Source: a virus (taxonomy: Duplodnaviria > Caudoviricetes). Taken from it: a stretch of 58,392 nt of DNA. Location of the stretch: positions 1 through 58,392 of IMG/VR virus record IMGVR_UViG_3300021427_000036, one strand, 5' to 3'. Below, piece after piece: positions 1-58,392 of the stretch; positions within the stretch are counted from its first letter, which is position 1; each line of letters begins with the position of its first letter. Made by a program: the position numbers and the translations under genes. The notes under the pieces are model-generated. The model saw only the letters and a list, made by a program, of their open reading frames with translations. It searched no databases and had not been told where the DNA came from.

Positions 1-138
1 GGGGAGTTCGGCGAAGAAGTCAACAACAGCCCCTGCTGCAGTTGACAATCCATCAACCAAACCGTTCCAGACATCCGCAAACCAAGAACCAACTCCAGAC
101 ACGAATCCTGTGATAGCATTCCAGATATCACTGAAGAA
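1..138. repeat. Terminal direct repeat copy 1 (contig-end overlap; circular or permuted genome)
   Basis: 1-138 is identical to 58255-58392 except positions 10-12 (GGC vs CTG). Confidence 0.95.
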
Positions 139-1704
139 TCCTTTGACAGCCTCCCAGGCATCCCCGACTGCACCCTTGATGTCTCGCCACTTCTCTTCCC
201 AACTGGTGAAGAATTCCCACACCGCATCCCAAGCTGCAACGAAAAAGTCAGCTATGGCCTGACCCCAGCGCTTCAGGTCTTCCCAAAGATCCTTGACACC
301 CTCCCGGAAATCTTCACAATGGAACCAAAGGAGAACAAGAGCAGCAATTACGGCGATGATCGCAGCGATGACCCAGAACCAAGGAGACAGGAGAAGTGAT
401 GCGCTGAGAAGACTATTTGCTCCAGCTGCTGCTCTCATGCCGCCAGCTATCGCATAGAAGGCATTCCCAATCTCAGCGATGACTCGGATTGCTCGTACCA
501 TATTGCCGACAGTCAACAGGAATCCACCCGCTATCACGGACAGAAGTCCAAAAGCCCCGATCGCACCAACGATAGCTGATTTGAACGGACCAGGCAAACG
601 ATCAAACCAGAGAAGGAGATCTCGGAGACCATCTATCCAACTCTTGACCATGGTCTGGAATGGTCCACCAGCTTCCACCATGATCGCAGACCATGTGGCC
701 TTCAGTCGCTTGAGAGAACCATCTAGGTTATCGACACGTTCCGTAGCAACGTCAAGAGCAGTTGTCCGCTCAATCTCAGCACGGATATTTGCGAATCCCT
801 CAGCACCCAGGTTGAGTAACTCGAGAACTGATGGCATGGCTCGAACACCGAAGATGTCCTGGATGACCTTGACCTTGGCCTGCTCACCCATACCCTCAGT
901 CTTCTGCATCAGGATTTCCATGGCATCAGCAAGGCCGATGAGACTACCATCTGCAGCAGTGAACTCCTTGACCAGACCGTCTTCTCCGACAGTCAAGCCA
1001 AGACTCGTCATCGCATCCGAAGCCTTTTCAGTGGATGGAATCAGGTGTGTCATCATGAACCGCAGTGAAGTACCGGCGGTCGAACCCTTGATGCCCACCT
1101 TACCAAGAATGGAGAGTGCCTGGACAGTTTCCTCGAGCGAGAGACCTAGTGCCTCGGCAACGGGACCCGCATAGCGCATCGTTGTTACGATGTCTTGCAG
1201 ATCAACCGAGGAGGCGTTAGCAGCACCAGCGAGTTGATCAGTGACATGAGCAGCATCCTCCGCACCCAAGCGGTAGGTGTTCATAATGTTGATGAGGTTC
1301 TCACCCGCAAACGGAATATCAACATCAGCCGCAGTGGCCAGATTGACTGCTGCCAATCCCACACCATCAATGATCTGTTCGGCACTGGCGCCAGCCTTGA
1401 CCAATTCCACAAAGGCCTGAGACAGTTCAACCGGACCAAAGATGGATTCCTTACCCAGCTTGAGAGCCGCATCTCTCAGCTTATCCATCTCTTCTTCAGA
1501 GGCATTGGTGATGGCACTAACGAAGTCCATCTCCTTCTCGAACTTGGCTGCTTCTCCCACGATAGCAGCAAAGGCACCAATGGCCTTCATACCCATGTTG
1601 ACCATGCTGTCACCAGCAGAGCGCAGAGCTATGTCCGCATTCTTCAGATCAGAGGTATTGATCCGAATTTCACCATGAGCTACACCGAGGTTCATTCCAG
1701 GCAT
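1..1704 (-). CDS. Tape measure protein, N-terminal part (TP901-type; absent from ORF track because it runs off the contig end)
   Basis: SD GGAGG then ATG at 1704; manual translation MPGMNLGVAHGEIRIN...AAKFEKEMDFVSAITNASEEEMDKLRDAALKLGKESIFGPVELSQAFVELVKAG resembles the phage minor-tail/TMP core; follows the tail chaperones; in frame with the 58356-57274 ORF across the overlap. Confidence 0.9.
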   Translation of the reverse strand, partial: MPGMNLGVAHGEIRINTSDLKNADIALRSAGDSMVNMGMKAIGAFAAIVGEAAKFEKEMDFVSAITNASEEEMDKLRDAALKLGKESIFGPVELSQAFVELVKAGASAEQIIDGVGLAAVNLATAADVDIPFAGENLINIMNTYRLGAEDAAHVTDQLAGAANASSVDLQDIVTTMRYAGPVAEALGLSLEETVQALSILGKVGIKGSTAGTSLRFMMTHLIPSTEKASDAMTSLGLTVGEDGLVKEFTAADGSLIGLADAMEILMQKTEGMGEQAKVKVIQDIFGVRAMPSVLELLNLGAEGFANIRAEIERTTALDVATERVDNLDGSLKRLKATWSAIMVEAGGPFQTMVKSWIDGLRDLLLWFDRLPGPFKSAIVGAIGAFGLLSVIAGGFLLTVGNMVRAIRVIAEIGNAFYAIAGGMRAAAGANSLLSASLLLSPWFWVIAAIIAVIAALVLLWFHCEDFREGVKDLWEDLKRWGQAIADFFVAAWDAVWEFFTSWEEKWRDIKGAVGDAWEAVKGFFSDIWNAITGFVSGVGSWFADVWNGLVDGLSTAAGAVVDFFAELP

Positions 1705-1716
1705 GACACCTCCTTC

Positions 1717-2002
1717 CTACGTCTTTGTCACTGGTCTGCTCCCAACTTGTCGGAATCTCTTTTCGGGTGCTACGTCAAGCAACTGCAGCAGTTTGTTATG
1801 CCGCTTTCGCTCAACATCCTTAGCCTTCTTACCCTCGATCTTCTCCAATTCCGAGGTGATGTAGTTTCCCCAAGCTCCTATCGCCTCGTCGAAGCAGTAA
1901 GCGACATAAGAATCCTGGATGTCAAACATCTCACTGGGTCTCTTCACCCACTGCTTAGCTGTCTGGTAGAGACTCCATGAGAGCTGCTTGTTGCTCACGA
2001 AA
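1717..2002 (-). CDS. Tail assembly chaperone frameshift extension (gpT-like)
   Basis: Open frame overlapping the 3' end of the chaperone, no convincing own start, ends just before TMP; lies in the +1 frame. Confidence 0.7.
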
Positions 2003-2506
2003 TCTTTCCAGATTGGACGTACCTCCAACCGCCACCCCGAAGATGTACATCCGATCATCGAAATCTACATCGTCGACGTAGAGAGCATCAGGATCCCTAC
2101 CATCAGGGTCAGGGACTTGCTTGCCATCTACCATCATCATGGGTACCGGTAGAACTACGGGGTCAATGCAACAGTACACCGTCACTGCACTGGAGAGGTC
2201 GATGATCTGTTGGAGGGTTTCTTTGTTCTCCAACATACTGACCAGGTCATCATCTTTCGGAGGACCTCCCCGCTTCATAGCACCCATGATGATCGGCATA
2301 AGACCGTTGGGAATTACCCCCTGGGTAACGAACACCTCGATACCGGGTGTCCGGATCTTGGCGATGTTACCGCTAGGTACACGAACGAGGATGCCCTCGG
2401 AGCTCTTTTTCTTCCAAGCTTGCGCCGGGGTAGGAGCTTCGAGGACATCCTCAGGTGGCGGCTTCTTCTTAGCCGTCGTTCGTTTCGTTGGTTCTACCAT
2501 TTCCAC
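1955..2506 (-). CDS. Tail assembly chaperone (gpG-like)
   Basis: Between major tail and TMP; SD GGAGG; overlapping second frame. Confidence 0.8.
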   Translation of the reverse strand: MEMVEPTKRTTAKKKPPPEDVLEAPTPAQAWKKKSSEGILVRVPSGNIAKIRTPGIEVFVTQGVIPNGLMPIIMGAMKRGGPPKDDDLVSMLENKETLQQIIDLSSAVTVYCCIDPVVLPVPMMMVDGKQVPDPDGRDPDALYVDDVDFDDRMYIFGVAVGGTSNLERFREQQAALMESLPDS

Positions 2507-2535
2507 TGACCTCCTAGGGTTCCGGGATGGTGACG

Positions 2536-3078
2536 TTACGGCGTAACGTCGATTGCAGTAGCTGTCTCGTTCCAGGTGAAGGTGTAGAGGTTGTCATCCT
2601 CATCACCGATGCCTTGTCCTGAACAGCTGGTCACGAAGAACTCCCCGTCGGTGAACTCACCTTCGATGTTCTCCGTGATCTTCGCCTTGTAGATGGTCAC
2701 GTGCGTGTCTCCGTTGACGTCGTTGATCGCCTGACCATCAATACGGAAGTACGGACGTGCATCTGTGGTTTTCTTCGTGAGGGACTTGACCTCAGCTGGT
2801 GTGGTACCAGTTGAAGTCACGAGTCCTCCGCTCATGACCGACCAGGCGTCAAGCGAAATGCCTCCAGCCTCTAGGTCGAACTCAACGGTGGGCCCTTGTC
2901 CGTGAACCGCCACCAGGCGGTCATCTCCTCGCAGCTCTTGGTACTCCTCAGCCTCACTGAAGCTGAGCGTCTGAGCGACGGGAAGATCAACGGATGTACC
3001 CAAGGTCCCATCCGCAGCAATTGGCGTTACCTTGATATCTCGGATACCATAGGGCAACGCCGGATCAGCGAGAGCCAT
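2536..3078 (-). CDS. Major tail (tube) protein
   Basis: LPYGIRDIKVTP...EEYQELRGDD...EGEFTDGEFFVTSCSG resembles actinophage tail tube proteins; synteny. Confidence 0.85.
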   Translation of the reverse strand: MALADPALPYGIRDIKVTPIAADGTLGTSVDLPVAQTLSFSEAEEYQELRGDDRLVAVHGQGPTVEFDLEAGGISLDAWSVMSGGLVTSTGTTPAEVKSLTKKTTDARPYFRIDGQAINDVNGDTHVTIYKAKITENIEGEFTDGEFFVTSCSGQGIGDEDDNLYTFTWNETATAIDVTP

Positions 3079-3280
3079 CTAGGCCCTCCTTTCTGTTCCG
3101 AGTTGGATGGATGGGTGCCTTGAACTTGAGAGTTTCGACAAGCTCTCCTGTCTCCGGCTTGAACCGATGAAGCACCACATTGCCCGGTTCCTTACCGCAG
3201 AAACGACTATCGCAGTTGACCTCTAGTAGGCCATCATCTAACATTCGCCCATGCAGTTTGTTTCCGCAATGCAGGTCCAT
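3065..3280 (-). CDS. Small Cys/His protein, possible Com-like zinc finger
   Basis: MDLHCGNKLHG...LEVNCDSRFCG; overlaps the major tail start. Confidence 0.55.
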   Translation of the reverse strand: MDLHCGNKLHGRMLDDGLLEVNCDSRFCGKEPGNVVLHRFKPETGELVETLKFKAPIHPTRNRKEGLDGSR

Positions 3281-3295
3281 CTTCCGTGGACGTCC

Positions 3296-3640
3296 CTACG
3301 AATTCTTCGACGCATTGCGCGTCGATTGCCCCACTTCATCGTCGCCGGACGCCACGGACGATTCGGGATCGCTTTGGGACGCTTCGGGATGTGACGATGA
3401 AGGTGAAGTCGCCGAACTCGACTCGTCAGAGGTCTCATCCGCCTCTTCCTCATCGACTATGACGAATTCTGTAGGTAGTCTTTCAACCAACGAATCACTC
3501 GTCTGGTTGTTCATCACGACTGTGAAGTTGTTTTCCTTGTTCCACACCAACTCCTCGTCCTTGTGCTTGATGCCGAGTGCATCCAGATCACTGGCACGAA
3601 GAATCCGAGTATGGCCGAGGATGTAACGAACTGACTTCAT
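3296..3640 (-). CDS. Hypothetical virion-region protein with acidic Ser-rich tail
   Basis: SD GAGGAGG; operon position. Confidence 0.7.
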   Translation of the reverse strand: MKSVRYILGHTRILRASDLDALGIKHKDEELVWNKENNFTVVMNNQTSDSLVERLPTEFVIVDEEEADETSDESSSATSPSSSHPEASQSDPESSVASGDDEVGQSTRNASKNS

Positions 3641-3648
3641 GACCTCTC

Positions 3649-4047
3649 CTAGACTTTGTGAACTACTTGGATTCGAGCAAACTTCATGATGGTACCCATG
3701 TCGTCATCTCGAACATCCTCGCTGGTCTCAAGCCAGAGACTCTTGGCGACCCCATTGGCTTGATCAACGGTATCCTGAAACAAGAGTTTCATCTGCTCCA
3801 GGATCTCGTCAATCTTCAGGTAATCACCCGGCACATCATGGACGAAGATCATGTATCCGTTGGATCGAATTCGTTCTTGCCCATCACCTCGGAGGGTACT
3901 TACGTCACTCGTCTGCCGATACATGGTGAAGGGCTTTTGGTGTGGGGCGGTGTTCAACGACGTCGTCTGGTGGATGCCACCTGGAAGCAAGCTCACCAGC
4001 GGAGCAGAAGCCACCATTCTTTGGTAGAGCCAACTCCTAGTCGACAT
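3649..4047 (-). CDS. Tail terminator / tail completion protein
   Basis: Size and position; residues like IFVHDVPGDYLKID. Confidence 0.7.
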   Translation of the reverse strand: MSTRSWLYQRMVASAPLVSLLPGGIHQTTSLNTAPHQKPFTMYRQTSDVSTLRGDGQERIRSNGYMIFVHDVPGDYLKIDEILEQMKLLFQDTVDQANGVAKSLWLETSEDVRDDDMGTIMKFARIQVVHKV

Positions 4048-4468
4048 AGTAGATTATCTCCCCACACATGCCTCGCATGTCTTTGTAGATCTTTGGTCCC
4101 ATCGCTTCGATCGTAGGAATGATGATGGCAAACCGGCCACCATTGCGAACTTCCAGGTAGATACCGTACTCAACGGTATGACTCAGGATAAGGCTAACCT
4201 GGTCATTATCTGCCCAACCTTCAGCAAACAACCCTCGACGAGCATCACCCGTGTCATCTTCCCAGGGAGCATTATCTTGAGCATAGGCAACGAGTTCACC
4301 AGCAAACTTCTGGGCCGCGTCGATGACTCCATCACCCGTCTTGAACTCAAAGTTCGCAAGTCCCTTGGTCAAGGTATCTATGGTGTAGAACTTGTTCTTC
4401 TCAAAACGACGCGCCTTGCGAAAGCGACCTCGTTCATCTCGGAAGTTGATTCTGTCCCCGAAAGCCAT
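4037..4468 (-). CDS. HK97-gp10-like neck/tail component
   Basis: NAPWEDDTGDARRGL and HTVEYGIYLEV motifs; start taken at ATG 4468. Confidence 0.75.
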   Translation of the reverse strand: MAFGDRINFRDERGRFRKARRFEKNKFYTIDTLTKGLANFEFKTGDGVIDAAQKFAGELVAYAQDNAPWEDDTGDARRGLFAEGWADNDQVSLILSHTVEYGIYLEVRNGGRFAIIIPTIEAMGPKIYKDMRGMCGEIIYYVD

Positions 4469-4470
4469 GA

Positions 4471-4887
4471 CTACCCCCGATAGAGTAGACCGGCTTGCCC
4501 TCGATCCCAAAGTCGGGCAGACAGGAAGGTGACTGTGTACAACCCTGGCTGAAGTCGATCAGTGACCGGGTTGGTGTCCACTTCGGGATAGAAGAAATCA
4601 TCCACCTCAATGTCGGATCCTCTGTTGAAGATCAGAATCCAGTGGATCAGCTCCACCTTCTCCTCCCCGAAAGTCTGAGGGTTGAAGGTGTACTCCGTCG
4701 TCAACCGTCGCTTGAACGGATACAAAGCCATGATCTGTTCAGCCAGGCTATCGGAGTTTGTCGTCGTTCGACCACCTGCCGTGGTAGATATCCACACAGG
4801 CCGATGGAGGGTGATGTTCAACGGATCAGCCCCGATGAAGTGATCCATCAAACGATCTCGTTGCTGAAGCTCTGACCAGGAACCCAT
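4471..4887 (-). CDS. Head-to-tail stopper (putative)
   Basis: Synteny after adaptor; beta-rich 138 aa. Confidence 0.6.
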   Translation of the reverse strand: MGSWSELQQRDRLMDHFIGADPLNITLHRPVWISTTAGGRTTTNSDSLAEQIMALYPFKRRLTTEYTFNPQTFGEEKVELIHWILIFNRGSDIEVDDFFYPEVDTNPVTDRLQPGLYTVTFLSARLWDRGQAGLLYRG

Positions 4888-5219
4888 CAGGTCTGTCTCA
4901 CGATCTTGCCCATCCGAGCACGCCCTCGTGATGGTGTGGGAACGTAGCCGACGTAGCGATCAGCCATGCGAATAGCCTGTCGATGAAGGTCGCTCAGTTC
5001 TCGTGCAGCGTTACCTTCGTTGACGTTCACCAGGTTTGCATAGTTTGCTGCCTTCTCCATCCAACCCCAGTAGGCAGCAGCAAAGGGGTCGTTACCTCCT
5101 GCTTCCAGAAAGTCTGCGATGTCCTCGTCAGAGAACATGGTGTTCGCAGCCGTGCCGCCAACTGGAATGCTCTCGCCTACCAGTGCTCTTGTTCTGTCGT
5201 CAAGACTGCGAATCACCAC
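4887..5219 (-). CDS. Head-to-tail adaptor
   Basis: FSDEDIADFL...AAAYWGWMEKAANYANLVNVNEG, typical of gp6/gp15-type adaptors. Confidence 0.7.
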   Translation of the reverse strand: MVIRSLDDRTRALVGESIPVGGTAANTMFSDEDIADFLEAGGNDPFAAAYWGWMEKAANYANLVNVNEGNAARELSDLHRQAIRMADRYVGYVPTPSRGRARMGKIVRQT

Positions 5220-5231
5220 GATTCCCTTCTG

Positions 5232-5654
5232 TTAGACCGATTCCTCGGTCTCTTCCTCTTCGTAGTCCTCCTCGAACAGTTCATCCGAGTCGAACCTGCG
5301 CAGCCGGCCGACCATCTCTTCCTTGTTGCCAGCTACGGACAAACCGCGCTTGGCTAGTTCGGCACGACGCTTGTCGTTGTTCCAACCCTCCTCGTTGGAG
5401 TATTCGGACCCAACGCCGGAGTACTCGCCCTCGTCTTCGACGATTCCACCAGCGTCGCCCATGACGGGGACGGTCTGCTCTTCGAGGGGTGTGACTCGGC
5501 TCTCGGACGAGGCCTCCTCCTCGTCCTCTTCCCCCTCAGGTGGATCTGGCATCTCATAGCCAGCAGGCAGTTGCCCACGTACTCTGAGGTACTCAGCCTC
5601 CTCCCAAGTGAGGTTGCCATTCTCGATGGCTTCGGGATCGATTTCTCTGGTCAA
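5232..5654 (-). CDS. Acidic protein with C-terminal SAP/HeH DNA-binding motif
   Basis: WNNDKRRAELAKRGLSVAGNKEEMVGRLRRFD matches the SAP pattern; likely TTG start after GAAAGGA. Confidence 0.7.
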   Translation of the reverse strand: MTREIDPEAIENGNLTWEEAEYLRVRGQLPAGYEMPDPPEGEEDEEEASSESRVTPLEEQTVPVMGDAGGIVEDEGEYSGVGSEYSNEEGWNNDKRRAELAKRGLSVAGNKEEMVGRLRRFDSDELFEEDYEEEETEESV

Positions 5655-5678
5655 CTCATGTCCTTTCTGTGAGGATGA

Positions 5679-5712
5679 CCTGGTCACCGTCGTTGGGAAA
5701 ACGGTGACCAGG
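5679..5712 (-). terminator. Stem-loop after major capsid gene
   Basis: CCTGGTCACCGT (5679-5690) / ACGGTGACCAGG (5701-5712) 12-bp inverted repeat. Confidence 0.7.
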
Positions 5713-5720
5713 CCAAATCA

Positions 5721-6935
5721 TCAGGCGTAGATGCTCGGGACGGTGTAGGAACCGGCTGCAGTGATCTGCATGACCGCTCCAGCACCCCGATGCCGAACGC
5801 CTGTACCGAACCCGTGCAGGTAGAACGAGTCGATGAGGGGGTAGTCGTTGTCCCGACCCTTGACGAGTCGGAGACCACGGAGGGAGGCCTGTTCGTGCTG
5901 GCGAATACCAACCGGGTTACCGATGTTCTCGATACCCCCAGTCGCAAACGCGAACATGTAGCCGGCCGGGATATAGTCCTCCTCGACGATGGTGAACTGG
6001 CCGTACGAACCGATGGTGATGAGACCGGGGAAGGTCCGCATCTGCGGAGCCCCGATGATGCCACCATTGGCTGGCAAGTACATGCCTCCACCCACGTTGT
6101 TGCTGGGGATGAAGTCGTACTTGGCGCCAGTCGCCACCTTGAAGGAACGGATGACCGAGCCCTGTGCCTGGTTGACCATGAGGACCAAGCTGTACCCCTG
6201 AAGCTGGCCGTAGCCGTGCTCAGTGATCAAAGCCTGGAGGTCATCCAAGTCACCGGAAACGACCGTTGCACCACCGCTGGTCACGTAGTGCTGGTGACCA
6301 GTAGCGAACGTCGTGACCTTCCACTTCGGAGGCACCATGGTGTCGCCGTTGTAGAAGGGGTAGACGTTGACATCCTGGCCGTCGATGTCGGCGATCCGAG
6401 TGGTGTTGTTGAAGACCTGCTTGAGAATCTTCGTGAACATCAGCCGGTTGTCGGCTTCGAGGGCCGTGTTGTGCAACGACTCCAGTTGATCGGCCGTCGA
6501 CTCGGCAAGCATCATCCACGTGTAGCGGATGGCCAAGTCGTAGAACTTGAACCCGAATCCCATGCGGAACGGTGGGCCCAACCGGATACCGACCGGCTCA
6601 CCGAACTCCGATGCTTCTTCGAAGTCCTGTTCGATGGGGTATCGCACACCCTCGATGTTGTTGGTGACGTTGTAGGTCAGGATGTTCGTGATCGAGTCAC
6701 GCTGTTGGTTCCAGAGACGGATGATCCTCTGGAAGTTGTCCCACATCCTGTTGAGTGGGAAGCCATCAGTCGTCTCGGTGATGACATCGCCCCGCTCGTT
6801 GTAACCCTCTTCTTGACCGAAGAGGAACAGCGGCAGGTTGAGCCAGTCCGAGAGATCCTGAGGCTCGTCCGGGTGGAATCCCAAGTTGAGGGCTCCACGG
6901 ATGGTCAGGGAACGGTCTTTGACGTTTGTGATCAT
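5721..6935 (-). CDS. Major capsid protein
   Basis: 404 aa after scaffold and decoration genes; FEEASEFGEP, IVEEDYIPAGY and GFGTGVRHRGAG; followed by a hairpin. Confidence 0.85.
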   Translation of the reverse strand: MITNVKDRSLTIRGALNLGFHPDEPQDLSDWLNLPLFLFGQEEGYNERGDVITETTDGFPLNRMWDNFQRIIRLWNQQRDSITNILTYNVTNNIEGVRYPIEQDFEEASEFGEPVGIRLGPPFRMGFGFKFYDLAIRYTWMMLAESTADQLESLHNTALEADNRLMFTKILKQVFNNTTRIADIDGQDVNVYPFYNGDTMVPPKWKVTTFATGHQHYVTSGGATVVSGDLDDLQALITEHGYGQLQGYSLVLMVNQAQGSVIRSFKVATGAKYDFIPSNNVGGGMYLPANGGIIGAPQMRTFPGLITIGSYGQFTIVEEDYIPAGYMFAFATGGIENIGNPVGIRQHEQASLRGLRLVKGRDNDYPLIDSFYLHGFGTGVRHRGAGAVMQITAAGSYTVPSIYA

Positions 6936-6947
6936 GTGTGCCTCCTC

Positions 6948-7325
6948 TCAGGTTCCGATGAACTGGCCGGGAACGATGCGGACGATGAGTCGATCACCTT
7001 CGACAGTGTGGCCAACGACTACCTGAGTCGCTGACTTCGCTGCAGAGCTGACCACCCCAGTGGTGGTGTTGGCCGTGTAGACGGTCCCTGCCACACCCCC
7101 GAACTCGACGAGTTCGCCGTTGGTCAGGACATCTTGAGGATCTCCTGCGGCCTTGTCGAATGGGGATACCAGGAGACCGACGATTCCAGTCTGACCGGCT
7201 CCGATAACCACTCTGCCACTCGAGTTGATGCCCACACCAAGGGGTGCGGCACCACCTGTCAAAGCGGCACTGAGAGGCGCACGGAAAACACCGATTGCAG
7301 AATCGGTTTTGTCGATGCGTGCCAT
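6948..7325 (-). CDS. Capsid decoration/cement-like protein
   Basis: 125 aa G/V/T-rich, between scaffold and MCP. Confidence 0.65.
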   Translation of the reverse strand: MARIDKTDSAIGVFRAPLSAALTGGAAPLGVGINSSGRVVIGAGQTGIVGLLVSPFDKAAGDPQDVLTNGELVEFGGVAGTVYTANTTTGVVSSAAKSATQVVVGHTVEGDRLIVRIVPGQFIGT

Positions 7326-7356
7326 ATTTGGCTGTTATCCCTTCTTTGTTGGCTAG

Positions 7357-8034
7357 TTAGGAGCTGCTTTGACCCCTGTTCGTCATGCTCCTCGCCAAAG
7401 CGGGGAACTTTTCGATCAAGGCATCTTCGTCAACTTCCTTCTGGGACTTGCGACTGCCTCCGAACTTTGAGCCCGACTTGTCCTCTTGGCCATCAGCCAA
7501 AATGAGATGAGGCTTCGCCTTCGCCAAAGCATCTAGTGCAGACTTCACTGACGCTTCATCCAACTCGATCACCGAGGGATCATCTTCGTCTTGTTCTACG
7601 TCGATTTCACCTCGGTCAACGAGCTTCAGAGCATCGTCAACATCCCGGAACTTCAGCTTCTGAGCAACCTTCAGAATGGCGTTGTCGACCGCCTTCGTCT
7701 TGAGTGCTGCAGCGAGCTTCTGTGCCTTGGACTCGGCCTTGGAAGCATTCTCCTTAGCTTGGTCCGTTTCTGACTTCTCCTTGGAGTCCACGTCCTCGAG
7801 CTTCTTGGCCATTGCCTTGTGCTCGCGTTCGAACTTCTTCCGAAGATTCCTCTCCTTCCGAAGTGCTGACTTCAAAGCGTCAGTGTTTTCGGGCTTGTCC
7901 TTGTCTTCCTTCTCCTCGTCTTCATCCTCGGATTCATCTTTGTCCTCAGACTCCTCGTCTTTGTCCTCAGAGTCATCCGTCTCGAAGCCCCGAATTCGGA
8001 GGTTCTGCAACAAGAGTGGCAAGTCCTTACGCAT
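7357..8034 (-). CDS. Scaffolding protein
   Basis: Acidic N-terminus, coiled coil (ALKSALRKER), ALDALAKAKPHL motif. Confidence 0.8.
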   Translation of the reverse strand: MRKDLPLLLQNLRIRGFETDDSEDKDEESEDKDESEDEDEEKEDKDKPENTDALKSALRKERNLRKKFEREHKAMAKKLEDVDSKEKSETDQAKENASKAESKAQKLAAALKTKAVDNAILKVAQKLKFRDVDDALKLVDRGEIDVEQDEDDPSVIELDEASVKSALDALAKAKPHLILADGQEDKSGSKFGGSRKSQKEVDEDALIEKFPALARSMTNRGQSSS

Positions 8035-8061
8035 CTCGCGTTTCCTTTCTGAGCCTCTCGC

Positions 8062-8142
8062 TCAATTCACTAACATTCCGATCAGAAGCAAGATCACAAC
8101 AACTATGATAGCTAATGTTACAGCCATCCAAAATCGCTGCAT
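8062..8142 (-). CDS. Small single-TM peptide (26 aa)
   Basis: MQRFWMAVTLAIIVVVILLLIGMLVN with upstream GAGGAAG. Confidence 0.5.
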   Translation of the reverse strand: MQRFWMAVTLAIIVVVILLLIGMLVN

Positions 8143-8176
8143 TGCTTCTTCCTCTTCTTCTTGAGCCGAAACGACA

Positions 8177-8332
8177 CTACTCGTCGTCGTCGGGAGCTGG
8201 TTCGTCCGGATGCGGAAGATCAGGATCGGGCTCCGCCGGAGGCGGAACACTGGGGCCAGGGACCTGCGGGGGAGCTACGTCAGGCTCCACCGTATCTCCC
8301 GGTACACGGTCTGGATTTGGTACATCACTCAT
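8177..8332 (-). CDS. 51-aa Pro/Asp-rich disordered peptide (not in ORF track)
   Basis: SD GAGGAG; MSDVPNPDRVPGDTVEPDVAPPQVPGPSVPPPAEPDPDLPHPDEPAPDDDE. Confidence 0.55.
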   Translation of the reverse strand: MSDVPNPDRVPGDTVEPDVAPPQVPGPSVPPPAEPDPDLPHPDEPAPDDDE

Positions 8333-8344
8333 CTTTTTCTCCTC

Positions 8345-9958
8345 TTACGCTTTCGACGGGACCTCAGTCCCCTTACTTTCGTTGACCTTCCCCCTGTTGT
8401 TCGACTTGTTCTTCGCCGCTTGTTCCTTCGTGTCCCCCGCCCCGACGGTACGTCCGCCAGGTCCTTCGTGGTCAGTATCATCTTCCTCCGAAGCAAACTG
8501 TTGCTGAGTTTCCAACATCGCAACCGCCATAGCAACCTCTTCTTCGATGATCTGATCCTGGATGTTCTCAGGGAAGACGTAGTCGAGTCGAACTTCCACT
8601 TGCTGACGGTAGTATTCACGAGAGATGACCTTACGGTCAAGCATGTTGTTCAACTCCAAGAACAACTTCTCTCGGTTAACTGGCAACTTCTCGGCCAGCG
8701 TGATCAGCAACTCGGTCTCAGTCCAGTTCTGATTCTCATATTCCAGAACCCAGAACTTCCAGTCATACCAAAGTTGCTGCAGGATTTCTACCCCGGCAGT
8801 GTCACGGTACTCGATCTTGGCCAACGTGGGCATGAACTTCAGTGCTAGGGCAATTCCTGACTCTGCAACCTGGGCATCAACTCGCCCCAAGGCGACATCC
8901 GTCGTGCCCGACCCCTCGAGAACAGAGTCCCCGAGGTAGGTGATGAAGTCAATAACAGGGGTGACGGTGGTGATTCCCTCGAGTCTCTTAACCATCGTGG
9001 CGCCTGGCATCTCCCAGACAGTTCCTGGTACGACCTCCCAATCGGTCTCTCGACCTTGCGAGTCCTTTGGACGACCAGCATCAGTAGCGTACACACCAAG
9101 CCCAACCAAAGCCAGTGAGATCTCAGTATCCGACATGGCTTGGTTGATACCCTTGAAGATGCGCTCATAGCCCTTCAGCTCCGAGTTTCCGAAGTCGTAA
9201 CCCTGCCACTCAGCATTCTTGAAGTGGTACAGAGGGATCGTTGTGATGTTCGAGGGCAGGGGACTAGGTGGAATGACCGAACGAACCTTTTTGGCCTTCT
9301 TCGGATCACTCCAGTTGTCAGTCTCCCAGATGTCCTCCTGCCTCCACACAAAGGGAGAAGTCTTCACCTTGGTGACTGGGTCAATCTCGAACCAGTACCT
9401 CAACACCCTCACTGCCATCTTACTGGGGTCATCAGGGTGAACCCCCGGCTCCACTAACTTTGCCCCAGTCCGTACTTCCATGTCATCCGCGTCAAACTCG
9501 GGAAAGTACAGGGCTGGGTCTACGGAAGTCAGGGAGATTCGCTTCCCTTCCTCCTTGAGCGGATCAGCGGTGATGTGGAAGACAAAGTCCCCTCGAGTAA
9601 CCCCGGAAAGCTTGGCAACCTGGAATCGACTGTAGAACCGTTCCCTCTTAACAAAGTTGCTCAAGAACAGGTCCAGCTCCCCATTCTTCTCAGGATCAGC
9701 CGGCTTGACCTTCATCCCCTTGAGCAGGTAATGGGCAGTGGTATCAACGATGATCTTTGGCTTCGGGATGTAGAGGTCAGGTCCATCCTCATCACGACGA
9801 ATCAGCTCGAAAGCCTCCTCGACCGACCAATACATTGCCTCGTAAACCGTGTAGGCATTGAGCCTCTCTCGATCCTGCTCACCTGGAACCCACTGCGGCA
9901 ATTCCTTGGTATACTCATCTCCCAACGTGCTGTAGGGTGTTACATCGGCCAGTGCCAT
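8345..9958 (-). CDS. Portal protein (SPP1 gp6-like)
   Basis: 537 aa directly after terminase; FGNSEL and AESGIALAL motifs. Confidence 0.88.
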   Translation of the reverse strand: MALADVTPYSTLGDEYTKELPQWVPGEQDRERLNAYTVYEAMYWSVEEAFELIRRDEDGPDLYIPKPKIIVDTTAHYLLKGMKVKPADPEKNGELDLFLSNFVKRERFYSRFQVAKLSGVTRGDFVFHITADPLKEEGKRISLTSVDPALYFPEFDADDMEVRTGAKLVEPGVHPDDPSKMAVRVLRYWFEIDPVTKVKTSPFVWRQEDIWETDNWSDPKKAKKVRSVIPPSPLPSNITTIPLYHFKNAEWQGYDFGNSELKGYERIFKGINQAMSDTEISLALVGLGVYATDAGRPKDSQGRETDWEVVPGTVWEMPGATMVKRLEGITTVTPVIDFITYLGDSVLEGSGTTDVALGRVDAQVAESGIALALKFMPTLAKIEYRDTAGVEILQQLWYDWKFWVLEYENQNWTETELLITLAEKLPVNREKLFLELNNMLDRKVISREYYRQQVEVRLDYVFPENIQDQIIEEEVAMAVAMLETQQQFASEEDDTDHEGPGGRTVGAGDTKEQAAKNKSNNRGKVNESKGTEVPSKA

Positions 9959-11343
9959 TATCGCCTCGTCTTAGCTCTGCTCTGACGGAAATTCGGCACA
10001 TCATTCCCTGCTATGCTGAAGTAACCGTAAATGAAACGACTTAGGGCCTCAGGCCCATGGTTATCCTTGTCCATCGGGACTTCGGATGAGTTTCTTGCCT
10101 CAGACTTCGTCTCAGGCCACCGGTACCCTTCTCGCATCTCCCATGCTAGGTGAGTGCAGCGATCCTTGTCAACAACGATCTGAGCCTGTTGTTCTTCAAC
10201 CGGCGCATGCTCTGGTCGGGGCTTCAACCGCGTCCGAATCATGGCGTTTCTAGTGGTTATCTCACCACCAGTATTCTTCATGTGTGGAATACCCAGATGT
10301 CGACTGAGGATGTTTGAGTCATCCGGGTTATGTGGATCGGGGTAGAAAGCCAAGCACTTCTTCCGCCAGGGATGATCCTTCAGAATCTCCTTGGCGATGC
10401 GCTCAGTATCCATCTCCATGATATAGTGCTCGCCCAGCACGTATACATTGTCGAATGGATCTACCTGAATCCAAAGCCACACCCACCAGTTAGTAAAACC
10501 GTAATCGACCGCTGCGTACAGAGGCCAATCAGGGTTGTACTTGATCCGCTTGAGATGAACATCGTCATCCCATTCCTTCATCACTCGCCCAACACGATCG
10601 ACAAATTCCCCACCATACTGGCGGCGAAACTCATCCTCAGTCAGGTCGTCCTCAGCCTCCAGGATTTCCGGATCCCGCCTGCCCCCAGGGAAGATCACAT
10701 GGTTGGTCCAACTGGGCATGCGCCATGATCGCCACGGCTTATTCTCATGCTCCAGCCCCCGTTTGAATCCCCAGAACAACAGATTGGTATCGACAGCCAA
10801 CTCAGGCACTCCTGTAGCAAGTGACCACCCTCGCTTGTCGGAAAGAGCAGGTCGTACATACTCCGTAAATGTCTTACGAGGGAGGCGTCCCGCCTCAGCT
10901 AGCACTACGAAGTCAAGACCTTCACCAACCAAGGTTTCAGGTTTCTGAGCTGAGCGACATTCTAGGTCAAAGCCCCAGTTTGTCACGATGTGCATACTGC
11001 CGTTCTCAGTATTCTTCAAGAACTTGCTCGAGACAGTGTCAATGCCTAGCTTCTTGAAGGTATCATAGACTACGCGAAACTCCTTCTCGCAGTCTATGTA
11101 GTTCGGACCAATGACCCAGCCTCGCTGAGGTTCACCGAAGCGATTGAGACAAAACGCGGCTGGTTCCATCTCCTTACCGCCAAGAAGTGTCTTACCCCAC
11201 CGTCGTCCGTTCGATAGCACCCGATGACGATGTTGATCGTAGTGAACCACCTTCTGACCATTGTGTGGCTCGTAATCAGTAGCTTCGAAGTATTTGTCCT
11301 TTCTCAGGACACCACCTTCGATCCCTGGAGCTGTTACTGGCAC
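9958..11343 (-). CDS. terL: Terminase large subunit
   Basis: Walker A SNGRRWGKT, GEGLDFVVLAEAG, nuclease AVDYGF and DNHGPEALSRF. Confidence 0.93.
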   Translation of the reverse strand: MPVTAPGIEGGVLRKDKYFEATDYEPHNGQKVVHYDQHRHRVLSNGRRWGKTLLGGKEMEPAAFCLNRFGEPQRGWVIGPNYIDCEKEFRVVYDTFKKLGIDTVSSKFLKNTENGSMHIVTNWGFDLECRSAQKPETLVGEGLDFVVLAEAGRLPRKTFTEYVRPALSDKRGWSLATGVPELAVDTNLLFWGFKRGLEHENKPWRSWRMPSWTNHVIFPGGRRDPEILEAEDDLTEDEFRRQYGGEFVDRVGRVMKEWDDDVHLKRIKYNPDWPLYAAVDYGFTNWWVWLWIQVDPFDNVYVLGEHYIMEMDTERIAKEILKDHPWRKKCLAFYPDPHNPDDSNILSRHLGIPHMKNTGGEITTRNAMIRTRLKPRPEHAPVEEQQAQIVVDKDRCTHLAWEMREGYRWPETKSEARNSSEVPMDKDNHGPEALSRFIYGYFSIAGNDVPNFRQSRAKTRR

Positions 11344-11355
11344 GAAGTCATCCCC

Positions 11356-11577
11356 CTAGCCCGAGAATTCCCCGCCCGAGGGGATGAGAGGTTGAACAGG
11401 AGGCGGATCCGGCTCAAAGTCAATCTCAGAGTCAGGGGATTCTTTCCACCCCGTCCATCTCCGTAAACTGACCACACCCCTCTCATCGGTGGCCTTCTCC
11501 ATGAAGTTCAATTCCTCGACCGTCAGCTTGAACCCTCGGGCGATCTTCAACTGAAGAACTTCCATTGAAAGTCCCAT
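11356..11577 (-). CDS. Hypothetical protein
   Basis: Fills the operon gap; SD GAAAGGGG. Confidence 0.55.
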   Translation of the reverse strand: MGLSMEVLQLKIARGFKLTVEELNFMEKATDERGVVSLRRWTGWKESPDSEIDFEPDPPPVQPLIPSGGEFSG

Positions 11578-11590
11578 TACGCCCCTTTCA

Positions 11591-12097
11591 TCAGACTCGG
11601 AAGACCTGGATCAGGTTGTCCATGCCCTCGCCGGTCCCGCCGTAATCGACGGTGCCACCAGACGTGTAGCCCTGCAGCGAATAGGTGACGCTCACTGCGC
11701 CTGGCGTCTGGACCTTGGACATCGCTATGAGGAAGCCGTACTCCTCGGCACCCATGCTCACTCGGGCACCGCCGATCGTCGCCACCGGCACGGATGACAG
11801 AATCGCCAGGCGAACGAGTCCGCTCGTAGTGCGTTGGCGGAAGGTGACTTGACCGAGCACGACGTAGCGAGCACCAGCGACAGCGGTGAAGGTGACCGCC
11901 AGGCCGGTCAGCAACGTGCCACCCGTGCCAACGTTCTGCAGGGCACCGGTCGCCGTCTGGGTGGCGAGGATGCTGCCGAACTGCGCCTGCAGTGTGTTGT
12001 CGGCGGCGATGCGAGCGGCCTGCTCAGCAACGACCGAAGCGTTGCTGGACGAGATGGGAACCCATGCCCCACCGACTCGGGCGTAAAGGACACCCAT
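11591..12097 (-). CDS. Fibre/appendage-like structural protein
   Basis: [15 protein letters not shown] start, EQAARIAAD coiled coil, beta-sandwich C-terminus; TGATG coupling. Confidence 0.6.
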   Translation of the reverse strand: MGVLYARVGGAWVPISSSNASVVAEQAARIAADNTLQAQFGSILATQTATGALQNVGTGGTLLTGLAVTFTAVAGARYVVLGQVTFRQRTTSGLVRLAILSSVPVATIGGARVSMGAEEYGFLIAMSKVQTPGAVSVTYSLQGYTSGGTVDYGGTGEGMDNLIQVFRV

Positions 12098-13176
12098 CAG
12101 AGCGCTCCAGCGTCTTCGACCATGATCCACGACCAGCGAGGTGCGCTGGCCGGGGTCGCGTGGGGCGTGATACCGGAGCCGTACATCGTGATCGTGCCGG
12201 ACCCCGATGAGCGCTCGGCGTCAACTCGCCAGGTCTGCGCCCCGGAGATCGAAGCCTCGTTGATGTAGTGCATGACGAACGTTCCAAACAGGTTGCCGAG
12301 CGGGCCGATCAGCCACCGCCTGTAGGTGAGTCCGTCCCCGACGTTGCGGAGGTAGACGGCGACCAGGTCGTTGGTGGTGGTCGATGAGACCAGTATCTCA
12401 ATGGTGAACTTGTAGCGCCTCCCGGCGATGTGGGTGATCGTCCCCATCGGACCGAGCACAGTGTTGATGCCCGGCGAGGTGAGGTTCTGGTCGCCGGACT
12501 TGCGCCACATACCCATCGGCCCCTCCGGGCCTCCGATCGCGTCTGAGGCGTCAGAGTCGTACCACAACTCGGCGGTCGGGTTGGTCCCGATCGGATCGGT
12601 AGTGCTGATCTCCACCTCGGAGCCACCACCGCCGGCAGCCGGATTGACCCACTTCGTGTCAAAGTCAGTACCCGAGTTCTTGGCGAGCACCTGGTCAGTA
12701 GTGCCGCCTACCGCCACACCGGGACCTGGAGGGCCGGTTGCGCCGGGAGCGCCATCGACACCATCTTCTCCCGATAGCCCGGTATCGCCTTGTGGACCTT
12801 GTGGACCCTGAGGTCCTTGTGGGCCAATAGCACCATCAGCACCAGCAGGCCCTGGAGCTCCATCGACACCATCTTCACCAGCAGGACCCATCGGACCAGG
12901 ATCACCTTGTGGACCCTCAGGACCAGGTTCACCACCTGATGGGCCTGGCGGGCCGGGGGGACCTGGTGCCCCAGCAACCATCTCCGTGGTTATCACCAGC
13001 GGTTGCTCAACATGAGCACGAACTTGAATCTCATCCGGCGCAACGACCTCAGCGACAACGATCGTCGTCGGTTCCGTCAACCGAACACCAACAACCGTCA
13101 TCGGCTGCGTAACCCGAGCTTCAACAACAATGTTGTCCAGGTCAACAACCGTGGTTGTAACTTGGATATCACTCAC
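12097..13176 (-). CDS. Collagen-like (Gly-X-Y) fibre protein
   Basis: Long GPX/GXX run followed by [20 protein letters not shown] fibre motif. Confidence 0.8.
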
Positions 13177-13519
13177 GAGTCACATCTTTCGTGACTTTGA
13201 TATTACCCCGATACCATGTCCGAGGTTCACCAGCAGCCGGCGTCTGCTGCAAGTCCCAAACCGCATTCGATCCCAATCCACTCACTTGCTCACCCGTCAA
13301 ACTAATGGTCACTACACCACCCGTTTCATCATTGACCACGGTGAACTCGGCCAACAAGTCATCCGAACTATCCGTAGCACGAATATGAGCCGCCCACGCA
13401 CCAGTGGTTGGCCACGCCTCGCTGGTTTCCTTGTCGACGAACGTGAACGCAATCGTCACCCCATCGCCAGAGTACAACCCCAGATCCATGCTGGCGGGGG
13501 TGGCATTAAGACTTGCCAT
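13169..13519 (-). CDS. Fibre-associated beta-rich adaptor (BppU/LtfC-like)
   Basis: LYSGD...WAAHIR...VTISLT...WDLQ...TWYRGNI pattern. Confidence 0.55.
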
Positions 13520-13528
13520 GTCAGCTCC

Positions 13529-13906
13529 CTAGAAAAGAGTGGCGGGACCATCCGGCAAGGTAACCACCAGATACTGGAACCCCTCGATCTTGTTTCGGAT
13601 GTCGCCTCGTGATGGCCCTACCACACCCCCCGGATGGGTGTGCCAGATGGTGAACCAGTCCCTTCTCAGAAGAGACAGATCGTCGATATCCGCTTTTACC
13701 GCGTACTCAAGCAAGGCGTTGACCAGGTCCTCACTGTCGATCCAGAAAGAATCCTGGGGCTTAGGTGATACATTCGGCAATTGTACCACCGCGGAGTCAG
13801 GGGTAAGAACCCCGCATGCCTCGATCGGCTGTGCTGCTTCACCGAGACGGAGAACCTGGTCAACAACCTCATCCGTTATGAGGGCCGGGCTGATGGACGG
13901 AAACAC
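13529..13906 (-). CDS. JAB/MPN+ metallopeptidase
   Basis: EACG...WHTHPGGVVGPSRGD gives the E, HxH, S, D JAMM motif. Confidence 0.85.
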   Translation of the reverse strand: MFPSISPALITDEVVDQVLRLGEAAQPIEACGVLTPDSAVVQLPNVSPKPQDSFWIDSEDLVNALLEYAVKADIDDLSLLRRDWFTIWHTHPGGVVGPSRGDIRNKIEGFQYLVVTLPDGPATLF

Positions 13907-14180
13907 CCGTCACCCTCAATTCGGCCTCAATTTCATCCAAGTCACTGACCTGGAGAACGCCCTTGCGAATCAGCGCCATTCGCAATACCGGATCAGTGGG
14001 AAGCGTCCCAATCAATCCCTGCGGCTTCCCCAGCGTCGCATCGGGCGATGACGACCCTTCATTCACGGAAAGCGCGGCTTGATCGTTCTGACCCACGAAC
14101 AAGTGGATGATCTTGCCGGGAGTATGCTCCGACTTCTCCTTGCCGCAGACCCTGCATGGGTTCGTGGCGAAATCAGACAT
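13869..14180 (-). CDS. Hypothetical protein (CxxC...H)
   Basis: MSDFATNPCRVCGKEKSEH; overlaps neighbours. Confidence 0.55.
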   Translation of the reverse strand: MSDFATNPCRVCGKEKSEHTPGKIIHLFVGQNDQAALSVNEGSSSPDATLGKPQGLIGTLPTDPVLRMALIRKGVLQVSDLDEIEAELRVTGVSVHQPGPHNG

Positions 14181-14928
14181 CAGTTTCATCCTCCTCATAG
14201 GCGGGTAGCGCTGCGTAGTTGCTAGCCAGGGCATAACCGCCATCAGCCGTCGGGTTGACGATGGCATGACCCAAAATCCCCTGCAACTTGACCGAGATAT
14301 CCGACTCCACCCGCTGCTTCGGCTTCCCGATGATGTGTTCGATCAAGAACTTCGCCGCATCCACCTTCGTGCTTGCTGGCACCAAAGGCCTACCTTTATG
14401 GTCGGTCTTGGTGTCATTCAGCACCTGCCCAATCACCTTCAGCGCATCGACGGTGTGGCCATTCATCTCCTGGCGAACGATCTGCTCGAACCGAGAGATA
14501 ATCTCCTCATGCAGTTGTCTGGAGATGAACCCCGGCGCAGGACCGCTGAAATCCCCCCGTTTGTTCCGAGGACGGCCTCGTGCCAGCTCCTCCATGTCCC
14601 ATTTGCTCACGTCCTTGCCCCAAAGCGACTCCTGCTCTTCCTGGGACAGTTTCCTCAACTTGCGTCGAGCCCGTTGGCGAATCTGCTTCTGCTTGTTGTG
14701 TTCGCTCGCGTAGCTAGTAGCAACCGGTCGTCCAATCACTCCACCACGCGATCCCCGATTCATCGGTTCCTTCGTGCCGCTATAATCCGGATCAGGGAGT
14801 CCGTCATCCTTACGGAAGTCCCACACCAAGGTCGTCGCAGTTTGAGTCTCCAGAACATCCGGGACACGCTGACCGTTTTCCTTCAGTTGAATGGCTCGAG
14901 GGCTTATAGCCACCAGAATTCCCTTCAA
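14173..14928 (-). CDS. Putative terminase small subunit
   Basis: ELARGRPRNKRGDFSG and KVDAAKFLIEHIIGKP, upstream of terL; assignment by resemblance and position. Confidence 0.6.
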   Translation of the reverse strand: MKGILVAISPRAIQLKENGQRVPDVLETQTATTLVWDFRKDDGLPDPDYSGTKEPMNRGSRGGVIGRPVATSYASEHNKQKQIRQRARRKLRKLSQEEQESLWGKDVSKWDMEELARGRPRNKRGDFSGPAPGFISRQLHEEIISRFEQIVRQEMNGHTVDALKVIGQVLNDTKTDHKGRPLVPASTKVDAAKFLIEHIIGKPKQRVESDISVKLQGILGHAIVNPTADGGYALASNYAALPAYEEDETDV

Positions 14929-14952
14929 GAGACTCGTGAAGCACCTTATTCC

Positions 14953-14981
14953 AGTCTATCAATCCCATCAGTCAAAGTCAA
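14953..14981 (-). promoter_or_regulatory. SigA-type promoter for packaging/structural genes
   Basis: TTGACT-N17-TAGACT with TG extension. Confidence 0.6.
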
Positions 14982-15232
14982 GGAGCCACGGGCGGCGTTT
15001 TTGACAAGAAGTTCGACAGAGTCTAGAACAAATTTCGTAGCTGGCACGCTGGAATTACCTGACTCGTCTACCGAGGACCATCAAGACCAAGATCACTATA
15101 AAGAACCAAAAGATGACTCTTTGCTGGTCATAGGTCAGATTTCGGATTAAGGCTTTGAAGTCGTACCAAACTACCAGCACTTCTTCCCAAAACCCCATCT
15201 CAAAGTCACAAAAGGGATCCCCCTCGCATACT

Positions 15233-15478
15233 TTACCGTCTGCGTCTTGTTCCACGCCGCTTTTTGCGCTTCTTTCCCTTACCAAGCTTCCTGTTTGCCT
15301 TGGCGACGATCTTGTTATAGCTAGATCTAGACAGTTTGCCCTTGTTCAACTGCTGTCGAGCCCGTGCCTTAGCATTGGCAGCATGAGAACGATCCGGCAT
15401 CGGATACTTTCTCGAGCCTGGAAGCCCAAAAGTGGATTTCTTCAGTCGTTTGCGTCTGCGGGCGGTTAATTTAGCCAT
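15233..15478 (-). CDS. Small highly basic protein (FGLPGxRKYPMPD family)
   Basis: [39 protein letters not shown] with Arg/Lys tail; SD AAGGAGG. Confidence 0.75.
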
Positions 15479-16104
15479 ATATCCTCCTTATGGCTGTCTA
15501 ACGCTGGCATTGGTTGTCTAACGCTGGCGTTGGACTGGATATCTGCTACGCACACCGTTATCAACAAGTCCTGGTCATTTGGAGCTCTTTGGTGGACTGA
15601 AATCTCCTCCAAATGCCACCCTACGGGGCAATTTGGCCCGGGTAATCCGGGAATCCCTGCTGGTCCGGCAGGTCCTTGTGGTCCGCTAGGTCCGATGGGT
15701 CCCGTCTCACCGATGGAGCCTGGTGGACCACTAGGGCCTGGAATTCCCTGGGGGCCTGGAACTCCAGTTGCTCCCGCCGGTCCCGGAGGACCCGTCCCAC
15801 CAGGAGGCCCACTAGCACCGCTAGCCCCATCCACACCAGAAGGCCCACTAGGACCTTGTATGCCAGGTTCACCCTGTTCTCCTTTCGGACCCGCAGGTCC
15901 CTGTTCGCCCTGAGGCCCAATGGGACCCTGAGGTCCGACAATTGTAGCTTGAGGTTCAATGCTAGCGTTGGGCTGGACTACGGGAACGGTAGTATCTACG
16001 GTAATATCTACCTCTGCCGCATTAGACATTAGCCCCGATACCACACCCAAGCCGATCACGCTGAGGATTAAGAGAACAGCTATAAATCCCTGTTTAGGTT
16101 TCAT
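15466..16104 (-). CDS. Collagen-like protein with N-terminal signal/TM segment
   Basis: Hydrophobic N-terminus, long GXY run, C-terminal Cys pair. Confidence 0.75.
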
Positions 16105-16414
16105 GATGCTCCTCCGTTTGAGTATGAGCGACTACTGGGATTTCGTTGGATTGCACTGGAACTTCACCAGTGATCTCATATTCCCGTCGAACTTCCGCCT
16201 GACCTTGTCCCTTACCAGCAATAAACCCGATCAAAGCCCCGATGATCGTGGTGATTATGTCCGTCAATGTAGCCACGTATGCCTTGACATCGTGTCCTTG
16301 GATACCAGCAATGATCGTAGCTACAGTGAAAGCCAAGAGCATGAACCCAATGATAATCACAAACGCAATAACCACGAAGTCCGTCGTAGATTTGGATTCC
16401 GGAATCCTAGGCAT
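16094..16414 (-). CDS. Two-TM membrane protein (holin-like)
   Basis: Two hydrophobic helices; [11 protein letters not shown]. Confidence 0.65.
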
Positions 16415-17180
16415 GACGTGAGCTCCATTGACTAGGGTGGGTAAGGTACGACATCAACTGGTTGCCGATGAGTTCCGTGTAAGCTGGTGGAATTGCCTGC
16501 GATAACTCGTTTCTCGACATCCAATCAATTCCCATCGCCTCCCGACAACGGGATGCCCAGTTCGCCCTATCGGCCTGAGTGAGAAGAATGTCCCGAAGGT
16601 GAGTGTTGATGTAGGCATGACCTACGGGGTTGTAGATGGCACCCTCATGATTCCCACACTCTAGGGCGAGTAGCGGTATGTTGGACTCGAAGAACCGGTG
16701 GCGGATCAGAGGAAGCCCGAAGCTAGTCCCACACAGCCGAATAGTGTGGTCAGGGTCTAATGGAGCCCCATTTACATTCTCAATGATCCAGGGGGTTGGG
16801 TTACCGGTATGGATGTAGACTGTGTTTAACAGGAACCTGGTGGTTTGGATCAGCTTGGGGTGGCGCTTAGACGGACCGGCTAACGACTTGGTGTGTCGTT
16901 TGGTGAGATTGACCCCGTTAGAACTGAAGTTGCCTGCTACGGAGTATCCTTGGCATGGTGGGGACGCATGGATAGCAGAGAACTTATTGAGATTGAGGCG
17001 GGTGTTGGCGCGGAGAACTTCTAAGGCATCCCCCTGGTAGAATGCGTCCCCTACGTAGTAGGGTTGAGGCTCAATATCTACCCCAAAGACCCTGAAGCCG
17101 GCTAGTTGGTAACCACGAGTTGCTCCGCCCGCTCCGCAGAACAGGTCTAGAAGCCAGGGAAGTTCTGTATCGGGTTCCAT
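16407..17180 (-). CDS. DNA (cytosine-5) methyltransferase, short phage type
   Basis: Motif I LDLFCGAGG, motif IV ASPPCQ, motif VI IENV, motif VIII RHRFF. Confidence 0.9.
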   Translation of the reverse strand: MEPDTELPWLLDLFCGAGGATRGYQLAGFRVFGVDIEPQPYYVGDAFYQGDALEVLRANTRLNLNKFSAIHASPPCQGYSVAGNFSSNGVNLTKRHTKSLAGPSKRHPKLIQTTRFLLNTVYIHTGNPTPWIIENVNGAPLDPDHTIRLCGTSFGLPLIRHRFFESNIPLLALECGNHEGAIYNPVGHAYINTHLRDILLTQADRANWASRCREAMGIDWMSRNELSQAIPPAYTELIGNQLMSYLTHPSQWSSRHA

Positions 17181-17186
17181 AGAGGA

Positions 17187-17215
17187 ATTCTATCGGACTC
17201 GATGAGACCTGTCAA
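17187..17215 (-). promoter_or_regulatory. Leaderless promoter of the methyltransferase with a palindrome in its spacer
   Basis: TTGACA-ggtctcatcgagtccga(17)-TAGAAT-N6-ATG. Confidence 0.8.
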
Positions 17216-17611
17216 CTCTTTGTTCTCGCATCCACCGTTCTATGGCACGGGAATGGGATATCTGGAGAGCTGGAATGGGACGAGATTGGCTTTTTCTGGG
17301 TTAGTTGGCTATATACTTGCTGTTGGTTGCTTGGATTTTGTCTCGGATGGATTTGGGACGGGCGGGGTTCATGCATGGTTCTACTTCGTGGGGAGGAAGG
17401 AAGGGTGTGGGGGAAGTAGGCACGCGATGAATTTCGGCGCCGGCCCGAATTCGAGCTCGCACCCGCCGGCTTTAATCATTATTTGCGATCAATCGCAATC
17501 GGAATTCATTATGGGCAGAATCGAATTTTATTCGTCCATAGGTTGACTTTCGATCACCTTTCCTGTTTAATGGTCATTACAAGCAAGCGACACGAAATGA
17601 GGTGAAACAAA

Positions 17612-17836
17612 ATGTCAAAGTCAATCACTCCAACCGAATTCGGTGATAAGCACGGCTATTCGCCGAAAACGGTCCGGGACGCAATGCGGTCGATCACCGA
17701 TAAGGCTGATCAGCCGGGCAGCGGTTCCCGATGGGCGATCGAAGTCGGTTCCGAATTCGAGGCAGCGCTTATCAAGCGTCTCGCCGACCGAAACGGTAAT
17801 CGTCGGGTCGTCACCGCCACGCTGAAAAAGGCGTGA
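17612..17836 (+). CDS. Small winged-HTH-like DNA-binding protein
   Basis: ITPTEFGDKHGYSPKTVRDAMRS...PGSGSRW; SD GAGGTG; followed by a hairpin. Confidence 0.7.
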   Translation: MSKSITPTEFGDKHGYSPKTVRDAMRSITDKADQPGSGSRWAIEVGSEFEAALIKRLADRNGNRRVVTATLKKA

Positions 17837-17838
17837 TG

Positions 17839-17870
17839 AATTCGGGGGGTCAGAAATGGCCCCCCGAATT
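17839..17870 (+). terminator. Hairpin/terminator
   Basis: AATTCGGGGGGTCA-GAAA-TGGCCCCCCGAATT followed by an A/T run. Confidence 0.75.
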
Positions 17871-18323
17871 AAATTAATTTAATTTCGCAATTGAATTCGG
17901 GCGGGGCGTGGTCGCGTGTCGCGACCCCCCCGCTGCCGACGCGCCCGATCCCGCCCGCACTCGACCCTTGCCCGCCGCAACCATTGCGCCCGCAACGATC
18001 CCCGCCTGCGCCTGCCGAAACTCGCCCCTGCCCACGCGCCCCCGCCTGCCCGACCCCCGCCCCCCGGTCTCATCGAGACTCGGCGAGTCTCATCGAGTTT
18101 AGGTTGGCAAAAGTCCCCTGTGTCCTTACCGGTCTCAATGAGACCGCCGCATGACCCTCACGCGAACTCTACCAGAACCAGTAACTCGACTTCAGCTCCG
18201 GTCTCAATGAGACCGACCTGACCCGAGCAGCCGGCTTCGGCGAGATCGGTTTGGAAAAAGCGCCTGTGTCCTATACCCGTCTCCCCCGCCCCCCGGCATG
18301 AGCCGGAAGGCGAGGGCGCGGCG

Positions 18324-18611
18324 TCAGTAGTCCATGTTTATGCAGATGAAATGGTCATCGTGTCGATCATGGAGAACCTGGCCCCCGGCGTCGGCGCATT
18401 CGGCCCAAGCATCGGGAGAATCGTCGATGTGAGCTGCAAGCGTTTGCGGTGGGGAAACGTCGCAGTCAGTCTCGTCATGGATGGAGTCGAGGAGAATCAC
18501 CTCGTTTTGGCAAGGTGGCTTTCCGGGTGTGTTGGCTGAAAGCGTCGGATCAGCGGGGGTGCAAAAAGACGCAAGCCCCGAAATCGCGATCGCGGTTAGT
18601 GTTTTGATCAT
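18324..18611 (-). CDS. Secreted Cys-rich small protein / possible lipoprotein
   Basis: Signal-like MIKTLTAIAISGLASFC; five Cys; leaderless promoter. Confidence 0.65.
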   Translation of the reverse strand: MIKTLTAIAISGLASFCTPADPTLSANTPGKPPCQNEVILLDSIHDETDCDVSPPQTLAAHIDDSPDAWAECADAGGQVLHDRHDDHFICINMDY

Positions 18612-18617
18612 ACCCCC

Positions 18618-18783
18618 ATTATATCAGGGCTCAGCGACAATGTCACCGTCCGGAAGCCTCCCGATATCCTGGAGTGTACCAACAGCCTCGGCAAGCCTAG
18701 GGCTACTCCCGGTCTCAATGAGACTAGCCCAGGACAGTGTAAGGTCCACGGACGGTGACAAGGCACATGAGCCTTGATATAAT
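18618..18783. promoter_or_regulatory. Divergent leaderless promoter pair with central palindrome
   Basis: Both strands read GGACGGTGACA-N17-TATAAT-N6-ATG; palindrome at 18711. Confidence 0.85.
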
Positions 18784-18789
18784 GGAGGT

Positions 18790-19047
18790 ATGATCAACAC
18801 CTCACCCCAATACGAGGTTCACGTACATCTCGTTGACGTTATCGTAGCTTTACGCTGCGAGGCTGATCGAGCCGAACGCGAACAGTTCCCAAACGTTGCA
18901 AAACGCCAGCGCGCCCTCGCACTTCACCTGGAAAACGCTGAACTTCAACTCAACGCCCTACCTCATCCGGGTTACCGCCTCGAAGCTGCGGTTACTTACC
19001 GCTTCGTTCCGGTCATCAACCCCGCCCTGAAACCCGAATTCCGCTGA
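18790..19047 (+). CDS. Hypothetical early protein
   Basis: Leaderless promoter upstream, terminator downstream. Confidence 0.7.
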   Translation: MINTSPQYEVHVHLVDVIVALRCEADRAEREQFPNVAKRQRALALHLENAELQLNALPHPGYRLEAAVTYRFVPVINPALKPEFR

Positions 19048-19061
19048 TCCACCTACCGATC

Positions 19062-19086
19062 AAGGCCCCCACACCGGGGGCTTTTT
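19062..19086 (+). terminator. Intrinsic terminator
   Basis: AAGGCCCCC-acacc-GGGGGC followed by TTTTT. Confidence 0.8.
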
Positions 19087-19219
19087 CGCCACCTCATCGT
19101 CAGTCTCAATGAGACCGTAAGAAACCACCTCAGAACCCTACCAGAAACTCTACCTAAGCCCCAGTCTCAATGAGACCACACCCTCCGAGCCCCATCAAAG
19201 TTCAGGGCATCACCCCGGA

Positions 19220-19591
19220 TTAATCGTGAAGTTCAGCTAGTATGAAGCTAGCAACGGTTGGCATTGCGTGCTTGGCGCAAAAGCGGTAGGTATCGGGTTC
19301 GTTCAATAGCTCAGGCGCATCAGCGATTGTGAGCAAGCACCAAGCTGGTTCCGGGCATAGCAATTCGGAGCCATCGTGAGGTTCAGCATCAGCGTCAACG
19401 AGAATCGTGCCATCGTCGCCTGGCGATAGGATTGAGTTGAGATATGCCTCGGTTTGATAGTCGTGTTCGCAGGTAAAGCCCGAGTTGGGATTTAGCCGGT
19501 TGATCGCGAGAAAAGCTTCAGCACCGTTTGAGTATTGAGCGATAAAGCTCAAGTGATGTTGCTCAGCTTGCGAGTTGATCGCGAGTGTCAT
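19220..19591 (-). CDS. Hypothetical early protein
   Basis: SD AAAGGAG; promoter at 19641-19674. Confidence 0.65.
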   Translation of the reverse strand: MTLAINSQAEQHHLSFIAQYSNGAEAFLAINRLNPNSGFTCEHDYQTEAYLNSILSPGDDGTILVDADAEPHDGSELLCPEPAWCLLTIADAPELLNEPDTYRFCAKHAMPTVASFILAELHD

Positions 19592-19640
19592 CGGAGTCTC
19601 CTTTCGACCCTTGATTGGTTCGGAGTTGCATCATATACCC

Positions 19641-19674
19641 ATTTTATCATATCTCGAGACCTCTGTCACCGTCC
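19641..19674 (-). promoter_or_regulatory. Early-family promoter
   Basis: GGACGGTGACA-N17-TAAAAT. Confidence 0.75.
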
Positions 19675-19832
19675 CGAGTCCTCCAATGTTCCTCCAATAA
19701 ACCTCAAGCCACGGTCTCAATGAGTCTCAGCGAGACTCTCGGTCTCATTGAGACCCGCCGCAATGTGCTGAACCACCGGTCTCAATGAGACTCATGGTTC
19801 TTGTCGAGTTCCAGTGAGATTGCGTAGAACGG

Positions 19833-19862
19833 AAAAGCCCTAGGCGTTCTAGACCTAGGGCT
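19833..19862 (-). terminator. Intrinsic terminator
   Basis: AGCCCTAGG...CCTAGGGCT followed by TTT on the minus strand. Confidence 0.75.
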
Positions 19863-19874
19863 CCCGTCATCGAG

Positions 19875-20165
19875 TCACTCGGACTCGGCAAGTTCGGTGA
19901 CGGCGTCGTCGTCGGCCGGCGCGTCGTTGCGCTTGGCGTAGGCGTCGAGCAGCTCGTCAGCGCGTGCCGGACTGAAGACCCAGCGGCCATTCTCGTTCGC
20001 CCGTTCCCCGGTGTAATCGCGGAGCCAGCGTCGGAATGACTTGGAATCAGTGCCGGCGGCCGTGGCGAGGTCCTTGGCCGAGAAAGTGATTTCCTCAGCT
20101 TCGGTGACCTCGGTGTCGGCCTCAGTCGCCTCGTCGGCGACCGGCGTAACTGCGTTCTTGGTCAT
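19875..20165 (-). CDS. Winged-HTH-like protein with acidic arms
   Basis: FSAKDLATAAGTDSKSFRRWLR...GRWVF. Confidence 0.75.
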   Translation of the reverse strand: MTKNAVTPVADEATEADTEVTEAEEITFSAKDLATAAGTDSKSFRRWLRDYTGERANENGRWVFSPARADELLDAYAKRNDAPADDDAVTELAESE

Positions 20166-20215
20166 GATGGTTTTCCCCCCTTTCGGTATGAGGTGTCGTC
20201 GTTGATCATATAACC

Positions 20216-20371
20216 ATCATATCAAAGCTCGTAAACGATGTCACTGTCTTGAGACCTCCTCTTGTCCAGGAGTGTACCCAGAGCTTCGGTGAGCCTCAGG
20301 CACATCCCCGGTCTCAATGAGACTGTTAGCGGACCAGAGACAGTGACAAAGCATGCGAGCTTTGATATGAT
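20216..20371. promoter_or_regulatory. Second divergent leaderless promoter pair with central palindrome
   Basis: Both strands GACAGTGACA-N17-TATGAT-N6-ATG; palindrome at 20310. Confidence 0.85.
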
Positions 20372-20377
20372 GGGGGT

Positions 20378-21043
20378 ATGATGAATCAAAACCCCACACC
20401 GAATACCCCATCCCAGCATCTCTCGATGCCCGATCCATGCTCCCACTTCACCCGAATGGATGTGATCCGAGCCCGACTGGCCGGGGACAACGATGCCCTC
20501 GACTACATGCTCGACGCCGGCTGCGACATCCATGAAGCTGACATCCAGGACGACATGGACTATCTCGGAAGGCACGGCCTCTAACATGAAGATGACCAAC
20601 AACCCGGCGACATCCGATCAAGCTGATGTCCAAGGAAACTGCGATCGCTGCGGTACCTTGATCCGCCGTTACCGAGGCCAAGGTGACCTTCGCTGCTCAG
20701 GCTGCGACGCGAACTACAACTGCTTCGGCCAACGCCTACGCGACGATCTCCGTACGAGGATCAATCCTTCCGAGTACGACGAGGACATCGACGATCTGAC
20801 TGGCGACGAGCTCAGCTACCACACCTGGGGCGAGGACTACTGATGCCCAAACAAAACTGCTTCTCAGTCCGGCCAGGGTCGATCCTGGTCGCCTGGGAGA
20901 CCACCTGGAAGGTGCTCGAGAACAACACGCTCGAGCAATACCTGATCCTGGCTGAGATTGACAACCTCGGCCACCGCAAACGGGTGCGCTACTCCTCAGG
21001 CCAAACCATCTTCCTGAGGTGGAAACCCGACAACCGCCTATAA
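20378..21043 (+). CDS. Three small early ORFs (20378-20584; 20586-20843 Cys-rich; 20843-21043)
   Basis: Leaderless first start, tightly coupled stops/starts; CDRC..CSGC zinc-ribbon pattern in the second. Confidence 0.65.
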
Positions 21044-21692
21044 TCTACCCAAATCCCCTCGGGGCGGCCTCACGGCTGCATCGTGGAAGACCTCCGGTCT
21101 CAATGAGACCTGCCGGGGCATTTGTAACGGTCTCATTGAGACGTATGGTGGCAGCAAAGTAGCCTCCTGGTAGACGAATACGCCGAGCAGCCAAGTATCG
21201 GTGAGTTTGTGTTTCCAAAGTCATTCTAGTCCTATACCCGGACAAGGCTCAAGTGGTACGTGAGAGCGTTTTTGGACTCTTTTTGTCCCGTAAATGGCGA
21301 AACAGTGTTCTAGACACGGTAACTTCGGAAAACAGAACTTCACCCTTAGTTTGCGGACATGCCCCAAACACCCGGTTTCCCGAACACCTGTTCCCGCTAC
21401 CTTCACTTTTCCATCCACCAAACTCCAGAAACTACCTATACCCCAAATCCCAACTAAATCCCACTCCCCCGGACCATCATCCCCACCTTCACCTTCCCAA
21501 ATTCCCTACGTCTCCCCCAGCAATCACCCTCTCAATCACCCGATGACCCTCATTCAGAATCGCACGGACTCAATAAGACAGCTCTCAGGTCATTTGGGCA
21601 TCACCCTCACTCTCATAGCCATTCAAGAGTGTTGGCATATCCAGGAGCTTTACAAAAGCCCCGGCATCACCCCCGTATGTTCCAGAACATAC

Positions 21693-23586
21693 TCAAATAT
21701 AGTCCTCGTCGTTCAGCTCCAGACTACCATCGTATCGTTCGTATTCCTCGTCCCAAGCAGAATCTGAGGACCCAATTCCCTCTACTCGATCCCAAAGCTT
21801 ATCGACTTCCACACCTTGCCTGCGAGCCTTTCGCTCAAGCTTCCTCACGTACTTCGGAGGTAACGGTCTCCCCGTCACTGCCAAGCAAAACAGCCGCATA
21901 TAGCGGAACGGGTGCAGCATGCTGGTGAAAAGTGTCGTCATAGTATATTCCCGAACATACTACTAGCCTTGAGCAGTCCAGCAAGAGAGTTCGGTTTTCA
22001 GCATGTCGAGCAACTGGAAGTTCTCGTTCACCGCGTCCCGTTCAGATCCGGCGTCAATGATCGTAGCGATCACGTTAGCGAAGATGTCGAGCATCGTCGT
22101 CGCAATGTCCTCGATAGCTGCCGGGTTGACAGCAGAACAAGGTCCCTGATACTCAGGGTCCCGAAGCAATGGAGCTCCCTCAGCCCTCGTCATCTCAATG
22201 TGGTTGAGAATCTCGGAGGCAATCTCGTAGATTTCCATAGAAGCCATCAGTCAGCCGGCCCCGAGCTAATCGCTTTAGCGCTTAGCAACTTCCAGCCTTC
22301 AGGCACCTCGTCGCCCTCGGGGATCATCATGGAGGTGGACATCCCCGGCCCGTCGTCGGAGTCTGTTGCTGGCAACAGTTTCGTGATCCAGACCTTCCCA
22401 GCCATCATCGCGTCCATGTCAGCGGAGATTCGAGCCCTCATTTCCTCCTCAGCTTCGGGAGAAAGCTTGTTCTCAGTTACCCCGTACCCCGGGATGTAAA
22501 AGGCAGCAGTGCAGTTGGGGTTGTAGCACTTCCAATGTTCGCCCATGTCGTCAGTCACCTTCGGACGGTTGGGGAAGTCAAGGTCGGGGTCAAGATTCCC
22601 CCAGCTAGCCCCGCATCGTGGGCATGCCTCGTCAGGAACGAGATGGACGGTCAAAGACCCCGGCGAACCGGGCAGTCTTGCAGTCACCACCCGTCCCCCT
22701 CGTCGCATATGTCGTGAGTAAGTCACGTCAGTTTCCCTTCTTGTTTGTTCATCATGTGTAGAGCGAGCCAGCCATGTGATGTCAGAGCATCATCGTCGGG
22801 GACTCCATGATCATCCTCGGTGCAATAGATCTTCAAGGATGTAACATGGATGTCAGGCCAGCGATCAAGCGTTTCGTCCAGGAATTCAAAGTAGTGAATC
22901 CCTTGGTCGTCGAAGTCAGCAACGATCGTGAAGAAGTCGACCAGGTCAAAGCGGAAGAAGTCCCCGTTTTCCCCAGTAGCAGGGTCCCAAAGTTCATCGG
23001 GAATGTTCACCTTCGTCGGGCCGTTCGTTCCTTGCGTCCATGCGAGGGCCTCATAGAAGCCCCCGTATGTCGCAGCGTGGGGTGTTTTCATGGTATTGGT
23101 CATGTCAGATCCTTTCGTCAGCTCAGTTTCCCTCAGCCAAGATCAGGTATCGTGACCGTAGGGGAAGATGGCGCGGATTTGCGAGCATTCGTCGACTTGG
23201 TCATCGAAGCAAGAAGCCCAATCGCCAAAGTGCATCGGGCAGAGCGAGAGGCTCATGGCGATTTGTGAGAGTTCATCGCGGTAGAATTCGCAGTCCCAGA
23301 TCAGTTTCAGATCATCGAGAATGCGTTGGGCAAAGTCACGCGGCAAATGTTCGCGGTAGCCCCGTGCGAATTCGTCTGAGATGTCAGCCTCAGGCATGTC
23401 GAGGTAGTCGCGGATGAAGCCTTGCGCGTCGTCGGCGATGTCGTTGGAGCAGATCACCATGGAATCGTCGTCGGTGAGATGCGGGTCGTAAGCGAGGATT
23501 TTCTGGATTCGTTTGAGCGCAGCTCGCGAGAGATCCAATTCCTCGGGGCTTTGATTGGGGTTGGGTTTTGGTTGATTGATCATCAT
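21693..23586 (-). CDS. Operon of five hypothetical ORFs (23586-23143, 23103-22723, 22726-22247, 22247-21963, 21941-21693)
   Basis: Coupled ORFs downstream of the promoter at 23592-23625. Confidence 0.65.
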
Positions 23587-23591
23587 ACCCA

Positions 23592-23625
23592 ATTATATCA
23601 AACCCGTGTACTTTTGTCACCGTCC
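23592..23625 (-). promoter_or_regulatory. Early-family leaderless promoter
   Basis: GGACGGTGACA-N17-TATAAT-N5-ATGATG. Confidence 0.8.
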
Positions 23626-23659
23626 ATAGTCCTTTGCTCGTCTCATTCATTCCTCGCAA

Positions 23660-24346
23660 TTACCTAGTCAAAGCCTTGCCGCACATCGAACAAAATCGCC
23701 AGTTTCGACTCACGAACCCTTTACACCCCCCACACCTTATGGCTTTTGTGGGCATTCGAGGCTCTTCGCCATTCCGCTCAGCATCCAGTTTCGCCACCCT
23801 AAGCCGAGCGTCCCTAACTAGACTCAAAAGTTCCTGATCCATTCTAGACTTAATCTCAAGCATACGCTCGCTTCCCACTATCAAGCCTAGAGTCTTATAC
23901 TTCTTTCCGGACCCTGATGATTGCGGACCTCGTGTCCCTGCTCTACCCCGCAGGTCATGCTCAGATGCCATGCCCGTGCGTCCCTTCGCCTTTTCTATTC
24001 CGGCCTTACCACCCCCTGATCCCCCACCCATACCAGCATCGGCCTTCAATGCCCTGTGGAATAGCATAGAGTAGAACTCCACAAATTCGTCCGGCAGCAG
24101 AAAGAGAATCTCAAGTCCCATTCTCCCTTCCGCAAGTCCCCCTGATTCCAGCAATTCCCGTGCCATGGATCGACGTCCAGCAAAGAACCCCACCACCTGG
24201 CCCACCTGGCCCACCTGACCCCCCGAGTTTCCCCTTCCCCCTCCTCGCTCAAGTCGGCGGACCTCTTCCAGGAGTGTTGCATGTCTCTCACTAGCCTTAC
24301 TTAATTCCCGTAGCCTAGCATCGAGGAGTGTTAGCTCATTATCCAA
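23660..24346 (-). CDS. Hypothetical protein with C-terminal zinc ribbon
   Basis: CGGC...CSMC; GQV tandem repeat. Confidence 0.6.
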   Translation of the reverse strand: MDNELTLLDARLRELSKASERHATLLEEVRRLERGGGRGNSGGQVGQVGQVVGFFAGRRSMARELLESGGLAEGRMGLEILFLLPDEFVEFYSMLFHRALKADAGMGGGSGGGKAGIEKAKGRTGMASEHDLRGRAGTRGPQSSGSGKKYKTLGLIVGSERMLEIKSRMDQELLSLVRDARLRVAKLDAERNGEEPRMPTKAIRCGGCKGFVSRNWRFCSMCGKALTR

Positions 24347-24402
24347 GAGTGTTAACCCACTTCCAAGTGTGTTGTTTCTTCGTTTTAACTAGAGTTTGAT
24401 TA

Positions 24403-24506
24403 AGTGCATCGAGCCATTTCAGTCATTTATGGGTATCGCCCCTTATGGGGCGATATACCCAAATAACATGAACTGACTTTATGCGCTCAACCAAGTGCGA
24501 TGCACT
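24403..24506. repeat. Nested inverted repeats in an AT-rich intergenic gap (candidate origin or terminator)
   Basis: GGGTATCGCCCC-ttat-GGGGCGAT(AT)ACCC core; outer AGTGCATCG/CGATGCACT. Confidence 0.65.
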
Positions 24507-24566
24507 GGGGTTGTCTTGAACTCGAAATCGGGTTCAGTCTGTACGTGGTTACAAGAACATGACCAG

Positions 24567-26663
24567 TCATGTCGAATCCTCGGCGTTCTTAGTTGCGTGG
24601 TATTTGTGATCCCGTTTTTGGACGAGATTAGCTTCGACGAGTCTGTTGAGTTGGGCGTGAACGGAACCTGGTTGGAGCCCGGTAGCCTGAGCGATTGTGG
24701 CGGCAGAGACCCATTCATCGTTCACCGTCAGATAGCGGTAGGCCTGGCTATATTCGCCTATGGGGCGTCCGCGTTTCCCATTCGTCGATTTGCGTCGCGT
24801 CGATGAGTTTCCATTGCCTGAGGGCTGTCCCTGGTGATCCGTATGGCTTCCGCCCCCATCGCTCGCATCATCAGGTCTGATCGTGACTTGCGGAGCCCAG
24901 GAGCGATATCGGCGCCCGTTGATTCCAGCAATGGTGAAACCTGGCACGGGAGCGTTCTTGGATTCTTGCTCGCAAACTATGGTACCTCCCCTGCCCAAGC
25001 GGAAATACATAGAGTCTTCGGCCCAGGCATGGTTAGCAACAGAACCCAGGAGCAGCTGTCCGCCTCGCTGATAGCTTGCCTTTGGATCGGTTTTCTTGAG
25101 GTGGTGGATCAGTTGGATAGCCACCCCGTGCTTCCGTGCAAGTTGTTTTAGCGGAGCGAAGATCTTGGTGGTCATTTCCTGAGCCCTGTTTTCCTCAACG
25201 TCCCCGGCCATCATCATCAGTGGATCCAGGACCAGCAGTCGATAACCATCCCCCGAGGCCTTGTCGGCCAAGACTTCATCAAGCCATGATTGCCAGGATT
25301 CGTCGGAGATGGTGAACGATTGTCCTATGTAGGCATCAATATCTAGACCATCGCCCACACTGACCCCATCGGTTACTGGTGGTAGCCAGATGATATCCCC
25401 ATTGGTGCCCTTCACCAACTTGTCGGCTATTTTGGCAGGCCATACTTTACCTACGCGGGCCTTGATGAGTGGAGCGGAATCTTCTTCCTGAACGTATAAC
25501 ACCGGGCCTGGTCGTTCCACTGTAAAGTACCCCAGGAAGGGTTGACCTGAAGCCACCGATAAAGCCATGTCCAGGCCGGCCCAACTCTTGAAAGTTTTTG
25601 GCTGTCCGGCGATGAACCCTACAGCCCCCTCGGTGAGAACATCACGGATGAGCCAAGTCGGAGACTTGAGATTTCGGATAAGAGTGAAGAGATTTGTAGG
25701 CTTTGGTCTGGACTCAAGTTCTTCAAGAAGTTTCTCCGTATCCTCCGGTGTCCTAGCCATGACAGCCTTGTGGGCCTCCGTGGTTAAGCGTCGGAGTTCA
25801 TCCGACCTACCTTCGAACTTGTTCCAGACTGTTGCTCGAACGATGGCAACGATTTCCATAGCCGTGCAACCAGCGTCAGCCAGGTCTCGCTCGATTTGCC
25901 AGAGAGTTTCGCTACGATCGCCAGCAGCAACTCGAGCCGAAACCAACTCTCGAACTCGACTGCTGACCTTAAGCCGAACTCGAGCCCACACCGCATGGCG
26001 GTCGATGTGTTCAATCTCATCCTCGAGAATCTCAGTGACGGGGCCAGCTCCGCCGGGAACTTCAGGAAGGTCTACGAAGCTATCTGAGAAATACTGTTGA
26101 CCTTCGTCCCAAAGGAGTTTACCAGTTGGTGACTTTCCATCCTTACCCCTATACTCCGGTTTGTGGTTGATCCAAGTGGGTAGCCGAAGAAGTTGCGTCG
26201 TATCCCAACCGCTGGGGTCAGCCCCTAGGTAGTAGGTGAGTTGATGGTTTTCTCGACCATGCCAGGAAGCCCCTAACATATCCCCACTGGCAATGAGCCA
26301 AAGAGCCTGGTGCCGGCCGGGGGATGTTTCCCAGGCGATTGTTGGTGGATAATCCACTATACCTCGGGGATCCACTTCATCCAGATCAGCCCAAAGGGCT
26401 CTTTCGTCGCATTGGAACTCAGTTTGACGTACCCGCTCTTCGAAGAGCATCGGACACCAGTACACTTCATTGTGTCGGTTGGCGTCAAGGTGGTTGATGA
26501 TCTTGTCCTTATCCCGAGGCCAATAGAAAGCCCTATTTTCCTTGTAGCTCAAGATGCGTTCTCGTTTGTCCTTGCAATCCCCCCGAATAGTAGGGAAGAA
26601 GCAGTAACCCTTCTGCCTACCCCATGCCTTACTGACGATCTTGAGTATCTGTTCAGCTTCCAA
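24567..26663 (-). CDS. Primase (RepB/prim-pol-type) fused to RecA-like AAA_25 helicase and C-terminal HTH
   Basis: ALWADLDE, WETSPGRHQALW, QLLRLP; Walker A AGQPKTFKS; VLYVQEED; LVLDPL; IHHLKK. Confidence 0.88.
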   Translation of the reverse strand: MEAEQILKIVSKAWGRQKGYCFFPTIRGDCKDKRERILSYKENRAFYWPRDKDKIINHLDANRHNEVYWCPMLFEERVRQTEFQCDERALWADLDEVDPRGIVDYPPTIAWETSPGRHQALWLIASGDMLGASWHGRENHQLTYYLGADPSGWDTTQLLRLPTWINHKPEYRGKDGKSPTGKLLWDEGQQYFSDSFVDLPEVPGGAGPVTEILEDEIEHIDRHAVWARVRLKVSSRVRELVSARVAAGDRSETLWQIERDLADAGCTAMEIVAIVRATVWNKFEGRSDELRRLTTEAHKAVMARTPEDTEKLLEELESRPKPTNLFTLIRNLKSPTWLIRDVLTEGAVGFIAGQPKTFKSWAGLDMALSVASGQPFLGYFTVERPGPVLYVQEEDSAPLIKARVGKVWPAKIADKLVKGTNGDIIWLPPVTDGVSVGDGLDIDAYIGQSFTISDESWQSWLDEVLADKASGDGYRLLVLDPLMMMAGDVEENRAQEMTTKIFAPLKQLARKHGVAIQLIHHLKKTDPKASYQRGGQLLLGSVANHAWAEDSMYFRLGRGGTIVCEQESKNAPVPGFTIAGINGRRYRSWAPQVTIRPDDASDGGGSHTDHQGQPSGNGNSSTRRKSTNGKRGRPIGEYSQAYRYLTVNDEWVSAATIAQATGLQPGSVHAQLNRLVEANLVQKRDHKYHATKNAEDST

Positions 26664-26706
26664 CCGCTACCCCTTCTTTGTCATGTATCGTTTTAGCCGA
26701 AGTAAT

Positions 26707-26747
26707 ACCTTATCGCATCTCAATACGCGGTGTCAAATGACTCATTC
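26707..26747 (-). promoter_or_regulatory. Primase promoter with AATGAGTCATT palindrome abutting -35
   Basis: GAATGAGTCAT-TTGACA-N18-TAAGGT; 16 bp identical to 47973-47988. Confidence 0.7.
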
Positions 26748-26862
26748 TGCGTGTTACCTGGCCCCTCGCCACCAGCTTAAGAGGACTAGCATTACCAGCA
26801 GTACTGCCAGTATACTAATGAACTTCCAGGACTCATCGAGACCGCGCCACAACTCAAAAACC

Positions 26863-28121
26863 CTATCCATGGAGGAAACACGCAACTCGGCAGAGAATAG
26901 GATCGACCTCTTTCGTCTTCCCACACTCTGTGCAGGTGGTGTGGTCCAAACATGTACGAACATCCACGATATGCCCATGGACATTCCATGCCGTCACGCC
27001 TCGGTATTCACCGGGCTCATCACATTGGTAACAACTCATCAATCGTCCCACATCTTGCTGTAGCGGCCCAAGATTGTCACTGAAGTTGTGAATGGTTCGG
27101 GCTTTCGAGTTACTAGGCACCTATGCAGAGGCCAGGATTCTTTGTCGTCCTTGACGCGGATGTTGAGGGTTCTTCCACACAGATGGCAGTGTAGCCGCCG
27201 TAGGGTGGATAGATGTCCCGCAGTTCCTTGCGGTTTCTTAGTCCCAGGTTCGTTCTTCAGCAGCTTCCTCGTTATCTGTGAGTTCTCGGTATTCTTCCAG
27301 GACTTCCACACCCAATTGTGGGTTGTTGATCTGGTCTCGGATCATGGTGAGACTGACTCTCACCACGTCGATCAGGTCTTGTCGGTCCTGCTTGGTCATC
27401 TTGGACTTCTTGTAGATGGTCATGGCGGAATGTAGCCATTCACGGAAGATTTCCAGCAGATCGAGGCGTCGAGCAGCTTCGTTCCACGTGATTTCCTTCT
27501 CGACCTTGGACCAGCCTCGCGGATCGTAGATCATCTTCCGCAGTCGTTCGGCCAGGGCTTCTGTCGTCATGTGGGTGACGGCGATGTAGGTGATTTCTTC
27601 CTCCACCTTATTCCGCCGTTGCTCTTCGGTCTTGTATCGCTTCCCCGTCGGCGGTGGAAGATCAGTCACCGTACTCCTCATCTTCCTTAACCTCAGGCAA
27701 TGGATCTTCCGGATGTTGAGCAACGGTATGCAGTTGCCCCATCAGTTTGGCAGATGGATGAACAGCTTCCTTGTCCATGTACCAGTAGAGTACGTTCATC
27801 ATCGGAAAGCGGAAAGAGTGATGCTTGGTCTCAACGATGAGAAGTTCACCATTCTCAGACAAAAATGACTGCGCGTCTCCGTCGGAAACCCAAGATTCAC
27901 CTCCCGCCATGTACACGGTTACTTTGGCCATGTCTTCCTTTCTATGTGAAGAGACTTAGCATGTCGATGAACTTCTGCACTTCCTCAGAAGTTGTGAGGA
28001 TGATTGTGGGAGGGCAACTGGATCTTGGGGTAATCTCAATCACCACTCCATTGTGTTCGTAGCGGATAAGTGTGACTTCGTTGTCAAATCCGTCCACGAT
28101 GTGAACTTGGGGTCCTAGCAT
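26863..28121 (-). CDS. Run of small hypothetical ORFs (e.g. 27662-27931, 27238-~27670, Cys-rich ORFs near 26863-27311)
   Basis: SD-led, overlapping small ORFs; exact starts uncertain. Confidence 0.5.
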
Positions 28122-28133
28122 CTCACCCCCTTT

Positions 28134-28577
28134 CTAATTGCGGTTTTGAAGCCCCTCAAGTTTGAATTCGCCGTCGGGGAAGATGATGTAGATCGGTCGG
28201 AGCATACTTCGAGCATAGCGGACTGTTGTCCAAGTGCCCGATCGTCGTTCCTCAGTCTTGCCCTTCGGACAAGCAATCAGACCTAGTTTCGCCTTCTCGA
28301 CGATGATCCGATCCCGGACAAGATAAGGCAGAACCGGATGTCGGATTTCGGCGTCGCAGAAAGCGCGGCTGGGGGATAGACCGTTGCGATCTTTGCCGGG
28401 GAATACTTCCCGGAAGATGCCCAGCCCCTTGCAGATGTCATCAAAGTCCTTGTCAGCCCCAGTACAGTCACCATGGACAGCATTTCCGGGGTGGATTTTG
28501 ATCAGCAGCCCGGTGACCTTGACGCTCTGTTCGTAGGTCATTCCAGCACGAGTACCAGTGAAACCTAGAATTCCCAT
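28134..28577 (-). CDS. SLOG-superfamily (DprA/YspA-like) nucleotide-binding protein
   Basis: GFTGTR, HGDCTGAD, YLVRDRIIV, RSGTWTTVRYA. Confidence 0.75.
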   Translation of the reverse strand: MGILGFTGTRAGMTYEQSVKVTGLLIKIHPGNAVHGDCTGADKDFDDICKGLGIFREVFPGKDRNGLSPSRAFCDAEIRHPVLPYLVRDRIIVEKAKLGLIACPKGKTEERRSGTWTTVRYARSMLRPIYIIFPDGEFKLEGLQNRN

Positions 28578-28578
28578 T

Positions 28579-29514
28579 TCACCTCCTCGGCTTAAATCGG
28601 ATCCAGGCAATTCCGTTGACGCAGATCCAAATTCGCCCGTCGTCGTGGGTTTGAATGCCCACGTCGCAGTCTAGTTGGTTGACCCCGTCAACGAAGTCCT
28701 GGTTTTCGATGGACAGGAAACCCTGTTGATGGGTCTCCGGAATGATCGGTAGTGCCATGTCAGCCCCTCAAGTATTCCCAGAATGCGGGGTCAGTGTGGC
28801 CCATGCCGCCAATGGATTCGACGGCATCGGTTGTTTGCTTGACGCGGTCGACGGCTTCATGGATGCCGTAGCCCTTGTCGAGTTCTTCATCGAACTTCTC
28901 GGACAAGTATTGCTCTCGTTCGGTCAGTTCGACGGTTCGGTCGTCAATTCGTTTCATCGTTCACCTCCTTTTTGGAGAGTTCGAGGTGTCGTTCGAGGAT
29001 ATTCCGGAACTCATTGGCATGTCGATTGGCGAGTTCCTGCATCGCTCGCCACTTAGCTCGATTATAAGCCTTGTGATAGAGCCTGACCTTTCGGCCATAC
29101 TCGGCATCATCAGAGGTCATCATCAGCCCTCGGCGAGTCGCACGAAGAATTCCCGGCAATCCGGGCATCGTGCGTATTGGAAGGTGTCGGAATTGATCAC
29201 CTCGTCAACGTCAGCTGAGTCGACCTGAGGAAAATTCTGGTCGAGCATGGCAACCAGCTGAGCGCGGTGGATCAGCTTGTCAGCAGAGTCGAGCAGCATG
29301 AGATTTTCGTGGGTGCAGGTCATTTCACCTCCCTTCGTCGGGGAGGAGTCCAGGTTTTGGGGGTGGCATAGACGCATTCACCCTTGACCCCGTGGACCCC
29401 CATAGGGACCCAGGCGTCATGCGAGTACTCAGTCTTGTAGACGCAGCCATCTCGCATCTCGGTGATGATCCATACCTCCCGCAATACCTCATATTCCGGA
29501 TCAGTGTTCATCAT
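28579..29514 (-). CDS. Small early ORFs (29514-29320, ~29323-29123, ~29123-28944, 28957-28760, 28758-28579)
   Basis: Coupled ORFs behind the promoter at 29521-29554; GGAGGTGA SDs. Confidence 0.55.
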
Positions 29515-29520
29515 GCATCC

Positions 29521-29554
29521 ATCATATCATATCCCCGAACTTGAATCACCGTCC
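29521..29554 (-). promoter_or_regulatory. Early-family leaderless promoter
   Basis: GGACGGTGATT-N17-TATGAT-N6-ATGATG; shares TCACCGTCCATAGTCCTT with the 23.6 kb promoter. Confidence 0.75.
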
Positions 29555-29876
29555 ATAGTCCTTCATTGTTCCAACTCTTCGCCGCTCGTCGATCCGTGGG
29601 CATCTCTCGTTCGATCATGCGATCATCACGCAGCGCATCATCTCGGAGGTCCTTACGGATCATTTGGGAACACTCTCAGGTCATTCTGGTCATTGCGATC
29701 GCATCATCACGCAAGGTAAACTGGTCAGCGTGTCCTCAGGAGAACCATCATAAGCTCTCCGAGCCGCTGATGTATAGCTAGCATAGCTAGCAATTCAGCA
29801 TGTTCTGGATCAGCTCCACATTGGTCCCGTAGCCTTGTTTCCTTTTCCTTGAGTCTGGCCTCAATGGACGGCAAGT

Positions 29877-32793
29877 TCAAGGGCATGGCTCGAATACCTC
29901 CTCGTAGTAAGCGGTTTGGTCATCTCGTTCGATATTGTCCCAAGTCACTTGGACTCTGTGCGACTTGTACTTCCAGTCCGAGGATTTGATGACTTCAACA
30001 ACCATTGCCCTATTCCCTCGGAAATCGACGACCCGGTCGCCGACTTGGAAACGTGGTTTGGCTTTTCGGACATATCTCACAAAATTTTTCCCCGTTTTAG
30101 CTCTGTTTCACTTTGGGACTTTCCCAAAATCGACGATGGGCTGCCACAACCCGACTTCGGCAACGTGAGTCTCAGCCTTCTCGTATGAGTGACTATTGTT
30201 CTCACAATACTCACGAGTTCCCTTGAACAAGGCCTCCTGCAACGTAGGAGCTTCGATCTTGTAAGTCGATGTTCGTTGAGCTTCGTTCTCGAAGTGGATG
30301 TACCAGGTTCTCAACTCAACTCCTTCTTGGCTTGTTCACGTTCTTCTAAGGTAGGTCCCCAACAAGGCCCATCATAGCCTTCCGGATGTCCATGCTCGTG
30401 GTGTATTTCCCACGCTCGCTTCCAGATATCAGCTTTCTTCGGTGTGTGACGGGTAGTCACGGTTCGCAGGCCTCTCTCAATCCCTGATAGGCACCCATCG
30501 AGATGATGTAGCCGAGTCGCTTGCCAAAGTCTTTCTCAGCCTGTAGGCGAGCAGCTCCAGCATCGGATCCCTTCTGGTAATAGTGCCCGCCCTCGCACTC
30601 CCACACTTCTTCGCAACTTGGAAGGTTAGGGTTAGAGGTGACTCCGTCCCAGAATATGTTCCAGGTCACCCAGTCCGTCTCGGTTTCGGCGAGACAGATG
30701 CCGTGAGGCTTCATTCCCTGCGTATACTGGACGACGAAGACGACCTCTAGTCGTGCCCCGTTGGATAGCTTCATGTGTTGATGCCCTCCTTGATATTCTG
30801 TCGTTGTTGCGAGCGGTATTGATGGATCTCCATCAGTCGATAGTCGGAAGATGTGATCTGGATTTCTCGGTAGTCACGGGGATACTTGTAGTATCGAGCA
30901 GCGACTGCCCCGAGTCGGTCAACAATCGTGATCCGGACTGTTGAGCAGATGGCGCACATGTGCCAGGTCGGTGTGCCGAAACTGGAGGCGCGTTGTACAT
31001 CAGTGAGGAACCAGTCATGTCGCCTGGTCCCCTTGCACTGATGGTATTGGTGTGGCTTGCGTCGTGTCATCAGTCCTTCAGAATCCTTCCCAGCATCTCG
31101 TTCTGCTTCTCGGTTAGGAAGGTGTCGGGATCTTCACCTTCATGGGTAACGAGCTGTCGGATGATGTCGCACAAGGTATCACAGATACCCTGGTCAGCAG
31201 CATAGAAGGGGACTATTTGTCCCATGATTTCTCCTCTTCTGGGTATTCATACACCCCATCAGGTGTACGATGTCGAGTCCAGCCATCAGGTACATCAGGC
31301 CAGCTAAGAAAGGCGGCGACCGCCGCAAGAAGATCGGGCATTCAATAGAACTCCCCGGAAGGATGCCCGTCGCTATCAGCTACGGCAATACGAGCTCTAC
31401 CGAAGGTTAGGGGCATCACGACCAAGAACCCATCACCCAGGGGTCGACCGAAGAGGTAACCCCACTCTGGCTTAAGCTCTTGAGTCATTCATCATCCTCT
31501 GGATCGTCCTCGTCCTCGTCGAAGTCATCGAACTCATCGGGATCTTCCACATACTCATCCCAATGTTCCATGTCGTACCGGTTTTCTTGGTACCACATAG
31601 CATGAGCATCCTCGTTCCAGTGCGCGTAGTCACTGACAGGTGGGATGAAGTCTCCCCGCTTAGCCATCACAGCCTCCTTGTATCGTCTGGGATGATCAAT
31701 CGTTTGTTAGTCAAACCTTGTGAGAAGGGGTAGCCCTCGGTGATCAAGTGCTCCTCGCACATATTGGCCCAGGGTCCCAACTTAGTTTTGCCGTCGTATA
31801 GAGCAGGTCTCTTGACCCCCATCTCCATACCGCAGAAGTCGCAATCAGGAAGTTCCCCGTGCCAGGGGATTGGGCTAGCCATTGCGCTGCTCCTTCCTGG
31901 CTTCTCGGACTTTGAAGAGGTCGTGTTCCTGGCGCAGAGTCGTGCGTCGAGGAGGCTTGGACGGATTTTGTTCGCGTTCTCTCATCATCAGAAAGATAGC
32001 GATCCGTCGCCTGCGTTCGGCCTCAGTTTCTTTGTCACGATCGCGTTTCACGGTTCACCTTGTCGAAGAGAGATTGGGCAGCAGTAGCTCCGAACTGAGC
32101 CTCAATGCAAGTATCGAGCCACTCTTCTGTGGCGATCTGCAGAGCCTCAACTTCAGCCTCATTCAGATCCAGCGTAACGATCATCCCCGCTCCCACACCA
32201 TCGCTTGGTAGCTGCAAGCAGCGAAGATAGTGGGGAGATCGATGCCTTCGTAGGCAGGATCGTTGGCGATGTTGAGGAATGTTCGCAATGCCATGTCAAG
32301 CATGCGATAGTTGGGAGGTCCATCGTCATCGTAGTCGAGCATGTCAGCGAGAGTTTGGATCGCATCCAGATCAGGGGCTCGGTCGATGGTGATTTCGGAT
32401 AGCACCAGTCGGTGCGGCCCGAAGGGTGGATCGTCAGCTTGGTAGGGGAAGCTGTTGCGATCGCAGGGATCGTAGCCAAGGTCACTCATTGGCAGCGTCA
32501 CCCTCGTCAGCGAAGAGTGCATCCCAGCACTGGGGATGAATCCCAGTCATCAGCACCTCGCGTTGTGCAGGAGTGAGCTTGGGGAAGGCATTTTGGATGT
32601 TCCCAGCAGTACCAGCAACGAAGTAATGGTAATACTCGGAACCGTCGAGGATCACTGGGCGAAATTCGCCGCAGTATGGGCAAGCGGGGATCAGCTGGTG
32701 TCGAGCTTCGACAGTGTATGGGTTGTTGGACCCATGCGAGAAGTCGAATACGAGAGGCAGCGTCACCCCCTGTGTGGTGTCATCATTCATCAT
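29877..32793 (-). CDS. Operon of about ten small hypothetical ORFs, several Cys-rich (e.g. 32482-32793, 31667-31882, 30771-31070, 30457-30774, 30108-30314, 29877-30080)
   Basis: Coupled minus-strand ORFs starting at the leaderless promoter 32800-32832. Confidence 0.6.
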
Positions 32794-32799
32794 ACTTCC

Positions 32800-32832
32800 A
32801 TCATATCAAATCTCGTTATCCGTGTCACCGTT
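32800..32832 (-). promoter_or_regulatory. Early-family leaderless promoter
   Basis: AACGGTGACA-N17-TATGAT-N6-ATGATG. Confidence 0.78.
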
Positions 32833-33123
32833 CTCGTTCCTCCCTTGTTCCTGCGTTTTTCTCAGGCGAGACCTCAAACGTAGCGACTGTCGTTTAGTGT
32901 AGCGCAACTCGAAGTTGAGAGGACAGTTGATGAAGTCAGATCGTTCCAGTCGACGACCTAGTCGCTCTTCCACACAACCGATGCAAAGCATGTGAGCCCA
33001 CCCTGTTCTCTCGAGCATGTCATCCCAGAGATAGAACTGAAGCATATATAGCTCACCCATCATGTAGGTGTCGTGTCCGCAGTCCTGGCACATCCGTACT
33101 TCATTCTGAGTATACCAGGTCAT
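32806..33123 (-). CDS. Hypothetical Zn-binding protein
   Basis: CQDC...LCIGCVEERLGRRL; SD AAGGAGG. Confidence 0.7.
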   Translation of the reverse strand: MTWYTQNEVRMCQDCGHDTYMMGELYMLQFYLWDDMLERTGWAHMLCIGCVEERLGRRLERSDFINCPLNFELRYTKRQSLRLRSRLRKTQEQGRNENGDTDNEI

Positions 33124-33139
33124 CTCACCTCCTTACACA

Positions 33140-33600
33140 CGAAAGGAGCAGGGCAGTCTGCAGCTCAGACCACCCCGCTCAACCTCCGCCATGGCACAGT
33201 TGGTGTGGTTAATCCCTGTTCCCTTCATCCACACCCCCAGCGGGTCTCTCGCAAGACATTGGGACTCTGATGATGACCGGGCCATGTTAGTGGATGGCAG
33301 GGAGTGGTCAAACCTACGCTCCCCACCATCCGACCATTTGGGTTGAGGATGTGAGGAGAGGTGGCACAAGCAAGCGACACATCCCCACCCTTTACCCTTG
33401 TCCCAGCGTTAGAGGGCACTCTAACCGTGCCTTTCTGGAGTAGGCCAATGGCTTGGCCTTATTGATCATCCGGCATGGGATACACTTCGCTTCTGGTACT
33501 TAGGTCGTACCCTAAGACCTCCTTCACTTTCTCTCCCTTCGCTTGGTCGACTCTTGCAGGGCATGCCGGTGCCCCCTGCTGGGTGTCTAGCCAGCAGATC
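33140..33600 (-). ncRNA. Candidate large structured non-coding RNA
   Basis: At least nine consecutive or nested helices; mismatches in three long stems resolve as G-U only on the minus strand. Confidence 0.6.
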
Positions 33601-33766
33601 ATTCCCCCACGGTGTAGCTGGCGAAGCTCGTCACTACAGCCTTGGGTTCGTCGAGGGAAACCTCGATGTCGATCAAGGGATGGTCCTCGTCGTCGACGAC
33701 TTCCAGTGCCCCCTGACCGGCACGTCGGATTTCTGTGAGCTGGTCGATCAGATCGTCGACGGTCAT
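33599..33766 (-). CDS. 55-aa protein MTVDDLIDQL... (not in ORF track)
   Basis: ATGA overlap with upstream stop; N-terminus resembles TVGDLIDEL of 35645-35944. Confidence 0.6.
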   Translation of the reverse strand: MTVDDLIDQLTEIRRAGQGALEVVDDEDHPLIDIEVSLDEPKAVVTSFASYTVGE

Positions 33767-34197
33767 TCGAAGTCCAGGTCTTCCAGTTCATCGAGTTCTT
33801 CGATTGCCTCCAGCTCGTCATTGTCGAGCTCGGCGATGTCGTCGATGTCGTCGATGGGTGGTGCCTGCTTCTTCTTGGTCTCGGAGCGGGAGCCCTTTGC
33901 CCAAGTCTTGAACTCGGCTTCGAGTTCGTCGAGGTTGTCGGGGGAAATCTTCCACCGCTTCCCTTGACCTACCTTGCCGAATTTCTTCCGAAGAAACTTG
34001 CGGAAGGTGCGCTGGTCGGTGCCGAACTTTGCGGCAACTGCCTTGGCAGTGAACCCTTCGACCGAGGATTCCGAATCGTCCGAGTCATCCGGGTCATCCC
34101 CGAGTTCCTCAACCTCTTCATCCTCGACCTCGAGTTCCTCGACGTCAGCGTCTTCCAGTTCTTCGATGACCTCAGGTGCCTTCCTGCGGGCCATCAT
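33763..34197 (-). CDS. Acidic winged-HTH-like protein
   Basis: FTAKAVAAKFGTDQRTFRKFLR...GQGKRWKI flanked by D/E tracts; promoter TTGACA-N17-TACGAT at 34254-34282. Confidence 0.75.
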   Translation of the reverse strand: MMARRKAPEVIEELEDADVEELEVEDEEVEELGDDPDDSDDSESSVEGFTAKAVAAKFGTDQRTFRKFLRKKFGKVGQGKRWKISPDNLDELEAEFKTWAKGSRSETKKKQAPPIDDIDDIAELDNDELEAIEELDELEDLDFE

Positions 34198-34298
34198 ACC
34201 CCTTTCTTGGTTTCTGTTGTCGGTGAGGAGTCTTCCCCTCATTTGATATTACCATCGTATCAAATCTCGATACCGATGTCAACGATTTGCGGAACGAA

Positions 34299-34745
34299 TC
34301 AGTCTTCGTCCTCGTCGTCGATCTCTTCCTCGTACTCCTCGTCGTCGCCGATGTCGGCTGCGTCGTCGGTGTTCTTGAGGGTTTGGATCCCTTCGTCCAG
34401 CTTCACCAAGTGGATGAAGGGGACGAGAAGTCGGGTGGTGTGACCGTCAGCAGGCGGTCGGCCCCGATGTGTGGGGAGTGAGTCAAGGTCAACGACTGCG
34501 GCACCTTGTTCCGGCTTCATCTGCTTGATGGTCGCTGAGCAGCCCTCAAGATAGCGGGGTGTGACCTTGTTGGTCAGCATGACCCGGTCGCCCTTCTTGA
34601 GTTCGCGTTGCAACCGTCGAGCAGCTCTCCGGTGGGTGATGTCGCGTCGTGACTGTACAGCCTTGGCGATTTCTTCGAGGCCGGCATCGTATTCACCGTC
34701 GTCGATATCGTCGCAAAGCTGCAACCAGTCAGTTGCGGTAACCAT
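34299..34745 (-). CDS. Hypothetical protein with SH3/KOW-like core and acidic tail
   Basis: LKKGDRVML...; SD GAAAGGA; promoter GGACGGTTACA-N17-TATCAT at 34799-34832. Confidence 0.7.
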   Translation of the reverse strand: MVTATDWLQLCDDIDDGEYDAGLEEIAKAVQSRRDITHRRAARRLQRELKKGDRVMLTNKVTPRYLEGCSATIKQMKPEQGAAVVDLDSLPTHRGRPPADGHTTRLLVPFIHLVKLDEGIQTLKNTDDAADIGDDEEYEEEIDDEDED

Positions 34746-35154
34746 AGCTTTGCTTCCTTTCTCCAGTCATCATATATCGCGTCGTGCGATATGATTCCAT
34801 GATATCAAATCCGCGAAACTTTGTAACCGTCCGGGGACCTCCTTAGAACCATTTTGTAACTCGCCGAAACTCGAACCTCCCCGGTCTCCCCGGTCTCAAT
34901 GAGTCTGGTCACAGTCTCATCGCGTCTACCATCAACATCAGACGAGATCAGATCTGAAACTCCCATTTAGAACACAAGTCCCCTCGACTTGGCTTCGGCG
35001 GGCACGAAATCCAAAGTCATTCTAGTCCTATACACGCGTCACGAGCAGCACGGGTGGGACGTTCCCCGCTCACCCTCGAGCCAGCGTCGGCAGCGTTCGT
35101 CATACGCGGTACACCCGCACGCACACTCATCGTCAGCGATTCGTCCGCTACCAT

Positions 35155-35944
35155 CTATGGCAACAAGCGGTCCACACGGAGGGGCCACACCCCGACGATT
35201 GGGAACGAGGGCAGGAACTCCATTCTCACTCCGCATATCTGACATCTCATCGCTCCTTCCGAGATGAAGTTTCTCAGGTTTGGGTGGCGGCGATAGAAAT
35301 AAAACACCGTGGGTCTGCGGCAGTAGGCACACCATATATGCCCTTCCGGTATAGGATTCCACACCTTCTTCTTACCGACCCTGACGACAGGTGGCTTGAA
35401 AGCCTGAGGCTTGCAGTGTATTGCCATGTCCCAGTATTCTGGGAGCTTTAGCTTGACCGCGGCAAAAGCCTGAGCATACGTGGGGAAGTCTTTTCGGAAC
35501 CACTTCCCATGTCGCTCCTTCTGCACGAACAATCGCCAGGGAGGATTGGTGTGGACTACCCGAATCGTTGGCTGCTTTGTAAACCACTTACGGTAGTACA
35601 TGTCGTCGTTGAGCAGTGTTCGCAGCCGAATTTGTTCTGCGTAGTCACCCAGTTCCGTCAACGGGGCCACCCTGTAAGTGTCTTTCCTCACTGTAGTCAT
35701 CCAGTTCAACGGCGATGTAGATGATATCGTCGATGTTCGTGACGGTTCCATCTCCCTCAAGTGGATGGCATTCCACCGATGTATGGTGAGTCCAGTCAGG
35801 AATCCCGTTAGTAAACCGGATTTCAAACTCCTCCGGATACTTGATGACGGCAATCATCACTGGTAAGTCGCGGTCTCTTTTCTCTAGCTCGTCAATCAGG
35901 TCCCCTACTGTGAACAATCCTTCCATGATCTGTCCTTTGTTCAT
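35155..35944 (-). CDS. Two hypothetical ORFs (35944-35645 and ~35670-35155 with CAYC/CQIC zinc finger)
   Basis: Overlapping ORFs after a TTGCCA-N18-TATGAT promoter. Confidence 0.6.
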
Positions 35945-36118
35945 ATGCCCCTTTCGATTCGATCAACAATAGAATCATATCATAACTCATTACCTTCTGG
36001 CAATTACTGAAGGTTCTTGAGTTCTGATCGCGTGACGATTCGATCGTGCGATCCCGAATCGCGTGAGAGTGTACCTATTTAATCCGTATTGATTCCGGCG
36101 TATCGACTGACATGATCA

Positions 36119-36433
36119 TCACTCATCATGTGAGGATCGATCCCTGGCAACTTTCTCGAGCGCAGCGACGGCCTCCATAACCGTACACACAACTTGAGCA
36201 TGGCCACCAGCCATTCGGATTTTCCGCATCACTCGTTTCTGAGCAAGCGAAACATTCTTACGGCTTTCAGGCAACTTGGTCTCGAAGGCGAAGAATCGAC
36301 CTCTGTAGCATCCGATCAGATCGGGGAGTCCAACGAGCATGTACTCGTTACCCCAGACCTTGAATACGAATGCTCCCTCTGCTCTGAGGGCCACGGCTAT
36401 GCGTTTGCTCAACCCAGATTCTCGCTGGGTCAT
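36119..36433 (-). CDS. VRR-NUC nuclease / resolvase
   Basis: GLPDLIG...FAFETK...SLAQ PD-(D/E)XK pattern. Confidence 0.85.
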   Translation of the reverse strand: MTQRESGLSKRIAVALRAEGAFVFKVWGNEYMLVGLPDLIGCYRGRFFAFETKLPESRKNVSLAQKRVMRKIRMAGGHAQVVCTVMEAVAALEKVARDRSSHDE

Positions 36434-36609
36434 TCGTCGTCGCCTTCATCCTCCATGTCAGCCTTGATGCCAGCGAGTCGAGCCTGGAGGTTGGTCTCGA
36501 GGTCTTCCAGGACTTCGATAGCTCGTTCTTGGGTCATGGGAGGTTCGATGAGGTTGTCCACCATCTCCATGATTTCCTCGATCTTGTCCTCTATCTGAGC
36601 TTCAGTCAT
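36430..36609 (-). CDS. 59-aa acidic helical protein (not in ORF track)
   Basis: MTEAQIEDKIEEIMEM...DEGDDE; SD GAGG; ATGA overlap. Confidence 0.6.
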   Translation of the reverse strand: MTEAQIEDKIEEIMEMVDNLIEPPMTQERAIEVLEDLETNLQARLAGIKADMEDEGDDE

Positions 36610-36720
36610 TGCTTCCTCTCTATAGCAGTATGGCCCAGGCTACGACAGCTATGAGGCCTGTGAATAAGGCCACCATAAACCAACGCATGTCTAGGTCGGG
36701 GTCTAGTTTCGGTTTTCCAT

Positions 36721-37356
36721 TCAATGCCACGGTGTGAATCCTGAGATGTTGAAGAGAACTTTGGTTACGCACGCCTGCTTTTGCTTCTCGAGTGGATCGT
36801 CTGAGTTTATGTCATTAGCTCCAGTCACTTGGCATCCCTCAATGATCCACGGTCGGTAAGCAGACTGCGGAGAGAGATGACTGCTGATGTAGTTTTGCCA
36901 GTATCCATAACAACAGAACGTTCGTACGTCATTATGACACCCACTTTCTCGATACCCCAACGCATCGAACTGACTGGGCAGCCCTGCTTGCTGCCTGTAC
37001 CATGACATCTCGTCACAGTTACTAAGACCTTCTGGAGCAAACGGTAAACCGTTAAGCCCCGCTGCGACCGGTGGTGTGGGAGGCTGAGTCAACTGTATCT
37101 GATCGCCTCGCTCAGCCAGTGTGGCCAATGTAGCTGGCCCAACTATTCCATCGACGAGAAGATCATTGGCTCGCTGCCAGTGTCGAACTGCTCGCTCAGT
37201 TTGTGGGCCGAAGAATCCATCAACCGTGATCGAGTATCCGTACTCCTTGAGTTGAAGTTGGATCACGGTTACATCAGGGCCACGATCCCCTCGTTCTGTT
37301 GCACCCGCATGAGCAGGTATGAGTATGAGTATGACGACTAACAGAAATGCTCTCAT
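36721..37356 (-). CDS. Secreted peptidoglycan-binding protein with lysozyme-like (SLT) domain
   Basis: Signal peptide; DGFFGPQT...WQ...DGIVGPAT PG-binding motif; YRESGC and CYGYWQ. Confidence 0.75.
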   Translation of the reverse strand: MRAFLLVVILILIPAHAGATERGDRGPDVTVIQLQLKEYGYSITVDGFFGPQTERAVRHWQRANDLLVDGIVGPATLATLAERGDQIQLTQPPTPPVAAGLNGLPFAPEGLSNCDEMSWYRQQAGLPSQFDALGYRESGCHNDVRTFCCYGYWQNYISSHLSPQSAYRPWIIEGCQVTGANDINSDDPLEKQKQACVTKVLFNISGFTPWH

Positions 37357-37357
37357 A

Positions 37358-37624
37358 TCACTCCTCTATGTCGTCGCAGTCAAGGGCAATAGTTTGCTCT
37401 GAGTCACCTGTGACCACGGTGCAGCCACGACCCCAGTTGTCCTTGAATGTAGTGACGGTGTATAGATAGTTCTTGCGACCATTCGCCGAGTCCTTCTTGA
37501 AGAACTCGATGTATTCGTTGCGGTCACCGCGTAACACCCTGTCATTGCTCGAGTCATCAGCGCTGTATGCCACACCCCCCGTTGAAACCACGGTGAAGAT
37601 GGCTAAGATGATGAAGGCTCTCAT
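37358..37624 (-). CDS. Small secreted protein
   Basis: Signal peptide; C-terminal Cys pair. Confidence 0.65.
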   Translation of the reverse strand: MRAFIILAIFTVVSTGGVAYSADDSSNDRVLRGDRNEYIEFFKKDSANGRKNYLYTVTTFKDNWGRGCTVVTGDSEQTIALDCDDIEE

Positions 37625-38234
37625 GACGTCTTCCTCAACATCAATAGATCCTGGTGCATTCGTGCTCCTAGAGTGACCAGCGTGGCGCGGTGACGAGCAA
37701 TTTCATGAGCCATAAATGGCTTTACTATGTCCCCAACAAGTGGAGCAGTCTTAGCATGTTCGGCATATCTATCTAAGTCAGCAATGAAGTCAGCCATGGC
37801 TGCGATTTCATTCTCCAACTTAGCAAGTCGTTGTTGTCGAGCTCGTCCTTCGTTCGGCAATGGATCATCAGTTCCATCACGTAGATCAAGCAACCTCTTG
37901 GGTAGTTCCGGTGTGCTGTTCACGTTCCTCCCTTCGTAGTGCTTCCATTCTCCTAGCACAGTAGTCATCGCAGTACTTGCGTCGAGTTCTCCCTCCATGC
38001 TTGTGTCGTACGCATTCCACCGGAGCTCCGCAATATTCACAGTCGATCCAGTAGTTTGGTCGTATGATTTTGGTACTCATCTCACCTCCTCAACAGAAGA
38101 AGGGCCTGGCTGAAGGAGAAAGGGGCATCCTAAAGCCTCCAACCAGGCCCCATAAACGGTGATGGGCGGCGACGCAACCCCCGATCTTGAGCGTCCCATG
38201 CCATTACTCCGTCGGGTAGCGGACCCATCGTGGA

Positions 38235-38840
38235 TCAGGTGTCGTCGATGTCGATTTCCTCCAGATCGTCGTCGTCTTCTTCGACGGGAGGAGCGGGCCG
38301 CTTCTTCTTGGTCCTCGGTGGAGGAGCTTCCTCTTCCTCATCCTCGTCGTCATCGACGGGGGCAGGCTTCGCCTTGCGCTTCGGAGGTGGTGCCTCGTCC
38401 TCTTCGTCCTCCACATCCTCGTCGGTCTCGTCGGGAACATCGTCCTCTTCGAGTTCGCTGACGGGAAAAGTCGCCTGGACAACAGACTTCAGCTTGCCCT
38501 CGTATTCGTCGTCCTCGAGCGTGACCGCAATAGTCTTCCCAACAACGATGTTCGGGTTCACCTTCACCCGCTTTTTGGGCACGTTCACCCCGGCTGCGAC
38601 CAGGAGATTCCTGATCTTCCAGAGCGAAGATTCCTCGTGCTTGCAGTAGTAGGGATAACTCGCCCCATTGACCACGATGGTGAAAAGCCACTGCGGCTTC
38701 CCATCCTTCTTGGATTCAGCATCCACCACTGCAGTGACCTTGGCCCTGTAGTCCCCTGCCACCTGTCGGCGGGGATTGAAGACTCCGGCATCTTTCACAT
38801 TGGTGAAGTCGAATACCCCTGATGTGGCTTGTTCAGCCAT
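38235..38840 (-). CDS. Single-stranded DNA-binding protein (DUF669-like) with acidic tail
   Basis: GDYRAKVTAV...SLWKIRNLL...DDEYEGK; long D/E tail; next to the AAA ATPase. Confidence 0.75.
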   Translation of the reverse strand: MAEQATSGVFDFTNVKDAGVFNPRRQVAGDYRAKVTAVVDAESKKDGKPQWLFTIVVNGASYPYYCKHEESSLWKIRNLLVAAGVNVPKKRVKVNPNIVVGKTIAVTLEDDEYEGKLKSVVQATFPVSELEEDDVPDETDEDVEDEEDEAPPPKRKAKPAPVDDDEDEEEEAPPPRTKKKRPAPPVEEDDDDLEEIDIDDT

Positions 38841-38844
38841 ACTT

Positions 38845-39675
38845 TTATTCTCCTTGCTCTATGAGTGTTACCAACTTCGGTAACGTGGGCCTTTTGATCA
38901 TGTCTGGTAGCGACCAATCGCTTCGGAAACCAGTGTCGTACTTCTCATGCAGTCCGATCTGCAAGCGGCGTTGTTTTACTGGACCTACCTTTCCCTCGAC
39001 CGTCACTACGTAAAGCCTGCCGATGACTTCAGCCATGGCATTGATCGTAGCTCTTACTCCATCCGGAAGTGCAGCAACGAAGTATGCATCGGTGGCGTCT
39101 GACTCTGCATCATCGTCAAAGGAGTTGGTGGAAGTGATCATCTTCTCCTGCGACGTGTAGTAGACATGCATCGGTAGACTATGGAACTTGATGAGCATCT
39201 CTTTCATCAGCTCATTGGCTTTACCATAGTCTCGGCGATCAACAATGCCGGGAATCCGGTCAAGATTTCGAGCCTCTTCCACTTTCATCACATACTTCAA
39301 AGCCTTGTTGTGAATTCTCGTCAACCCATCGGGAGAAACCCAAGTGAAGGGCGTGGAAGATTCACCCTGCACAATGTGATTGGGAGAAAGTTTGCCGGTT
39401 CGAAGAGCACCGTAGACATCCTCTATATCAGCCCAGCTTTCGATAGGCCACACAAAGGGATCGAGTTGTTTCATCAAATCCGTGCCTTCTTCTGGGTCGA
39501 TCATGAGTATATTATCACGACCGGCACTGAGACCCAAACGAGTTTTGCCCTTCTTGTTCCGACTATAAACAAAGATCCTTCTCCAGGATTTCTTTCGGCT
39601 GGGGGTGTGGCCCTTGACGCGGGCGAGAGCGAGGTAATCTTTCTCTGTCTTAGCAGTTCTAGTAGTAGCCATCAT
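38845..39675 (-). CDS. AAA_24 / Sak4-like ATPase
   Basis: VYSRNKKGKT, IDPEEGT, RRDYG. Confidence 0.75.
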   Translation of the reverse strand: MMATTRTAKTEKDYLALARVKGHTPSRKKSWRRIFVYSRNKKGKTRLGLSAGRDNILMIDPEEGTDLMKQLDPFVWPIESWADIEDVYGALRTGKLSPNHIVQGESSTPFTWVSPDGLTRIHNKALKYVMKVEEARNLDRIPGIVDRRDYGKANELMKEMLIKFHSLPMHVYYTSQEKMITSTNSFDDDAESDATDAYFVAALPDGVRATINAMAEVIGRLYVVTVEGKVGPVKQRRLQIGLHEKYDTGFRSDWSLPDMIKRPTLPKLVTLIEQGE

Positions 39676-40778
39676 TCACCTCCTTCCTGGCCGGGTCGTT
39701 CGTCATTGTAATAGTCGAGGGGATCAGCAAGCTTGTACCGTTGCTTGCGTAGAAGGGTAGTATCAGATCCGAACAGTTCCATGGTACAGAGGTCAGTGAA
39801 ACTGCATGAGAAGAGGCAAGATCGATCCGGCACTCGTTCAACCGAATTCACCTTGTCCCAACGGTAAGAGTTCATGCGGACGTGGGTAGCAAACCCCTCA
39901 TTAGCCATACGCTTCAACAGTGGAGGTGTCTTCTCGATGATGTCGCGTCGGAAGTGAGGAGAGGTTTGCATCTCACCCGGTAGGTACTGTCGAGCCTTCA
40001 GTACCTTGAGCATATAAGCGTAGTCTTTTGGGTCGAACCCATTCTTCTTGATCGCTTTGACGAGGGTGGGGAAGTCGGTATTCATCAACCCCGGCTTTTT
40101 GAACCGAGTACCACTCTGCAACAACTCCGGCACGTTTGGTGGTTTGCTGAGCATGTAATTCCAGATGTGACCCTGTACTGGAATCTTGTTCTTGAGTGCT
40201 GCCCAGATGTAAAGAGCTGACTGAGCATCCAGGATACGGAAGTCAAGCCGAGGCAGAGTCTTGTGACTCTTATGGTCAACAACCCATAACCCATACTGGT
40301 TCTCGATCAGCATATCTATGCGACAGCGGTAGACATTACCATCAGGGAGTTCGACCTCTAAAGTAAACTCAACCTCGTGAACAATCCACGGATCGTTCTT
40401 GTAATGCCAGCGATAACAAATGTAGGTTCTCCACACATCACGGGGCAGGTCACCGAGTTCCTCCCGCTCTTCCTCGAAGAGTTCGGAGAACTGCCTAGTG
40501 AAGTCACGATGGACTGCTTCGACATCGCCACCCTTGTAATCAGTCTCCAGGAGTTTGTGGATCCAAGTACCAAAGCGAAGCGGACGGTTCACGACCTTCG
40601 GCTTCAAGCGTTGTATGTACTTGTACTCGAACTGCTTGGGGCATCGACGAAACGACTTCATCATCGAGTGCGTGCTAATCCCCTTCCCCGTTTCCGGATC
40701 GAGGTACACGGGCTCACCAGGGACCCACACCCTATCCAGTCCACTCAACCGGACAGGAGTAATAGTCTCAGAAGTCAT
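39672..40778 (-). CDS. PD-(D/E)XK (RecB/Cas4-like) exonuclease
   Basis: SMMKSFRRCPK, GTWIH, RIDMLI, VVDHKS, QSALY, terminal Cys. Confidence 0.85.
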   Translation of the reverse strand: MTSETITPVRLSGLDRVWVPGEPVYLDPETGKGISTHSMMKSFRRCPKQFEYKYIQRLKPKVVNRPLRFGTWIHKLLETDYKGGDVEAVHRDFTRQFSELFEEEREELGDLPRDVWRTYICYRWHYKNDPWIVHEVEFTLEVELPDGNVYRCRIDMLIENQYGLWVVDHKSHKTLPRLDFRILDAQSALYIWAALKNKIPVQGHIWNYMLSKPPNVPELLQSGTRFKKPGLMNTDFPTLVKAIKKNGFDPKDYAYMLKVLKARQYLPGEMQTSPHFRRDIIEKTPPLLKRMANEGFATHVRMNSYRWDKVNSVERVPDRSCLFSCSFTDLCTMELFGSDTTLLRKQRYKLADPLDYYNDERPGQEGGE

Positions 40779-40810
40779 CGTCGATGCCCCTTTGCATTAC
40801 TACCATCATA

Positions 40811-41274
40811 TCATTTCTCGTTTCCGCCCGTCAAATCGCTCGTTCCCGGCCGATCAACTGTCCGATACTCAAGGAACTCTTCGGTGCAACCGTTGAGATA
40901 AATTACCATGTCACTCCGAACATCCTTGTCCATGTCATCATTCGCATGGACTTCACTTCGTGCCTTGAGTTCCTCCATCAGTTCTCGGGTCGATGCACAT
41001 CCGAGGTTTGCTTCATTGAAGCTCATGATGCCTGCTTTCCAATCCAGTCTTGTACTTCTTGAGCAACTGCCAAGTATTCCTCACTGGGATCCATTCGTTG
41101 TTCTTGACCTGGGACATAGGCATCCCAAATCTTGGCACGAAGATACACCGGCAACTTGAACCAATGCTTCTTGCACCCCCACATGGCTGGAGGAACTTCA
41201 ATTTTGCAGCCAGGCCAATGGCATGTGTGGCCTCTGCTTTGAGGCTGAGCCTTGACGTAATCTGCTTTGCTCAT
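40811..41274 (-). CDS. Two small hypothetical ORFs (41274-41023 HTCHWPGC type; 41026-40811)
   Basis: ATGA overlaps with polA and with each other. Confidence 0.65.
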
Positions 41275-43826
41275 GCTGCCTTCCTTTCTTCTATAAACTC
41301 GTCCCAGTATTTCTCGAAGTTGTAGACTTGGTCGTCGTTTAGTTCCTTAGCATCACCCCAGTGACTCCCGACTTTCAAGTCCGCAACGATCGGGATGTCT
41401 AGGTCACAACCGAACTTCTTCTTGAGCGGGAGATTCTCCATCGTTCGTTTGATGATGGGCAGTGCTCGAGCAAGGTCCTCGTTCTTAATCTCGAAGTTGA
41501 TCGCGTCGTGAACTAGCCCCAAGGTGTGGCCTTGAATTCCCAGCCGCTTAAACTCCGCATCTATCTCAATCATGGCTATGACGTTCATATCTGAGGCCAT
41601 GCTCTGGACTGGGGAGTTGATTGCCTGTCGCTCGGCTTCATCACGAACTATCTTCTCGGCACTAAAGATGTCAGGGAGATGTCGGATTCGCCCGATGGGT
41701 GACTGAACCCTGCCGTACTGGTTGACGAGTCGTCGTTGCCGAGCATGCCACCCCAGGAAGCCAGGATACATATCGAAGAATGCGATCCTCGATGCTCTTG
41801 CCTCGTCCTCCGAGAAGTCGATGCCGTACTTTTCCTTGGCTGTCTTGATGAACTTCTTCCACCACATACCATAGAGGTATCCGAAGTTCACTGGTTTCGC
41901 AGCCTTGCGTTCTTCCTTGGTGATCTGAGACTTGGACTTTCCCGTCATCTTAGATGCCATCTCAGCGTGGACATCTACTCCGTTTCGGATAAGCCAAAGC
42001 CCATATCGGTCTCTAGAAATGTATACAGCAAGTCGGAATTCAATCTGTCCAAAGTCAGCCTCGACGAAGGTTGAGCCCGGAGGAGCTCCAAATAACCCGC
42101 GGATGAAGGGATCTCTTGGGACTTGTTGAAGATTAACACCTCGCCCTCGATCACGGGAGGCTGTGATTTTCTCCTCATCTTCCTTGCCACTAGATAAACG
42201 TCCAGTGACTGTTCCGGCGAGCTTAAACACAGTATGTATTCTGTCGTCATCCCCGATCACCTCTGAGTATCTCGAAACATAAGTCGAACAATACTTCTGC
42301 CACTTCGATCGTTCCTTTAACAGGTTCAAGACGGGGTGGTCAGGGTACAGGTCATTGAGTGCGATCATAGAGGCTTCAGCAAGAGATGGATCACCTGGAT
42401 CACCATTCTCTTTCTTCTTACCACGCTCGATGACGGGAAACTCAAGGTACTCGAAGATGAACCACCGCATCCAGTTGCTAGCATTGAAGTTCACTTCAGC
42501 TGGTTTCTGTCGCTTCCCCATAAGCGGCCAACCATCAGTTCCAGGCTCGGGTGCAAACTCAAGCAACTGTCGGTCTAGTTCATCACGCATGTCAAACGCG
42601 ATCTTTGTAGCCGTGGCCAATCTCTCCCGATCGGCCCAGATACCCCGCATTTCCACACCGATGAGAATCTCGTTTGCTGGCATGGTCATCAGCTTGAAGA
42701 TTCGTAACAGTCGTGGCTTAGCTATCAAGTCTTTCCGCAAGACTAGATAGATGTGGTAGGTATAGAATGTGTCGAGGCAGTTGTAGTTGTAGATCCTTTG
42801 TAGGGGTGTGTGGAGCAAGTCCTTAGTGTCAATCCCCCACGGTGCTACTCCTAACAACATTCGACCCAGTGGCTTGAGTCCCTTCAACCGATTCTCGTCG
42901 AGCAAATGAGCAGCAAGCATGGTGTCGAAGGTAACACGCATGTTCACTCCTCGAGAACGCATCCACTTGGCATCGAACTTGCCATTGTGAGCGATCTGTT
43001 TAGGCACCCCCTCGAGCGCCGGTTTCAAGAACATCAAGACCTTCTGCCACACCCTCCTGAATGGGCTTTGGGGATGGTACAGCGGGATTACCCACGTTAG
43101 TAGTTTCTCAGTACCGAAGTCATCATACAACATCGTACCGGACAAGGTAACGATTCCACCATTGGGATCCCACTCATCGAGCCCTGCAGTCTCGACGTCG
43201 TAAGAGATAAGGCTAGCCTTTTCAATCTTACGTTTAAGAACCTTCAGCTTTTGCTGAGTGTCAACGATCGCTATCTTCGGTGGCTTGATCTTCCCCGCAT
43301 ACCCATGGATAGTCGATCCGAACAACTGGAGATCAGCTTGCCAAGCCCCTTTCTGACCCGGGTTTCTAGTAACTGAAGCTGGAGAAACAGTGGTGAGGAT
43401 TTGAGCTCCATGCTTAACTTCAACTCTACCCCTCCATTTCATGATCCCAGAGTGACCAAGCAAAGCAGTCAAGGCTTCATTACCAAACCCCAGAATGAAC
43501 TTAGGCTTGACCATCTCTATCTCTTGTAGGAGATAGGTTTCTGAACAGACCTTGATATCCTTACGACCAGGGTCCACATCGAAAGCCCTACACTTCATGA
43601 CTGAAGTGAAGAAAACACGATCCAGTTCAATCCCTACCTCTTGCAGAGCTATCTCGATCATGTCCTGGTACATTGGACCATTCGGCATGCGAGATACGAC
43701 CATGATGTCGGCATCATTCCGACCAATTCCAGGCTCGCACACATCACCAGTGTACTGATGTAGCTTACACAGCTTGCAGTTTTGATCGTAGTTGATCGGG
43801 AATAGATCAGGGTCTATTGCGATCAT
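41271..43826 (-). CDS. polA: Family A DNA polymerase with N-terminal UDG-like domain and 3'-5' exonuclease
   Basis: CKLC/KCR Fe-S Cys; exo YDVET, HNGKFD, FDTM; TGRLSS; motif A ADFGQIEFR; motif B RKAAKPVNFG; motif C VHDA. Confidence 0.95.
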   Translation of the reverse strand: MIAIDPDLFPINYDQNCKLCKLHQYTGDVCEPGIGRNDADIMVVSRMPNGPMYQDMIEIALQEVGIELDRVFFTSVMKCRAFDVDPGRKDIKVCSETYLLQEIEMVKPKFILGFGNEALTALLGHSGIMKWRGRVEVKHGAQILTTVSPASVTRNPGQKGAWQADLQLFGSTIHGYAGKIKPPKIAIVDTQQKLKVLKRKIEKASLISYDVETAGLDEWDPNGGIVTLSGTMLYDDFGTEKLLTWVIPLYHPQSPFRRVWQKVLMFLKPALEGVPKQIAHNGKFDAKWMRSRGVNMRVTFDTMLAAHLLDENRLKGLKPLGRMLLGVAPWGIDTKDLLHTPLQRIYNYNCLDTFYTYHIYLVLRKDLIAKPRLLRIFKLMTMPANEILIGVEMRGIWADRERLATATKIAFDMRDELDRQLLEFAPEPGTDGWPLMGKRQKPAEVNFNASNWMRWFIFEYLEFPVIERGKKKENGDPGDPSLAEASMIALNDLYPDHPVLNLLKERSKWQKYCSTYVSRYSEVIGDDDRIHTVFKLAGTVTGRLSSGKEDEEKITASRDRGRGVNLQQVPRDPFIRGLFGAPPGSTFVEADFGQIEFRLAVYISRDRYGLWLIRNGVDVHAEMASKMTGKSKSQITKEERKAAKPVNFGYLYGMWWKKFIKTAKEKYGIDFSEDEARASRIAFFDMYPGFLGWHARQRRLVNQYGRVQSPIGRIRHLPDIFSAEKIVRDEAERQAINSPVQSMASDMNVIAMIEIDAEFKRLGIQGHTLGLVHDAINFEIKNEDLARALPIIKRTMENLPLKKKFGCDLDIPIVADLKVGSHWGDAKELNDDQVYNFEKYWDEFIEERKAA

Positions 43827-44260
43827 AGCTCTATTATATCAATCCCTGCTTGCTGGAGCAATATCTCCCCATCTTTTATTCTGTAGTCGGTATGGTAATA
43901 AACAGAGGTGATGCCCGCGTTGACGATGAGTTCAGCACACTTGAGACAAGGGAGATGAGTGCAATAAAGACTAGCCCGTCGTGTTCTAATACCATGTCGT
44001 GCGGCGAAAGCAATGCAGTTAGCTTCCGCATGGACTGCTCGAAGACATCCCGTATCGGCGGTTCGGTCAAGCTCCGTACACCCATTGGGATCGGTGCAGT
44101 GAGGGAGCCCGGAGGGAGGACCATTGTAACCTGTGACAAGAACTCTGCCGTTTCTTGCGATGACAGCACCAACTTGAGCTCGAAGACAAGTACCCCGCTG
44201 GGCCACCACGTGAGCGATTTGCATACATATCTCATCTCTAGACAACCGCTCCATATCCAT
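43823..44260 (-). CDS. dCMP deaminase (ComEB-like)
   Basis: TGYNG, HAEAN, PCLKC. Confidence 0.92.
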   Translation of the reverse strand: MDMERLSRDEICMQIAHVVAQRGTCLRAQVGAVIARNGRVLVTGYNGPPSGLPHCTDPNGCTELDRTADTGCLRAVHAEANCIAFAARHGIRTRRASLYCTHLPCLKCAELIVNAGITSVYYHTDYRIKDGEILLQQAGIDIIEL

Positions 44261-45065
44261 TCTCCCACTCTTCATCTTCCCACTTGCCCAGCATGTATTG
44301 GATCCTTTCGTAGTCACCTCGGAATACGTGGAGACTTGAGATGTGCATCACTAGCTGCATGGATCGAGCCAACCCCACCCCTAATTGATCCAGCATCCAC
44401 TGAAGCAGTCGTGCAGCCATGTATACATCATCAGTGAAGTGCCGTAACAAGTCACAGGAACGAATGTAGTATACGATGTCCGCTCGCCAAGGTCGGATCA
44501 GGAAGTGATAGCCCAGGGTACACGGTACCCGCTGACCATATACCGCACCTGTATCTTCGGGAAACCAGATGGGTAAGAATGCTTGGCGAGTCATTGGATT
44601 TCGCTTGAGCTGATTGACTACATCTTTCAGGTCTCCGTACTCATACCGAACACCCATCATCCTGAACCTTGTCCGCTGAGGTCCATTCTCTATTTGGGCT
44701 TGCTTTGGCCACATTCGTTCTGGGTATGAGTGACTGAACTTTCCGTCAACCTTGTGTTCAGTATTTTGTACCCGAGCATAGGGCCACCATGCCTCGGAAG
44801 GTGGAGGGTTGAGTGGCTTCCCAGAGACTCGTTCCAGAAAATGATCCTCAGCCCATGGTCGGCTCAAGGTGGCACCCATGAAGTCGTCCAGCGATGACTT
44901 GAGCATAGGAATTTCCATCTCGAATCGCTGATGCGTTAACTCTCGACTGATCATTTCCGGATTCGTACGGACGTCCTGGGATTGCCATTCACCGACTTCC
45001 ACTTCGACGCCTTCACGCATAACATCACGAAGGAATCGGTGAAGAGCATGTTCAAAGGGTGTCAT
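44238..45065 (-). CDS. Thymidylate-synthase-fold enzyme, cytosine-type (putative dCMP methylase/hydroxymethylase)
   Basis: TRQA, VPCTLGYHF, RSCDLLRHFTDD, HISSLHVF. Confidence 0.8.
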   Translation of the reverse strand: MTPFEHALHRFLRDVMREGVEVEVGEWQSQDVRTNPEMISRELTHQRFEMEIPMLKSSLDDFMGATLSRPWAEDHFLERVSGKPLNPPPSEAWWPYARVQNTEHKVDGKFSHSYPERMWPKQAQIENGPQRTRFRMMGVRYEYGDLKDVVNQLKRNPMTRQAFLPIWFPEDTGAVYGQRVPCTLGYHFLIRPWRADIVYYIRSCDLLRHFTDDVYMAARLLQWMLDQLGVGLARSMQLVMHISSLHVFRGDYERIQYMLGKWEDEEWENGYGAVV

Positions 45066-45379
45066 TAGTCCTCACTTAAGACAAACTCTAATTCTTCTGC
45101 TTCACCGACCCGAGCCAGGTATAGATAGAGGGCAAGGATCCGATCAGGGTCATCTTTCAATAACCCTAAAGCCATATTACAGTTCCCGCAAAGAAGACCT
45201 CTGAAGTATCCTGTTCTATGGCTATGGTCTCGGTGAAGTTGTCGATTGGTAGGTGGAGTTTGACAAGCAGCACATCCCCCACTCTGTTTGGCTAACTCAC
45301 CATCGTAGTCCAGGCCTTGCCTAAGTCTACGTTGTCGTTTTTGACGGGCATTGTAGGCTTCTCGATCTTTTCTCATCAA
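45065..45379 (-). CDS. Endonuclease VII-family nuclease
   Basis: CAAC...DHSH..G..RGLLCGNCN. Confidence 0.85.
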   Translation of the reverse strand: MMRKDREAYNARQKRQRRLRQGLDYDGELAKQSGGCAACQTPPTNRQLHRDHSHRTGYFRGLLCGNCNMALGLLKDDPDRILALYLYLARVGEAEELEFVLSED

Positions 45380-46458
45380 TCCTCATCCAGATCGTTGAAC
45401 TCGACTAGGTCTCCTTGCACCAACATCGGAGCACCTAGACTACCTGGAGCCCAAGGCAAATGAATGCCTTTGAAGTCTAAGTCGGAGATAAAACACGTAT
45501 CCAAGGGTTTGTATGCCCGGAAGAACTCTTTCGGCTCTCCCTTGAGTGCCCCTTTCTTATGGTATGACCACCCCTCAAACTGCTGCGCCCGCTCATACCC
45601 AAGGACCTCTGTGTGGTATCGGCGTCGGATTCTCCGATAGGTGTTGTAGGTCATGTCACCCAGCGTCTTACCGTTCTGATCATCTAGGATCAGCTTCTGC
45701 AACCACTTCCTCGTCAGATGCAAGGCAGGTCGTGAGTTCACGTAATCCCAGTCACCCAAGTCACGGAGCTTGGACTCACTGAACCTCAGCCAACGACGGT
45801 ACTCCTTTCGTTTGACCGGGTCAGGATGATTCAACAAATAAGCCATGGACTTGAAGTTGTGGTACTGCATGGCCTCGTTCATCCAAACGAATGCCATATC
45901 TTCCACACCAATTCCCAGCTCGGCAGCCAGATACTTAGCAGCCATCCAGGCAACAGAAATATCAAGCCCAGATAGATAACCGAGATAACTAGTGCGAGAA
46001 TATAGGGTAATTTGCGGTCGTGGCTGCGCCTTGTAGCTAACTGCCAGCATACAGCTTCCCCATCGTCGCGTTTCTTTGTTGCCAAATGCCTCACCTCCTC
46101 GAGCCGCCACGGTCTTGGTTCTCATCAGGGCAATGCCCCGTTCCTTGGTTCCGATGTACTGAGTGCATTTCTCAACCCATCGGATGAATTCGTCTCGATC
46201 GACATACTGCCTGACCATCATAGTCCAGCGAGACGGTGTCAACCAAAGATTCTTCAGGTCAAATTCCCATTCCATCGAGTCCGCTGCGGCGATCACATTG
46301 TGAATTTGTACATCCACACCGCTGATGACATCTAAGCCATTTTCGTCAGCGTGAACGATGTGATGACACAGTTTGTCATGGAGTTGGGTTAGGGTGGGGG
46401 CACGGAATGCTTTCATCAGTCGGGGAGTTTGACCTTTCCGGGGTTTGCTTTTTGCCAT
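45376..46458 (-). CDS. Divergent second thymidylate-synthase-like protein
   Basis: RRWGSCMLAVSY...ITLYSRTSYLGYLSGLD aligns by eye to TS PC...QLYQRSCD...N. Confidence 0.6.
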   Translation of the reverse strand: MAKSKPRKGQTPRLMKAFRAPTLTQLHDKLCHHIVHADENGLDVISGVDVQIHNVIAAADSMEWEFDLKNLWLTPSRWTMMVRQYVDRDEFIRWVEKCTQYIGTKERGIALMRTKTVAARGGEAFGNKETRRWGSCMLAVSYKAQPRPQITLYSRTSYLGYLSGLDISVAWMAAKYLAAELGIGVEDMAFVWMNEAMQYHNFKSMAYLLNHPDPVKRKEYRRWLRFSESKLRDLGDWDYVNSRPALHLTRKWLQKLILDDQNGKTLGDMTYNTYRRIRRRYHTEVLGYERAQQFEGWSYHKKGALKGEPKEFFRAYKPLDTCFISDLDFKGIHLPWAPGSLGAPMLVQGDLVEFNDLDED

Positions 46459-46646
46459 GACCTGAAGTCATTGGCCGCGTCGACAACCGAAGCGAGCTTG
46501 TCACCATCCTGCTGGTAATCCTCCAGCAAGGAGGCATAGTGAACGAGCACCATGACACTGAGAATGTCTTGAGCTCGGAAGATGAAAATGGGTTCGTCTG
46601 GCTGCAGGTGTGCCAAAATCTCCCCTGCCTTACTGGACGTGGTCAC
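46416..46646 (-). CDS. Hypothetical protein (DEPxFxxRAQD type)
   Basis: Overlaps neighbours in the nucleotide operon. Confidence 0.65.
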   Translation of the reverse strand: MTTSSKAGEILAHLQPDEPIFIFRAQDILSVMVLVHYASLLEDYQQDGDKLASVVDAANDFRSWQKANPGKVKLPD

Positions 46647-47049
46647 AATGACCTACCTCTCTGCCGCACTCACGGCATTTCTCTAGCCCGGTATATCCCT
46701 CGATCTGTCGCCGAGCATTCTCAGCATTCTTTTCCATATACATCCGGAAGAACATATCAACCAAGTCACTTGGTTCCATCCCGGTCGCACAGAGGAGCAT
46801 GTTCATGTAGAAATGGAAGGCATCAACCATCTCCCTTACGAACTCAGTAACATTGATTGTACGATCGGTAGCCCAAGGCTTCCACCCAACCTCTTGCATG
46901 GCTTCGTGGATCTCATCCTCCAGAGCAAAGGCATTCCACCGCATGAAGTCTGCCATGTCATTTCCATCCAGGTGACGAGGATCACCTCCCATGTGCCTCC
47001 GTTGGAGCTCAAGTTGAGCCTCCAACATCGTAGTGAAGAAGTCAGGCAT
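46630..47049 (-). CDS. All-alpha dNTP pyrophosphatase (dimeric dUTPase/dCTPase, MazG superfamily)
   Basis: EDEIHEAMQEVGWKPW, EMVDAFHF, KNAENARRQIEGY. Confidence 0.85.
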   Translation of the reverse strand: MPDFFTTMLEAQLELQRRHMGGDPRHLDGNDMADFMRWNAFALEDEIHEAMQEVGWKPWATDRTINVTEFVREMVDAFHFYMNMLLCATGMEPSDLVDMFFRMYMEKNAENARRQIEGYTGLEKCRECGREVGHCDHVQ

Positions 47050-47584
47050 TTCCCATCTCCTTTACTCGGAAGTCAGCCCAACGAAGAAGCTGAGCTAGGT
47101 GAACAAGATCAGGGTTCGTGTAATCCCACACCATCGACGATGAGTTATAGCCGTCTCGAGCATACCAGGCCACATAGCCATAGTAGATTTCCTCGACGTG
47201 TTCGAGAACCTTACCCCCTGAGTTGTCATCTCTTTCCAGATTTGCCTTGACCACCTCGAGCGGAGGCAAACAATAGATGAGGACTGGGTCGATCCGACTC
47301 AGCCTCTTATACTGGATCTTCAACCAGTCAGGGTTTGTCAAGGGATCTACGAACGTTCGGTTCTCCAGCATCATGTAGAGTGGAGAAGAGATGAGGGCAA
47401 AGCGATCGTACAACCGCATGCCGAATCCTTTGGACAACTCATCCTCGATGTACTGCCCCATCGGAAACAATGACTGAGCGTCACTAGTGACTGCCTTCGG
47501 TTCTCGTTGGAGACTCCAGTCAGCCTCTATCCGAGACACGAGGTTGCTCTTGCCGGCGCCATCCGGGCCCTCGACTATAATCAC
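47042..47584 (-). CDS. dNMP (thymidylate-type) kinase
   Basis: IIVEGPDGAGKS, YDR. Confidence 0.85.
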   Translation of the reverse strand: MIIVEGPDGAGKSNLVSRIEADWSLQREPKAVTSDAQSLFPMGQYIEDELSKGFGMRLYDRFALISSPLYMMLENRTFVDPLTNPDWLKIQYKRLSRIDPVLIYCLPPLEVVKANLERDDNSGGKVLEHVEEIYYGYVAWYARDGYNSSSMVWDYTNPDLVHLAQLLRWADFRVKEMGNA

Positions 47585-47922
47585 GTTGGTTTACCTCCTA
47601 GGTATTCGATGATTCGGAAGAGATACTTCTCCACAAAAGCCAACTTGGTATTGCAGCTGTAGCAGAGTAAACCTCTCACTTTGCCGGTTTGATGATCGTG
47701 GTCTACAGCAAGTCGAGTTTTACATTGGCTCTGATGCTTACTACATATAGCACATCGGAAATCTTGAGCCTTCTCCAAAGCTCTAATCTCAGCCTGAGTT
47801 ATCCCCGTTGCCTTAGTGACCTCGCTGTTTGTGGATCGCTGGGCTTGACGACGCTCCCTCTGCTGGTCAAGCTTGCGTTGTTTCTCATGAGGTAACACCA
47901 ATGGGCCACCCCTACGAGTCAT
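47581..47922 (-). CDS. Endonuclease VII-family nuclease
   Basis: CAIC...LAVDHDHQTGKVRGLLCYSCN. Confidence 0.88.
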   Translation of the reverse strand: MTRRGGPLVLPHEKQRKLDQQRERRQAQRSTNSEVTKATGITQAEIRALEKAQDFRCAICSKHQSQCKTRLAVDHDHQTGKVRGLLCYSCNTKLAFVEKYLFRIIEYLGGKPT

Positions 47923-47948
47923 TCCTTACCCCTTTTCGTCTATAGTCA

Positions 47949-47988
47949 ATGCTATCACTTCTCGATTCTCGCGTCAAATGACTCATTC
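47949..47988 (-). promoter_or_regulatory. Nucleotide/polymerase operon promoter with AATGAGTCATT palindrome
   Basis: GAATGAGTCAT-TTGACG-N17-TAGCAT with TG extension. Confidence 0.72.
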
Positions 47989-47993
47989 CTGAG

Positions 47994-49514
47994 CTACTTG
48001 AAATTCCGCAGCAACCTTTCCGGAGATTCATGGATCATTTTCACCACGTCATGGTCTAGCAGCAGAGCCTGATACTGGAGTTCATCATATGTCCCTCGAG
48101 CTTGCAGGTGGACGTAGCGATTGGCTACTCCTGACAAGGCTATGCGATCCTTCGACTGAGTGTAGTCCACATAGCTCATCGTGTAGCTGTACCAGATCAT
48201 GGTGCTGGCAGTTCGTAGGTCGATGCCTAGCGACCCAGCCTGGGGATTCATGACGAAGGCGGCGGGTCCGGCTCTGGCTCTAAATCCAGCGATCGAAGCA
48301 GTTCTCGTTCTTCGGTCCTGCCCACCATAGAGGAGATATGTCGGCGTCTTGAGCTTTTGGGTAAGCTTCGCAATAGACTGTATATCCGCTCTAAATCTCG
48401 CACAGATCACCAACTTCTCTTCTTGGTCGAACCAGTCAATAAGGAGGTCTTCAAGTACTCTAAGTTTCTCACTGCCGATTCTAACGAGTCGCCCTGACGG
48501 ATATTGAGATGTTGGTTCGGTCCGGGCAATCCCTGAAGTAATCTGAGCGAAACGCAGATTTTGAACCAGTCGTATCGTAGCCTCAGTGTATTCACCAGAC
48601 TGGATCCTTGCCACCATTTCTTCAGCCATCTGGTCATAGATACCTGCCGTTTCTTCTAGCTCAACGTGGATTATTTGATCAGGGTACGCAGCCGGAAGGT
48701 CAAAGCATTCGTCCCTAGCAACAGCAAACGACTCAGCATGTACCAGACGATGAAGTCGTCGAGGGTTTCGTAACCCTTGAAACCTATCAAAGTTCTCCCC
48801 TCTTAAGTGGATCCATCGTCCATACTCCGCTTTGAATGTAGCAGATGTATGTCGGTTGCCAGCAACGTCATGTAGTAGCGGCGAAGTTGGGTTGAGAAAC
48901 TTCCACTGCATATAAAGGTCAAAAGTTCTCTTAGCCTTAGTGACTGCAGTTCCGGTACAGATAAGGCGGTAATCTGCGACAACTCCGAGTCGGACAAGAG
49001 CTGTAGCTTTCTTAGCTGAAGGACTCTTGATGCGGTGAGATTCATCCAGAACGATGAGTTGAGGGGCCCATGACTTGAACGCTCTAACAATGTCATAACG
49101 GCCTCCGCGTTTGCGGCTTCGCTTGATGGATCCATCATCTCTCCTCCCCGTCATCCTCCCTGGTGTGGAGAATGCGTCATAGTTTACAATGACAAAGTCT
49201 AAGGTCGTTCGACCAAAGCGAGGCAACTCAGTTCGTTTACGTCCTCGCTTGTCCCACATGGTGATGGTATAGGGGAATGGACAGTGCAGCTCCAGTTCTG
49301 ATACCCACACATCCATGATGGATGAAGGGCAGACTACGAGAACTCGATTGACACGACCCTGCTGATGTCGAATGCTAGCGAAGTCGATGGCAACCTTGGT
49401 TTTGCCCGTCCGGGGTTCCATCAACAAGGCTCCGCCCCAGTCCAGCTGCAGCAATTTCTTCAGTGCCGCATACTGATGGCGGTAAGGCCTGGTTTGAAAT
49501 TTGTACTTAGCCAT
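47994..49514 (-). CDS. SNF2-type SF2 helicase
   Basis: MEPRTGKT, LDESH, CTGT, GSLGIDL, QSKDRI. Confidence 0.9.
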   Translation of the reverse strand: MAKYKFQTRPYRHQYAALKKLLQLDWGGALLMEPRTGKTKVAIDFASIRHQQGRVNRVLVVCPSSIMDVWVSELELHCPFPYTITMWDKRGRKRTELPRFGRTTLDFVIVNYDAFSTPGRMTGRRDDGSIKRSRKRGGRYDIVRAFKSWAPQLIVLDESHRIKSPSAKKATALVRLGVVADYRLICTGTAVTKAKRTFDLYMQWKFLNPTSPLLHDVAGNRHTSATFKAEYGRWIHLRGENFDRFQGLRNPRRLHRLVHAESFAVARDECFDLPAAYPDQIIHVELEETAGIYDQMAEEMVARIQSGEYTEATIRLVQNLRFAQITSGIARTEPTSQYPSGRLVRIGSEKLRVLEDLLIDWFDQEEKLVICARFRADIQSIAKLTQKLKTPTYLLYGGQDRRTRTASIAGFRARAGPAAFVMNPQAGSLGIDLRTASTMIWYSYTMSYVDYTQSKDRIALSGVANRYVHLQARGTYDELQYQALLLDHDVVKMIHESPERLLRNFK

Positions 49515-49942
49515 TAGAAGGGTGGAAACAACTTTCCTGCCGAGCACTCAGGGCACTTGCAAGGCATCTTCCGAAAGTCGGTGCGAGAGCAGGGTCGTGC
49601 CGCTAATGCACGCGATATCATAGCGAATTGGACGATCCGCAGTTTGTGCCTGTGTAGAATTCGGTACCCTTCCTTGAGCCACCGATCATCGGGATGTCGT
49701 GGATCGCAGTCTGGACAGATGACAAACTTCTTGAACCGGGGGGTTCGAACTTTCCCGTCTCTGTAGTTGTTGACGCACATGGGCCGGTCACAGATAGCAC
49801 AAACCTTGTACAGCTTCGTGCTAGTGACGATATAACTCAAGTCATGGCGAGGGTTACCCTGTGTGGCCATCAGTTCTTCTTCGGTTACGTGGCGACCCAT
49901 CAGGTACCGATGAACCTCTAACTCCGTCATCGTGATATCCAT
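49514..49942 (-). CDS. Cys-rich hypothetical protein, leaderless
   Basis: TTGCCA-N18-TATCAT-N5-ATG; CAIC, CPDC, CKCPEC. Confidence 0.65.
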   Translation of the reverse strand: MDITMTELEVHRYLMGRHVTEEELMATQGNPRHDLSYIVTSTKLYKVCAICDRPMCVNNYRDGKVRTPRFKKFVICPDCDPRHPDDRWLKEGYRILHRHKLRIVQFAMISRALAARPCSRTDFRKMPCKCPECSAGKLFPPF

Positions 49943-50017
49943 AGTCAATGATATCAAAACCGAGATACGTCTGGCAAATGCCCCATTCTCGTACAAGAAT
50001 AAAGTAGAATGGCCACC

Positions 50018-50046
50018 TTGACGAATGCATCGTGGTCTATTATAGT
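50018..50046 (+). promoter_or_regulatory. SigA-type promoter, divergent from the replication operon
   Basis: TTGACG-N17-TATAGT. Confidence 0.7.
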
Positions 50047-50106
50047 GATTACATCGGCAATCGAGTGCACTCTGCACTCCCTACAAGAGAGGTTAAGAAG
50101 CTCACT

Positions 50107-50613
50107 ATGGCTGCTGCCAAAAAGAGAGCCACCGCAGTGGTGGTTGAAGACGACGAGGACGAGGCTGACGTCGAAGCTGACGTCGAGCTCGAGGAACTCG
50201 AGGAAGATGCTGACGACGACGAGGACACCGAGCCTGAGAAGCCCGCAGTCCCCGAAATCTGGGGGGTTCAGCAACTCATCATCCTCATCAAGCAGAAGAC
50301 GGGGAAGACCTACAAGCCACGCGAGGTCCGTACCCTGCTCCGCAAGATGGCTCGAGAGGATGGGACCATCGACCGAGACATCGTGCCCGGCAACAAGACC
50401 CGCTACAGCTGGTCCGGTCCGAACGACCCCGAGGTCAGGGCAGTCCTGAAGAACGTCAAGGGAGGAGCAATCGAGGTCGCCAAGAAGGCTGCCCTCGACA
50501 AGCTGAAGCAGGACAAGGCAAAGAAGACCGCTGCTGCACAGAAGGTCGTTGCCAAGACCAAGAAGAAGACTGCTGCTCCGCCTCCAGAGGATGACGAAGA
50601 CGAAGACGAATGA
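50107..50613 (+). CDS. Acidic/basic winged-HTH-like DNA-binding protein
   Basis: D/E tract; KPREVRTLLRK...PGNKTRYSW; K/A-rich tail; own promoter and terminator. Confidence 0.75.
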   Translation: MAAAKKRATAVVVEDDEDEADVEADVELEELEEDADDDEDTEPEKPAVPEIWGVQQLIILIKQKTGKTYKPREVRTLLRKMAREDGTIDRDIVPGNKTRYSWSGPNDPEVRAVLKNVKGGAIEVAKKAALDKLKQDKAKKTAAAQKVVAKTKKKTAAPPPEDDEDEDE

Positions 50614-50685
50614 TCGCTAGGCGGGATTCGCCGGCGATGAGTTGACCAGCCATCAAGCTGCTCCCTCATATCCCGTCTTCCGAGG

Positions 50686-50866
50686 CACTGGGCCCCCCTC
50701 CCGCCGGGGGGTCCTTTGCTGTGTGTTCGTCCCTATTTTTTTCTCGTTTCGTCAAGCAATAATGCATCGACTCGATCGTGCGGAATCAATAGGGATGAAG
50801 TGGAGAAGCACACAATGAATCCCCTGACCGATCGAAGCGTCAGGCGACGAATCAACCGATCAGGGG
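50686..50866. terminator. Convergent terminator hairpins
   Basis: GGGCCCCCC/GGGGGGTCC+TTT on plus; TCCCCTGATCGGTTGA/TCGATCGGTCAGGGGA on minus. Confidence 0.65.
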
Positions 50867-50879
50867 AGTGTTCACGATC

Positions 50880-51065
50880 CTAGAGGGCTAGGAATCCCAA
50901 TGCCAACAGAGCAAGGCCCAGTAGCATGAAGGTGGTGGTGTTCAACCAAGCCGGCTTGGCTGTCTTCGAACTGAAAGACAACCATAGTGCTACCAGAAAC
51001 GCGACGAGTGCGAACAAGAACATCCACTCAGCGAAGTCTGGCTCGGACAAGATAGTGGTTACCAT
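50880..51065 (-). CDS. Putative holin (2 TM)
   Basis: Two hydrophobic helices directly after the endolysin; SD AAAGGAGG. Confidence 0.65.
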   Translation of the reverse strand: MVTTILSEPDFAEWMFLFALVAFLVALWLSFSSKTAKPAWLNTTTFMLLGLALLALGFLAL

Positions 51066-51084
51066 TGTTTCCTCCTTTCTGAGG

Positions 51085-51864
51085 TCAGTCCCAATCTCCC
51101 GCCTCGGCCTGAAGCTTGATGCCTTCTTCCATGGCCTGCCAGGTCTTCTGACCGCAGATGCCATCGGCCGTGACACCTAGGATGACCTGAACGTTCCTGA
51201 GAGCACCAACAGACTGGGAACCGAACTGACCATCTTCGACCACACCCTGTCCGCTGATCAGGTTGATCTGTTGCTGGCACATCTTGGACATCTTGCCAGT
51301 CGAACCTTGCTTGACTTCTTTGCGATATCCCTGCACGGTGAGAACTCCTGTCGGTGATGGCGGTGTTGGTGTGGGCGATGGCGGTTCGGCGGGAAGATCC
51401 CAGACATAGAGCGGTGGAGGTGTGGTCGCATACTTGCGACTGGCTGGAATCTCGATGGGCTGGATATGCCATGGTTCGTTGCCAACGGTACGAAAGGTAC
51501 GGAATCCAAAGTTGGCACAATGGAGTTCCATCCAATTCCATGACACGTTGGGTACGGTGTCGATGGCGAAGGCTGTTGAGGACGTTGGACTTACTGGGCA
51601 GGACTCATGCCAAGAGTTGCCAGGACTGGCAAAACCAGGAGGCGGTGGATTGGGCTGCACCCGCCAACCAGTTCCCACACCGAGGGCGATACCTGCTGCA
51701 TGAGCAGCATGGATGAGAGCATGGAAGCGACGTTGTACCTCAGGATGGAGATACTTGACCGTGCTTTTGGTCATCATCTCATCCCAGGTAAGCATCGTGC
51801 CCATACCTTGTGGACCACCATCGGGTGGACGGTTATAGCCATAGGGGAATCGTGGTTCAGTCAT
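51085..51864 (-). CDS. Endolysin: M15-type Zn peptidase plus PG-binding domain
   Basis: GWR, PGNSWHE...AID, EPWH; Pro/Thr linker; DGQFG..DGICGQKTW. Confidence 0.85.
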   Translation of the reverse strand: MTEPRFPYGYNRPPDGGPQGMGTMLTWDEMMTKSTVKYLHPEVQRRFHALIHAAHAAGIALGVGTGWRVQPNPPPPGFASPGNSWHESCPVSPTSSTAFAIDTVPNVSWNWMELHCANFGFRTFRTVGNEPWHIQPIEIPASRKYATTPPPLYVWDLPAEPPSPTPTPPSPTGVLTVQGYRKEVKQGSTGKMSKMCQQQINLISGQGVVEDGQFGSQSVGALRNVQVILGVTADGICGQKTWQAMEEGIKLQAEAGDWD

Positions 51865-51995
51865 GCTTCAGGGTCCTCATCTGGAAAGAGTTCCTTGATG
51901 TCCTTATGGTTTGGATCATCCAACCATATACGACGATCCCCCTCAGGATCATTCTCATCGTACATCGGAACATCATCGTCTACCGTATTCGTCAT
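51861..51995 (-). CDS. 44-aa acidic peptide (not in ORF track)
   Basis: SD AAGGAG; ATGA overlap with the endolysin. Confidence 0.5.
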   Translation of the reverse strand: MTNTVDDDVPMYDENDPEGDRRIWLDDPNHKDIKELFPDEDPEA

Positions 51996-52004
51996 GGTTT
52001 CTCC

Positions 52005-54206
52005 TTAGGTTACAGGTGGGGGAGGTTCCCAACTGATGATTACATAGCCATGATCCATATTTTCTCCATCCTCCGTTTCTAGATCATAACCAGACTCGTG
52101 CATCCATCCTGATCCACCTCCACCTCCGCCTGGTGAACCGGCTATACCATTGAGAGAATCTCCAGCCGCTGCACCTCCATACCATCCACCTCCACCTCCA
52201 CCTCCGGGATAGGCGAAAGCCGAGTGACTGCCGCTACCATGACCCCCTTGCCAGAATGAACCAGAAGCACCATATCCCACACCAGGGGCTACTTGGAAAG
52301 CTCCATTCCCAGGCTTATTATTTCCTCCTGGTTCACCTTGACCACCACCGTAGAATCCACCAATGCCACCCTGATGATTGGCCTCACTAGCTCCTCCTGC
52401 TGCACCAGCCATGATAAGAGCATAATCTGGTGGAGTTCCAGTAGGCCTTATGTCCGAACTTCCACCTCCACTTCCACCGTGCGCAGCACCAATTGACGAA
52501 GAAGCTCCGTCTCCGCCATTTGGCCAAGCACCAGGGTTACTCAGACTGTTTGTATACGCTCCCTTACCGCCTACGTACACATCGTAAATCTGTCCACCAA
52601 GGACCGGGAACTTTGCGACTACCTTTCCTCCGCCTGATCGAGGTGTTCCACCATAGACTGATCCACCACCATGAACTTCAGCCATGATTTCGAAGACATC
52701 ATCTGGAACCTGCCAGGTTTGGACAGCTCCGGTGTAGTCAAACCGAATCGAGTTTGTTAGAACCACATTCTCTCGAGTAATTCCCCTGGCATGAACCCAA
52801 AGAGCTGTTTCCAGTGGAGCGATATTCAAGCCACCAGCCGATGCTTCAGCTCGGATGACAAGGATATGGCCTCCCTGAGGTATATCTTTTTGACCGTAAC
52901 TGAAGTTCCAGTTGAAGGGTGTTCCTGACGAGACAGCGAAAGTTCTAGCTGGCCACATAGTTGCACCAGTTTCATCATCAACCGGTGTGATCGTGATGTT
53001 ACCAGTACCAGCTCCTGTACCTGCAACTGAGTAACTTACAATCCATTCTGCCTCGGGAACAGCTCTCAATCCAATGCGGTTCAAGATAGTACTGAAGGTT
53101 CGAATCTGCTTCGGTCCTAACCAGTTCCTGGACTCAAACATCTCCCACTGCGTGGTAGTATTGGCTCGAGCATTAGCAGCATTCGGATCAGGAAGAAGTA
53201 TCTCTCCAGCTGACAACTCAATCTGATTCTTATCTGGGCTGGCTGGATATCGAACTGTTCTCGTGACTCGAGCAGCAATGTCGATACCCAAGACTTCATC
53301 AGCAACATGGACCGTATCCCCGATACGATAGGCATTCTCCTGAAGACCAGTCAGAGCTGACAAGTCGACCACACTGAGGGCATACGAGACTTGTGGGTGA
53401 GAAAGGGTTTGGATACGCTTCAAGGCAGCATCGTAAAGTGGTCCGTCCTCGACAAAACTATCGTCACGATAGACATCTTCTTTACGATGCCAGTACCGAG
53501 CATAGTCCAATGTCTGACCCAGGTCCGTAAAGTAACTGAAGTCTTCTATGTATTGAGCTCCCCCTGTGAGGTTTTCAATGGACAAGTCATTTCGTCCAAA
53601 GACCCACAACTTCGTAACTGTTGGACCCAATTCTGTTCGTGTTATCCCGATCAAGTTCCTACCGTAGCGGAAACCTAAACCCAAGTTTGCACCCACCTGG
53701 GTTAGCATGTTGACTCGGCTACCATCATTGTCGAAGCTCAACTCACAGCCACATACCTTGGCCCACTGCCAAATGATGTCCAACACAGTTGCATCAGTAG
53801 CCTCGAATGAGCGGGGAAAGACATCTGGAGTTACTTCACCCAGGAACCACCCAGTCCCACTCAATGCTGCCTCAAGACCTATGCGAGCTGTTGTATTGTC
53901 TAGGACAAAACTCCCCGTGATCTTCCGTTCACAGAGCTGCATCCAGGTAGCTTCGGCAAACACAACGATGTCAGTCTGAGGACCATTCCGAACCTTCTCA
54001 ATCTTTTGAACGAAGAATCTCTCACCATTGATGATGAGAAGTTGATCTTGTGTCAGGTGGATTGCCTTCGGATGTTCAGCTGGAACACTGAACTTGATGG
54101 TGTAAGACTGGAAAAGACGCTCATCCATCTCAAGGTCAGTAGCAACAATGGCGTTTGTTCTCACGCCGAAGATGTTGTAGACCCAGATGAGAGTTTTCTC
54201 AGTCAT
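52005..54206 (-). CDS. Tail tip protein (Tal/prophage-tail type) with C-terminal glycine-rich domain
   Basis: FRYGRNL, TKLWVFG, IGDTVHV; YTGAVQTWQVP...GGGSSDIR. Confidence 0.8.
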   Translation of the reverse strand: MTEKTLIWVYNIFGVRTNAIVATDLEMDERLFQSYTIKFSVPAEHPKAIHLTQDQLLIINGERFFVQKIEKVRNGPQTDIVVFAEATWMQLCERKITGSFVLDNTTARIGLEAALSGTGWFLGEVTPDVFPRSFEATDATVLDIIWQWAKVCGCELSFDNDGSRVNMLTQVGANLGLGFRYGRNLIGITRTELGPTVTKLWVFGRNDLSIENLTGGAQYIEDFSYFTDLGQTLDYARYWHRKEDVYRDDSFVEDGPLYDAALKRIQTLSHPQVSYALSVVDLSALTGLQENAYRIGDTVHVADEVLGIDIAARVTRTVRYPASPDKNQIELSAGEILLPDPNAANARANTTTQWEMFESRNWLGPKQIRTFSTILNRIGLRAVPEAEWIVSYSVAGTGAGTGNITITPVDDETGATMWPARTFAVSSGTPFNWNFSYGQKDIPQGGHILVIRAEASAGGLNIAPLETALWVHARGITRENVVLTNSIRFDYTGAVQTWQVPDDVFEIMAEVHGGGSVYGGTPRSGGGKVVAKFPVLGGQIYDVYVGGKGAYTNSLSNPGAWPNGGDGASSSIGAAHGGSGGGSSDIRPTGTPPDYALIMAGAAGGASEANHQGGIGGFYGGGQGEPGGNNKPGNGAFQVAPGVGYGASGSFWQGGHGSGSHSAFAYPGGGGGGGWYGGAAAGDSLNGIAGSPGGGGGGSGWMHESGYDLETEDGENMDHGYVIISWEPPPPVT

Positions 54207-55759
54207 GGAGTTCCCCACTTGGCTTTCAGGTATGCCTCAATCGTCGCAATGTTAGGAGCCGTGAGAATACCTGAGTAGACGAGAATCTCAGCTATGGCCC
54301 CATCAAAGAAACTAACTCCGGGAGATGGACGGCGATGAGCACCGATGGTACATAGATCAGGAGTCGTCGCAGCTTGAGAAGTAGCGAAGTTTGTGGCTGA
54401 TGCACGAGTCTCAGCATTCTGACCAATCGACCACTGAGATACGGTATCACTTTGTATCTGTTGTGTGTGGGTGATCAAGGTTGGACCAGTTGTCACTACT
54501 GCTGTTGGTCCGAGGAGGCTTGCAAGTGCCGCACCATCGTCCCGTGTATAGGTTGCACGCGGTCGATAGAAGGTTGAGAATTCCAGGGTAACCCCCCACT
54601 GAGTGCTGTTAGAAACGGTACGTCCATCGGCAATGAGGAAACTTGTACCGGTCGCAATGTCCGACTGACAAACAATGAAGATAGTATTCCCCACTCCTCG
54701 GTTTGCCCATATCCAAGGCGAAGCAATGAGGTTATCAGTGGTACCATCGAAGTCAATCGCGTTCTTCCCGTTGATGGTACGAGTATTCGTTGTCGGTTTC
54801 ATACCGGCAGTGGACTGACTGAAACTATGAAGTCCTCTCTTATCAGTCCAACCATCAACCGCATTGGCTACATGAGAGATCTTCGTAGTATCGGATGCAT
54901 CAAGCCAACAAGTTAGACCACCGATAACGATTGGGCTAAATGTGGCTGGAGGCCAGGTTAAGGTAGCTACCCCATTCCCAGTTTGAGTTCCCGACACCAG
55001 CGTTTCATTCAGTCCGGTTGACAACCCACTACCACCGCCACCACCAGACCCTGAAGTACCACCGGCATTCGCACATCCACCTCCGCCTCCTCCATATCGA
55101 CCTCCACCGCCACCGCCACCATTACGAGTTGTATTAGCTCCTGCTCCACCTACTCCCAGAGTACCAACTGCTCCAGGTGCTGCTCCTGTTCCTGCCGCTC
55201 CACCGGCTGAGGCAGTACCACCACCTCCACCAGTAGATGTACCATAATCAGCAACACTACCTTGACCACCGGCTGGTGTTCCTCCAACACCATTAGCATT
55301 TACTTTACTATCGTTGCCACCAGCACCTCCGCCTCCACCCGCAATAACCAAGCGATCTGCTAACCCGTAAGGAGAACGACGGATATCAGTTGCTCCACCA
55401 CCACCTCCACCATCTGAACCAATACCGCCTCCACCACCGTTGAATCCACCCGCAACCGTAGCAGTAGTTCCACCGACATAGATACGAAGAACCTCAGCCG
55501 GAACAACAGCTACATCACACTTGACCTGACCGCCATTGCCACCCTGATTAGCTGGTCCACTAGATGAGGAACCACCCTCAGCTCCGAACAGATCAGCTGT
55601 AAGGGCATATACATCAGCGGGAACTATGAACTCGTAGTAAGTTCCAGTATAGACCACGGTCTTTGGAGAGATTTCAACTGCTGGACCACCTTCCACACCG
55701 CCAGTACCGGCACGAAGCAACCTTGTTCTGCGGTTAGAGCTCAATACTAGCTTACTCAT
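54203..55759 (-). CDS. Minor tail / receptor-binding protein: glycine-rich plus LamG-like domains
   Basis: GGGGGATDIR; WLDASD, FDG, FDGAIAEILVY. Confidence 0.75.
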   Translation of the reverse strand: MSKLVLSSNRRTRLLRAGTGGVEGGPAVEISPKTVVYTGTYYEFIVPADVYALTADLFGAEGGSSSSGPANQGGNGGQVKCDVAVVPAEVLRIYVGGTTATVAGGFNGGGGGIGSDGGGGGGATDIRRSPYGLADRLVIAGGGGGAGGNDSKVNANGVGGTPAGGQGSVADYGTSTGGGGGTASAGGAAGTGAAPGAVGTLGVGGAGANTTRNGGGGGGGRYGGGGGGCANAGGTSGSGGGGGSGLSTGLNETLVSGTQTGNGVATLTWPPATFSPIVIGGLTCWLDASDTTKISHVANAVDGWTDKRGLHSFSQSTAGMKPTTNTRTINGKNAIDFDGTTDNLIASPWIWANRGVGNTIFIVCQSDIATGTSFLIADGRTVSNSTQWGVTLEFSTFYRPRATYTRDDGAALASLLGPTAVVTTGPTLITHTQQIQSDTVSQWSIGQNAETRASATNFATSQAATTPDLCTIGAHRRPSPGVSFFDGAIAEILVYSGILTAPNIATIEAYLKAKWGTP

Positions 55760-56471
55760 ACTGAGCGTCAATCCAACAATTGGCAAGACCGATGGTCTTA
55801 GTAGGTCCAGTTGTAGAGTTACACGCTACGATTCCTGTAGCGAAGGGTCGACCTCTCTTTCCCAGGTCCAGGGAAAAGTTGGATGTACCAGGAACAGCAA
55901 TGATGATCTTCGGTACTGCTGGGTCTGCTGGCACTGAGGCTGTGTCATGGAGTTGGATCCATTGCGTAGCACCTAGGGAATTATACCCTTGAATGCCATA
56001 CAACGTTCCTGCTCCCGCCTTGATGAGAAGGGAGTTGGCATAGACAGTCGTTGTCGCATTGAGAACTGCAGTCTCTGCATTGATGGTCCGCAGTCGTCCC
56101 AATGAGTCCGTAGACAACCCAACATAGTCTCCGTCTGCTGCTGAACCGAGAGCTGTATCTCGTCGAACTGCCAACATCAGCACACCAGCATCACCACTTG
56201 CTGCTATAGCATCTTCCAACTTCAGCAATGCTGTGGCACCTACTGTTCCGGCCTGAGTTGATAACAGCCCCTTCAACAGGGCAACGACTGAAGCCGCTGT
56301 TGCTGGGTTCGTGATAGCAGCGTCGGCCTTGGCTCCAACAGTAGCCAATCCACCATCTGCTGCACGAACGAAAGCGAACCAGTCAGTAACACCAGCACCA
56401 GTATCACCCTCACGGAAACTGGTCTTGATGAGACTGCTGTCCTTGTGAAGCTCACTGGGAAAAGTCGTCAT
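55752..56471 (-). CDS. Minor tail protein
   Basis: Position after Dit; beta-rich C-terminus. Confidence 0.65.
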   Translation of the reverse strand: MTTFPSELHKDSSLIKTSFREGDTGAGVTDWFAFVRAADGGLATVGAKADAAITNPATAASVVALLKGLLSTQAGTVGATALLKLEDAIAASGDAGVLMLAVRRDTALGSAADGDYVGLSTDSLGRLRTINAETAVLNATTTVYANSLLIKAGAGTLYGIQGYNSLGATQWIQLHDTASVPADPAVPKIIIAVPGTSNFSLDLGKRGRPFATGIVACNSTTGPTKTIGLANCWIDAQYE

Positions 56472-57274
56472 CTGTGGTATCTCTTTCTGTACTTAATCAC
56501 AATGGTCACTGCGGTAGCTGTTCCACCGGTTTTCACGAACGTCATGATGTTGTTTCCCGGAATCAAGGTCGGGAATGTGCCGAAGACCCCTTCCATGTTG
56601 AGGTTTGCAGGGTTGTAGGCACCGGTCAAACTCACGTCTCCTACAGAGCCAGTGAGGACAACAACATTGACACCGTCAATCGTCAGGGTTGTATCATCCG
56701 CCAATGTTCCAGCCCAAATGAGGGTGTTCCCATTGATGGCCAATTCAAACCCTAGGAGGGTACCATCAGTCGGAGTAACTTCGATGACGGGGTCAGTGGG
56801 AATCTCAATGTCAGGATCCCATGTATGACTGAAGTTGTCGTCGCCAGTGACCGTGTGGGTCGTTACAGCTAACCCCAAAGCATACGGTTGAACCGTGAAG
56901 AGAATCTCAAACGTTCCTGCCTCTCGCCATTCATCAGGATCAGGAGGTTCTCCCAACACACCCTCATAGTAAACGTTAGGTTCATCGCTGATGGTCAAAG
57001 TCGACTGACCCATCACCCTACCTAACCAACTAGCTACTTCGTCGAACGCATCTCGTCGAGCAATGGGAAAGCTGTCCACCTGGACAAAGCATTCCATGCG
57101 AATTTCTCGCATCCCTCGCTGCTCAGGAAAAATCCACGCCCCTTCTCTACCGGGGATGTCCCGATAAACCGTACGATCCTTCCCCAACAATTTCCGAGTC
57201 ACCTTGCCGATGACTAAAGAGGGAATCGTAGCCGATGAAACTCCGTTCCAGATCACTTCTTTAGTAGCGGGCAT
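56468..57274 (-). CDS. Distal tail protein (Dit)
   Basis: WNGVSS, IPGREG, DEPNVYY, FTVQPYA; follows TMP. Confidence 0.82.
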   Translation of the reverse strand: MPATKEVIWNGVSSATIPSLVIGKVTRKLLGKDRTVYRDIPGREGAWIFPEQRGMREIRMECFVQVDSFPIARRDAFDEVASWLGRVMGQSTLTISDEPNVYYEGVLGEPPDPDEWREAGTFEILFTVQPYALGLAVTTHTVTGDDNFSHTWDPDIEIPTDPVIEVTPTDGTLLGFELAINGNTLIWAGTLADDTTLTIDGVNVVVLTGSVGDVSLTGAYNPANLNMEGVFGTFPTLIPGNNIMTFVKTGGTATAVTIVIKYRKRYHR

Positions 57275-58392
57275 CAGCTTGCCTTCCTACCTCGAGCTCG
57301 TTCACGCAGTGCCTTTTCCTCATCCAGTTGACGAGCCAGCTTCACGATGTCTTGGTCACTACGGATATGAGCTACACCAACTAATGGGCCATTGTATGTA
57401 GTGCTACCCCCAGCAGCCGCAGCCATCGCTGGTGTGGTCATTCCTAGCGTTCCTGTGTTCAGTGGGATCGCAGACAAGGACCTACTCATGCTGCTAATGG
57501 ATCGCAGCAGGTTGCCCTCAGTGGCCCAGGCCTGCTTCTCGATATCCATGAGGGTATACTCGATCTTGGTCTTCGGAGAACCCTTGATACCATCCTTGAA
57601 GCCCTGCCAAAGTCCATCAGCAAATGCCCACCCTGCATCCCAAGCATCTTGAGCGAGACCAGTAACTAGGTCGATAGCATCCATGAAGAGTTGCCAGATC
57701 GCTTGGGGAAGACCGGTAAGAACATCCCAAATCCCGTTCCAAACATTGGTACCGATATCCCAAGCTGCACCGAAGAACTGGGGAACAGCTCCAATCAACC
57801 AGTTAAGGATATCAGTGAAGAATCCAATGACTATGCCTGGAATCTGCTGTATCCAACCCCAAATGGTAGAGAATACCGTACTCCCAAAGTTCCACAAGAA
57901 ACTAACGACCTGAGGAACCCACGTTACCAGGAAGTTCCAGATACCTGTGAAGAATGTCACAAACCATCCAGGCAGCTGACTGATCCAGTCAATGATCCCA
58001 TGTACAAGCGCAAAGCCAAATTCCCAAGCCCATAAAACAGCTGCTGGGATCCAGTCCAGGAGAAGATCACTGATGAGGGTAAGAACCTTGATTATGGCAT
58101 CCTGCATCAGCTTTTGTGCTCTAATCTTAAACCTAGCCATGGCCCCGGCAATCTCACCCAAAACACGACCAATGGCATAACCCACTTGTCTAGGCGATGG
58201 AATCAGTCCCCATATGGCTTTAGCTGCTTCACTCACATATCCGGCAATTATGCCGGGGAGTTCCTGGAAGAAGTCAACAACAGCCCCTGCTGCAGTTGAC
58301 AATCCATCAACCAAACCGTTCCAGACATCCGCAAACCAAGAACCAACTCCAGACACGAATCCTGTGATAGCATTCCAGATATCACTGAAGAA
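57274..58392 (-). CDS. Tape measure protein, C-terminal part (joined protein about 894 aa)
   Basis: Periodic W/F amphipathic repeats (WFADVWNGL, WDIGTNVWNGIW); directly upstream of Dit; frame continuous with 1-1704. Confidence 0.9.
   Translation of the reverse strand, partial: FFSDIWNAITGFVSGVGSWFADVWNGLVDGLSTAAGAVVDFFQELPGIIAGYVSEAAKAIWGLIPSPRQVGYAIGRVLGEIAGAMARFKIRAQKLMQDAIIKVLTLISDLLLDWIPAAVLWAWEFGFALVHGIIDWISQLPGWFVTFFTGIWNFLVTWVPQVVSFLWNFGSTVFSTIWGWIQQIPGIVIGFFTDILNWLIGAVPQFFGAAWDIGTNVWNGIWDVLTGLPQAIWQLFMDAIDLVTGLAQDAWDAGWAFADGLWQGFKDGIKGSPKTKIEYTLMDIEKQAWATEGNLLRSISSMSRSLSAIPLNTGTLGMTTPAMAAAAGGSTTYNGPLVGVAHIRSDQDIVKLARQLDEEKALRERARGRKAS
58255..58392. repeat. Terminal direct repeat copy 2
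   Basis: Matches 1-138; the last 126 bp are exact. Confidence 0.95.

Follow-up and report, generated by a model that had tools for sequence, protein, structure and literature searches.

Clustered intergenic palindromes of a soil phage as putative docking sites for a promoter regulator

Palindromes between the small genes of one region

The window, by which we mean all 58,392 nucleotides of the IMG/VR record IMGVR_UViG_3300021427_000036, is a complete, circularly permuted phage record from soil. A DNA methyltransferase gene (16407–17180, −), the first of a leftward operon, is followed by the gene for a 74-aa winged-helix protein (17612–17836, +) and then by 18324–18611 (−), 18790–19047 (+), 19220–19591 (−), a gene for a 96-aa HTH_17-like protein (19875–20165, −), and three rightward genes (20378–20584, 20586–20843, and 20843–21043). 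Farther along lie a gene for a 698-aa RepB-primase/AAA_25 helicase (24567–26663, −), in which RepB_primase and AAA_25 domains are combined with a C-terminal winged helix at residues ~648–689 (MarR_2, E 3.8e-5; HTH_24, E 1.4e-3), and one for an acidic, 159-aa HTH_17-like paralogue (33763–34242, −). Among the ORFs scanned, we found no integrase, ParB, or CI-like gene, in line with the preliminary description of this DNA for the first two, and no plasmid-prophage or partition gene was found in the window.

Within one 4-kb region, ~15 copies of the 15-base palindrome GGTCTC-N3-GAGACC mark all boundaries between small genes. Perfect copies number four (18131, 18200, 19741, and 21096), compared to 0.01 expected from 100 shuffles, and matches with at most two mismatches number 21, compared to 4.45 ± 2.17 (maximum 12) in shuffles. 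At one mismatch or fewer, the window holds 13 dyads and no instance of the reversed control pattern. Twelve of these 13 fall within 17195–21143, a span of 3,949 bp that makes up 6.8% of the genome (binomial P ~1e-13). All 16 dyad positions listed earlier from 17195 to 21566 lie outside the eight called genes of 17181–21692; the coding share of this interval is 46.5%, and the probability that 15 sites would all be intergenic is 8e-5. Thus, the repeated palindrome family and its intergenic bias, both proposed in the preliminary description, were upheld by the counts against shuffles and the overlap with gene calls. It had placed all the strong sites correctly, but only the four above are perfect. 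As it had also noted, most copies carry AAT on the plus strand (10 of 16 sites; the other centres are ATT at 2, ATC at 2, GAT at 1, and AGC at 1). The consensus is C-GGTCTC-A(A/T)T-GAGAC-N, and imperfect dyads mostly depart from it at one or two of the outermost arm positions.

In the leftward promoter that starts the methyltransferase operon, TTGACA-17-TAGAAT (17187–17215), the 17-nt spacer is filled by the leftmost dyad (17195–17209, one mismatch). Past a terminator with a 14-bp stem (17839–17870, found by scan), the space between the convergent genes 17612–17836 and 18324–18611 holds a one-mismatch dyad at 18066–18080, a half-site plus centre at 18087–18101, and exact dyads at 18131–18145, abutting conserved element A (18102–18130), and at 18200–18214. 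The divergent promoters P18646 and P18755 are separated by a single dyad at 18711–18725, which is centred at −107 from the assumed start of the first and at −72 from that of the second; contigs of three soil runs have C at 18725, which makes this dyad perfect there. Dyads at 19102–19116 and 19163–19177, each with one mismatch, form a pair between the convergent genes 18790–19047 and 19220–19591, behind a terminator at 19062–19090, and the promoter scan found no promoter near them. Four dyads (19713, 19723, 19741, which is exact, and 19778) fill 19713–19792 at a tandem junction, downstream of 19875–20165 and its terminator (19826–19862; this one and the last were recognized by sequence inspection) and upstream of P19669. 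Three of the four were scored, at −86, −114, and −151 from P19669, and 19723, with its AGC centre, was left out by the scoring script. Another single dyad (20310–20324) separates the divergent P20244 and P20343, with its centre at −108 and −61, and a pair at 21096–21143 (21096 exact, 21129 with one mismatch) follows 20843–21043. Outside the region, a two-mismatch dyad at 34892–34906 lies at −107 upstream of P34827, and a doubtful one-mismatch dyad at 26829–26843 lies ~85 bp upstream of the TTGACA-18-TAAGGT promoter of the primase-helicase gene, 166 bp upstream of the gene start. The latter falls in what could be a 38-codon ORF and may match by chance.

The preliminary description had given the coordinates of every full dyad in this series correctly, including 26829. 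The copy it placed at 18086 does not stand as a full dyad (four mismatches, better placed at 18087), only as the left half-site plus centre noted above. The same is true of its weak copy at 34913, also with four mismatches, and the one at 21566 has three. Spacing between dyads is 33–69 bp without clear periodicity. In the window and its relatives, divergent junctions carry one dyad and convergent and tandem junctions two to four, and the claim that all units are bracketed by dyads is therefore accurate.

A promoter family in helical register with the dyads

These dyads accompany a family of near-consensus, sigma-70-type, apparently leaderless promoters, GTGACA/TTGACA-17-TAnnAT, with six strong sites; the scan returned nine matches in the window, compared to 2.5 ± 1.5 in shuffles. 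P18646 (18618–18646, −; GTGACA-17-TATAAT with TG preceding the second hexamer) is predicted to drive 18324–18611, whose ATG lies 6 nt past the −10 hexamer, suggesting a leaderless transcript. P18755 (18755–18783, +) would drive 18790–19047, P19669 (19641–19669, −), which holds a GGTCTC half-site in its spacer, 19220–19591, P20244 (20216–20244, −) the HTH_17-like gene 19875–20165, and P20343 (20343–20371, +) the three rightward genes. P34827 (34799–34827, −; GTTACA-17-TATCAT) would drive 34299–34745 and the paralogue gene 33763–34242. Two further members are without a scored dyad, though a three-mismatch relic occurs in the −61 geometry at 23592–23620 (−) and a degenerate 6-4-6 relic in the −72 geometry at 32800–32828 (−). 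Since the promoters are near-consensus and two do without a good dyad, the dyad appears to be unnecessary for promoter function.

Across the window and its relatives, a dyad occurs in the 200 bp upstream of 25 of the 27 family promoters, and the nearest dyad centres fall at −61 (5), −72 (8), −82 (1), −86 (3), −97 (3), and −107/−108 (5). Both promoters and starts are predictions, and distances such as −61 and −72 depend on a start assumed 7 nt after the −10 hexamer. In eight aligned divergent cassettes, the gaps beside the dyad measure 22, 22, 11, 11, and 11 nt, and start-to-start distances are 158, 169, and 179/180. Indels beside dyads of 11 or 22 bp indicate that helical phase is kept, although orthology accounts for many of the 25 promoter-dyad pairs and only about four indel events are independent. 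The classes 61/72/82 and 86/97/108 are about half a turn apart, so no single looping or contact geometry suits all. In the window, five of the eight family promoters of the GTGACA/GTTACA type also have a GGTCTC/GGACTC-like hexamer 6 nt upstream of the −35. No promoter is predicted within reach of about half of the dyads there (18066–18200, 19102/19163, and 21096/21129).

Conservation and candidate readers

Six related soil-metagenome contigs, representing five lineages, carry the same dyad in 5–11 copies each. Within 2.3–6.1 kb, dyads with at most one mismatch number 8 and 8 in L104/L107, 8 in L111, 10 in L114, 5 in L115, and 11 in L116. The contigs align to the window's 17–21 kb mostly at 70–80% identity (67–90% over all blocks), and the dyads stand out in spacer alignments of the five lineages as fully conserved blocks amid diverged intergenic DNA. 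The 21096/21129 pair and its 33-bp spacing are kept in L104 and L114. Gene content between the conserved modules varies among lineages, and the spacer dyad of the methylase-operon promoter is not kept whole: relatives show just half-sites, or a dyad that is degenerate and overlies the −10 hexamer. The 52 distinct sites include 40 departures in the arms, each of them one-sided and none two-sided (compensatory), indicating that the sequence itself is read rather than hairpin pairing; the two-mismatch filter reduces, without abolishing, the chance of catching double arm changes. With their one-sided changes, their invariance in five lineages, and their 11-bp steps to promoters, the sites support the "protein-binding lattice" suggested in the preliminary description.

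The dyad was not detected in four syntenic phages with primases 50–59% identical to that of the window, where counts match the reversed control (3 vs. 2, 2 vs. 3, 3 vs. 2, and 8 vs. 7 in G001–G004). G001 carries its own repeat, CAGCTGTGAGG, in five copies at equivalent places. The absence of the dyad from these four phages and the separate repeat in G001 suit a reader carried along with the phage. A scan for paired dyads in 185,579 species genomes returned two loci, both unrelated.

A small winged-helix phage protein is a plausible reader of the dyad. Judged from sequence comparison and a structure model, the best candidate is the 74-aa product of 17612–17836, whose gene is followed by the terminator and the first dyad cluster. 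Across the dyad-bearing contigs, this protein is 83–85% identical and its SPKTVRDAMR helix is invariant, whereas G001 and G003 do not have the protein and the versions in G002 and G004 are only ~37% identical; all four of these phages are without the dyad. This choice depends on four distant genomes, in which the primase C-terminal winged helix also differs. The model (pLDDT 85) has three helices, forming a helix-turn-helix plus wing, with no coiled-coil or other extra domain. Relatives of the protein match HTH_17, HTH_24, and MerR_1, and its own fold matches are weak, the best being at E 0.38 with Foldseek and at Z 5.6 with VIA. The second candidate is the HTH_17-like protein of 19875–20165, behind the dyad-flanked promoter P20244.

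Interpretation and related systems

The site family is real, intergenic, conserved in sequence in five lineages, and in helical register with promoters. We favor, with slightly better than even confidence, the reading that the dyad is an operator in many copies, recognized by a dimeric winged-helix regulator that the phage encodes and that probably represses or insulates these units.

Other readings account for parts of this evidence. The dyads could be iterons for origin or replication control whose reader is the winged helix at the C terminus of the RepB-primase/helicase. Phage P4 offers a parallel, its alpha protein binding repeats at both ori and crr, which lie several kb from each other. 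The MarR_2 match of that domain, the one-mismatch dyad 166 bp upstream of its gene, and its strong divergence in the four phages without the dyad all point this way, although the dyad-bearing contigs end short of the primase gene. However, the sites are scattered over 4 kb, each transcription-unit junction having its own set, the dyads are not part of any compact iteron array with AT-rich DNA for unwinding, the copy at 26829 may be due to chance, and the 11-bp register with promoters is left unexplained, making this reading unlikely. We also consider it improbable that the dyads are purely roadblocks or insulators, a symmetric counterpart of stoperators at which bound protein stops polymerase from both sides and any promoter effect is secondary. 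Dyads at all region junctions, in greater number at convergent and tandem ones, would suit this role, as would clusters just past the three terminators, where read-through would arrive, and a symmetric site fits traffic from both directions. Still, the units already have their own terminators, and roadblocks need neither the 11-bp register nor a dyad in a promoter spacer. Cluster A stoperators are asymmetric, transcription-oriented, and placed along operons (PMC4351075; PMC9283540).

A host factor as reader was raised in the preliminary description; it could be a global regulator, nucleoid protein, or defence factor exploited or titrated by the phage, and the phage reader is so far a candidate only. 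A host reader is quite unlikely given that syntenic phages are without the dyad, that G001 has its own repeat instead, and that the genome scan yielded only two unrelated loci. Recombination anchors had been proposed as well, and the corresponding reading, in which dyad/promoter islands exist for exchanging promoter-gene cassettes among related phages, draws on the differing gene content of the lineages. Homology blocks against L114 stop at 18818, 19807, 20395, and 20584, beside promoters or dyads. A distance of 25 bp or less to a dyad or promoter was seen for 49.5% of 103 alignment ends compared to 25.3% of random points, and soil contigs part from the window inside promoter modules, at 19660 and directly past 20387. 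Mosaic breakpoints at conserved promoter/dyad modules are thus supported, but as a function this reading is very unlikely. The end-point test is biased, since conserved islands terminate alignments by construction, and breakpoints at dyads are more likely a consequence than a function; the soil contigs may be relatives or chimeras, with joint sides of 21–35 nt. Moreover, what recombination requires is identity; dyad symmetry, a constant 3-bp centre, and 11-bp phasing are not needed for it, and the Cluster O report places few if any repeats at rearrangement points (PMC4351075). It is highly improbable that a small MerR-like protein uses the dyads as centromere-like or anchoring sites, in the manner of the pSK1 Par centromere or the ram sites of RacA. 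The support for such a matS/parS-like organizer is a weak resemblance in fold. For the 74-aa candidate reader, the top structural matches include two DNA-binding domains, that of pSK1 Par at Z 5.4 (rmsd 3.0, 53 aligned) and that of RacA at Z 4.8 (rmsd 2.9, 54 aligned), with RacA-DNA also among the structural matches of a second search. However, Z under 8 may reflect just a shared small fold, the protein model is without a coiled coil or extra domain, the window yielded no plasmid-prophage or partition gene, and the promoter register is again unexplained. Finally, the dyads could act as RNA or DNA hairpins, namely terminators, processing sites, or stabilizers, because a stem of 6–7 bp with a 3-nt loop can form and the terminator scan picked up one copy. 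This is extremely unlikely, as none of the arm changes is compensatory, predicted hairpins are weak (−0.2 to −10.9 kcal/mol) with no U tracts (0–3 T within the next eight bases), Rfam gave no match for the dyad, and many dyads lie upstream of promoters and may be untranscribed.

The repeat belongs to a kind already seen in other actinobacterial phages, and the closest are the inverted repeats of Clusters O (17 bp) and EG (18 bp). The Cluster O mycobacteriophage repeat, 5'-TGTTCGGNNNCCGAACA, likewise has inverted arms flanking a 3-bp centre and occurs in dozens of near-invariant copies, denser toward one genome end and many of them intergenic, in phages with no integrase or parAB and with SigA-like promoters (−35/17 bp/TAGAAT); its authors presumed sites of a dimeric phage protein and did not find the sequence in the host genome they examined (PMC4351075). 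The sequence here is different, with a 6-3-6 layout, or 7-3-7 with the flanking C/G. Cluster O also has 34 copies along 70 kb, compared to 15 in 4 kb here, with about one third inside genes, compared to none in a called gene here, and most repeats there are not near promoters, which its authors took to argue against control of initiation (PMC4351075), whereas many here are in promoter register. The Microbacterium Cluster EG repeat, GATCAACCNNGGTTGATC, was also interpreted as the site of a dimeric protein and is conserved among members despite diverged surrounding DNA, and no repressor or integrase was found in those phages (PMC7302621). However, EG repeats lie 14–22 bp upstream of the start codons of leftward genes (PMC7302621), whereas the sites here lie 60–110 bp upstream of predicted starts or at promoter-less junctions. 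Cluster A stoperators, to which the preliminary description had likened the dyads, share many copies of one short site for one phage protein and an effect reaching beyond a classical operator, but they are asymmetric, transcription-oriented, and genome-wide, and their reader is the monomeric immunity repressor of temperate phages (PMC9283540; PMC4351075). The sites here are symmetric dyads that cluster within 4 kb, lie between genes, and for the most part precede promoters, in a phage in which no lysogeny genes were found. Counting them among stoperators is not supported, though roadblocking may occur at promoter-less convergent junctions.

Other phage regulators offer functional parallels. 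The temperate actinophage phiC31 has a 17-bp inverted repeat in many conserved copies in early-region intergenic gaps, bound by one phage regulator, its immunity repressor. In phi29, the small DNA-binding protein p4 binds at or upstream of strong early promoters and turns them down after the first burst, acting from about −70/−80 between divergent promoters, and Aca operators usually overlap the core promoter. No link to p4 or Aca proteins, in sequence or fold, emerged here. Aca-type shut-off is a comparable case of a small phage DNA-binding protein turning down strong early promoters (PMC13551039).

Under the favored operator reading, a dimeric phage protein, most likely the 74-aa winged-helix product, would read the dyad base by base and control the small, separately promoted units of 17.2–21.2 kb and one unit at 34.8 kb. 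Bound at −61/−72, or whole turns further, it could hold or occlude RNA polymerase, perhaps assisted by half-site-like sequences beside the −35 hexamer or in the spacer. Repression seems somewhat more probable than activation, and the strong promoters would be shut off after a first burst. The promoter-less clusters at convergent and tandem junctions may act as auxiliary sites or as two-way roadblocks separating neighbouring units. Based on these sequence patterns, the dyads most likely serve as docking points at which a phage regulator controls this strong-promoter family.

Genomic setting and conservation of the dyads

The window was rated a 100% complete virus record of 58,392 bp and is circularly permuted, because the tape-measure gene crosses both of its ends. 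Almost every gene is on the minus strand, in the order terminase, portal, capsid, and tail (11.3 kb down to 1, resuming from 58.4 to 52 kb), then lysis, followed by helicase, DNA polymerase I, exonuclease, Sak4, small genes, and a RepB-primase/AAA_25 helicase (24567–26663). At the protein level, capsid identity to phages of Microbacterium, Arthrobacter, Gordonia, and Mycobacterium does not exceed 50%. Window DNA was present in four soil metagenome runs, all from one study, and no RNA run was among those listed as carrying it. Genes on both strands occur only at 17.2–21.7 kb, between the end of a long leftward replication block and a leftward block opened by a DNA methyltransferase gene (16407–17180). 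Eight small genes make up the six short transcription units of this region, of which just 46.5% is coding. Megablast returned no close phage records for it, and its blastn match to phage records was confined to 82 bases within the methylase gene, shared with seven Cluster A mycobacteriophage records.

The dyad, a 15-bp palindrome (GGTCTC-N3-GAGACC) named here by its first base, was concentrated in this region. Exact copies numbered 4 in the window vs. 0.01 expected, and copies with up to two mismatches numbered 21 vs. 4.45 ± 2.17 expected. At up to one mismatch there were 13, compared to 0 for a reversed control pattern, and 12 of these 13 lie within 3.9 kb (17195–21143, P ~1e-13). All 16 listed positions in the 17.2–21.7 kb region fall outside called genes. 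The coordinates in the preliminary description were right, although some outlying copies were weaker than it proposed: those at 18086/18087 and 34913 are half-sites plus the centre, and that at 21566 has three mismatches. The copy reported at 26829 is present, but it lies inside a possible small ORF and may be a chance match. The family can be described as a short inverted repeat with a 3-bp centre, in many near-invariant and mainly intergenic copies at the small-gene end, as judged by the gene map.

A metagenome scan for two dyads 18–48 bp apart returned 13 loci. Six of these (L104 and its reverse twin L107, L111, L114, L115, and L116; 53–55% G+C) carry 5–11 dyads each and align to 17–21 kb of the window, mostly at 70–80% identity (67–90% over all blocks). 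In alignments of orthologous spacers, the dyads stand as fully conserved blocks between diverged flanks. The family is real and conserved. The remaining loci (L105, L106, L108, L109, L110, L112, and L113) had 0–2 dyads and 40–70% G+C and were dropped as unrelated. The paired pattern had no loci in IMG/VR and two in species genomes, both unrelated (a Rubrivivax MAG and a Natrinema coding repeat). The exact 15-mer occurred at 76 IMG/VR loci with one exact match apiece; a second site with up to one mismatch was confined to L009 and L070, which are unrelated at 68% G+C.

More distant relatives lacked the dyad. In four syntenic IMG/VR phages (G001–G004) whose primases are 50–59% identical, dyad counts equaled the reversed control, and neither palindrome nor k-mer counts revealed a comparable palindrome family. 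G001 (L089) has five same-strand copies of CAGCTGTGAGG at 2797, 2817, 3668, 5187, and 13748. Their locations match window dyad junctions, after homologues of 19875–20165 and 20843–21043 and, for the 34.8-kb unit, upstream of its homologue, which suggests that junction motifs may be lineage-specific.

Across the window region and five contigs, 58 sites (52 distinct 23-mers) could be compared. Positions 2–7 and 10–14 were invariant or nearly so, and both 6-bp arms were conserved. The 40 arm departures among the distinct sites were all one-sided, with no compensatory pairs, although the two-mismatch filter made double changes harder, if still possible, to detect. A strain variant in the soil contigs makes dyad 18711 perfect. 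The dyad is slightly asymmetric, with C preceding the left arm and G at position 1 each in 44 of 52 sites and C at position 15 in only 27, and among the 16 window sites the plus-strand centre is AAT at 10 and ATT at 2, the AAT sites adjoining genes of either strand. The one-sided changes suggest that the dyad is read as sequence, not structure. RNA hairpins, as intrinsic terminators or other structured RNA, are a very unlikely rival explanation: they are weak and have no U tracts, in addition to the missing compensatory changes. Real terminators stand apart from the dyads (e.g., the 14-bp stem at 17839–17870), and the window yielded no Rfam matches at E ≤ 1 and no tRNAs. Restriction-site avoidance was likewise rejected, as GGTCTC and GAGACC are undepleted outside the region (24 and 11 there; whole-genome expectation ~27 and 22).

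Several other features were seen in the record. Collagen-repeat proteins are encoded on the minus strand at 15466–16104 (Pfam Collagen, E 6.6e-17, plus tail-fibre PHROGs) and 12097–13176 (tail-fibre and collagen-like minor-tail PHROGs). They lie between the methylase and packaging genes, upstream of terminase, which is an unusual position for tail-fibre-like genes; contig L104 is without this block. Two endonuclease VII-family genes (45065–45379 and 47581–47922, both minus strand) are inserted among nucleotide-metabolism genes. Within the two-strand region, the 95-aa product of 18324–18611 (minus strand) begins MIKTLTAIAISGLASFC, which by eye resembles a signal or lipoprotein leader; it is only 36–50% identical across relatives, and a role at the surface or in exclusion is possible. 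A G-poor, C/A-rich stretch of ~270 bp (21290–21560) intervenes between the last dyad pair and the point where the leftward gene block ends. No convincing gene was found there; a 157-codon ORF (21294–21767) had no family match and a low coding score.

Junctions, predicted promoters, and helical register

In the window and its relatives, dyad number followed junction type. Divergent junctions have one dyad each (18711 and 20310), convergent junctions two or three (18066–18200, 19102/19163, and 21096/21129), and the tandem junction four (19713–19792), so that about half of the window dyads have no predicted promoter near them. Spacings between neighbouring dyads (33–69 bp) showed no clear helical period.

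A consensus scan of 16.9–21.9 kb found nine promoter-like sites, compared to 2.5 ± 1.5 in shuffles, and six of the nine agree with the consensus at 10–11 of 12 positions. Five of these six share GTGACA-17-TG-n-TAnnAT with three further sites at 23620, 32828, and 34827. In this family ATGAT(C/G)AA is conserved six bases past the −10 hexamer, and the predicted promoters probably have leaderless starts. Two minus-strand ORFs driven by them (20165–20209 and 19591–19634; 15 and 23 codons) begin ATGAT and run into the start codon region of the actual gene downstream (one overlap is ATGA), a layout suggestive of coupling between leaderless mini-ORFs and the main gene.

A dyad lies within 200 bp upstream of 25 of the 27 family promoters in the window and relatives. 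If transcripts are assumed to begin 7 nt downstream of the −10 hexamer, the closest dyad is centred at −61 (five promoters), −72 (eight), −82 (one), −86 (three), −97 (three), or −107/−108 (five), and both dyad-less promoters have degenerate relics precisely at the −61 and −72 geometries. When eight divergent promoter cassettes were aligned, sizeable gaps occurred only beside the dyad, four on one arm (22, 22, 11, and 11 nt) and one on the other (11 nt). Start-to-start distances were 158, 169, and 179/180. The gaps represent about four independent indel events, all multiples of 11, and this argues for selection on how the dyad is rotated relative to the promoters. Since the 61/72/82 and 86/97/108 classes are offset by about half a turn, no single simple contact model suits both.

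Some dyads and dyad-like sequences overlap or adjoin the promoters. Dyad 17195 occupies the spacer of the methylase-operon promoter (TTGACA-17-TAGAAT), where relatives have half-sites only or a degenerate dyad across the −10 hexamer. The predicted promoter P19669 has GGTCTC within its spacer, and 5 of 8 window promoters of the GTGACA/GTTACA type have GGTCTC/GGACTC-like hexamers 6 nt upstream of the −35 hexamer.

Other sequence elements adjoin the dyads. One, approximately TTTGGAAAA-n-C-n-CTGTGTCCT(A/T)TACC, has four plus-strand copies (18102–18130, 18248–18278, 21210–21239, and 35008–35034), of which those at 21210 and 35008 have 23 identical bases in common. It always adjoins dyads, once abutting directly (18131), and is kept in related contigs. 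It shows no clear sigma-70 −10 hexamer and had no Rfam match; a binding site for a different protein and a different type of promoter are both conceivable. Seven of the 29 genomic GAATTC sites, several as CGAATTCG, are packed into 700 bp (17185–17893) around gene 17612–17836 and its upstream AT-rich spacer; a second binding motif is one possibility, part of an origin or of a packaging site another. Past the terminator of that gene, 190 bp of C/G-rich CCCGCC-like repeats (17880–18065) are partly conserved in relatives, contain a 7-3-7 palindrome (GGTCGCG-TGT-CGCGACC) with outer bases like those of the main dyad, and vary among strains by 10-nt and 4-nt indels.

Candidate readers and competing explanations

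Very probably, the dyads are a family of protein-binding operators. The best-supported reading of these sequence patterns is that they form the multi-copy operator of a phage-encoded dimeric regulator governing the strong promoter set. Such a regulator would repress or shut off the predicted promoters. Repression is favoured because the promoters are near consensus, some dyads extend into the core, and sequences resembling half-sites border the −35 hexamer. Class I (CAP-like) activator sites centre near −61.5, −71.5, and −82.5, close to the first three dyad positions (at assumed starts); the −86, −97, and −108 positions occur as well. Unlike the weak activator-dependent promoters of that class, those in the window are near-consensus (10–11 of 12 positions) with TG preceding the second hexamer, and two family members are without a good dyad. 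Dyad clusters with no promoter may be auxiliary sites or two-way roadblocks; the less likely rival that all dyads are pure roadblocks would draw on the same clusters and would also have to accommodate the promoter register.

Three paralogous HTH_17-like proteins are candidate readers (17612–17836, 19875–20165, and 33763–34242). The 74-aa product of 17612–17836 is 83–85% identical in dyad-bearing contigs with an invariant recognition helix. In G002 and G004 its identity falls to ~37%, and G001 and G003 lack it. The recognition helix of the 96-aa product of 19875–20165 is nearly unchanged in G001 and G002, both of which lack the dyad, and this speaks against it as the reader. The structure model of the 74-aa protein (pLDDT 85) has a helix-turn-helix, a wing, and a C-terminal helix. 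Its fold matches are weak (best Foldseek E 0.38, VIA Z 4–5.6) and point to MerR-like winged helices, namely gpNu1 and small-terminase DNA-binding domains, RacA, pSK1 Par, BldC, and Xis/TorI. The protein itself has no Pfam match and hits phrog_21603 at E 4.9e-10. A profile search gave 269 small relatives, some of which reach HTH_17 (28.7 vs. a cut-off of 27), HTH_24 (22.7 vs. 21.9), or MerR_1. A host factor is an unlikely rival to these phage proteins.

The C-terminal winged helix of the primase-helicase also differs in G001–G004 and is thus another possible reader. It would give an initiator with its own DNA-binding domain, as expected if the dyads were origin iterons, a less likely rival, but there is no compact array, and the dyads extend over 4 kb with eight genes interspersed. 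Recombination linkers are an unlikely rival that draws on mosaicism. Lineages differ in gene content between conserved modules (dyad/promoter islands), homology blocks stop beside promoters or dyads, and soil contigs part from the window just after 20387 and at 19660, within promoter modules. Alignment ends fell within 25 bp of a module in 49.5% of 103 cases vs. 25.3% of random points, a comparison with built-in bias, since alignments necessarily stop where conserved islands do. Two contig joints were set aside: 17958>19884 has sides of just 24–35 nt, and 18744>20337, with equally short sides, matches an L115/L116-like cassette instead of a deletion. Centromere-like sites are a further, unlikely rival. 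As the preliminary description had noted, neither integrase nor ParB was found among the 91 window ORFs scanned against Pfam or PHROGs, nor was a CI-like repressor.

We consider it possible, though unlikely, that one small phage protein and one dyad constitute a boundary system for the whole region. A single dyad per divergent junction would set both promoters from a fixed helix face, clusters of 2–4 dyads at convergent and tandem junctions would block polymerase both ways, and the invariant islands would serve as joints for cassette swaps among related phages.

Comparison with described repeats

The likeness to Cluster A stoperators proposed earlier did not hold for symmetry, orientation, spread, or lifestyle. 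Stoperators are asymmetric 13–14 bp sites oriented with transcription and spread through a transcribed temperate genome. The dyad is 6-3-6 with both arms conserved, its asymmetry is limited to the centre and outer base with AAT sites flanking genes of both strands, and 12 of 13 copies lie in 3.9 kb, outside called genes, in a phage where no integrase or repressor was found. Other systems for comparison are the phiC31 CIRs, phi29 p4, and P4 alpha.

Scattered short inverted repeats without an assigned function have been described repeatedly at the small-gene ends of actinobacterial phages, and the closest described features are the 17-bp 7-3-7 repeats of Cluster O (>30 copies, no assigned function, presumed dimeric binder; PMC4351075) and the 18-bp inverted repeats of Cluster EG (8–10 intergenic copies at the right genome end, kept despite divergence; PMC7302621). 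The dyad consensus is unlike the Cluster O TGTTCGGNNNCCGAACA and Cluster EG GATCAACCNNGGTTGATC given there. In kind the dyad belongs with the Cluster O and Cluster EG repeats; its sequence is new, and the phages that carry it are uncultivated and from soil. If true, the boundary system would be a symmetric lytic-phage counterpart of stoperators and would supply a function for the unexplained Cluster O and Cluster EG repeats.

The dyad system is an expected kind of phage gene control and introduces no new principle. What is added here is the promoter family, the strict 11-bp register, the rule of one or several dyads per junction, and a short list of candidate readers, and together the register, the rule, and the list make the function of such repeats testable. 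In addition, the strong, apparently leaderless predicted promoters, the terminators, and the putative operator of this region form a compact natural set that may provide parts for actinobacterial genetics.

Follow-up and report, generated by a model that had tools for sequence, protein, structure and literature searches.

The 475-nt gap between the ORFs o55 and o105 contains what comparison with related phages identifies as a conserved, non-coding, minus-strand RNA, predicted to fold into multiple helices and to lie at the 3' end of an early transcription unit. The element was found in the window (the whole stretch of DNA analysed here, a complete IMG/VR virus record of 58,392 bases) and in two metagenome contigs, L014 and L003, and its three copies probably represent a real, functional RNA family that has not been described previously. 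An earlier, sequence-only reading of this DNA had proposed an undescribed large phage RNA at this place. Its view of the RNA as structured, non-coding, encoded on the minus strand and possibly undescribed was borne out, but the RNA does not appear to be a free-standing gene, as it forms the 3' untranslated region (3' UTR) of an operon. The roles suggested in that reading (decoy, antitoxin mimic or scaffold) gained no support. The positions of its parts, and of the neighbouring genes, are given in Table 1.

Table 1. Parts of the RNA element, neighbouring genes and predicted promoter-like sites (window coordinates).
Feature	Position	Strand	Description and helix arms	Basis
Structured RNA element, whole	33136..33598	-	from the o55 stop codon to the terminator tail	helices, homologues
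Outer 5' helix	33576..33597	-	33576-82/33591-97	
5' domain	33470..33569	-	closed by an 8-bp helix (33562-69/33470-77); purine-rich internal loop and hairpin inside	
Further 5' helices	33495..33520	-	33516-20/33502-06 and 33507-11/33495-99	
H1 hairpin	33442..33459	-	GGCCAA-GCCA-UUGGCC (33442-48/33453-59); 16-nt island identical in L014	
S1 module	33402..33439	-	helix P-A (33435-39/33402-06) enclosing the overlapping stems A (33427-31/33415-19) and B (33419-25/33408-14)	
Island I2	33330..33344	-	AACCCAAAUGGUCGG; 15 nt identical in L014, I2-like copy in L003	
P-C hairpin	33292..33331	-	13-bp stem (33292-304/33319-31) with two G-U pairs	
Island I3	33268..33280	-	CCGGUCAUCAUCA; 13 nt identical in L014	
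3' multibranch domain	33190..33286	-	closed by long-range helix P-E (33281-86/33190-95), containing hairpin 33229-35/33202-08	
3' end	33136..33184	-	GGUUGAG island, 15-bp terminator hairpin (33166-80/33146-60) and CUUUCGUGUG tail	
o159	33763..34242	-	acidic protein with basic HTH-like centre; first gene of the unit	ORF
o55	33599..33766	-	small acidic protein; stop codon directly 5' of the RNA	ORF
o105	32806..33123	-	gene 3' of the RNA, outside the element	phrog_6053
Promoter-like site	34254..34282	-	TTGACA-N17-TACGAT with TG, upstream of o159	10/12 matches plus TG
Next promoter-like site	32800..32828	-	GTGACA-N17-TATGAT with TG, opens the following unit	

The window has a direct terminal repeat of 138 nt (1-138 and 58255-58392, 98% identical), which is consistent with a complete genome assembled with overlapping ends. 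Nearly all of its long ORFs are on the minus strand, and its genes include a family A DNA polymerase, a primase-helicase and siphovirus-type tail proteins. The genome had been called tightly packed, which is true only in part, as several ORF-poor gaps of 200-500 nt are found at 17.4-21.7 kb. At least ten copies of an inverted repeat, CCGGTCTCAATGAGACC, are present (18129-21127 and 34882-34908), concentrated in the same 17.4-21.7 kb stretch; they could be an operator or terminator array.

The gene unit that precedes the RNA begins with o159, which matches Pfam HTH_17 only weakly (E 9.3e-4; 19.9 bits, under the 27-bit cut-off) and PHROG families phrog_21603 and phrog_66, and which has homologues in L003, L004, L014, L025 and seven further viral contigs. 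The upstream promoter attributed to an acidic wHTH gene was present as a promoter-like site, while the HTH assignment itself is weak by this score. That site is predicted to drive o159, o55 and the RNA, and belongs to a family of promoter-like repeats with about nine copies in the window (families D2-D4, D14). These near-identical sites, GTGACA/TTGACA-N17-TGATATGAT, all on the minus strand, precede small early operons (at 18610, 19627, 20202, 23592, 29507, 32786, 34246, 34785 and 40798). The o55 protein had no match in Pfam or PHROG, and is 57% identical over 49 residues to the product of an ORF at the equivalent position in L014 (7870-8016). Downstream of the RNA, o105 has a strong Shine-Dalgarno sequence without a promoter of its own, and its homologue in L014 is found elsewhere (10424-10615).

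Base-by-base checking on both strands found that ten of the eleven helices proposed in the sequence-only reading are perfectly complementary or contain wobble pairs only (these are the helices with arms in Table 1, other than P-A and stem A). The eleventh, 33340-53/33378-90, fails as it was written: its arms are unequal, and it pairs only as a 9-bp core that needs a bulge. The mismatches of the long stems had been described as A-C on the plus strand and hence G-U on the minus strand, and this is the case at all five of the non-Watson-Crick positions in two long stems (two in 33292-331 and three in 33146-180). The argument for a minus-strand RNA is therefore sound. The 15-bp terminal stem is likewise present, with CUUUCGUGUG following it.

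The loop of the hairpin at 33408-25 is complementary to 33427-31, as had been noticed, and the alternative stem that this creates (stem A) is real and is conserved in L014. Stems A and B overlap, and so cannot both form fully. A pseudoknot of the two was considered and rejected, as the connecting loops, of 1 nt each, were judged too short to cross a 5-bp stem. We read the two stems as probable mutually exclusive alternatives.

Relatives of the phage were gathered through its DNA polymerase, which led to three viral contigs, and through a profile of the nearby o232 protein, which led to ten metagenome loci. Syntenic homologues of the element are present in L014 (8032-8480) and L003 (20289-20580), both from metagenomes; membership thus stands at three contigs, and each helix has been observed in two or three sequences at most. 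L014 has the same gene order as the window, with o148 (75% identical), the HTH gene (53%) and o55 (57%), after which come a gap of about 490 nt, a promoter and a homologue of o113. In L003, an element of about 290 nt is directly 3' of the HTH gene. A domain of 100 nt is common to this element and the 5' end of its L014 counterpart (E 6e-7 and 7e-6 in a small database), and L003 also has H1-like and I2-like sequences.

The gap is the least conserved of five regions compared between the window and L014, at 54.8% identity as against 59-69% for four flanking genes. Despite this, the two gaps share colinear exact matches of 16, 15, 13, 9, 7, 7 and 7 nt, and the three longest are on a par with the best found in the o148 gene (75% identical). 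By our arithmetic, a 16-mer common to two sequences of about 480 nt is expected 5e-5 times by chance. Islands of this kind within a diverged background are a pattern typical of structured RNAs. The outermost pair of H1, A-U in the window, is G-C in L014.

Helices were compared in registers anchored on these islands, since a MAFFT alignment of the window and L014 misplaces two stems; RNAalifold run on that alignment was discarded for counting, as P-C and P-E were misaligned. Nine helices, with registers chosen by hand, comprise 69 pairs, of which all 69 are standard in the window and 68 in L014 in this curated register. Between the two phages 34 pairs are unchanged, 7 are changed on one side and 27 on both sides. 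The closing helix of the 5' domain has a co-located counterpart in L014, with 4 of its 8 pairs changed on both sides. Helix P-A, stem A and stem B recur at equal offsets in different sequence, with 2, 3 and 3 double changes, respectively. At the position equivalent to P-C, L014 has a 12-bp stem in which all 12 pairs are kept (5 double and 2 single changes). P-E is GGAGCC/GGCUCC in L014, with 4 of 6 pairs changed on both sides, and the terminator is a 16-bp stem, with 5 double and 3 single changes among 15 pairs. The compensatory changes that the proposal of a selected RNA called for are thus found, both here and between L014 and L003 (below), within a family of three members.

As the nine-helix table is curated, we sought less biased tests. 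Helices were taken from the window alone and sought at equal offsets in L014, against a shuffled L014 segment. The S1 module gave 16 matched base pairs, compared to 2.7 +/- 3.4 in shuffles (3 of 2000 as high), while 68 of 2000 shuffles did as well for P-C and 30 of 2000 for the terminator. For P-E, the joint chance of a Watson-Crick helix of at least 6 bp in both sequences is about 0.001, a post hoc figure with about 20 possible anchor pairs. Counting all co-located helices of at least 6 bp, with loose tolerance, gave no significant excess (24, compared to 21.1 +/- 4.4 in shuffles; 43 of 150 as high). GC-rich sequence offers many chance helices, and only those that are tightly anchored are informative. 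For the 100-nt 5' domain that L014 shares with L003, RNAalifold predicts 28 pairs, all standard in both sequences, and 7 of them are changed on both sides, compared to 0-2 in slid controls (2 of 500 shuffles). The interiors of the domains (P-B, the 3' multibranch domain, where no alignment with L014 is possible, and the 5' domain of the window) do not align between members, and part of the length of the element may therefore be unconstrained.

In the window, folding energy is only modestly unusual and on its own not convincing. The predicted energy of the gap is -198.4 kcal/mol on the minus strand (z -2.58; equalled or bettered by 2 of 100 shuffles) and -177.0 kcal/mol on the plus strand (z -1.98; 2 of 100). 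The core, 33139-33462, has a z of -3.39 (1 of 100), and the neighbouring coding gene at 33763-34242, used as a control, a z of -2.17 (1 of 100). With a window z so near the control value, it is the homologues that carry the case. There, folding clearly exceeds that of shuffled controls: the L014 element gives -218.0 kcal/mol and a z of -5.17 in the sense direction (0 of 100 shuffles as good; antisense z -2.08), and the L003 element a z of -6.10 (0 of 200; antisense z -1.59).

Could the gap simply be a fast-evolving, GC-rich spacer without a selected function, with hairpins and short common words left over from common descent? The global helix test, the window z close to that of the coding control, and a membership of only three would agree with this. 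It does not account for exact islands that match the best of a 75%-identical protein gene in the region with the lowest overall identity of the five, for z values of -5 and -6 on one strand only, or for the compensatory changes, and we consider it quite unlikely.

In all three phages the order is promoter, HTH gene, RNA, terminator hairpin and next promoter; the first promoter is sigma-70-like, and the hairpin is long, includes G-U pairs and has a U/G-rich tail. The sites equivalent to the HTH-gene promoter are at 7364-7393 in L014 and 19791-19819 in L003; the next promoter directly follows the terminal hairpin in L014 (8489-8518) and L003 (20571-20599), and comes after o105, an inserted gene, in the window. 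Between the HTH promoter and the hairpin, L014 and L003 have no promoter-like site; the only one in this stretch of the window, 33311-33284, is inside P-C and is not conserved. A pattern scan classed the terminal stem as an intrinsic terminator (15 bp, 9 of them G-C, with the tail CTTTCGTGTG), although the tail is only moderately U-rich and one of its U residues is changed in a strain variant. By these predictions the RNA has the same 3' terminus as the upstream mRNA and lacks a separate promoter, as is the case for 3'-UTR-derived RNAs. Judged from these signals, the element is not a free-standing gene but the 3' untranslated part of the HTH operon, ending at the operon terminator.

A hairpin with a YGUGU tail followed by a promoter was found, by eye, at the equivalent place in 11 of 13 relatives, and the hairpin of the element is at the position of the plain terminator in relatives without the RNA. 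This operon anatomy indicates that the RNA is an accessory module between the last gene and the terminator. The element is absent after the HTH gene in L004 and L025. A scan with an HTH profile found 11 loci, three of which are L003, L004 and L025 again, and the remaining eight have a hairpin with a YGUGU tail and then a promoter, small ORFs, or unrelated gaps. As ten further relatives of the HTH gene are followed only by a hairpin or an unrelated gap, the RNA appears to be dispensable for the operon.

Several of these loci have features of their own. In L036 (2327-2659) and L025 (8102-8192), a conserved hairpin with a CUGUGU tail follows the HTH gene, and in L036 a promoter-like TTGACG-N17-GATACAAT directly before this hairpin could give a very short transcript. 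L041 (3610-3967) and L046 (3259-3731) have long gene-free gaps after the HTH gene that are unrelated in sequence to the element, and short repeats of CAAACC type are present in the gap of L046. In L025, an ORF (7287-7655) with a LAGLIDADG-like motif, a possible homing endonuclease, directly precedes the HTH gene.

In the reading that we prefer, the o159-o55 message would start at the promoter of the acidic HTH gene and stop at the intrinsic terminator of this operon, with the RNA as its untranslated 3' part. Read from 5' to 3', the RNA would begin with a closed 5' domain, followed by the invariant H1, the S1 module with its mutually exclusive stems and a variable hairpin; next would come a long hairpin with G-U pairs between two invariant islands of single-stranded sequence, then the multibranch domain closed by P-E, and finally the terminator. 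Its terminator-protected 3' portion may accumulate as a stable RNA that acts by its shape rather than by coding, as RNAs derived from 3' UTRs and large 'ornate' RNAs do, with I2, I3 and the loop of H1 as putative binding sites for a phage or host factor. We see an even chance that a stable 3'-UTR-derived RNA of this kind, acting through its fold, exists; the comparison shows its conservation, strand, structure and place in the operon, while its transcription, stability and action in trans are what we infer.

The main rival to such a stable 3'-end RNA is a cis-acting switch, in which the RNA would sense a factor and set whether the terminator forms, and hence whether transcription continues into the next genes (o105 in this phage). 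The terminator is part of the element, o105 comes next in the window with its strong Shine-Dalgarno sequence and no promoter, and both of the mutually exclusive stems of S1 are kept by compensatory change. In addition, a CUCAACC sequence just 5' of I2 could pair with the conserved GGUUGAG at the foot of the terminator stem, and is also part of a local helix, P-B, giving a three-way competition. L003 has a different complementarity of 8-9 bp at the equivalent two places, with 31 of 5000 shuffles as good. The same test, however, gave a weak result in the window, where 343 of 5000 shuffles did as well, and a null one in L014 (2145 of 5000). Moreover, in L014 and L003 a promoter directly follows the hairpin, so that the downstream genes are independent of read-through; some 160 nt separate the supposed antiterminator strand from the terminator downstream of it, an uncommon distance for attenuators; and no riboswitch or T-box model matched. 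On balance, we think a read-through switch unlikely.

A passive structured 3' UTR, whose hairpins would shield the upstream message from 3' exonucleases or insulate adjacent units without any specific partner, would fit the position between stop codon and terminator, the dispensability of the element in relatives, and the freely varying domain interiors. For such a role, however, invariant islands of 13-16 single-stranded nucleotides and conserved alternative stems would be needless, and one terminator hairpin would suffice. We rate this explanation as improbable, about on a par with a spacer without function.

The stretch is carried by four soil DNA runs from one study, with no RNA run among those listed. 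Strain contigs are near-identical over 33166-33711, with 2 changes. Two variants in the terminator stem, at 33171 and 33157, preserve base pairs of the minus strand but not of the plus strand (G-U to A-U and U-A to U-G). Leftwards from 33165 the contigs diverge sharply, in one of them by 35 substitutions and 6 indels over 32992-33165, an interval that takes in the 3' arm of the terminator as well as the Shine-Dalgarno sequence and 5' part of o105. The abrupt change from near-identity to divergence suggests a recombination junction in the terminator loop. As the strain contigs are near-identical over the RNA, they add no covariation beyond the two terminator changes. In a minimum-free-energy fold, CUCCUU of the terminator tail can pair with the AAGGAG Shine-Dalgarno sequence of o105 (33124-33145), in this phage only.

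The gap was searched for coding capacity. Stop codons are present in all three sense frames, and the longest sense ORF (78 amino acids, 33133-33369, minus strand) begins with TTG and has no Shine-Dalgarno sequence, in agreement with the earlier statement that no convincing Shine-Dalgarno-led ORF covers the region. A small protein-coding gene, or the remains of a pseudogene, could be argued from this ORF, and from a 98-residue ORF in L014 that spans I2 and I3 in one frame, where the I2-I3 spacing differs by 6 nt between the phages. Yet the island spacings differ by 2, 11, 6, 21 and 2 nt in all, those of 2, 11 and 2 nt counting against a coding gene, and the frame of H1 relative to I2 is not the same in the window and L014. 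Every third position of the islands is identical too, and similarity after translation is no stronger in one frame or strand than in several others, being weak in each. A search of the 78-residue ORF against 1.84 billion representatives found one unrelated repetitive protein and no protein family. The homologues thus show no codon-type conservation and no conserved reading frame, and a coding explanation is barely credible.

Nor does the RNA belong to a described family among those searched. No model reached its gathering threshold anywhere in the window in Rfam 15 (4227 models, among which we take those for GOLLD, ROOL and OLE to be included). With E values up to 10, 32900-33900 gave only a snoRNA model on the plus strand, which at 13.6 bits was well under its threshold of 49, and the whole of L014 and L003 gave two weak snoRNA matches, both outside the element. 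ARAGORN found no tRNA or tmRNA gene in the window, in line with the sequence-only reading, which had recognised neither in the element, and a literature search at listing level found no published description of the element. With regard to an antitoxin-type RNA, the gap contains no direct-repeat family resembling ToxI repeats, and the neighbouring genes have no match to a toxin family. The complement of I3 was found at 8 sites in the window, compared to 2.57 expected (2 of 100 shuffles as high), which is not convincing, and that of I2 at one other site, with 3 mismatches.

A function at the level of DNA, as a replication origin, a single-strand initiation site or a cluster of protein-binding palindromes, might be suspected from several stems that are perfect DNA palindromes, such as H1 and P-E, and folding of same-strand single-stranded DNA would also tolerate G-T pairs. 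The window gap, however, has no direct-repeat or iteron families and no AT-rich stretch (GC is 54-58% in every 100-nt bin), the conserved order of promoter, gene, element, terminator and promoter points to a transcript, and the helices covary, where protein sites would keep their sequence. We regard a DNA element as highly improbable.

Wider searches added no members. A phage GenBank collection gave no DNA match to the element and none to o159, and distant matches only to o105; single-protein scans of viral contigs with o159, o105 and o232 gave no match, and the o232 profile none in genome contigs. A DNA search of the three DNA-polymerase relatives with 33000-33800 found chance words only (best E 0.036). 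A pattern joining I2 to I3 matched viral contigs once, inside a 142-residue ORF, and genome contigs nine times, all within unrelated coding regions, while one joining H1 to CAAGGGT had two coding matches in genome contigs. A pattern for the 5' domain found only L003's own contig among viral contigs, and nothing in genome contigs.

A model of the L014/L003 5' domain, R1, recovered only its two training sequences from 16 sources. It had no match in the interior of the 5' domain of the window, which is therefore not recognisably the P2-P4 insert of L014 and L003. With filters off, R1 did match the I2/P-C hairpin (33278-33337; 19.9 bits, E 6.4e-5 over 801 bases), as a closing stem without its 73-nt insert, and P-C resembles the closing stem of the L014/L003 5' domain. 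This type of stem, flanked by GGUCGG and CCAC-AA, is present once in the window, once in L003 and twice in L014. Since R1 matches the I2/P-C hairpin as a closing stem lacking the insert, the family looks modular. A proposal that goes beyond our preferred reading is that the element represents a class of large phage riboregulators: bistable, multi-domain RNAs that would end an early operon, bind a phage or host factor, and either set terminator formation or assemble into a higher-order RNA particle, with modules (H1, and I2/P-C with or without the 73-nt insert) shuffled and duplicated between phages. We give this only a small chance of being right.

To our knowledge, only a small number of large structured RNAs have been described in phages, and hardly any in those of soil. 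This element offers a clear operon context, invariant single-stranded islands as candidate binding sites, alternative stems kept by compensatory change, and modular evolution that is visible between relatives. If it does bind a factor or control read-through, it would be a new RNA tool in the control of early phage genes; if it is merely a passive 3' UTR, it would still show that accessory RNA modules can be inserted between a gene and its terminator. On present comparisons, its novelty is that of a sequence unrelated to any described family, and novelty of mechanism cannot be claimed yet.

How does the element compare with known systems? In phage HK022, the put RNAs, which measure about 70 nt and fold into two stem-loops, enable RNA polymerase to resist terminators. 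Like them, the element is a folded, phage-encoded RNA in an early transcript, just before a terminator that separates gene blocks, but it is much longer (about 460 nt), and each later block in this phage has its own promoter. With attenuators, riboswitches and T-box leaders it shares alternative, exclusive pairings and a conserved strand complementary to the base of the terminator; unlike them, it is downstream of genes rather than in a 5' leader, and matches no known aptamer. Small RNAs derived from 3' UTRs share the terminator of the upstream mRNA. The element resembles these in its place between a stop codon and the intrinsic terminator of the operon, with no promoter of its own found, and differs in being several times longer than typical members, and in that a search for complementary sites in the phage was not convincing.

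The large 'ornate' RNAs GOLLD, ROOL and OLE are the subject of a cryo-EM paper (PMC12286853). Such RNAs are carried by phages and bacteria. The element is like them in being a long (300-500 nt or more), multi-domain non-coding RNA in a phage genome, with invariant loop and junction islands between covarying stems. It is unlike them in being smaller, in not being beside tRNA genes, in its position in an operon 3' UTR, and in being known from three soil-phage contigs only; it also has no sequence or structure match to any of the Rfam models searched. Some of its arms are palindromic, which might permit self-association, by analogy with the ornate RNAs. Thus, while the element appears to be a member of no described family, in its likely way of working it is most like a 3'-UTR-derived RNA or an ornate RNA.

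Follow-up and report, generated by a model that had tools for sequence, protein, structure and literature searches.

Gene organization of the cassette

The window, by which we mean the whole 58,392-nucleotide stretch of viral DNA that was analysed, contains a single tight operon at positions 41271–47922 of the minus strand, with the stops and starts of adjacent genes abutting or overlapping. In operon order, the genes are the following.

47581–47922, minus strand: EndoVII/HNH-type endonuclease, 113 aa (PF02945, 72.9 bits)
47042–47584, minus strand: P-loop nucleoside/nucleotide kinase of the (d)NMP-kinase fold, 180 aa (phrog_761 "thymidylate kinase", E 4.7e-13; AF2 fold)
46630–47049, minus strand: gp56-like all-alpha NTP pyrophosphatase (PPase), 139 aa (PF08761, 38.4 bits)
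46416–46646, minus strand: ORF of 76 aa without a Pfam, PHROG or NCBIfam match
45376–46458, minus strand: TS-like 2, 360 aa as listed (phrog_13667 and AF2 TS fold)
45065–45379, minus strand: second EndoVII/HNH-type endonuclease, 104 aa, between the two TS-fold genes (PF02945, 60.2 bits)
44238–45065, minus strand: TS-like 1, 275 aa, divergent PF00303 homologue of the cytosine type (34.4 bits)
43823–44317, minus strand: dCMP-family zinc deaminase, 164 aa as listed (PF00383, 76 bits; PF14437, 51.7 bits)
41271–43826, minus strand: UDG-PolA, a family A DNA polymerase with a 3'-5' exonuclease and an N-terminal UDG-like domain, 851 aa (PF00476, PF01612, PF03167)

The original prediction of one operon containing these genes was borne out by the minus-strand ORFs with their abutting or overlapping ends and by the Pfam/PHROG families to which the products belong. 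UDG-PolA, whose beginning shares 4 bases with the end of the deaminase gene, lies outside the interval originally delimited; its three domains scored 225 bits (PF00476), 50 bits (PF01612) and 47 bits (PF03167).

No Pfam family matched the kinase. Its AF2 model (pLDDT 93.3) matches deoxynucleoside and thymidylate kinases, the top Foldseek matches being deoxyadenosine kinase (2jaq), S. aureus TMPK (4dwj) and YorR (3kb2), and we propose that it is a dNMP kinase for modified dCMP. The PPase score against PF08761 exceeds both the cut-off of 22.9 bits and the 25.4 bits obtained by T4 gp56 itself, and BLASTP aligned the two proteins with 28% identity over 115 columns (E 3e-9); at the level of sequence, the PPase is thus a homologue of the T4 gp56 dCTPase/dUTPase. 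Both proteins fit a pool-reprogramming pathway, in agreement with the earlier suggestion that the phage has its own kinase and dNTP-pool sanitiser. In the deaminase, the zinc motifs HAE and PCxxC can be read from the translation; the ORF as listed overlaps the end of TS-like 1, and translation probably begins at a more internal site. Also as anticipated, a Pfam scan of 40 window proteins found no glycosyltransferase among them.

Features of TS-like 1

Against PF00303, TS-like 1 scored 34.4 bits with a gathering cut-off of 24.3, only residues 128–261 being covered, and it reached 33.1 bits in a profile search of its own genome. Judged by these scores, it is a weak but genuine member of the family. 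Its relationship to proven enzymes is only distant (23 bits to the Xp12 TS); among PDB sequences, the MilA CMP hydroxymethylase was the best match (E 1.6e-5) and the N229D mutant of L. casei TS the next. HMMER aligned the last Asp of the TS-like 1 motif to residue 229 of this mutant and to the Asp of MilA, and when E. coli ThyA and T4 gp42 were aligned with TS-like 1 in MAFFT, D213 fell on N177/D179. Together with a re-reading of the sequence, these alignments upheld the claim that the motif has an Asp at the Asn177 site. The register in E. coli numbering, which is used for all sites below, is R179=L143, C182=C146, T183=H147, R202=R166, D205=D169, D213=N177, H246=H207 and F248=Y209.

The residues C182, R202 and D213 were kept in all 79 family rows with a residue at the site, while position 205 (the D169 site) was Asp in 75 sequences and Glu in 4. 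Position 143 was Arg in 79/79, and position 147 was Thr or Ser, like in T4 gp42 and MilA. A ThyA function (dUMP to dTMP) is improbable in view of the Asp, not Asn, at 177 in 79/79 and of scores far under the NCBIfam equivalog cut-offs (34.6 bits for TIGR03283, where 174.55 are needed, and 22.2 bits versus 327 for NF002497). PMC13326640 gives Asp177 together with an acidic residue at 143 as the rule for dCMP hydroxymethylases, and Asn169 as the mark of 5-hydroxy-dCMP synthases. TS-like 1 possesses Asp177, but the Arg at 143 does not agree with a T4 gp42-type dCMP hydroxymethylase, and the Asp or Glu at 169 does not agree with a 5-hydroxy-dCMP synthase of the AfhB/RB69 gp48 kind.

Features of TS-like 2

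TS-like 2 belongs to phrog_13667 (E 2.8e-105), a family of unknown function. Translation probably starts at Met15, resulting in a protein of 346 rather than 360 aa, since the Atlas record and homologues of 345–347 aa point to this residue. None of 73 family members matched Pfam at E<=0.01, and the TS-like 2 profile retrieved no TS from the PDB sequences. The possibility that TS-like 2 lacks the TS fold was addressed at the level of structure. Foldseek with the AF2 model (pLDDT 91.7) returned 113 PDB matches at E<=0.001, headed by AfhB (9iqu, E 2.2e-7), MilA, T4 dCH and ThyA; among the matches listed, all were TS-family proteins except 4f2v, a de novo designed hydrolase. Structural alignment (VIA) gave Z scores of 14.8 to 9iqu (187 residues aligned, rmsd 3.7), 14.2 to MilA and ~11 to ThyA. 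The predicted structure of TS-like 2 hence has the TS fold, to which are added an insertion of ~80 residues that is helical and Arg-rich (about 214–295) and an acidic tail.

Two weak but agreeing profile alignments placed TS-like 2 on the E. coli ThyA register as C136=C146, R155=R166, Y158=D169 and D166=N177; these two hhalign runs to TS profiles gave a probability of 1.5% with E 0.034 and 20.6% with E 0.0011. The Cys-to-Arg distance, 19 residues in TS-like 2 versus 20 in E. coli ThyA, agrees with this register. On this tentative register, TS-like 2 would keep the Cys, would have lost the Asp of the RSxD motif and would possess an Asp at the specificity site, as had been claimed. C136, R155, Y158, D166, Y85, W192, R276 and R280 were kept in 83/83 members, and this degree of invariance, like that in TS-like 1 (79/79), indicates that the catalytic-site residues of the two TS-fold proteins are not due to chance. 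Position 143, as far as it is placed by the same weak alignments, was Trp in 73/83 and Leu in 8. On this register, TS-like 2 would agree neither with a T4 gp42-type dCMP hydroxymethylase, for which Asp177 is present but 143 is not acidic, nor with a 5-hydroxy-dCMP synthase (AfhB/RB69 gp48), having Tyr and not Asn at 169 in 83/83.

Neither TS-like 1 nor TS-like 2 retains Arg127 (replaced by Gln or Gly), and in both of them Phe replaces Tyr209, the Arg126 equivalent being kept. In ThyA, Arg127 and Tyr209 bind the phosphate and the 3'-OH; therefore, the substrate of the two proteins may not be a plain dNMP.

Conservation of the cassette in related phages

The gene order SNF2-kinase-PPase-TSL2-TSL1-deaminase-PolA, where TSL1 and TSL2 stand for the TS-like 1 and TS-like 2 genes, was seen in 80 IMG/VR loci, and TSL1 followed TSL2 in 79 of them, the exception (L033) stopping just past TSL2. 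The same order occurs in the cultured actinophages Huwbert and JacoRen57 and, with a shorter partner protein, in the proteobacterial phages PMBT14 and Strzyga; in a search of BFVD with the TSL2 model, the PMBT14 partner came fourth (E 6.7e-7). A TS-like 2-type partner seems to accompany every TS-like 1-type gene. The two genes abut or overlap in 25/80 loci and are separated by 4 to 1100 bases in 55/80, often with small unrelated ORFs or homing endonucleases between them but with no conserved linker gene. No TSL1-TSL2 fusion was found among the longer proteins, which is weak evidence.

Homologues of the kinase and of the deaminase were each present in 76/81 loci, and the deaminase is absent in JacoRen57 and Strzyga. 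The 76-aa ORF, with homologues in 7/81, is by this count not a conserved part of the cassette. The EndoVII genes at 47581–47922 and 45065–45379 have homologues in 1/81 and 2/81 loci, respectively, and the former probably came to lie in front of the cassette as a mobile insertion. Huwbert encodes a canonical ThyA (404 bits) adjoining its TSL pair; the pair is thus not simply the dTMP synthase of the phage.

C5 DNA methyltransferase and the state of the virion DNA

Among the proteins of this uncultured phage is a C5 DNA methyltransferase in which the catalytic motifs FxGxG, PCQ and ENV are present. This enzyme counts against a complete replacement of C in the phage DNA, since it would be pointless if every C were already substituted at C5. 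Palindromes of four bases that contain C/G are mildly under-represented (z scores of -4.5 for TGCA, -3.0 for GCGC and -2.7 for GGCC), which is weak evidence of DNA that is still open to restriction. It is an odd point that the methyltransferase is absent from 49/49 relatives.

Proposed pathway and alternative explanations

On balance, we favor the view that the cassette is a pre-replicative module for the modification of cytosine nucleotides, of the T4/Xp12 kind, with one extra undescribed enzyme; the original interpretation is partly supported. According to PMC8670742 and PMC13326640, an Asp at N177 switches a TS to dCMP, and modified metavirome contigs can be told from unmodified ones by positions 177 and 147. 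A preprint (10.1101/2024.12.05.627091) describes a dCMP deaminase <3 kb from the TS in 104/149 cytosine-modified versus 17/277 unmodified contigs, PRA-PH and DNA_pol_A with its exonuclease as other top TS neighbours, and production of 5-methyl-dCMP by five of the seven such TS homologues tested. The present phage has the genomic arrangement of Xp12-type systems: its Asp177 TS lies <3 kb from a PF00383 deaminase, and both a PPase and PolA are near.

In the favored pathway, the gp56-like PPase would convert dCTP (and dUTP) to the monophosphates. Cys182 of TS-like 1 would attack C6 of dCMP, and a one-carbon unit from methylene-tetrahydrofolate would be placed onto C5, with the retained Asp169 as the putative folate anchor. 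The product would be 5-methyl-dCMP or 5-hydroxymethyl-dCMP, between which no call can be made because the invariant Arg at 143 is neither the acidic residue of the hydroxymethylases nor the Leu of ThyA. The P-loop kinase would then phosphorylate the modified dCMP for incorporation by the adjoining PolA, and the in-cis deaminase may supply the T branch from dCMP, or from a 5-methyl-dC nucleotide as in Xp12-like phages. TS-like 2 would be a second catalytically competent TS-fold enzyme that binds a cytosine nucleotide, with invariant equivalents of Cys, Arg166 and Asp177; its chemistry or co-substrate is expected to differ from that of TS-like 1 because of the Tyr at Asp169, the bulky Trp143 and the Arg-rich helical insertion. 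Given that TS-like 1-type genes are seemingly always partnered, both proteins most likely work on one pathway. The cassette is located just upstream of a DNA polymerase, and cytosine nucleotides would be altered before DNA synthesis. Several points speak against the favored pathway: the distant relationship of TS-like 1 to proven enzymes, the loss of Arg127 and Tyr209 in both proteins, the C5 DNA methyltransferase, the palindrome counts (weakly), the low probability of the alignments behind the TS-like 2 register, and the absence of the deaminase from JacoRen57 and Strzyga.

The same genes could be read as an ordinary thymidylate supply, in which the deaminase would yield dUMP for TS-like 1 as a divergent dTMP synthase, a thymidylate kinase and a dUTPase would complete the route, and TS-like 2 would be an accessory or decayed paralogue. 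This reading agrees with all four database labels, those given to cultured relatives in GenBank included; the window contains no further ThyA or ThyX, and the C5 DNA methyltransferase and mild palindrome avoidance fit unmodified DNA. We regard this explanation as quite improbable in view of the Asp177 of TS-like 1 in 79/79 with Thr/Ser147 as in T4 gp42 and MilA, the scores far under the ThyA equivalog cut-offs, the canonical ThyA that Huwbert has in addition, and the strong constraint on the catalytic positions of TS-like 2 (83/83).

Two further explanations concern the way in which the TS-fold proteins share the work. TS active sites borrow arginines from the partner subunit, and an obligate mixed dimer in which TS-like 1 pairs with TS-like 2 through the TS dimer interface, with a product that needs both, would fit with the retention of the Arg126 equivalent and the loss of Arg127 in both. 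A partner seems to be present throughout the TS-like 1 clade, PMBT14 and Strzyga included, and none accompanies the Xp12 TS, whose sequence is nearer to ThyA; the genes abut or overlap in 25/80 loci. More speculatively, the two of seven Asp-type TS homologues that made no 5-methyl-dC when expressed singly (10.1101/2024.12.05.627091) may have been of the TS-like 1 type. An obligate dimer is nonetheless unlikely, as the genes lie apart without a conserved linker gene in 55/80 loci, the longer proteins include no fused form (a weak point) and each protein keeps its own full catalytic set. Alternatively, both could act in parallel on unsubstituted dCMP (or one on CMP/dCTP) to add two different C5 groups, for example methyl or hydroxymethyl by TS-like 1 and a folate-independent group such as hydroxyl by TS-like 2. 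The nearest structures to TS-like 2, the flavin-dependent dCMP hydroxylase AfhB and MilA, rank above ThyA, its Asp169 is replaced, and at a presumed register the distance from the invariant Tyr85 to the Cys (51 residues) resembles that in E. coli from Tyr94, the C5 proton base, to Cys146 (52 residues). Nevertheless, the AfhB and MilA Z scores are tied, the Asn169 mark of 5-hydroxy-dCMP synthases (PMC13326640) is replaced by Tyr in 83/83, and no glycosyltransferase or other follow-on enzyme was seen among the 40 proteins scanned; we consider parallel activities a doubtful explanation.

Comparison with known systems

According to the MetaGPA and Xp12 papers, the combination of an Asp177 TS, a dCMP deaminase, a MazG-type PPase and PolA that underlies our favored pathway is already a published marker of cytosine-modified phage DNA. 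The alternative route first proposed for T, from a dC nucleotide through a 5-methyl-dC nucleotide via the in-cis deaminase, is likewise already known from Xp12-like phages and metavirome contigs (10.1101/2024.12.05.627091; PMC8670742). No description of TS-like 2 was found within the reach of our literature search, and as far as our searches reached it is the new part of the cassette.

In the Xp12 5-methylcytosine pathway and its metavirome neighbourhood (10.1101/2024.12.05.627091; PMC8670742; MT664984), the shared features are the Asp-type TS with an adjoining dCMP-family deaminase, the all-alpha NTP pyrophosphatase (PRA-PH/MazG) and PolA with an exonuclease near, and further along a Cas4-like nuclease and a helicase. 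Xp12 differs in having a single TS homologue, with no TS-like 2 detected by HMM. Its TS resembles canonical ThyA (92.5 bits to Huwbert gp68), is far from TS-like 1 (23 bits) and keeps His-x-Tyr at 207–209, where TS-like 1 has Phe at 209. Xp12 carries a DHFR, which was not seen among the 40 window proteins scanned, whereas the present phage adds the P-loop kinase.

The T4 hydroxymethylcytosine pathway comprises the same four functions (gp56 dCTPase/dUTPase, gp42, gp1 dNMP kinase and cd deaminase), and gp42 shares the Cys, Thr147, Arg166, Asp169 and Asp177 with TS-like 1. However, gp42 has Asp at position 143 (Asp145), where TS-like 1 has Arg and TS-like 2 has Trp. The T4 genes are scattered and its polymerase is of family B; the genes of the present cassette are clustered, with a family A polymerase, a second TS-fold gene and no glucosyltransferase among the proteins scanned. 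The MilA CMP 5-hydroxymethylase (5b6d, 5jnh) has the Cys-Thr-Leu motif and Asp177 in common with TS-like 1, but its substrate is a ribonucleotide and it serves the production of an antibiotic by Streptomyces; it also possesses Asp at 143 and keeps Tyr209. The best structural match of TS-like 2 is to the flavin-dependent 5-hydroxy-dCMP synthases, which according to PMC13326640 comprise AfhB of phage HY126 (9iqu/9iqc, Z scores of 14.8 and 14.7), RB69 gp48 and DLP3 gp80. These enzymes possess Asp177 and a replaced Asp169, as TS-like 2 presumably does, at 12–13% identity, the replacement being Asn in the synthases and, by the weak register, Tyr in TS-like 2, which in addition carries the ~80-residue insertion and the acidic tail.

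Organization of the cassette

The window is the complete record of an uncultured virus (58,392 bases), and the cassette is arranged as one minus-strand operon in which neighbouring genes abut or overlap. The gene labels originally assigned from the sequence were borne out by searches against Pfam and PHROGs for all genes save the kinase, which was recognized by PHROGs alone, and TS-like 2, which matched a PHROG of unknown function.

Genes of the cassette, in window coordinates
47581-47922 (-), EndoVII (PF02945), at the head of the cassette
47042-47584 (-), P-loop kinase; PHROG match, no Pfam match; AlphaFold2 (AF2) model
46630-47049 (-), all-alpha NTP pyrophosphatase (PF08761)
46416-46646 (-), 76-aa ORF
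45376-46458 (-), TS-like 2; phrog_13667 'unknown function', no Pfam match; thymidylate synthase (TS) fold in the model
45065-45379 (-), second EndoVII (PF02945), between TS-like 2 and TS-like 1
44238-45065 (-), TS-like 1 (PF00303, 34.4 bits)
43823-44317 (-), dCMP-family deaminase (Pfam/PHROGs)
41271-43826 (-), family A polymerase (PolA) with exonuclease and UDG-like domain (Pfam/PHROGs)

The AF2 model of the kinase (pLDDT 93.3) had deoxynucleoside and thymidylate kinases as its structural matches. The dCTPase/dUTPase gp56 of T4 likewise matches PF08761 and aligns with the cassette pyrophosphatase at E 3e-9. At the nucleotide level, the cassette matched none of the phage records searched. Residues 33-162 of PolA (41271-43826, minus strand) form an N-terminal UDG-superfamily domain (PF03167, 47 bits). 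Two EndoVII/HNH-type genes (47581-47922 and 45065-45379, both minus strand) lie inside this nucleotide cassette, one of them splitting the TS-fold pair; since EndoVII homologues occur in 1 to 2 of 81 related loci, both genes look like free-standing homing endonuclease insertions.

Elsewhere in the window, collagen triple-helix repeats (PF01391) were observed in two proteins (12097-13176 and 15466-16104, both minus strand), which are probably tail fibre or decoration proteins. A 698-aa protein (24567-26663, minus strand) is a fusion of a RepB-type primase with an AAA_25 (DnaB/RecA-like) ATPase, and carries a C-terminal winged-helix (MarR-like) stretch.

Conserved residues of TS-like 1

The PF00303 match of TS-like 1 covers the C-terminal half of the protein, whose scores fall far short of every ThyA equivalog cut-off. 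Among solved structures, the closest in sequence are the CMP hydroxymethylase MilA and the N229D mutant from L. casei. Residues were assigned by alignment with E. coli ThyA and the T4 dCMP hydroxymethylase gp42, with the unreliable N-terminal half of the alignment left unused.

Residues of E. coli ThyA and their counterparts in TS-like 1
C146, C182
H147, T183 (Thr common to gp42 and MilA)
R166, R202
D169, D205
N177, D213
L143, R179
R127, Q161
Y209, F248

Across 79 relatives these residues do not vary, save at positions 183 (Thr/Ser) and 205 (Asp in 75, Glu in 4). According to Lee et al. (2026; PMC13326640), Asp at 177 (E. coli numbering) confers specificity for dCMP, a hydroxymethyl product is associated with an acidic residue at 143, and Asn at 169 is a mark of the flavin-dependent 5-hydroxy-dCMP synthases. 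The Arg at 143 matches neither published class, and so does not point to one product for TS-like 1.

Fold and conserved residues of TS-like 2

Neither TS-like 2 nor any of 72 relatives has a match in Pfam, and comparison with PDB sequences, using both the single sequence and a profile, returned chance-level matches only (a gasdermin-like protein and A20). An AF2 model built with a 73-row alignment reached a pLDDT of 91.7. The PDB matches listed by Foldseek for this model belong to the thymidylate-synthase family, save one de novo designed hydrolase, and were headed by the flavin-dependent dCMP hydroxylase AfhB (PDB 9iqu), MilA and T4 dCMP hydroxymethylase. Z scores from VIA-align were 14.8 against AfhB (187 residues, rmsd 3.7) and 14.2 against MilA, with many ThyA entries at about 11. 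The original prediction depended on TS-like 2 having a TS fold, and these structural comparisons of the model show that it does.

The residue register of TS-like 2 relative to E. coli ThyA was taken from two weak but mutually consistent profile alignments, which the spacing also fits. It places C136 at C146, W133 at L143, M137 at H147, R155 at R166, Y158 at D169 and D166 at N177; further along, the same weak alignments place W192 at W201, H200 at H207 and F202 at Y209. Eight residues (C136, R155, Y158, D166, Y85, W192, R276 and R280) are kept in 83/83 sequences. We rejected the notion that TS-like 2 is a decayed paralogue, given the invariance of its predicted catalytic positions. The protein, which probably starts at Met15, also has an acidic tail and a helical insertion of ~80 residues with the motif R-x-R-x-R-x-H-x-E. 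Judged from its residues, TS-like 2 is under enzyme-like constraint and appears to be built for a cytosine nucleotide and to have no folate anchor.

Distribution and synteny of the pair

Clustering of TS-like 2 relatives at 90% identity gives 1015 clusters, and clustering at 50% identity gives 195. Among cultured phages, 85 records carry a relative (Gordonia 68, Mycobacterium 9, Streptomyces 4, Microbacterium 2, Curtobacterium 1 and Mycobacteroides 1), and the protein is annotated 'hypothetical' in all cultured phage records examined. A 14-row TS-like 2 alignment located 80 IMG/VR loci, in which the gene order is near-invariant: SNF2 helicase, kinase, pyrophosphatase, TS-like 2, TS-like 1, deaminase and PolA. 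TS-like 2 is followed by TS-like 1 in 79 of these loci, the remaining one being cut off by the end of its contig, and both EndoVII genes and the 76-aa ORF fall outside the conserved set. The TS-fold genes abut in 25/80 loci and are separated in the others by variable, unrelated ORFs; no conserved small gene was present among the 47 intervening ORFs, the largest cluster of which had 3 members. No fused TS-like 1/TS-like 2 form was found among longer proteins, which is weak evidence, and prediction of a complex between the two proteins scored 0.00 ('no answer') in both runs, a result uninformative either way.

In Microbacterium phage Huwbert, a canonical ThyA (gene 68, 8266-9069 of its locus; PF00303, 404 bits) was observed right after the TS-like pair, so that this phage carries the full cassette set plus ThyA, with three TS-fold genes in a row. 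The gene order recurs in two proteobacterial phages, PMBT14 (Pseudomonas) and Strzyga (Brevundimonas), where the place of TS-like 2 is taken by a shorter partner annotated 'hypothetical'.

Shorter partners, in the coordinates of each phage locus
PMBT14 (L083), 5141-5929, 262 aa
Strzyga (L084), 5078-5917, 279 aa

Both partners were missed by the TS-like 2 HMM and by Pfam. In a BFVD search with the TS-like 2 model, the PMBT14 partner (A0A2I6PI74) came fourth, and its motifs, read by eye, include the Cys, R-S-T-E and an Asp at R+11, which were noted in the Strzyga partner too; this fold match and these motifs would tie the shorter partner to TS-like 2. The dCMP deaminase of PMBT14 (6775-7734 of the same locus) is 319 aa long, with ~175 extra N-terminal residues without a Pfam match.

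Proposed pathway

Homology and neighbourhood suggest that the cassette is most likely a nucleotide-pool pathway giving C5-substituted dCTP. The substituted dCTP would be made in the pool and supplied to the adjacent polymerase, and the deaminase would form a branch toward T. TS-like 2 should share the pathway of TS-like 1, because it shows enzyme-like constraint, is apparently built for a cytosine nucleotide, apparently has no folate anchor and always stands alongside TS-like 1 in the loci examined; it might catalyse a further step, contribute a separate activity or serve as the other subunit. We consider it rather unlikely that TS-like 2, acting without folate, uses what TS-like 1 makes as its substrate, regenerates the exocyclic C5-methylene intermediate through a Cys of its own and attaches another nucleophile, or that it does so as one half of a mixed TS-like 1/TS-like 2 dimer; either way, the result would be an undescribed cytosine derivative made at the nucleotide level. 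Counting against the pathway as proposed is the loss of Arg127 and Tyr209 in both TS-like 1 and TS-like 2.

The window also encodes a short C5-type DNA methyltransferase (257 aa; 16407-17180, minus strand) with the catalytic FxGxG, PCQ and ENV motifs (PF00145, 28.4 bits; phrog_363, E 1e-33), an odd companion to a pathway predicted to fill cytosine C5. The gene argues that some cytosines at least are unsubstituted in the DNA of this phage. A search with a positive control found it in 0/49 cassette-bearing relatives, of which 48 have a completeness of 90% or more; this absence would be expected with C5 normally occupied. Other actinophages commonly carry homologues (311 phage records). Palindrome statistics were too weak as evidence on the modification state.

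Significance and comparison with known systems

Sequence-based prediction of cytosine modification in phage genomes now relies on Asp-type TS homologues. In the large lineage described here, the recognizable Asp-type TS is adjoined by another enzyme with its fold that is invisible to Pfam models; if TS-like 2 alters the product, predictions from the visible TS alone would be wrong for this lineage, and an unknown base or a new TS-fold reaction could come to light in phages that can be cultured on harmless laboratory hosts. The pair also bears on how these phages meet restriction and modification-dependent defence.

Yang et al. (2021; PMC8670742) report that PF00303, PF00383, PF14437 and PRA-PH are enriched and co-occur in contigs of cytosine-modified phage DNA, with 177 and 147 as the most discriminating TS positions. 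A later preprint (10.1101/2024.12.05.627091) places a TS within 3 kb of a deaminase in 104/149 modified vs 17/277 unmodified contigs, lists PRA-PH, DNA_pol_A and its exonuclease as other top neighbours, and reports that 5/7 TS homologues tested made 5-methyl-dCMP and that one deaminase turns 5-methyl-dCTP into dTTP, as proposed for Xp12. The alternative route in the original prediction, from dCMP through 5m-dCMP to dTMP via the deaminase, is thus already published in these sources, as is the cassette type. In the literature searched, no account was found of TS-fold enzymes in a pair or of a second such enzyme. Xp12 has the pyrophosphatase, TS, deaminase and DHFR and, by HMM, is without TS-like 2, and its TS resembles ThyA far more closely than it resembles TS-like 1.
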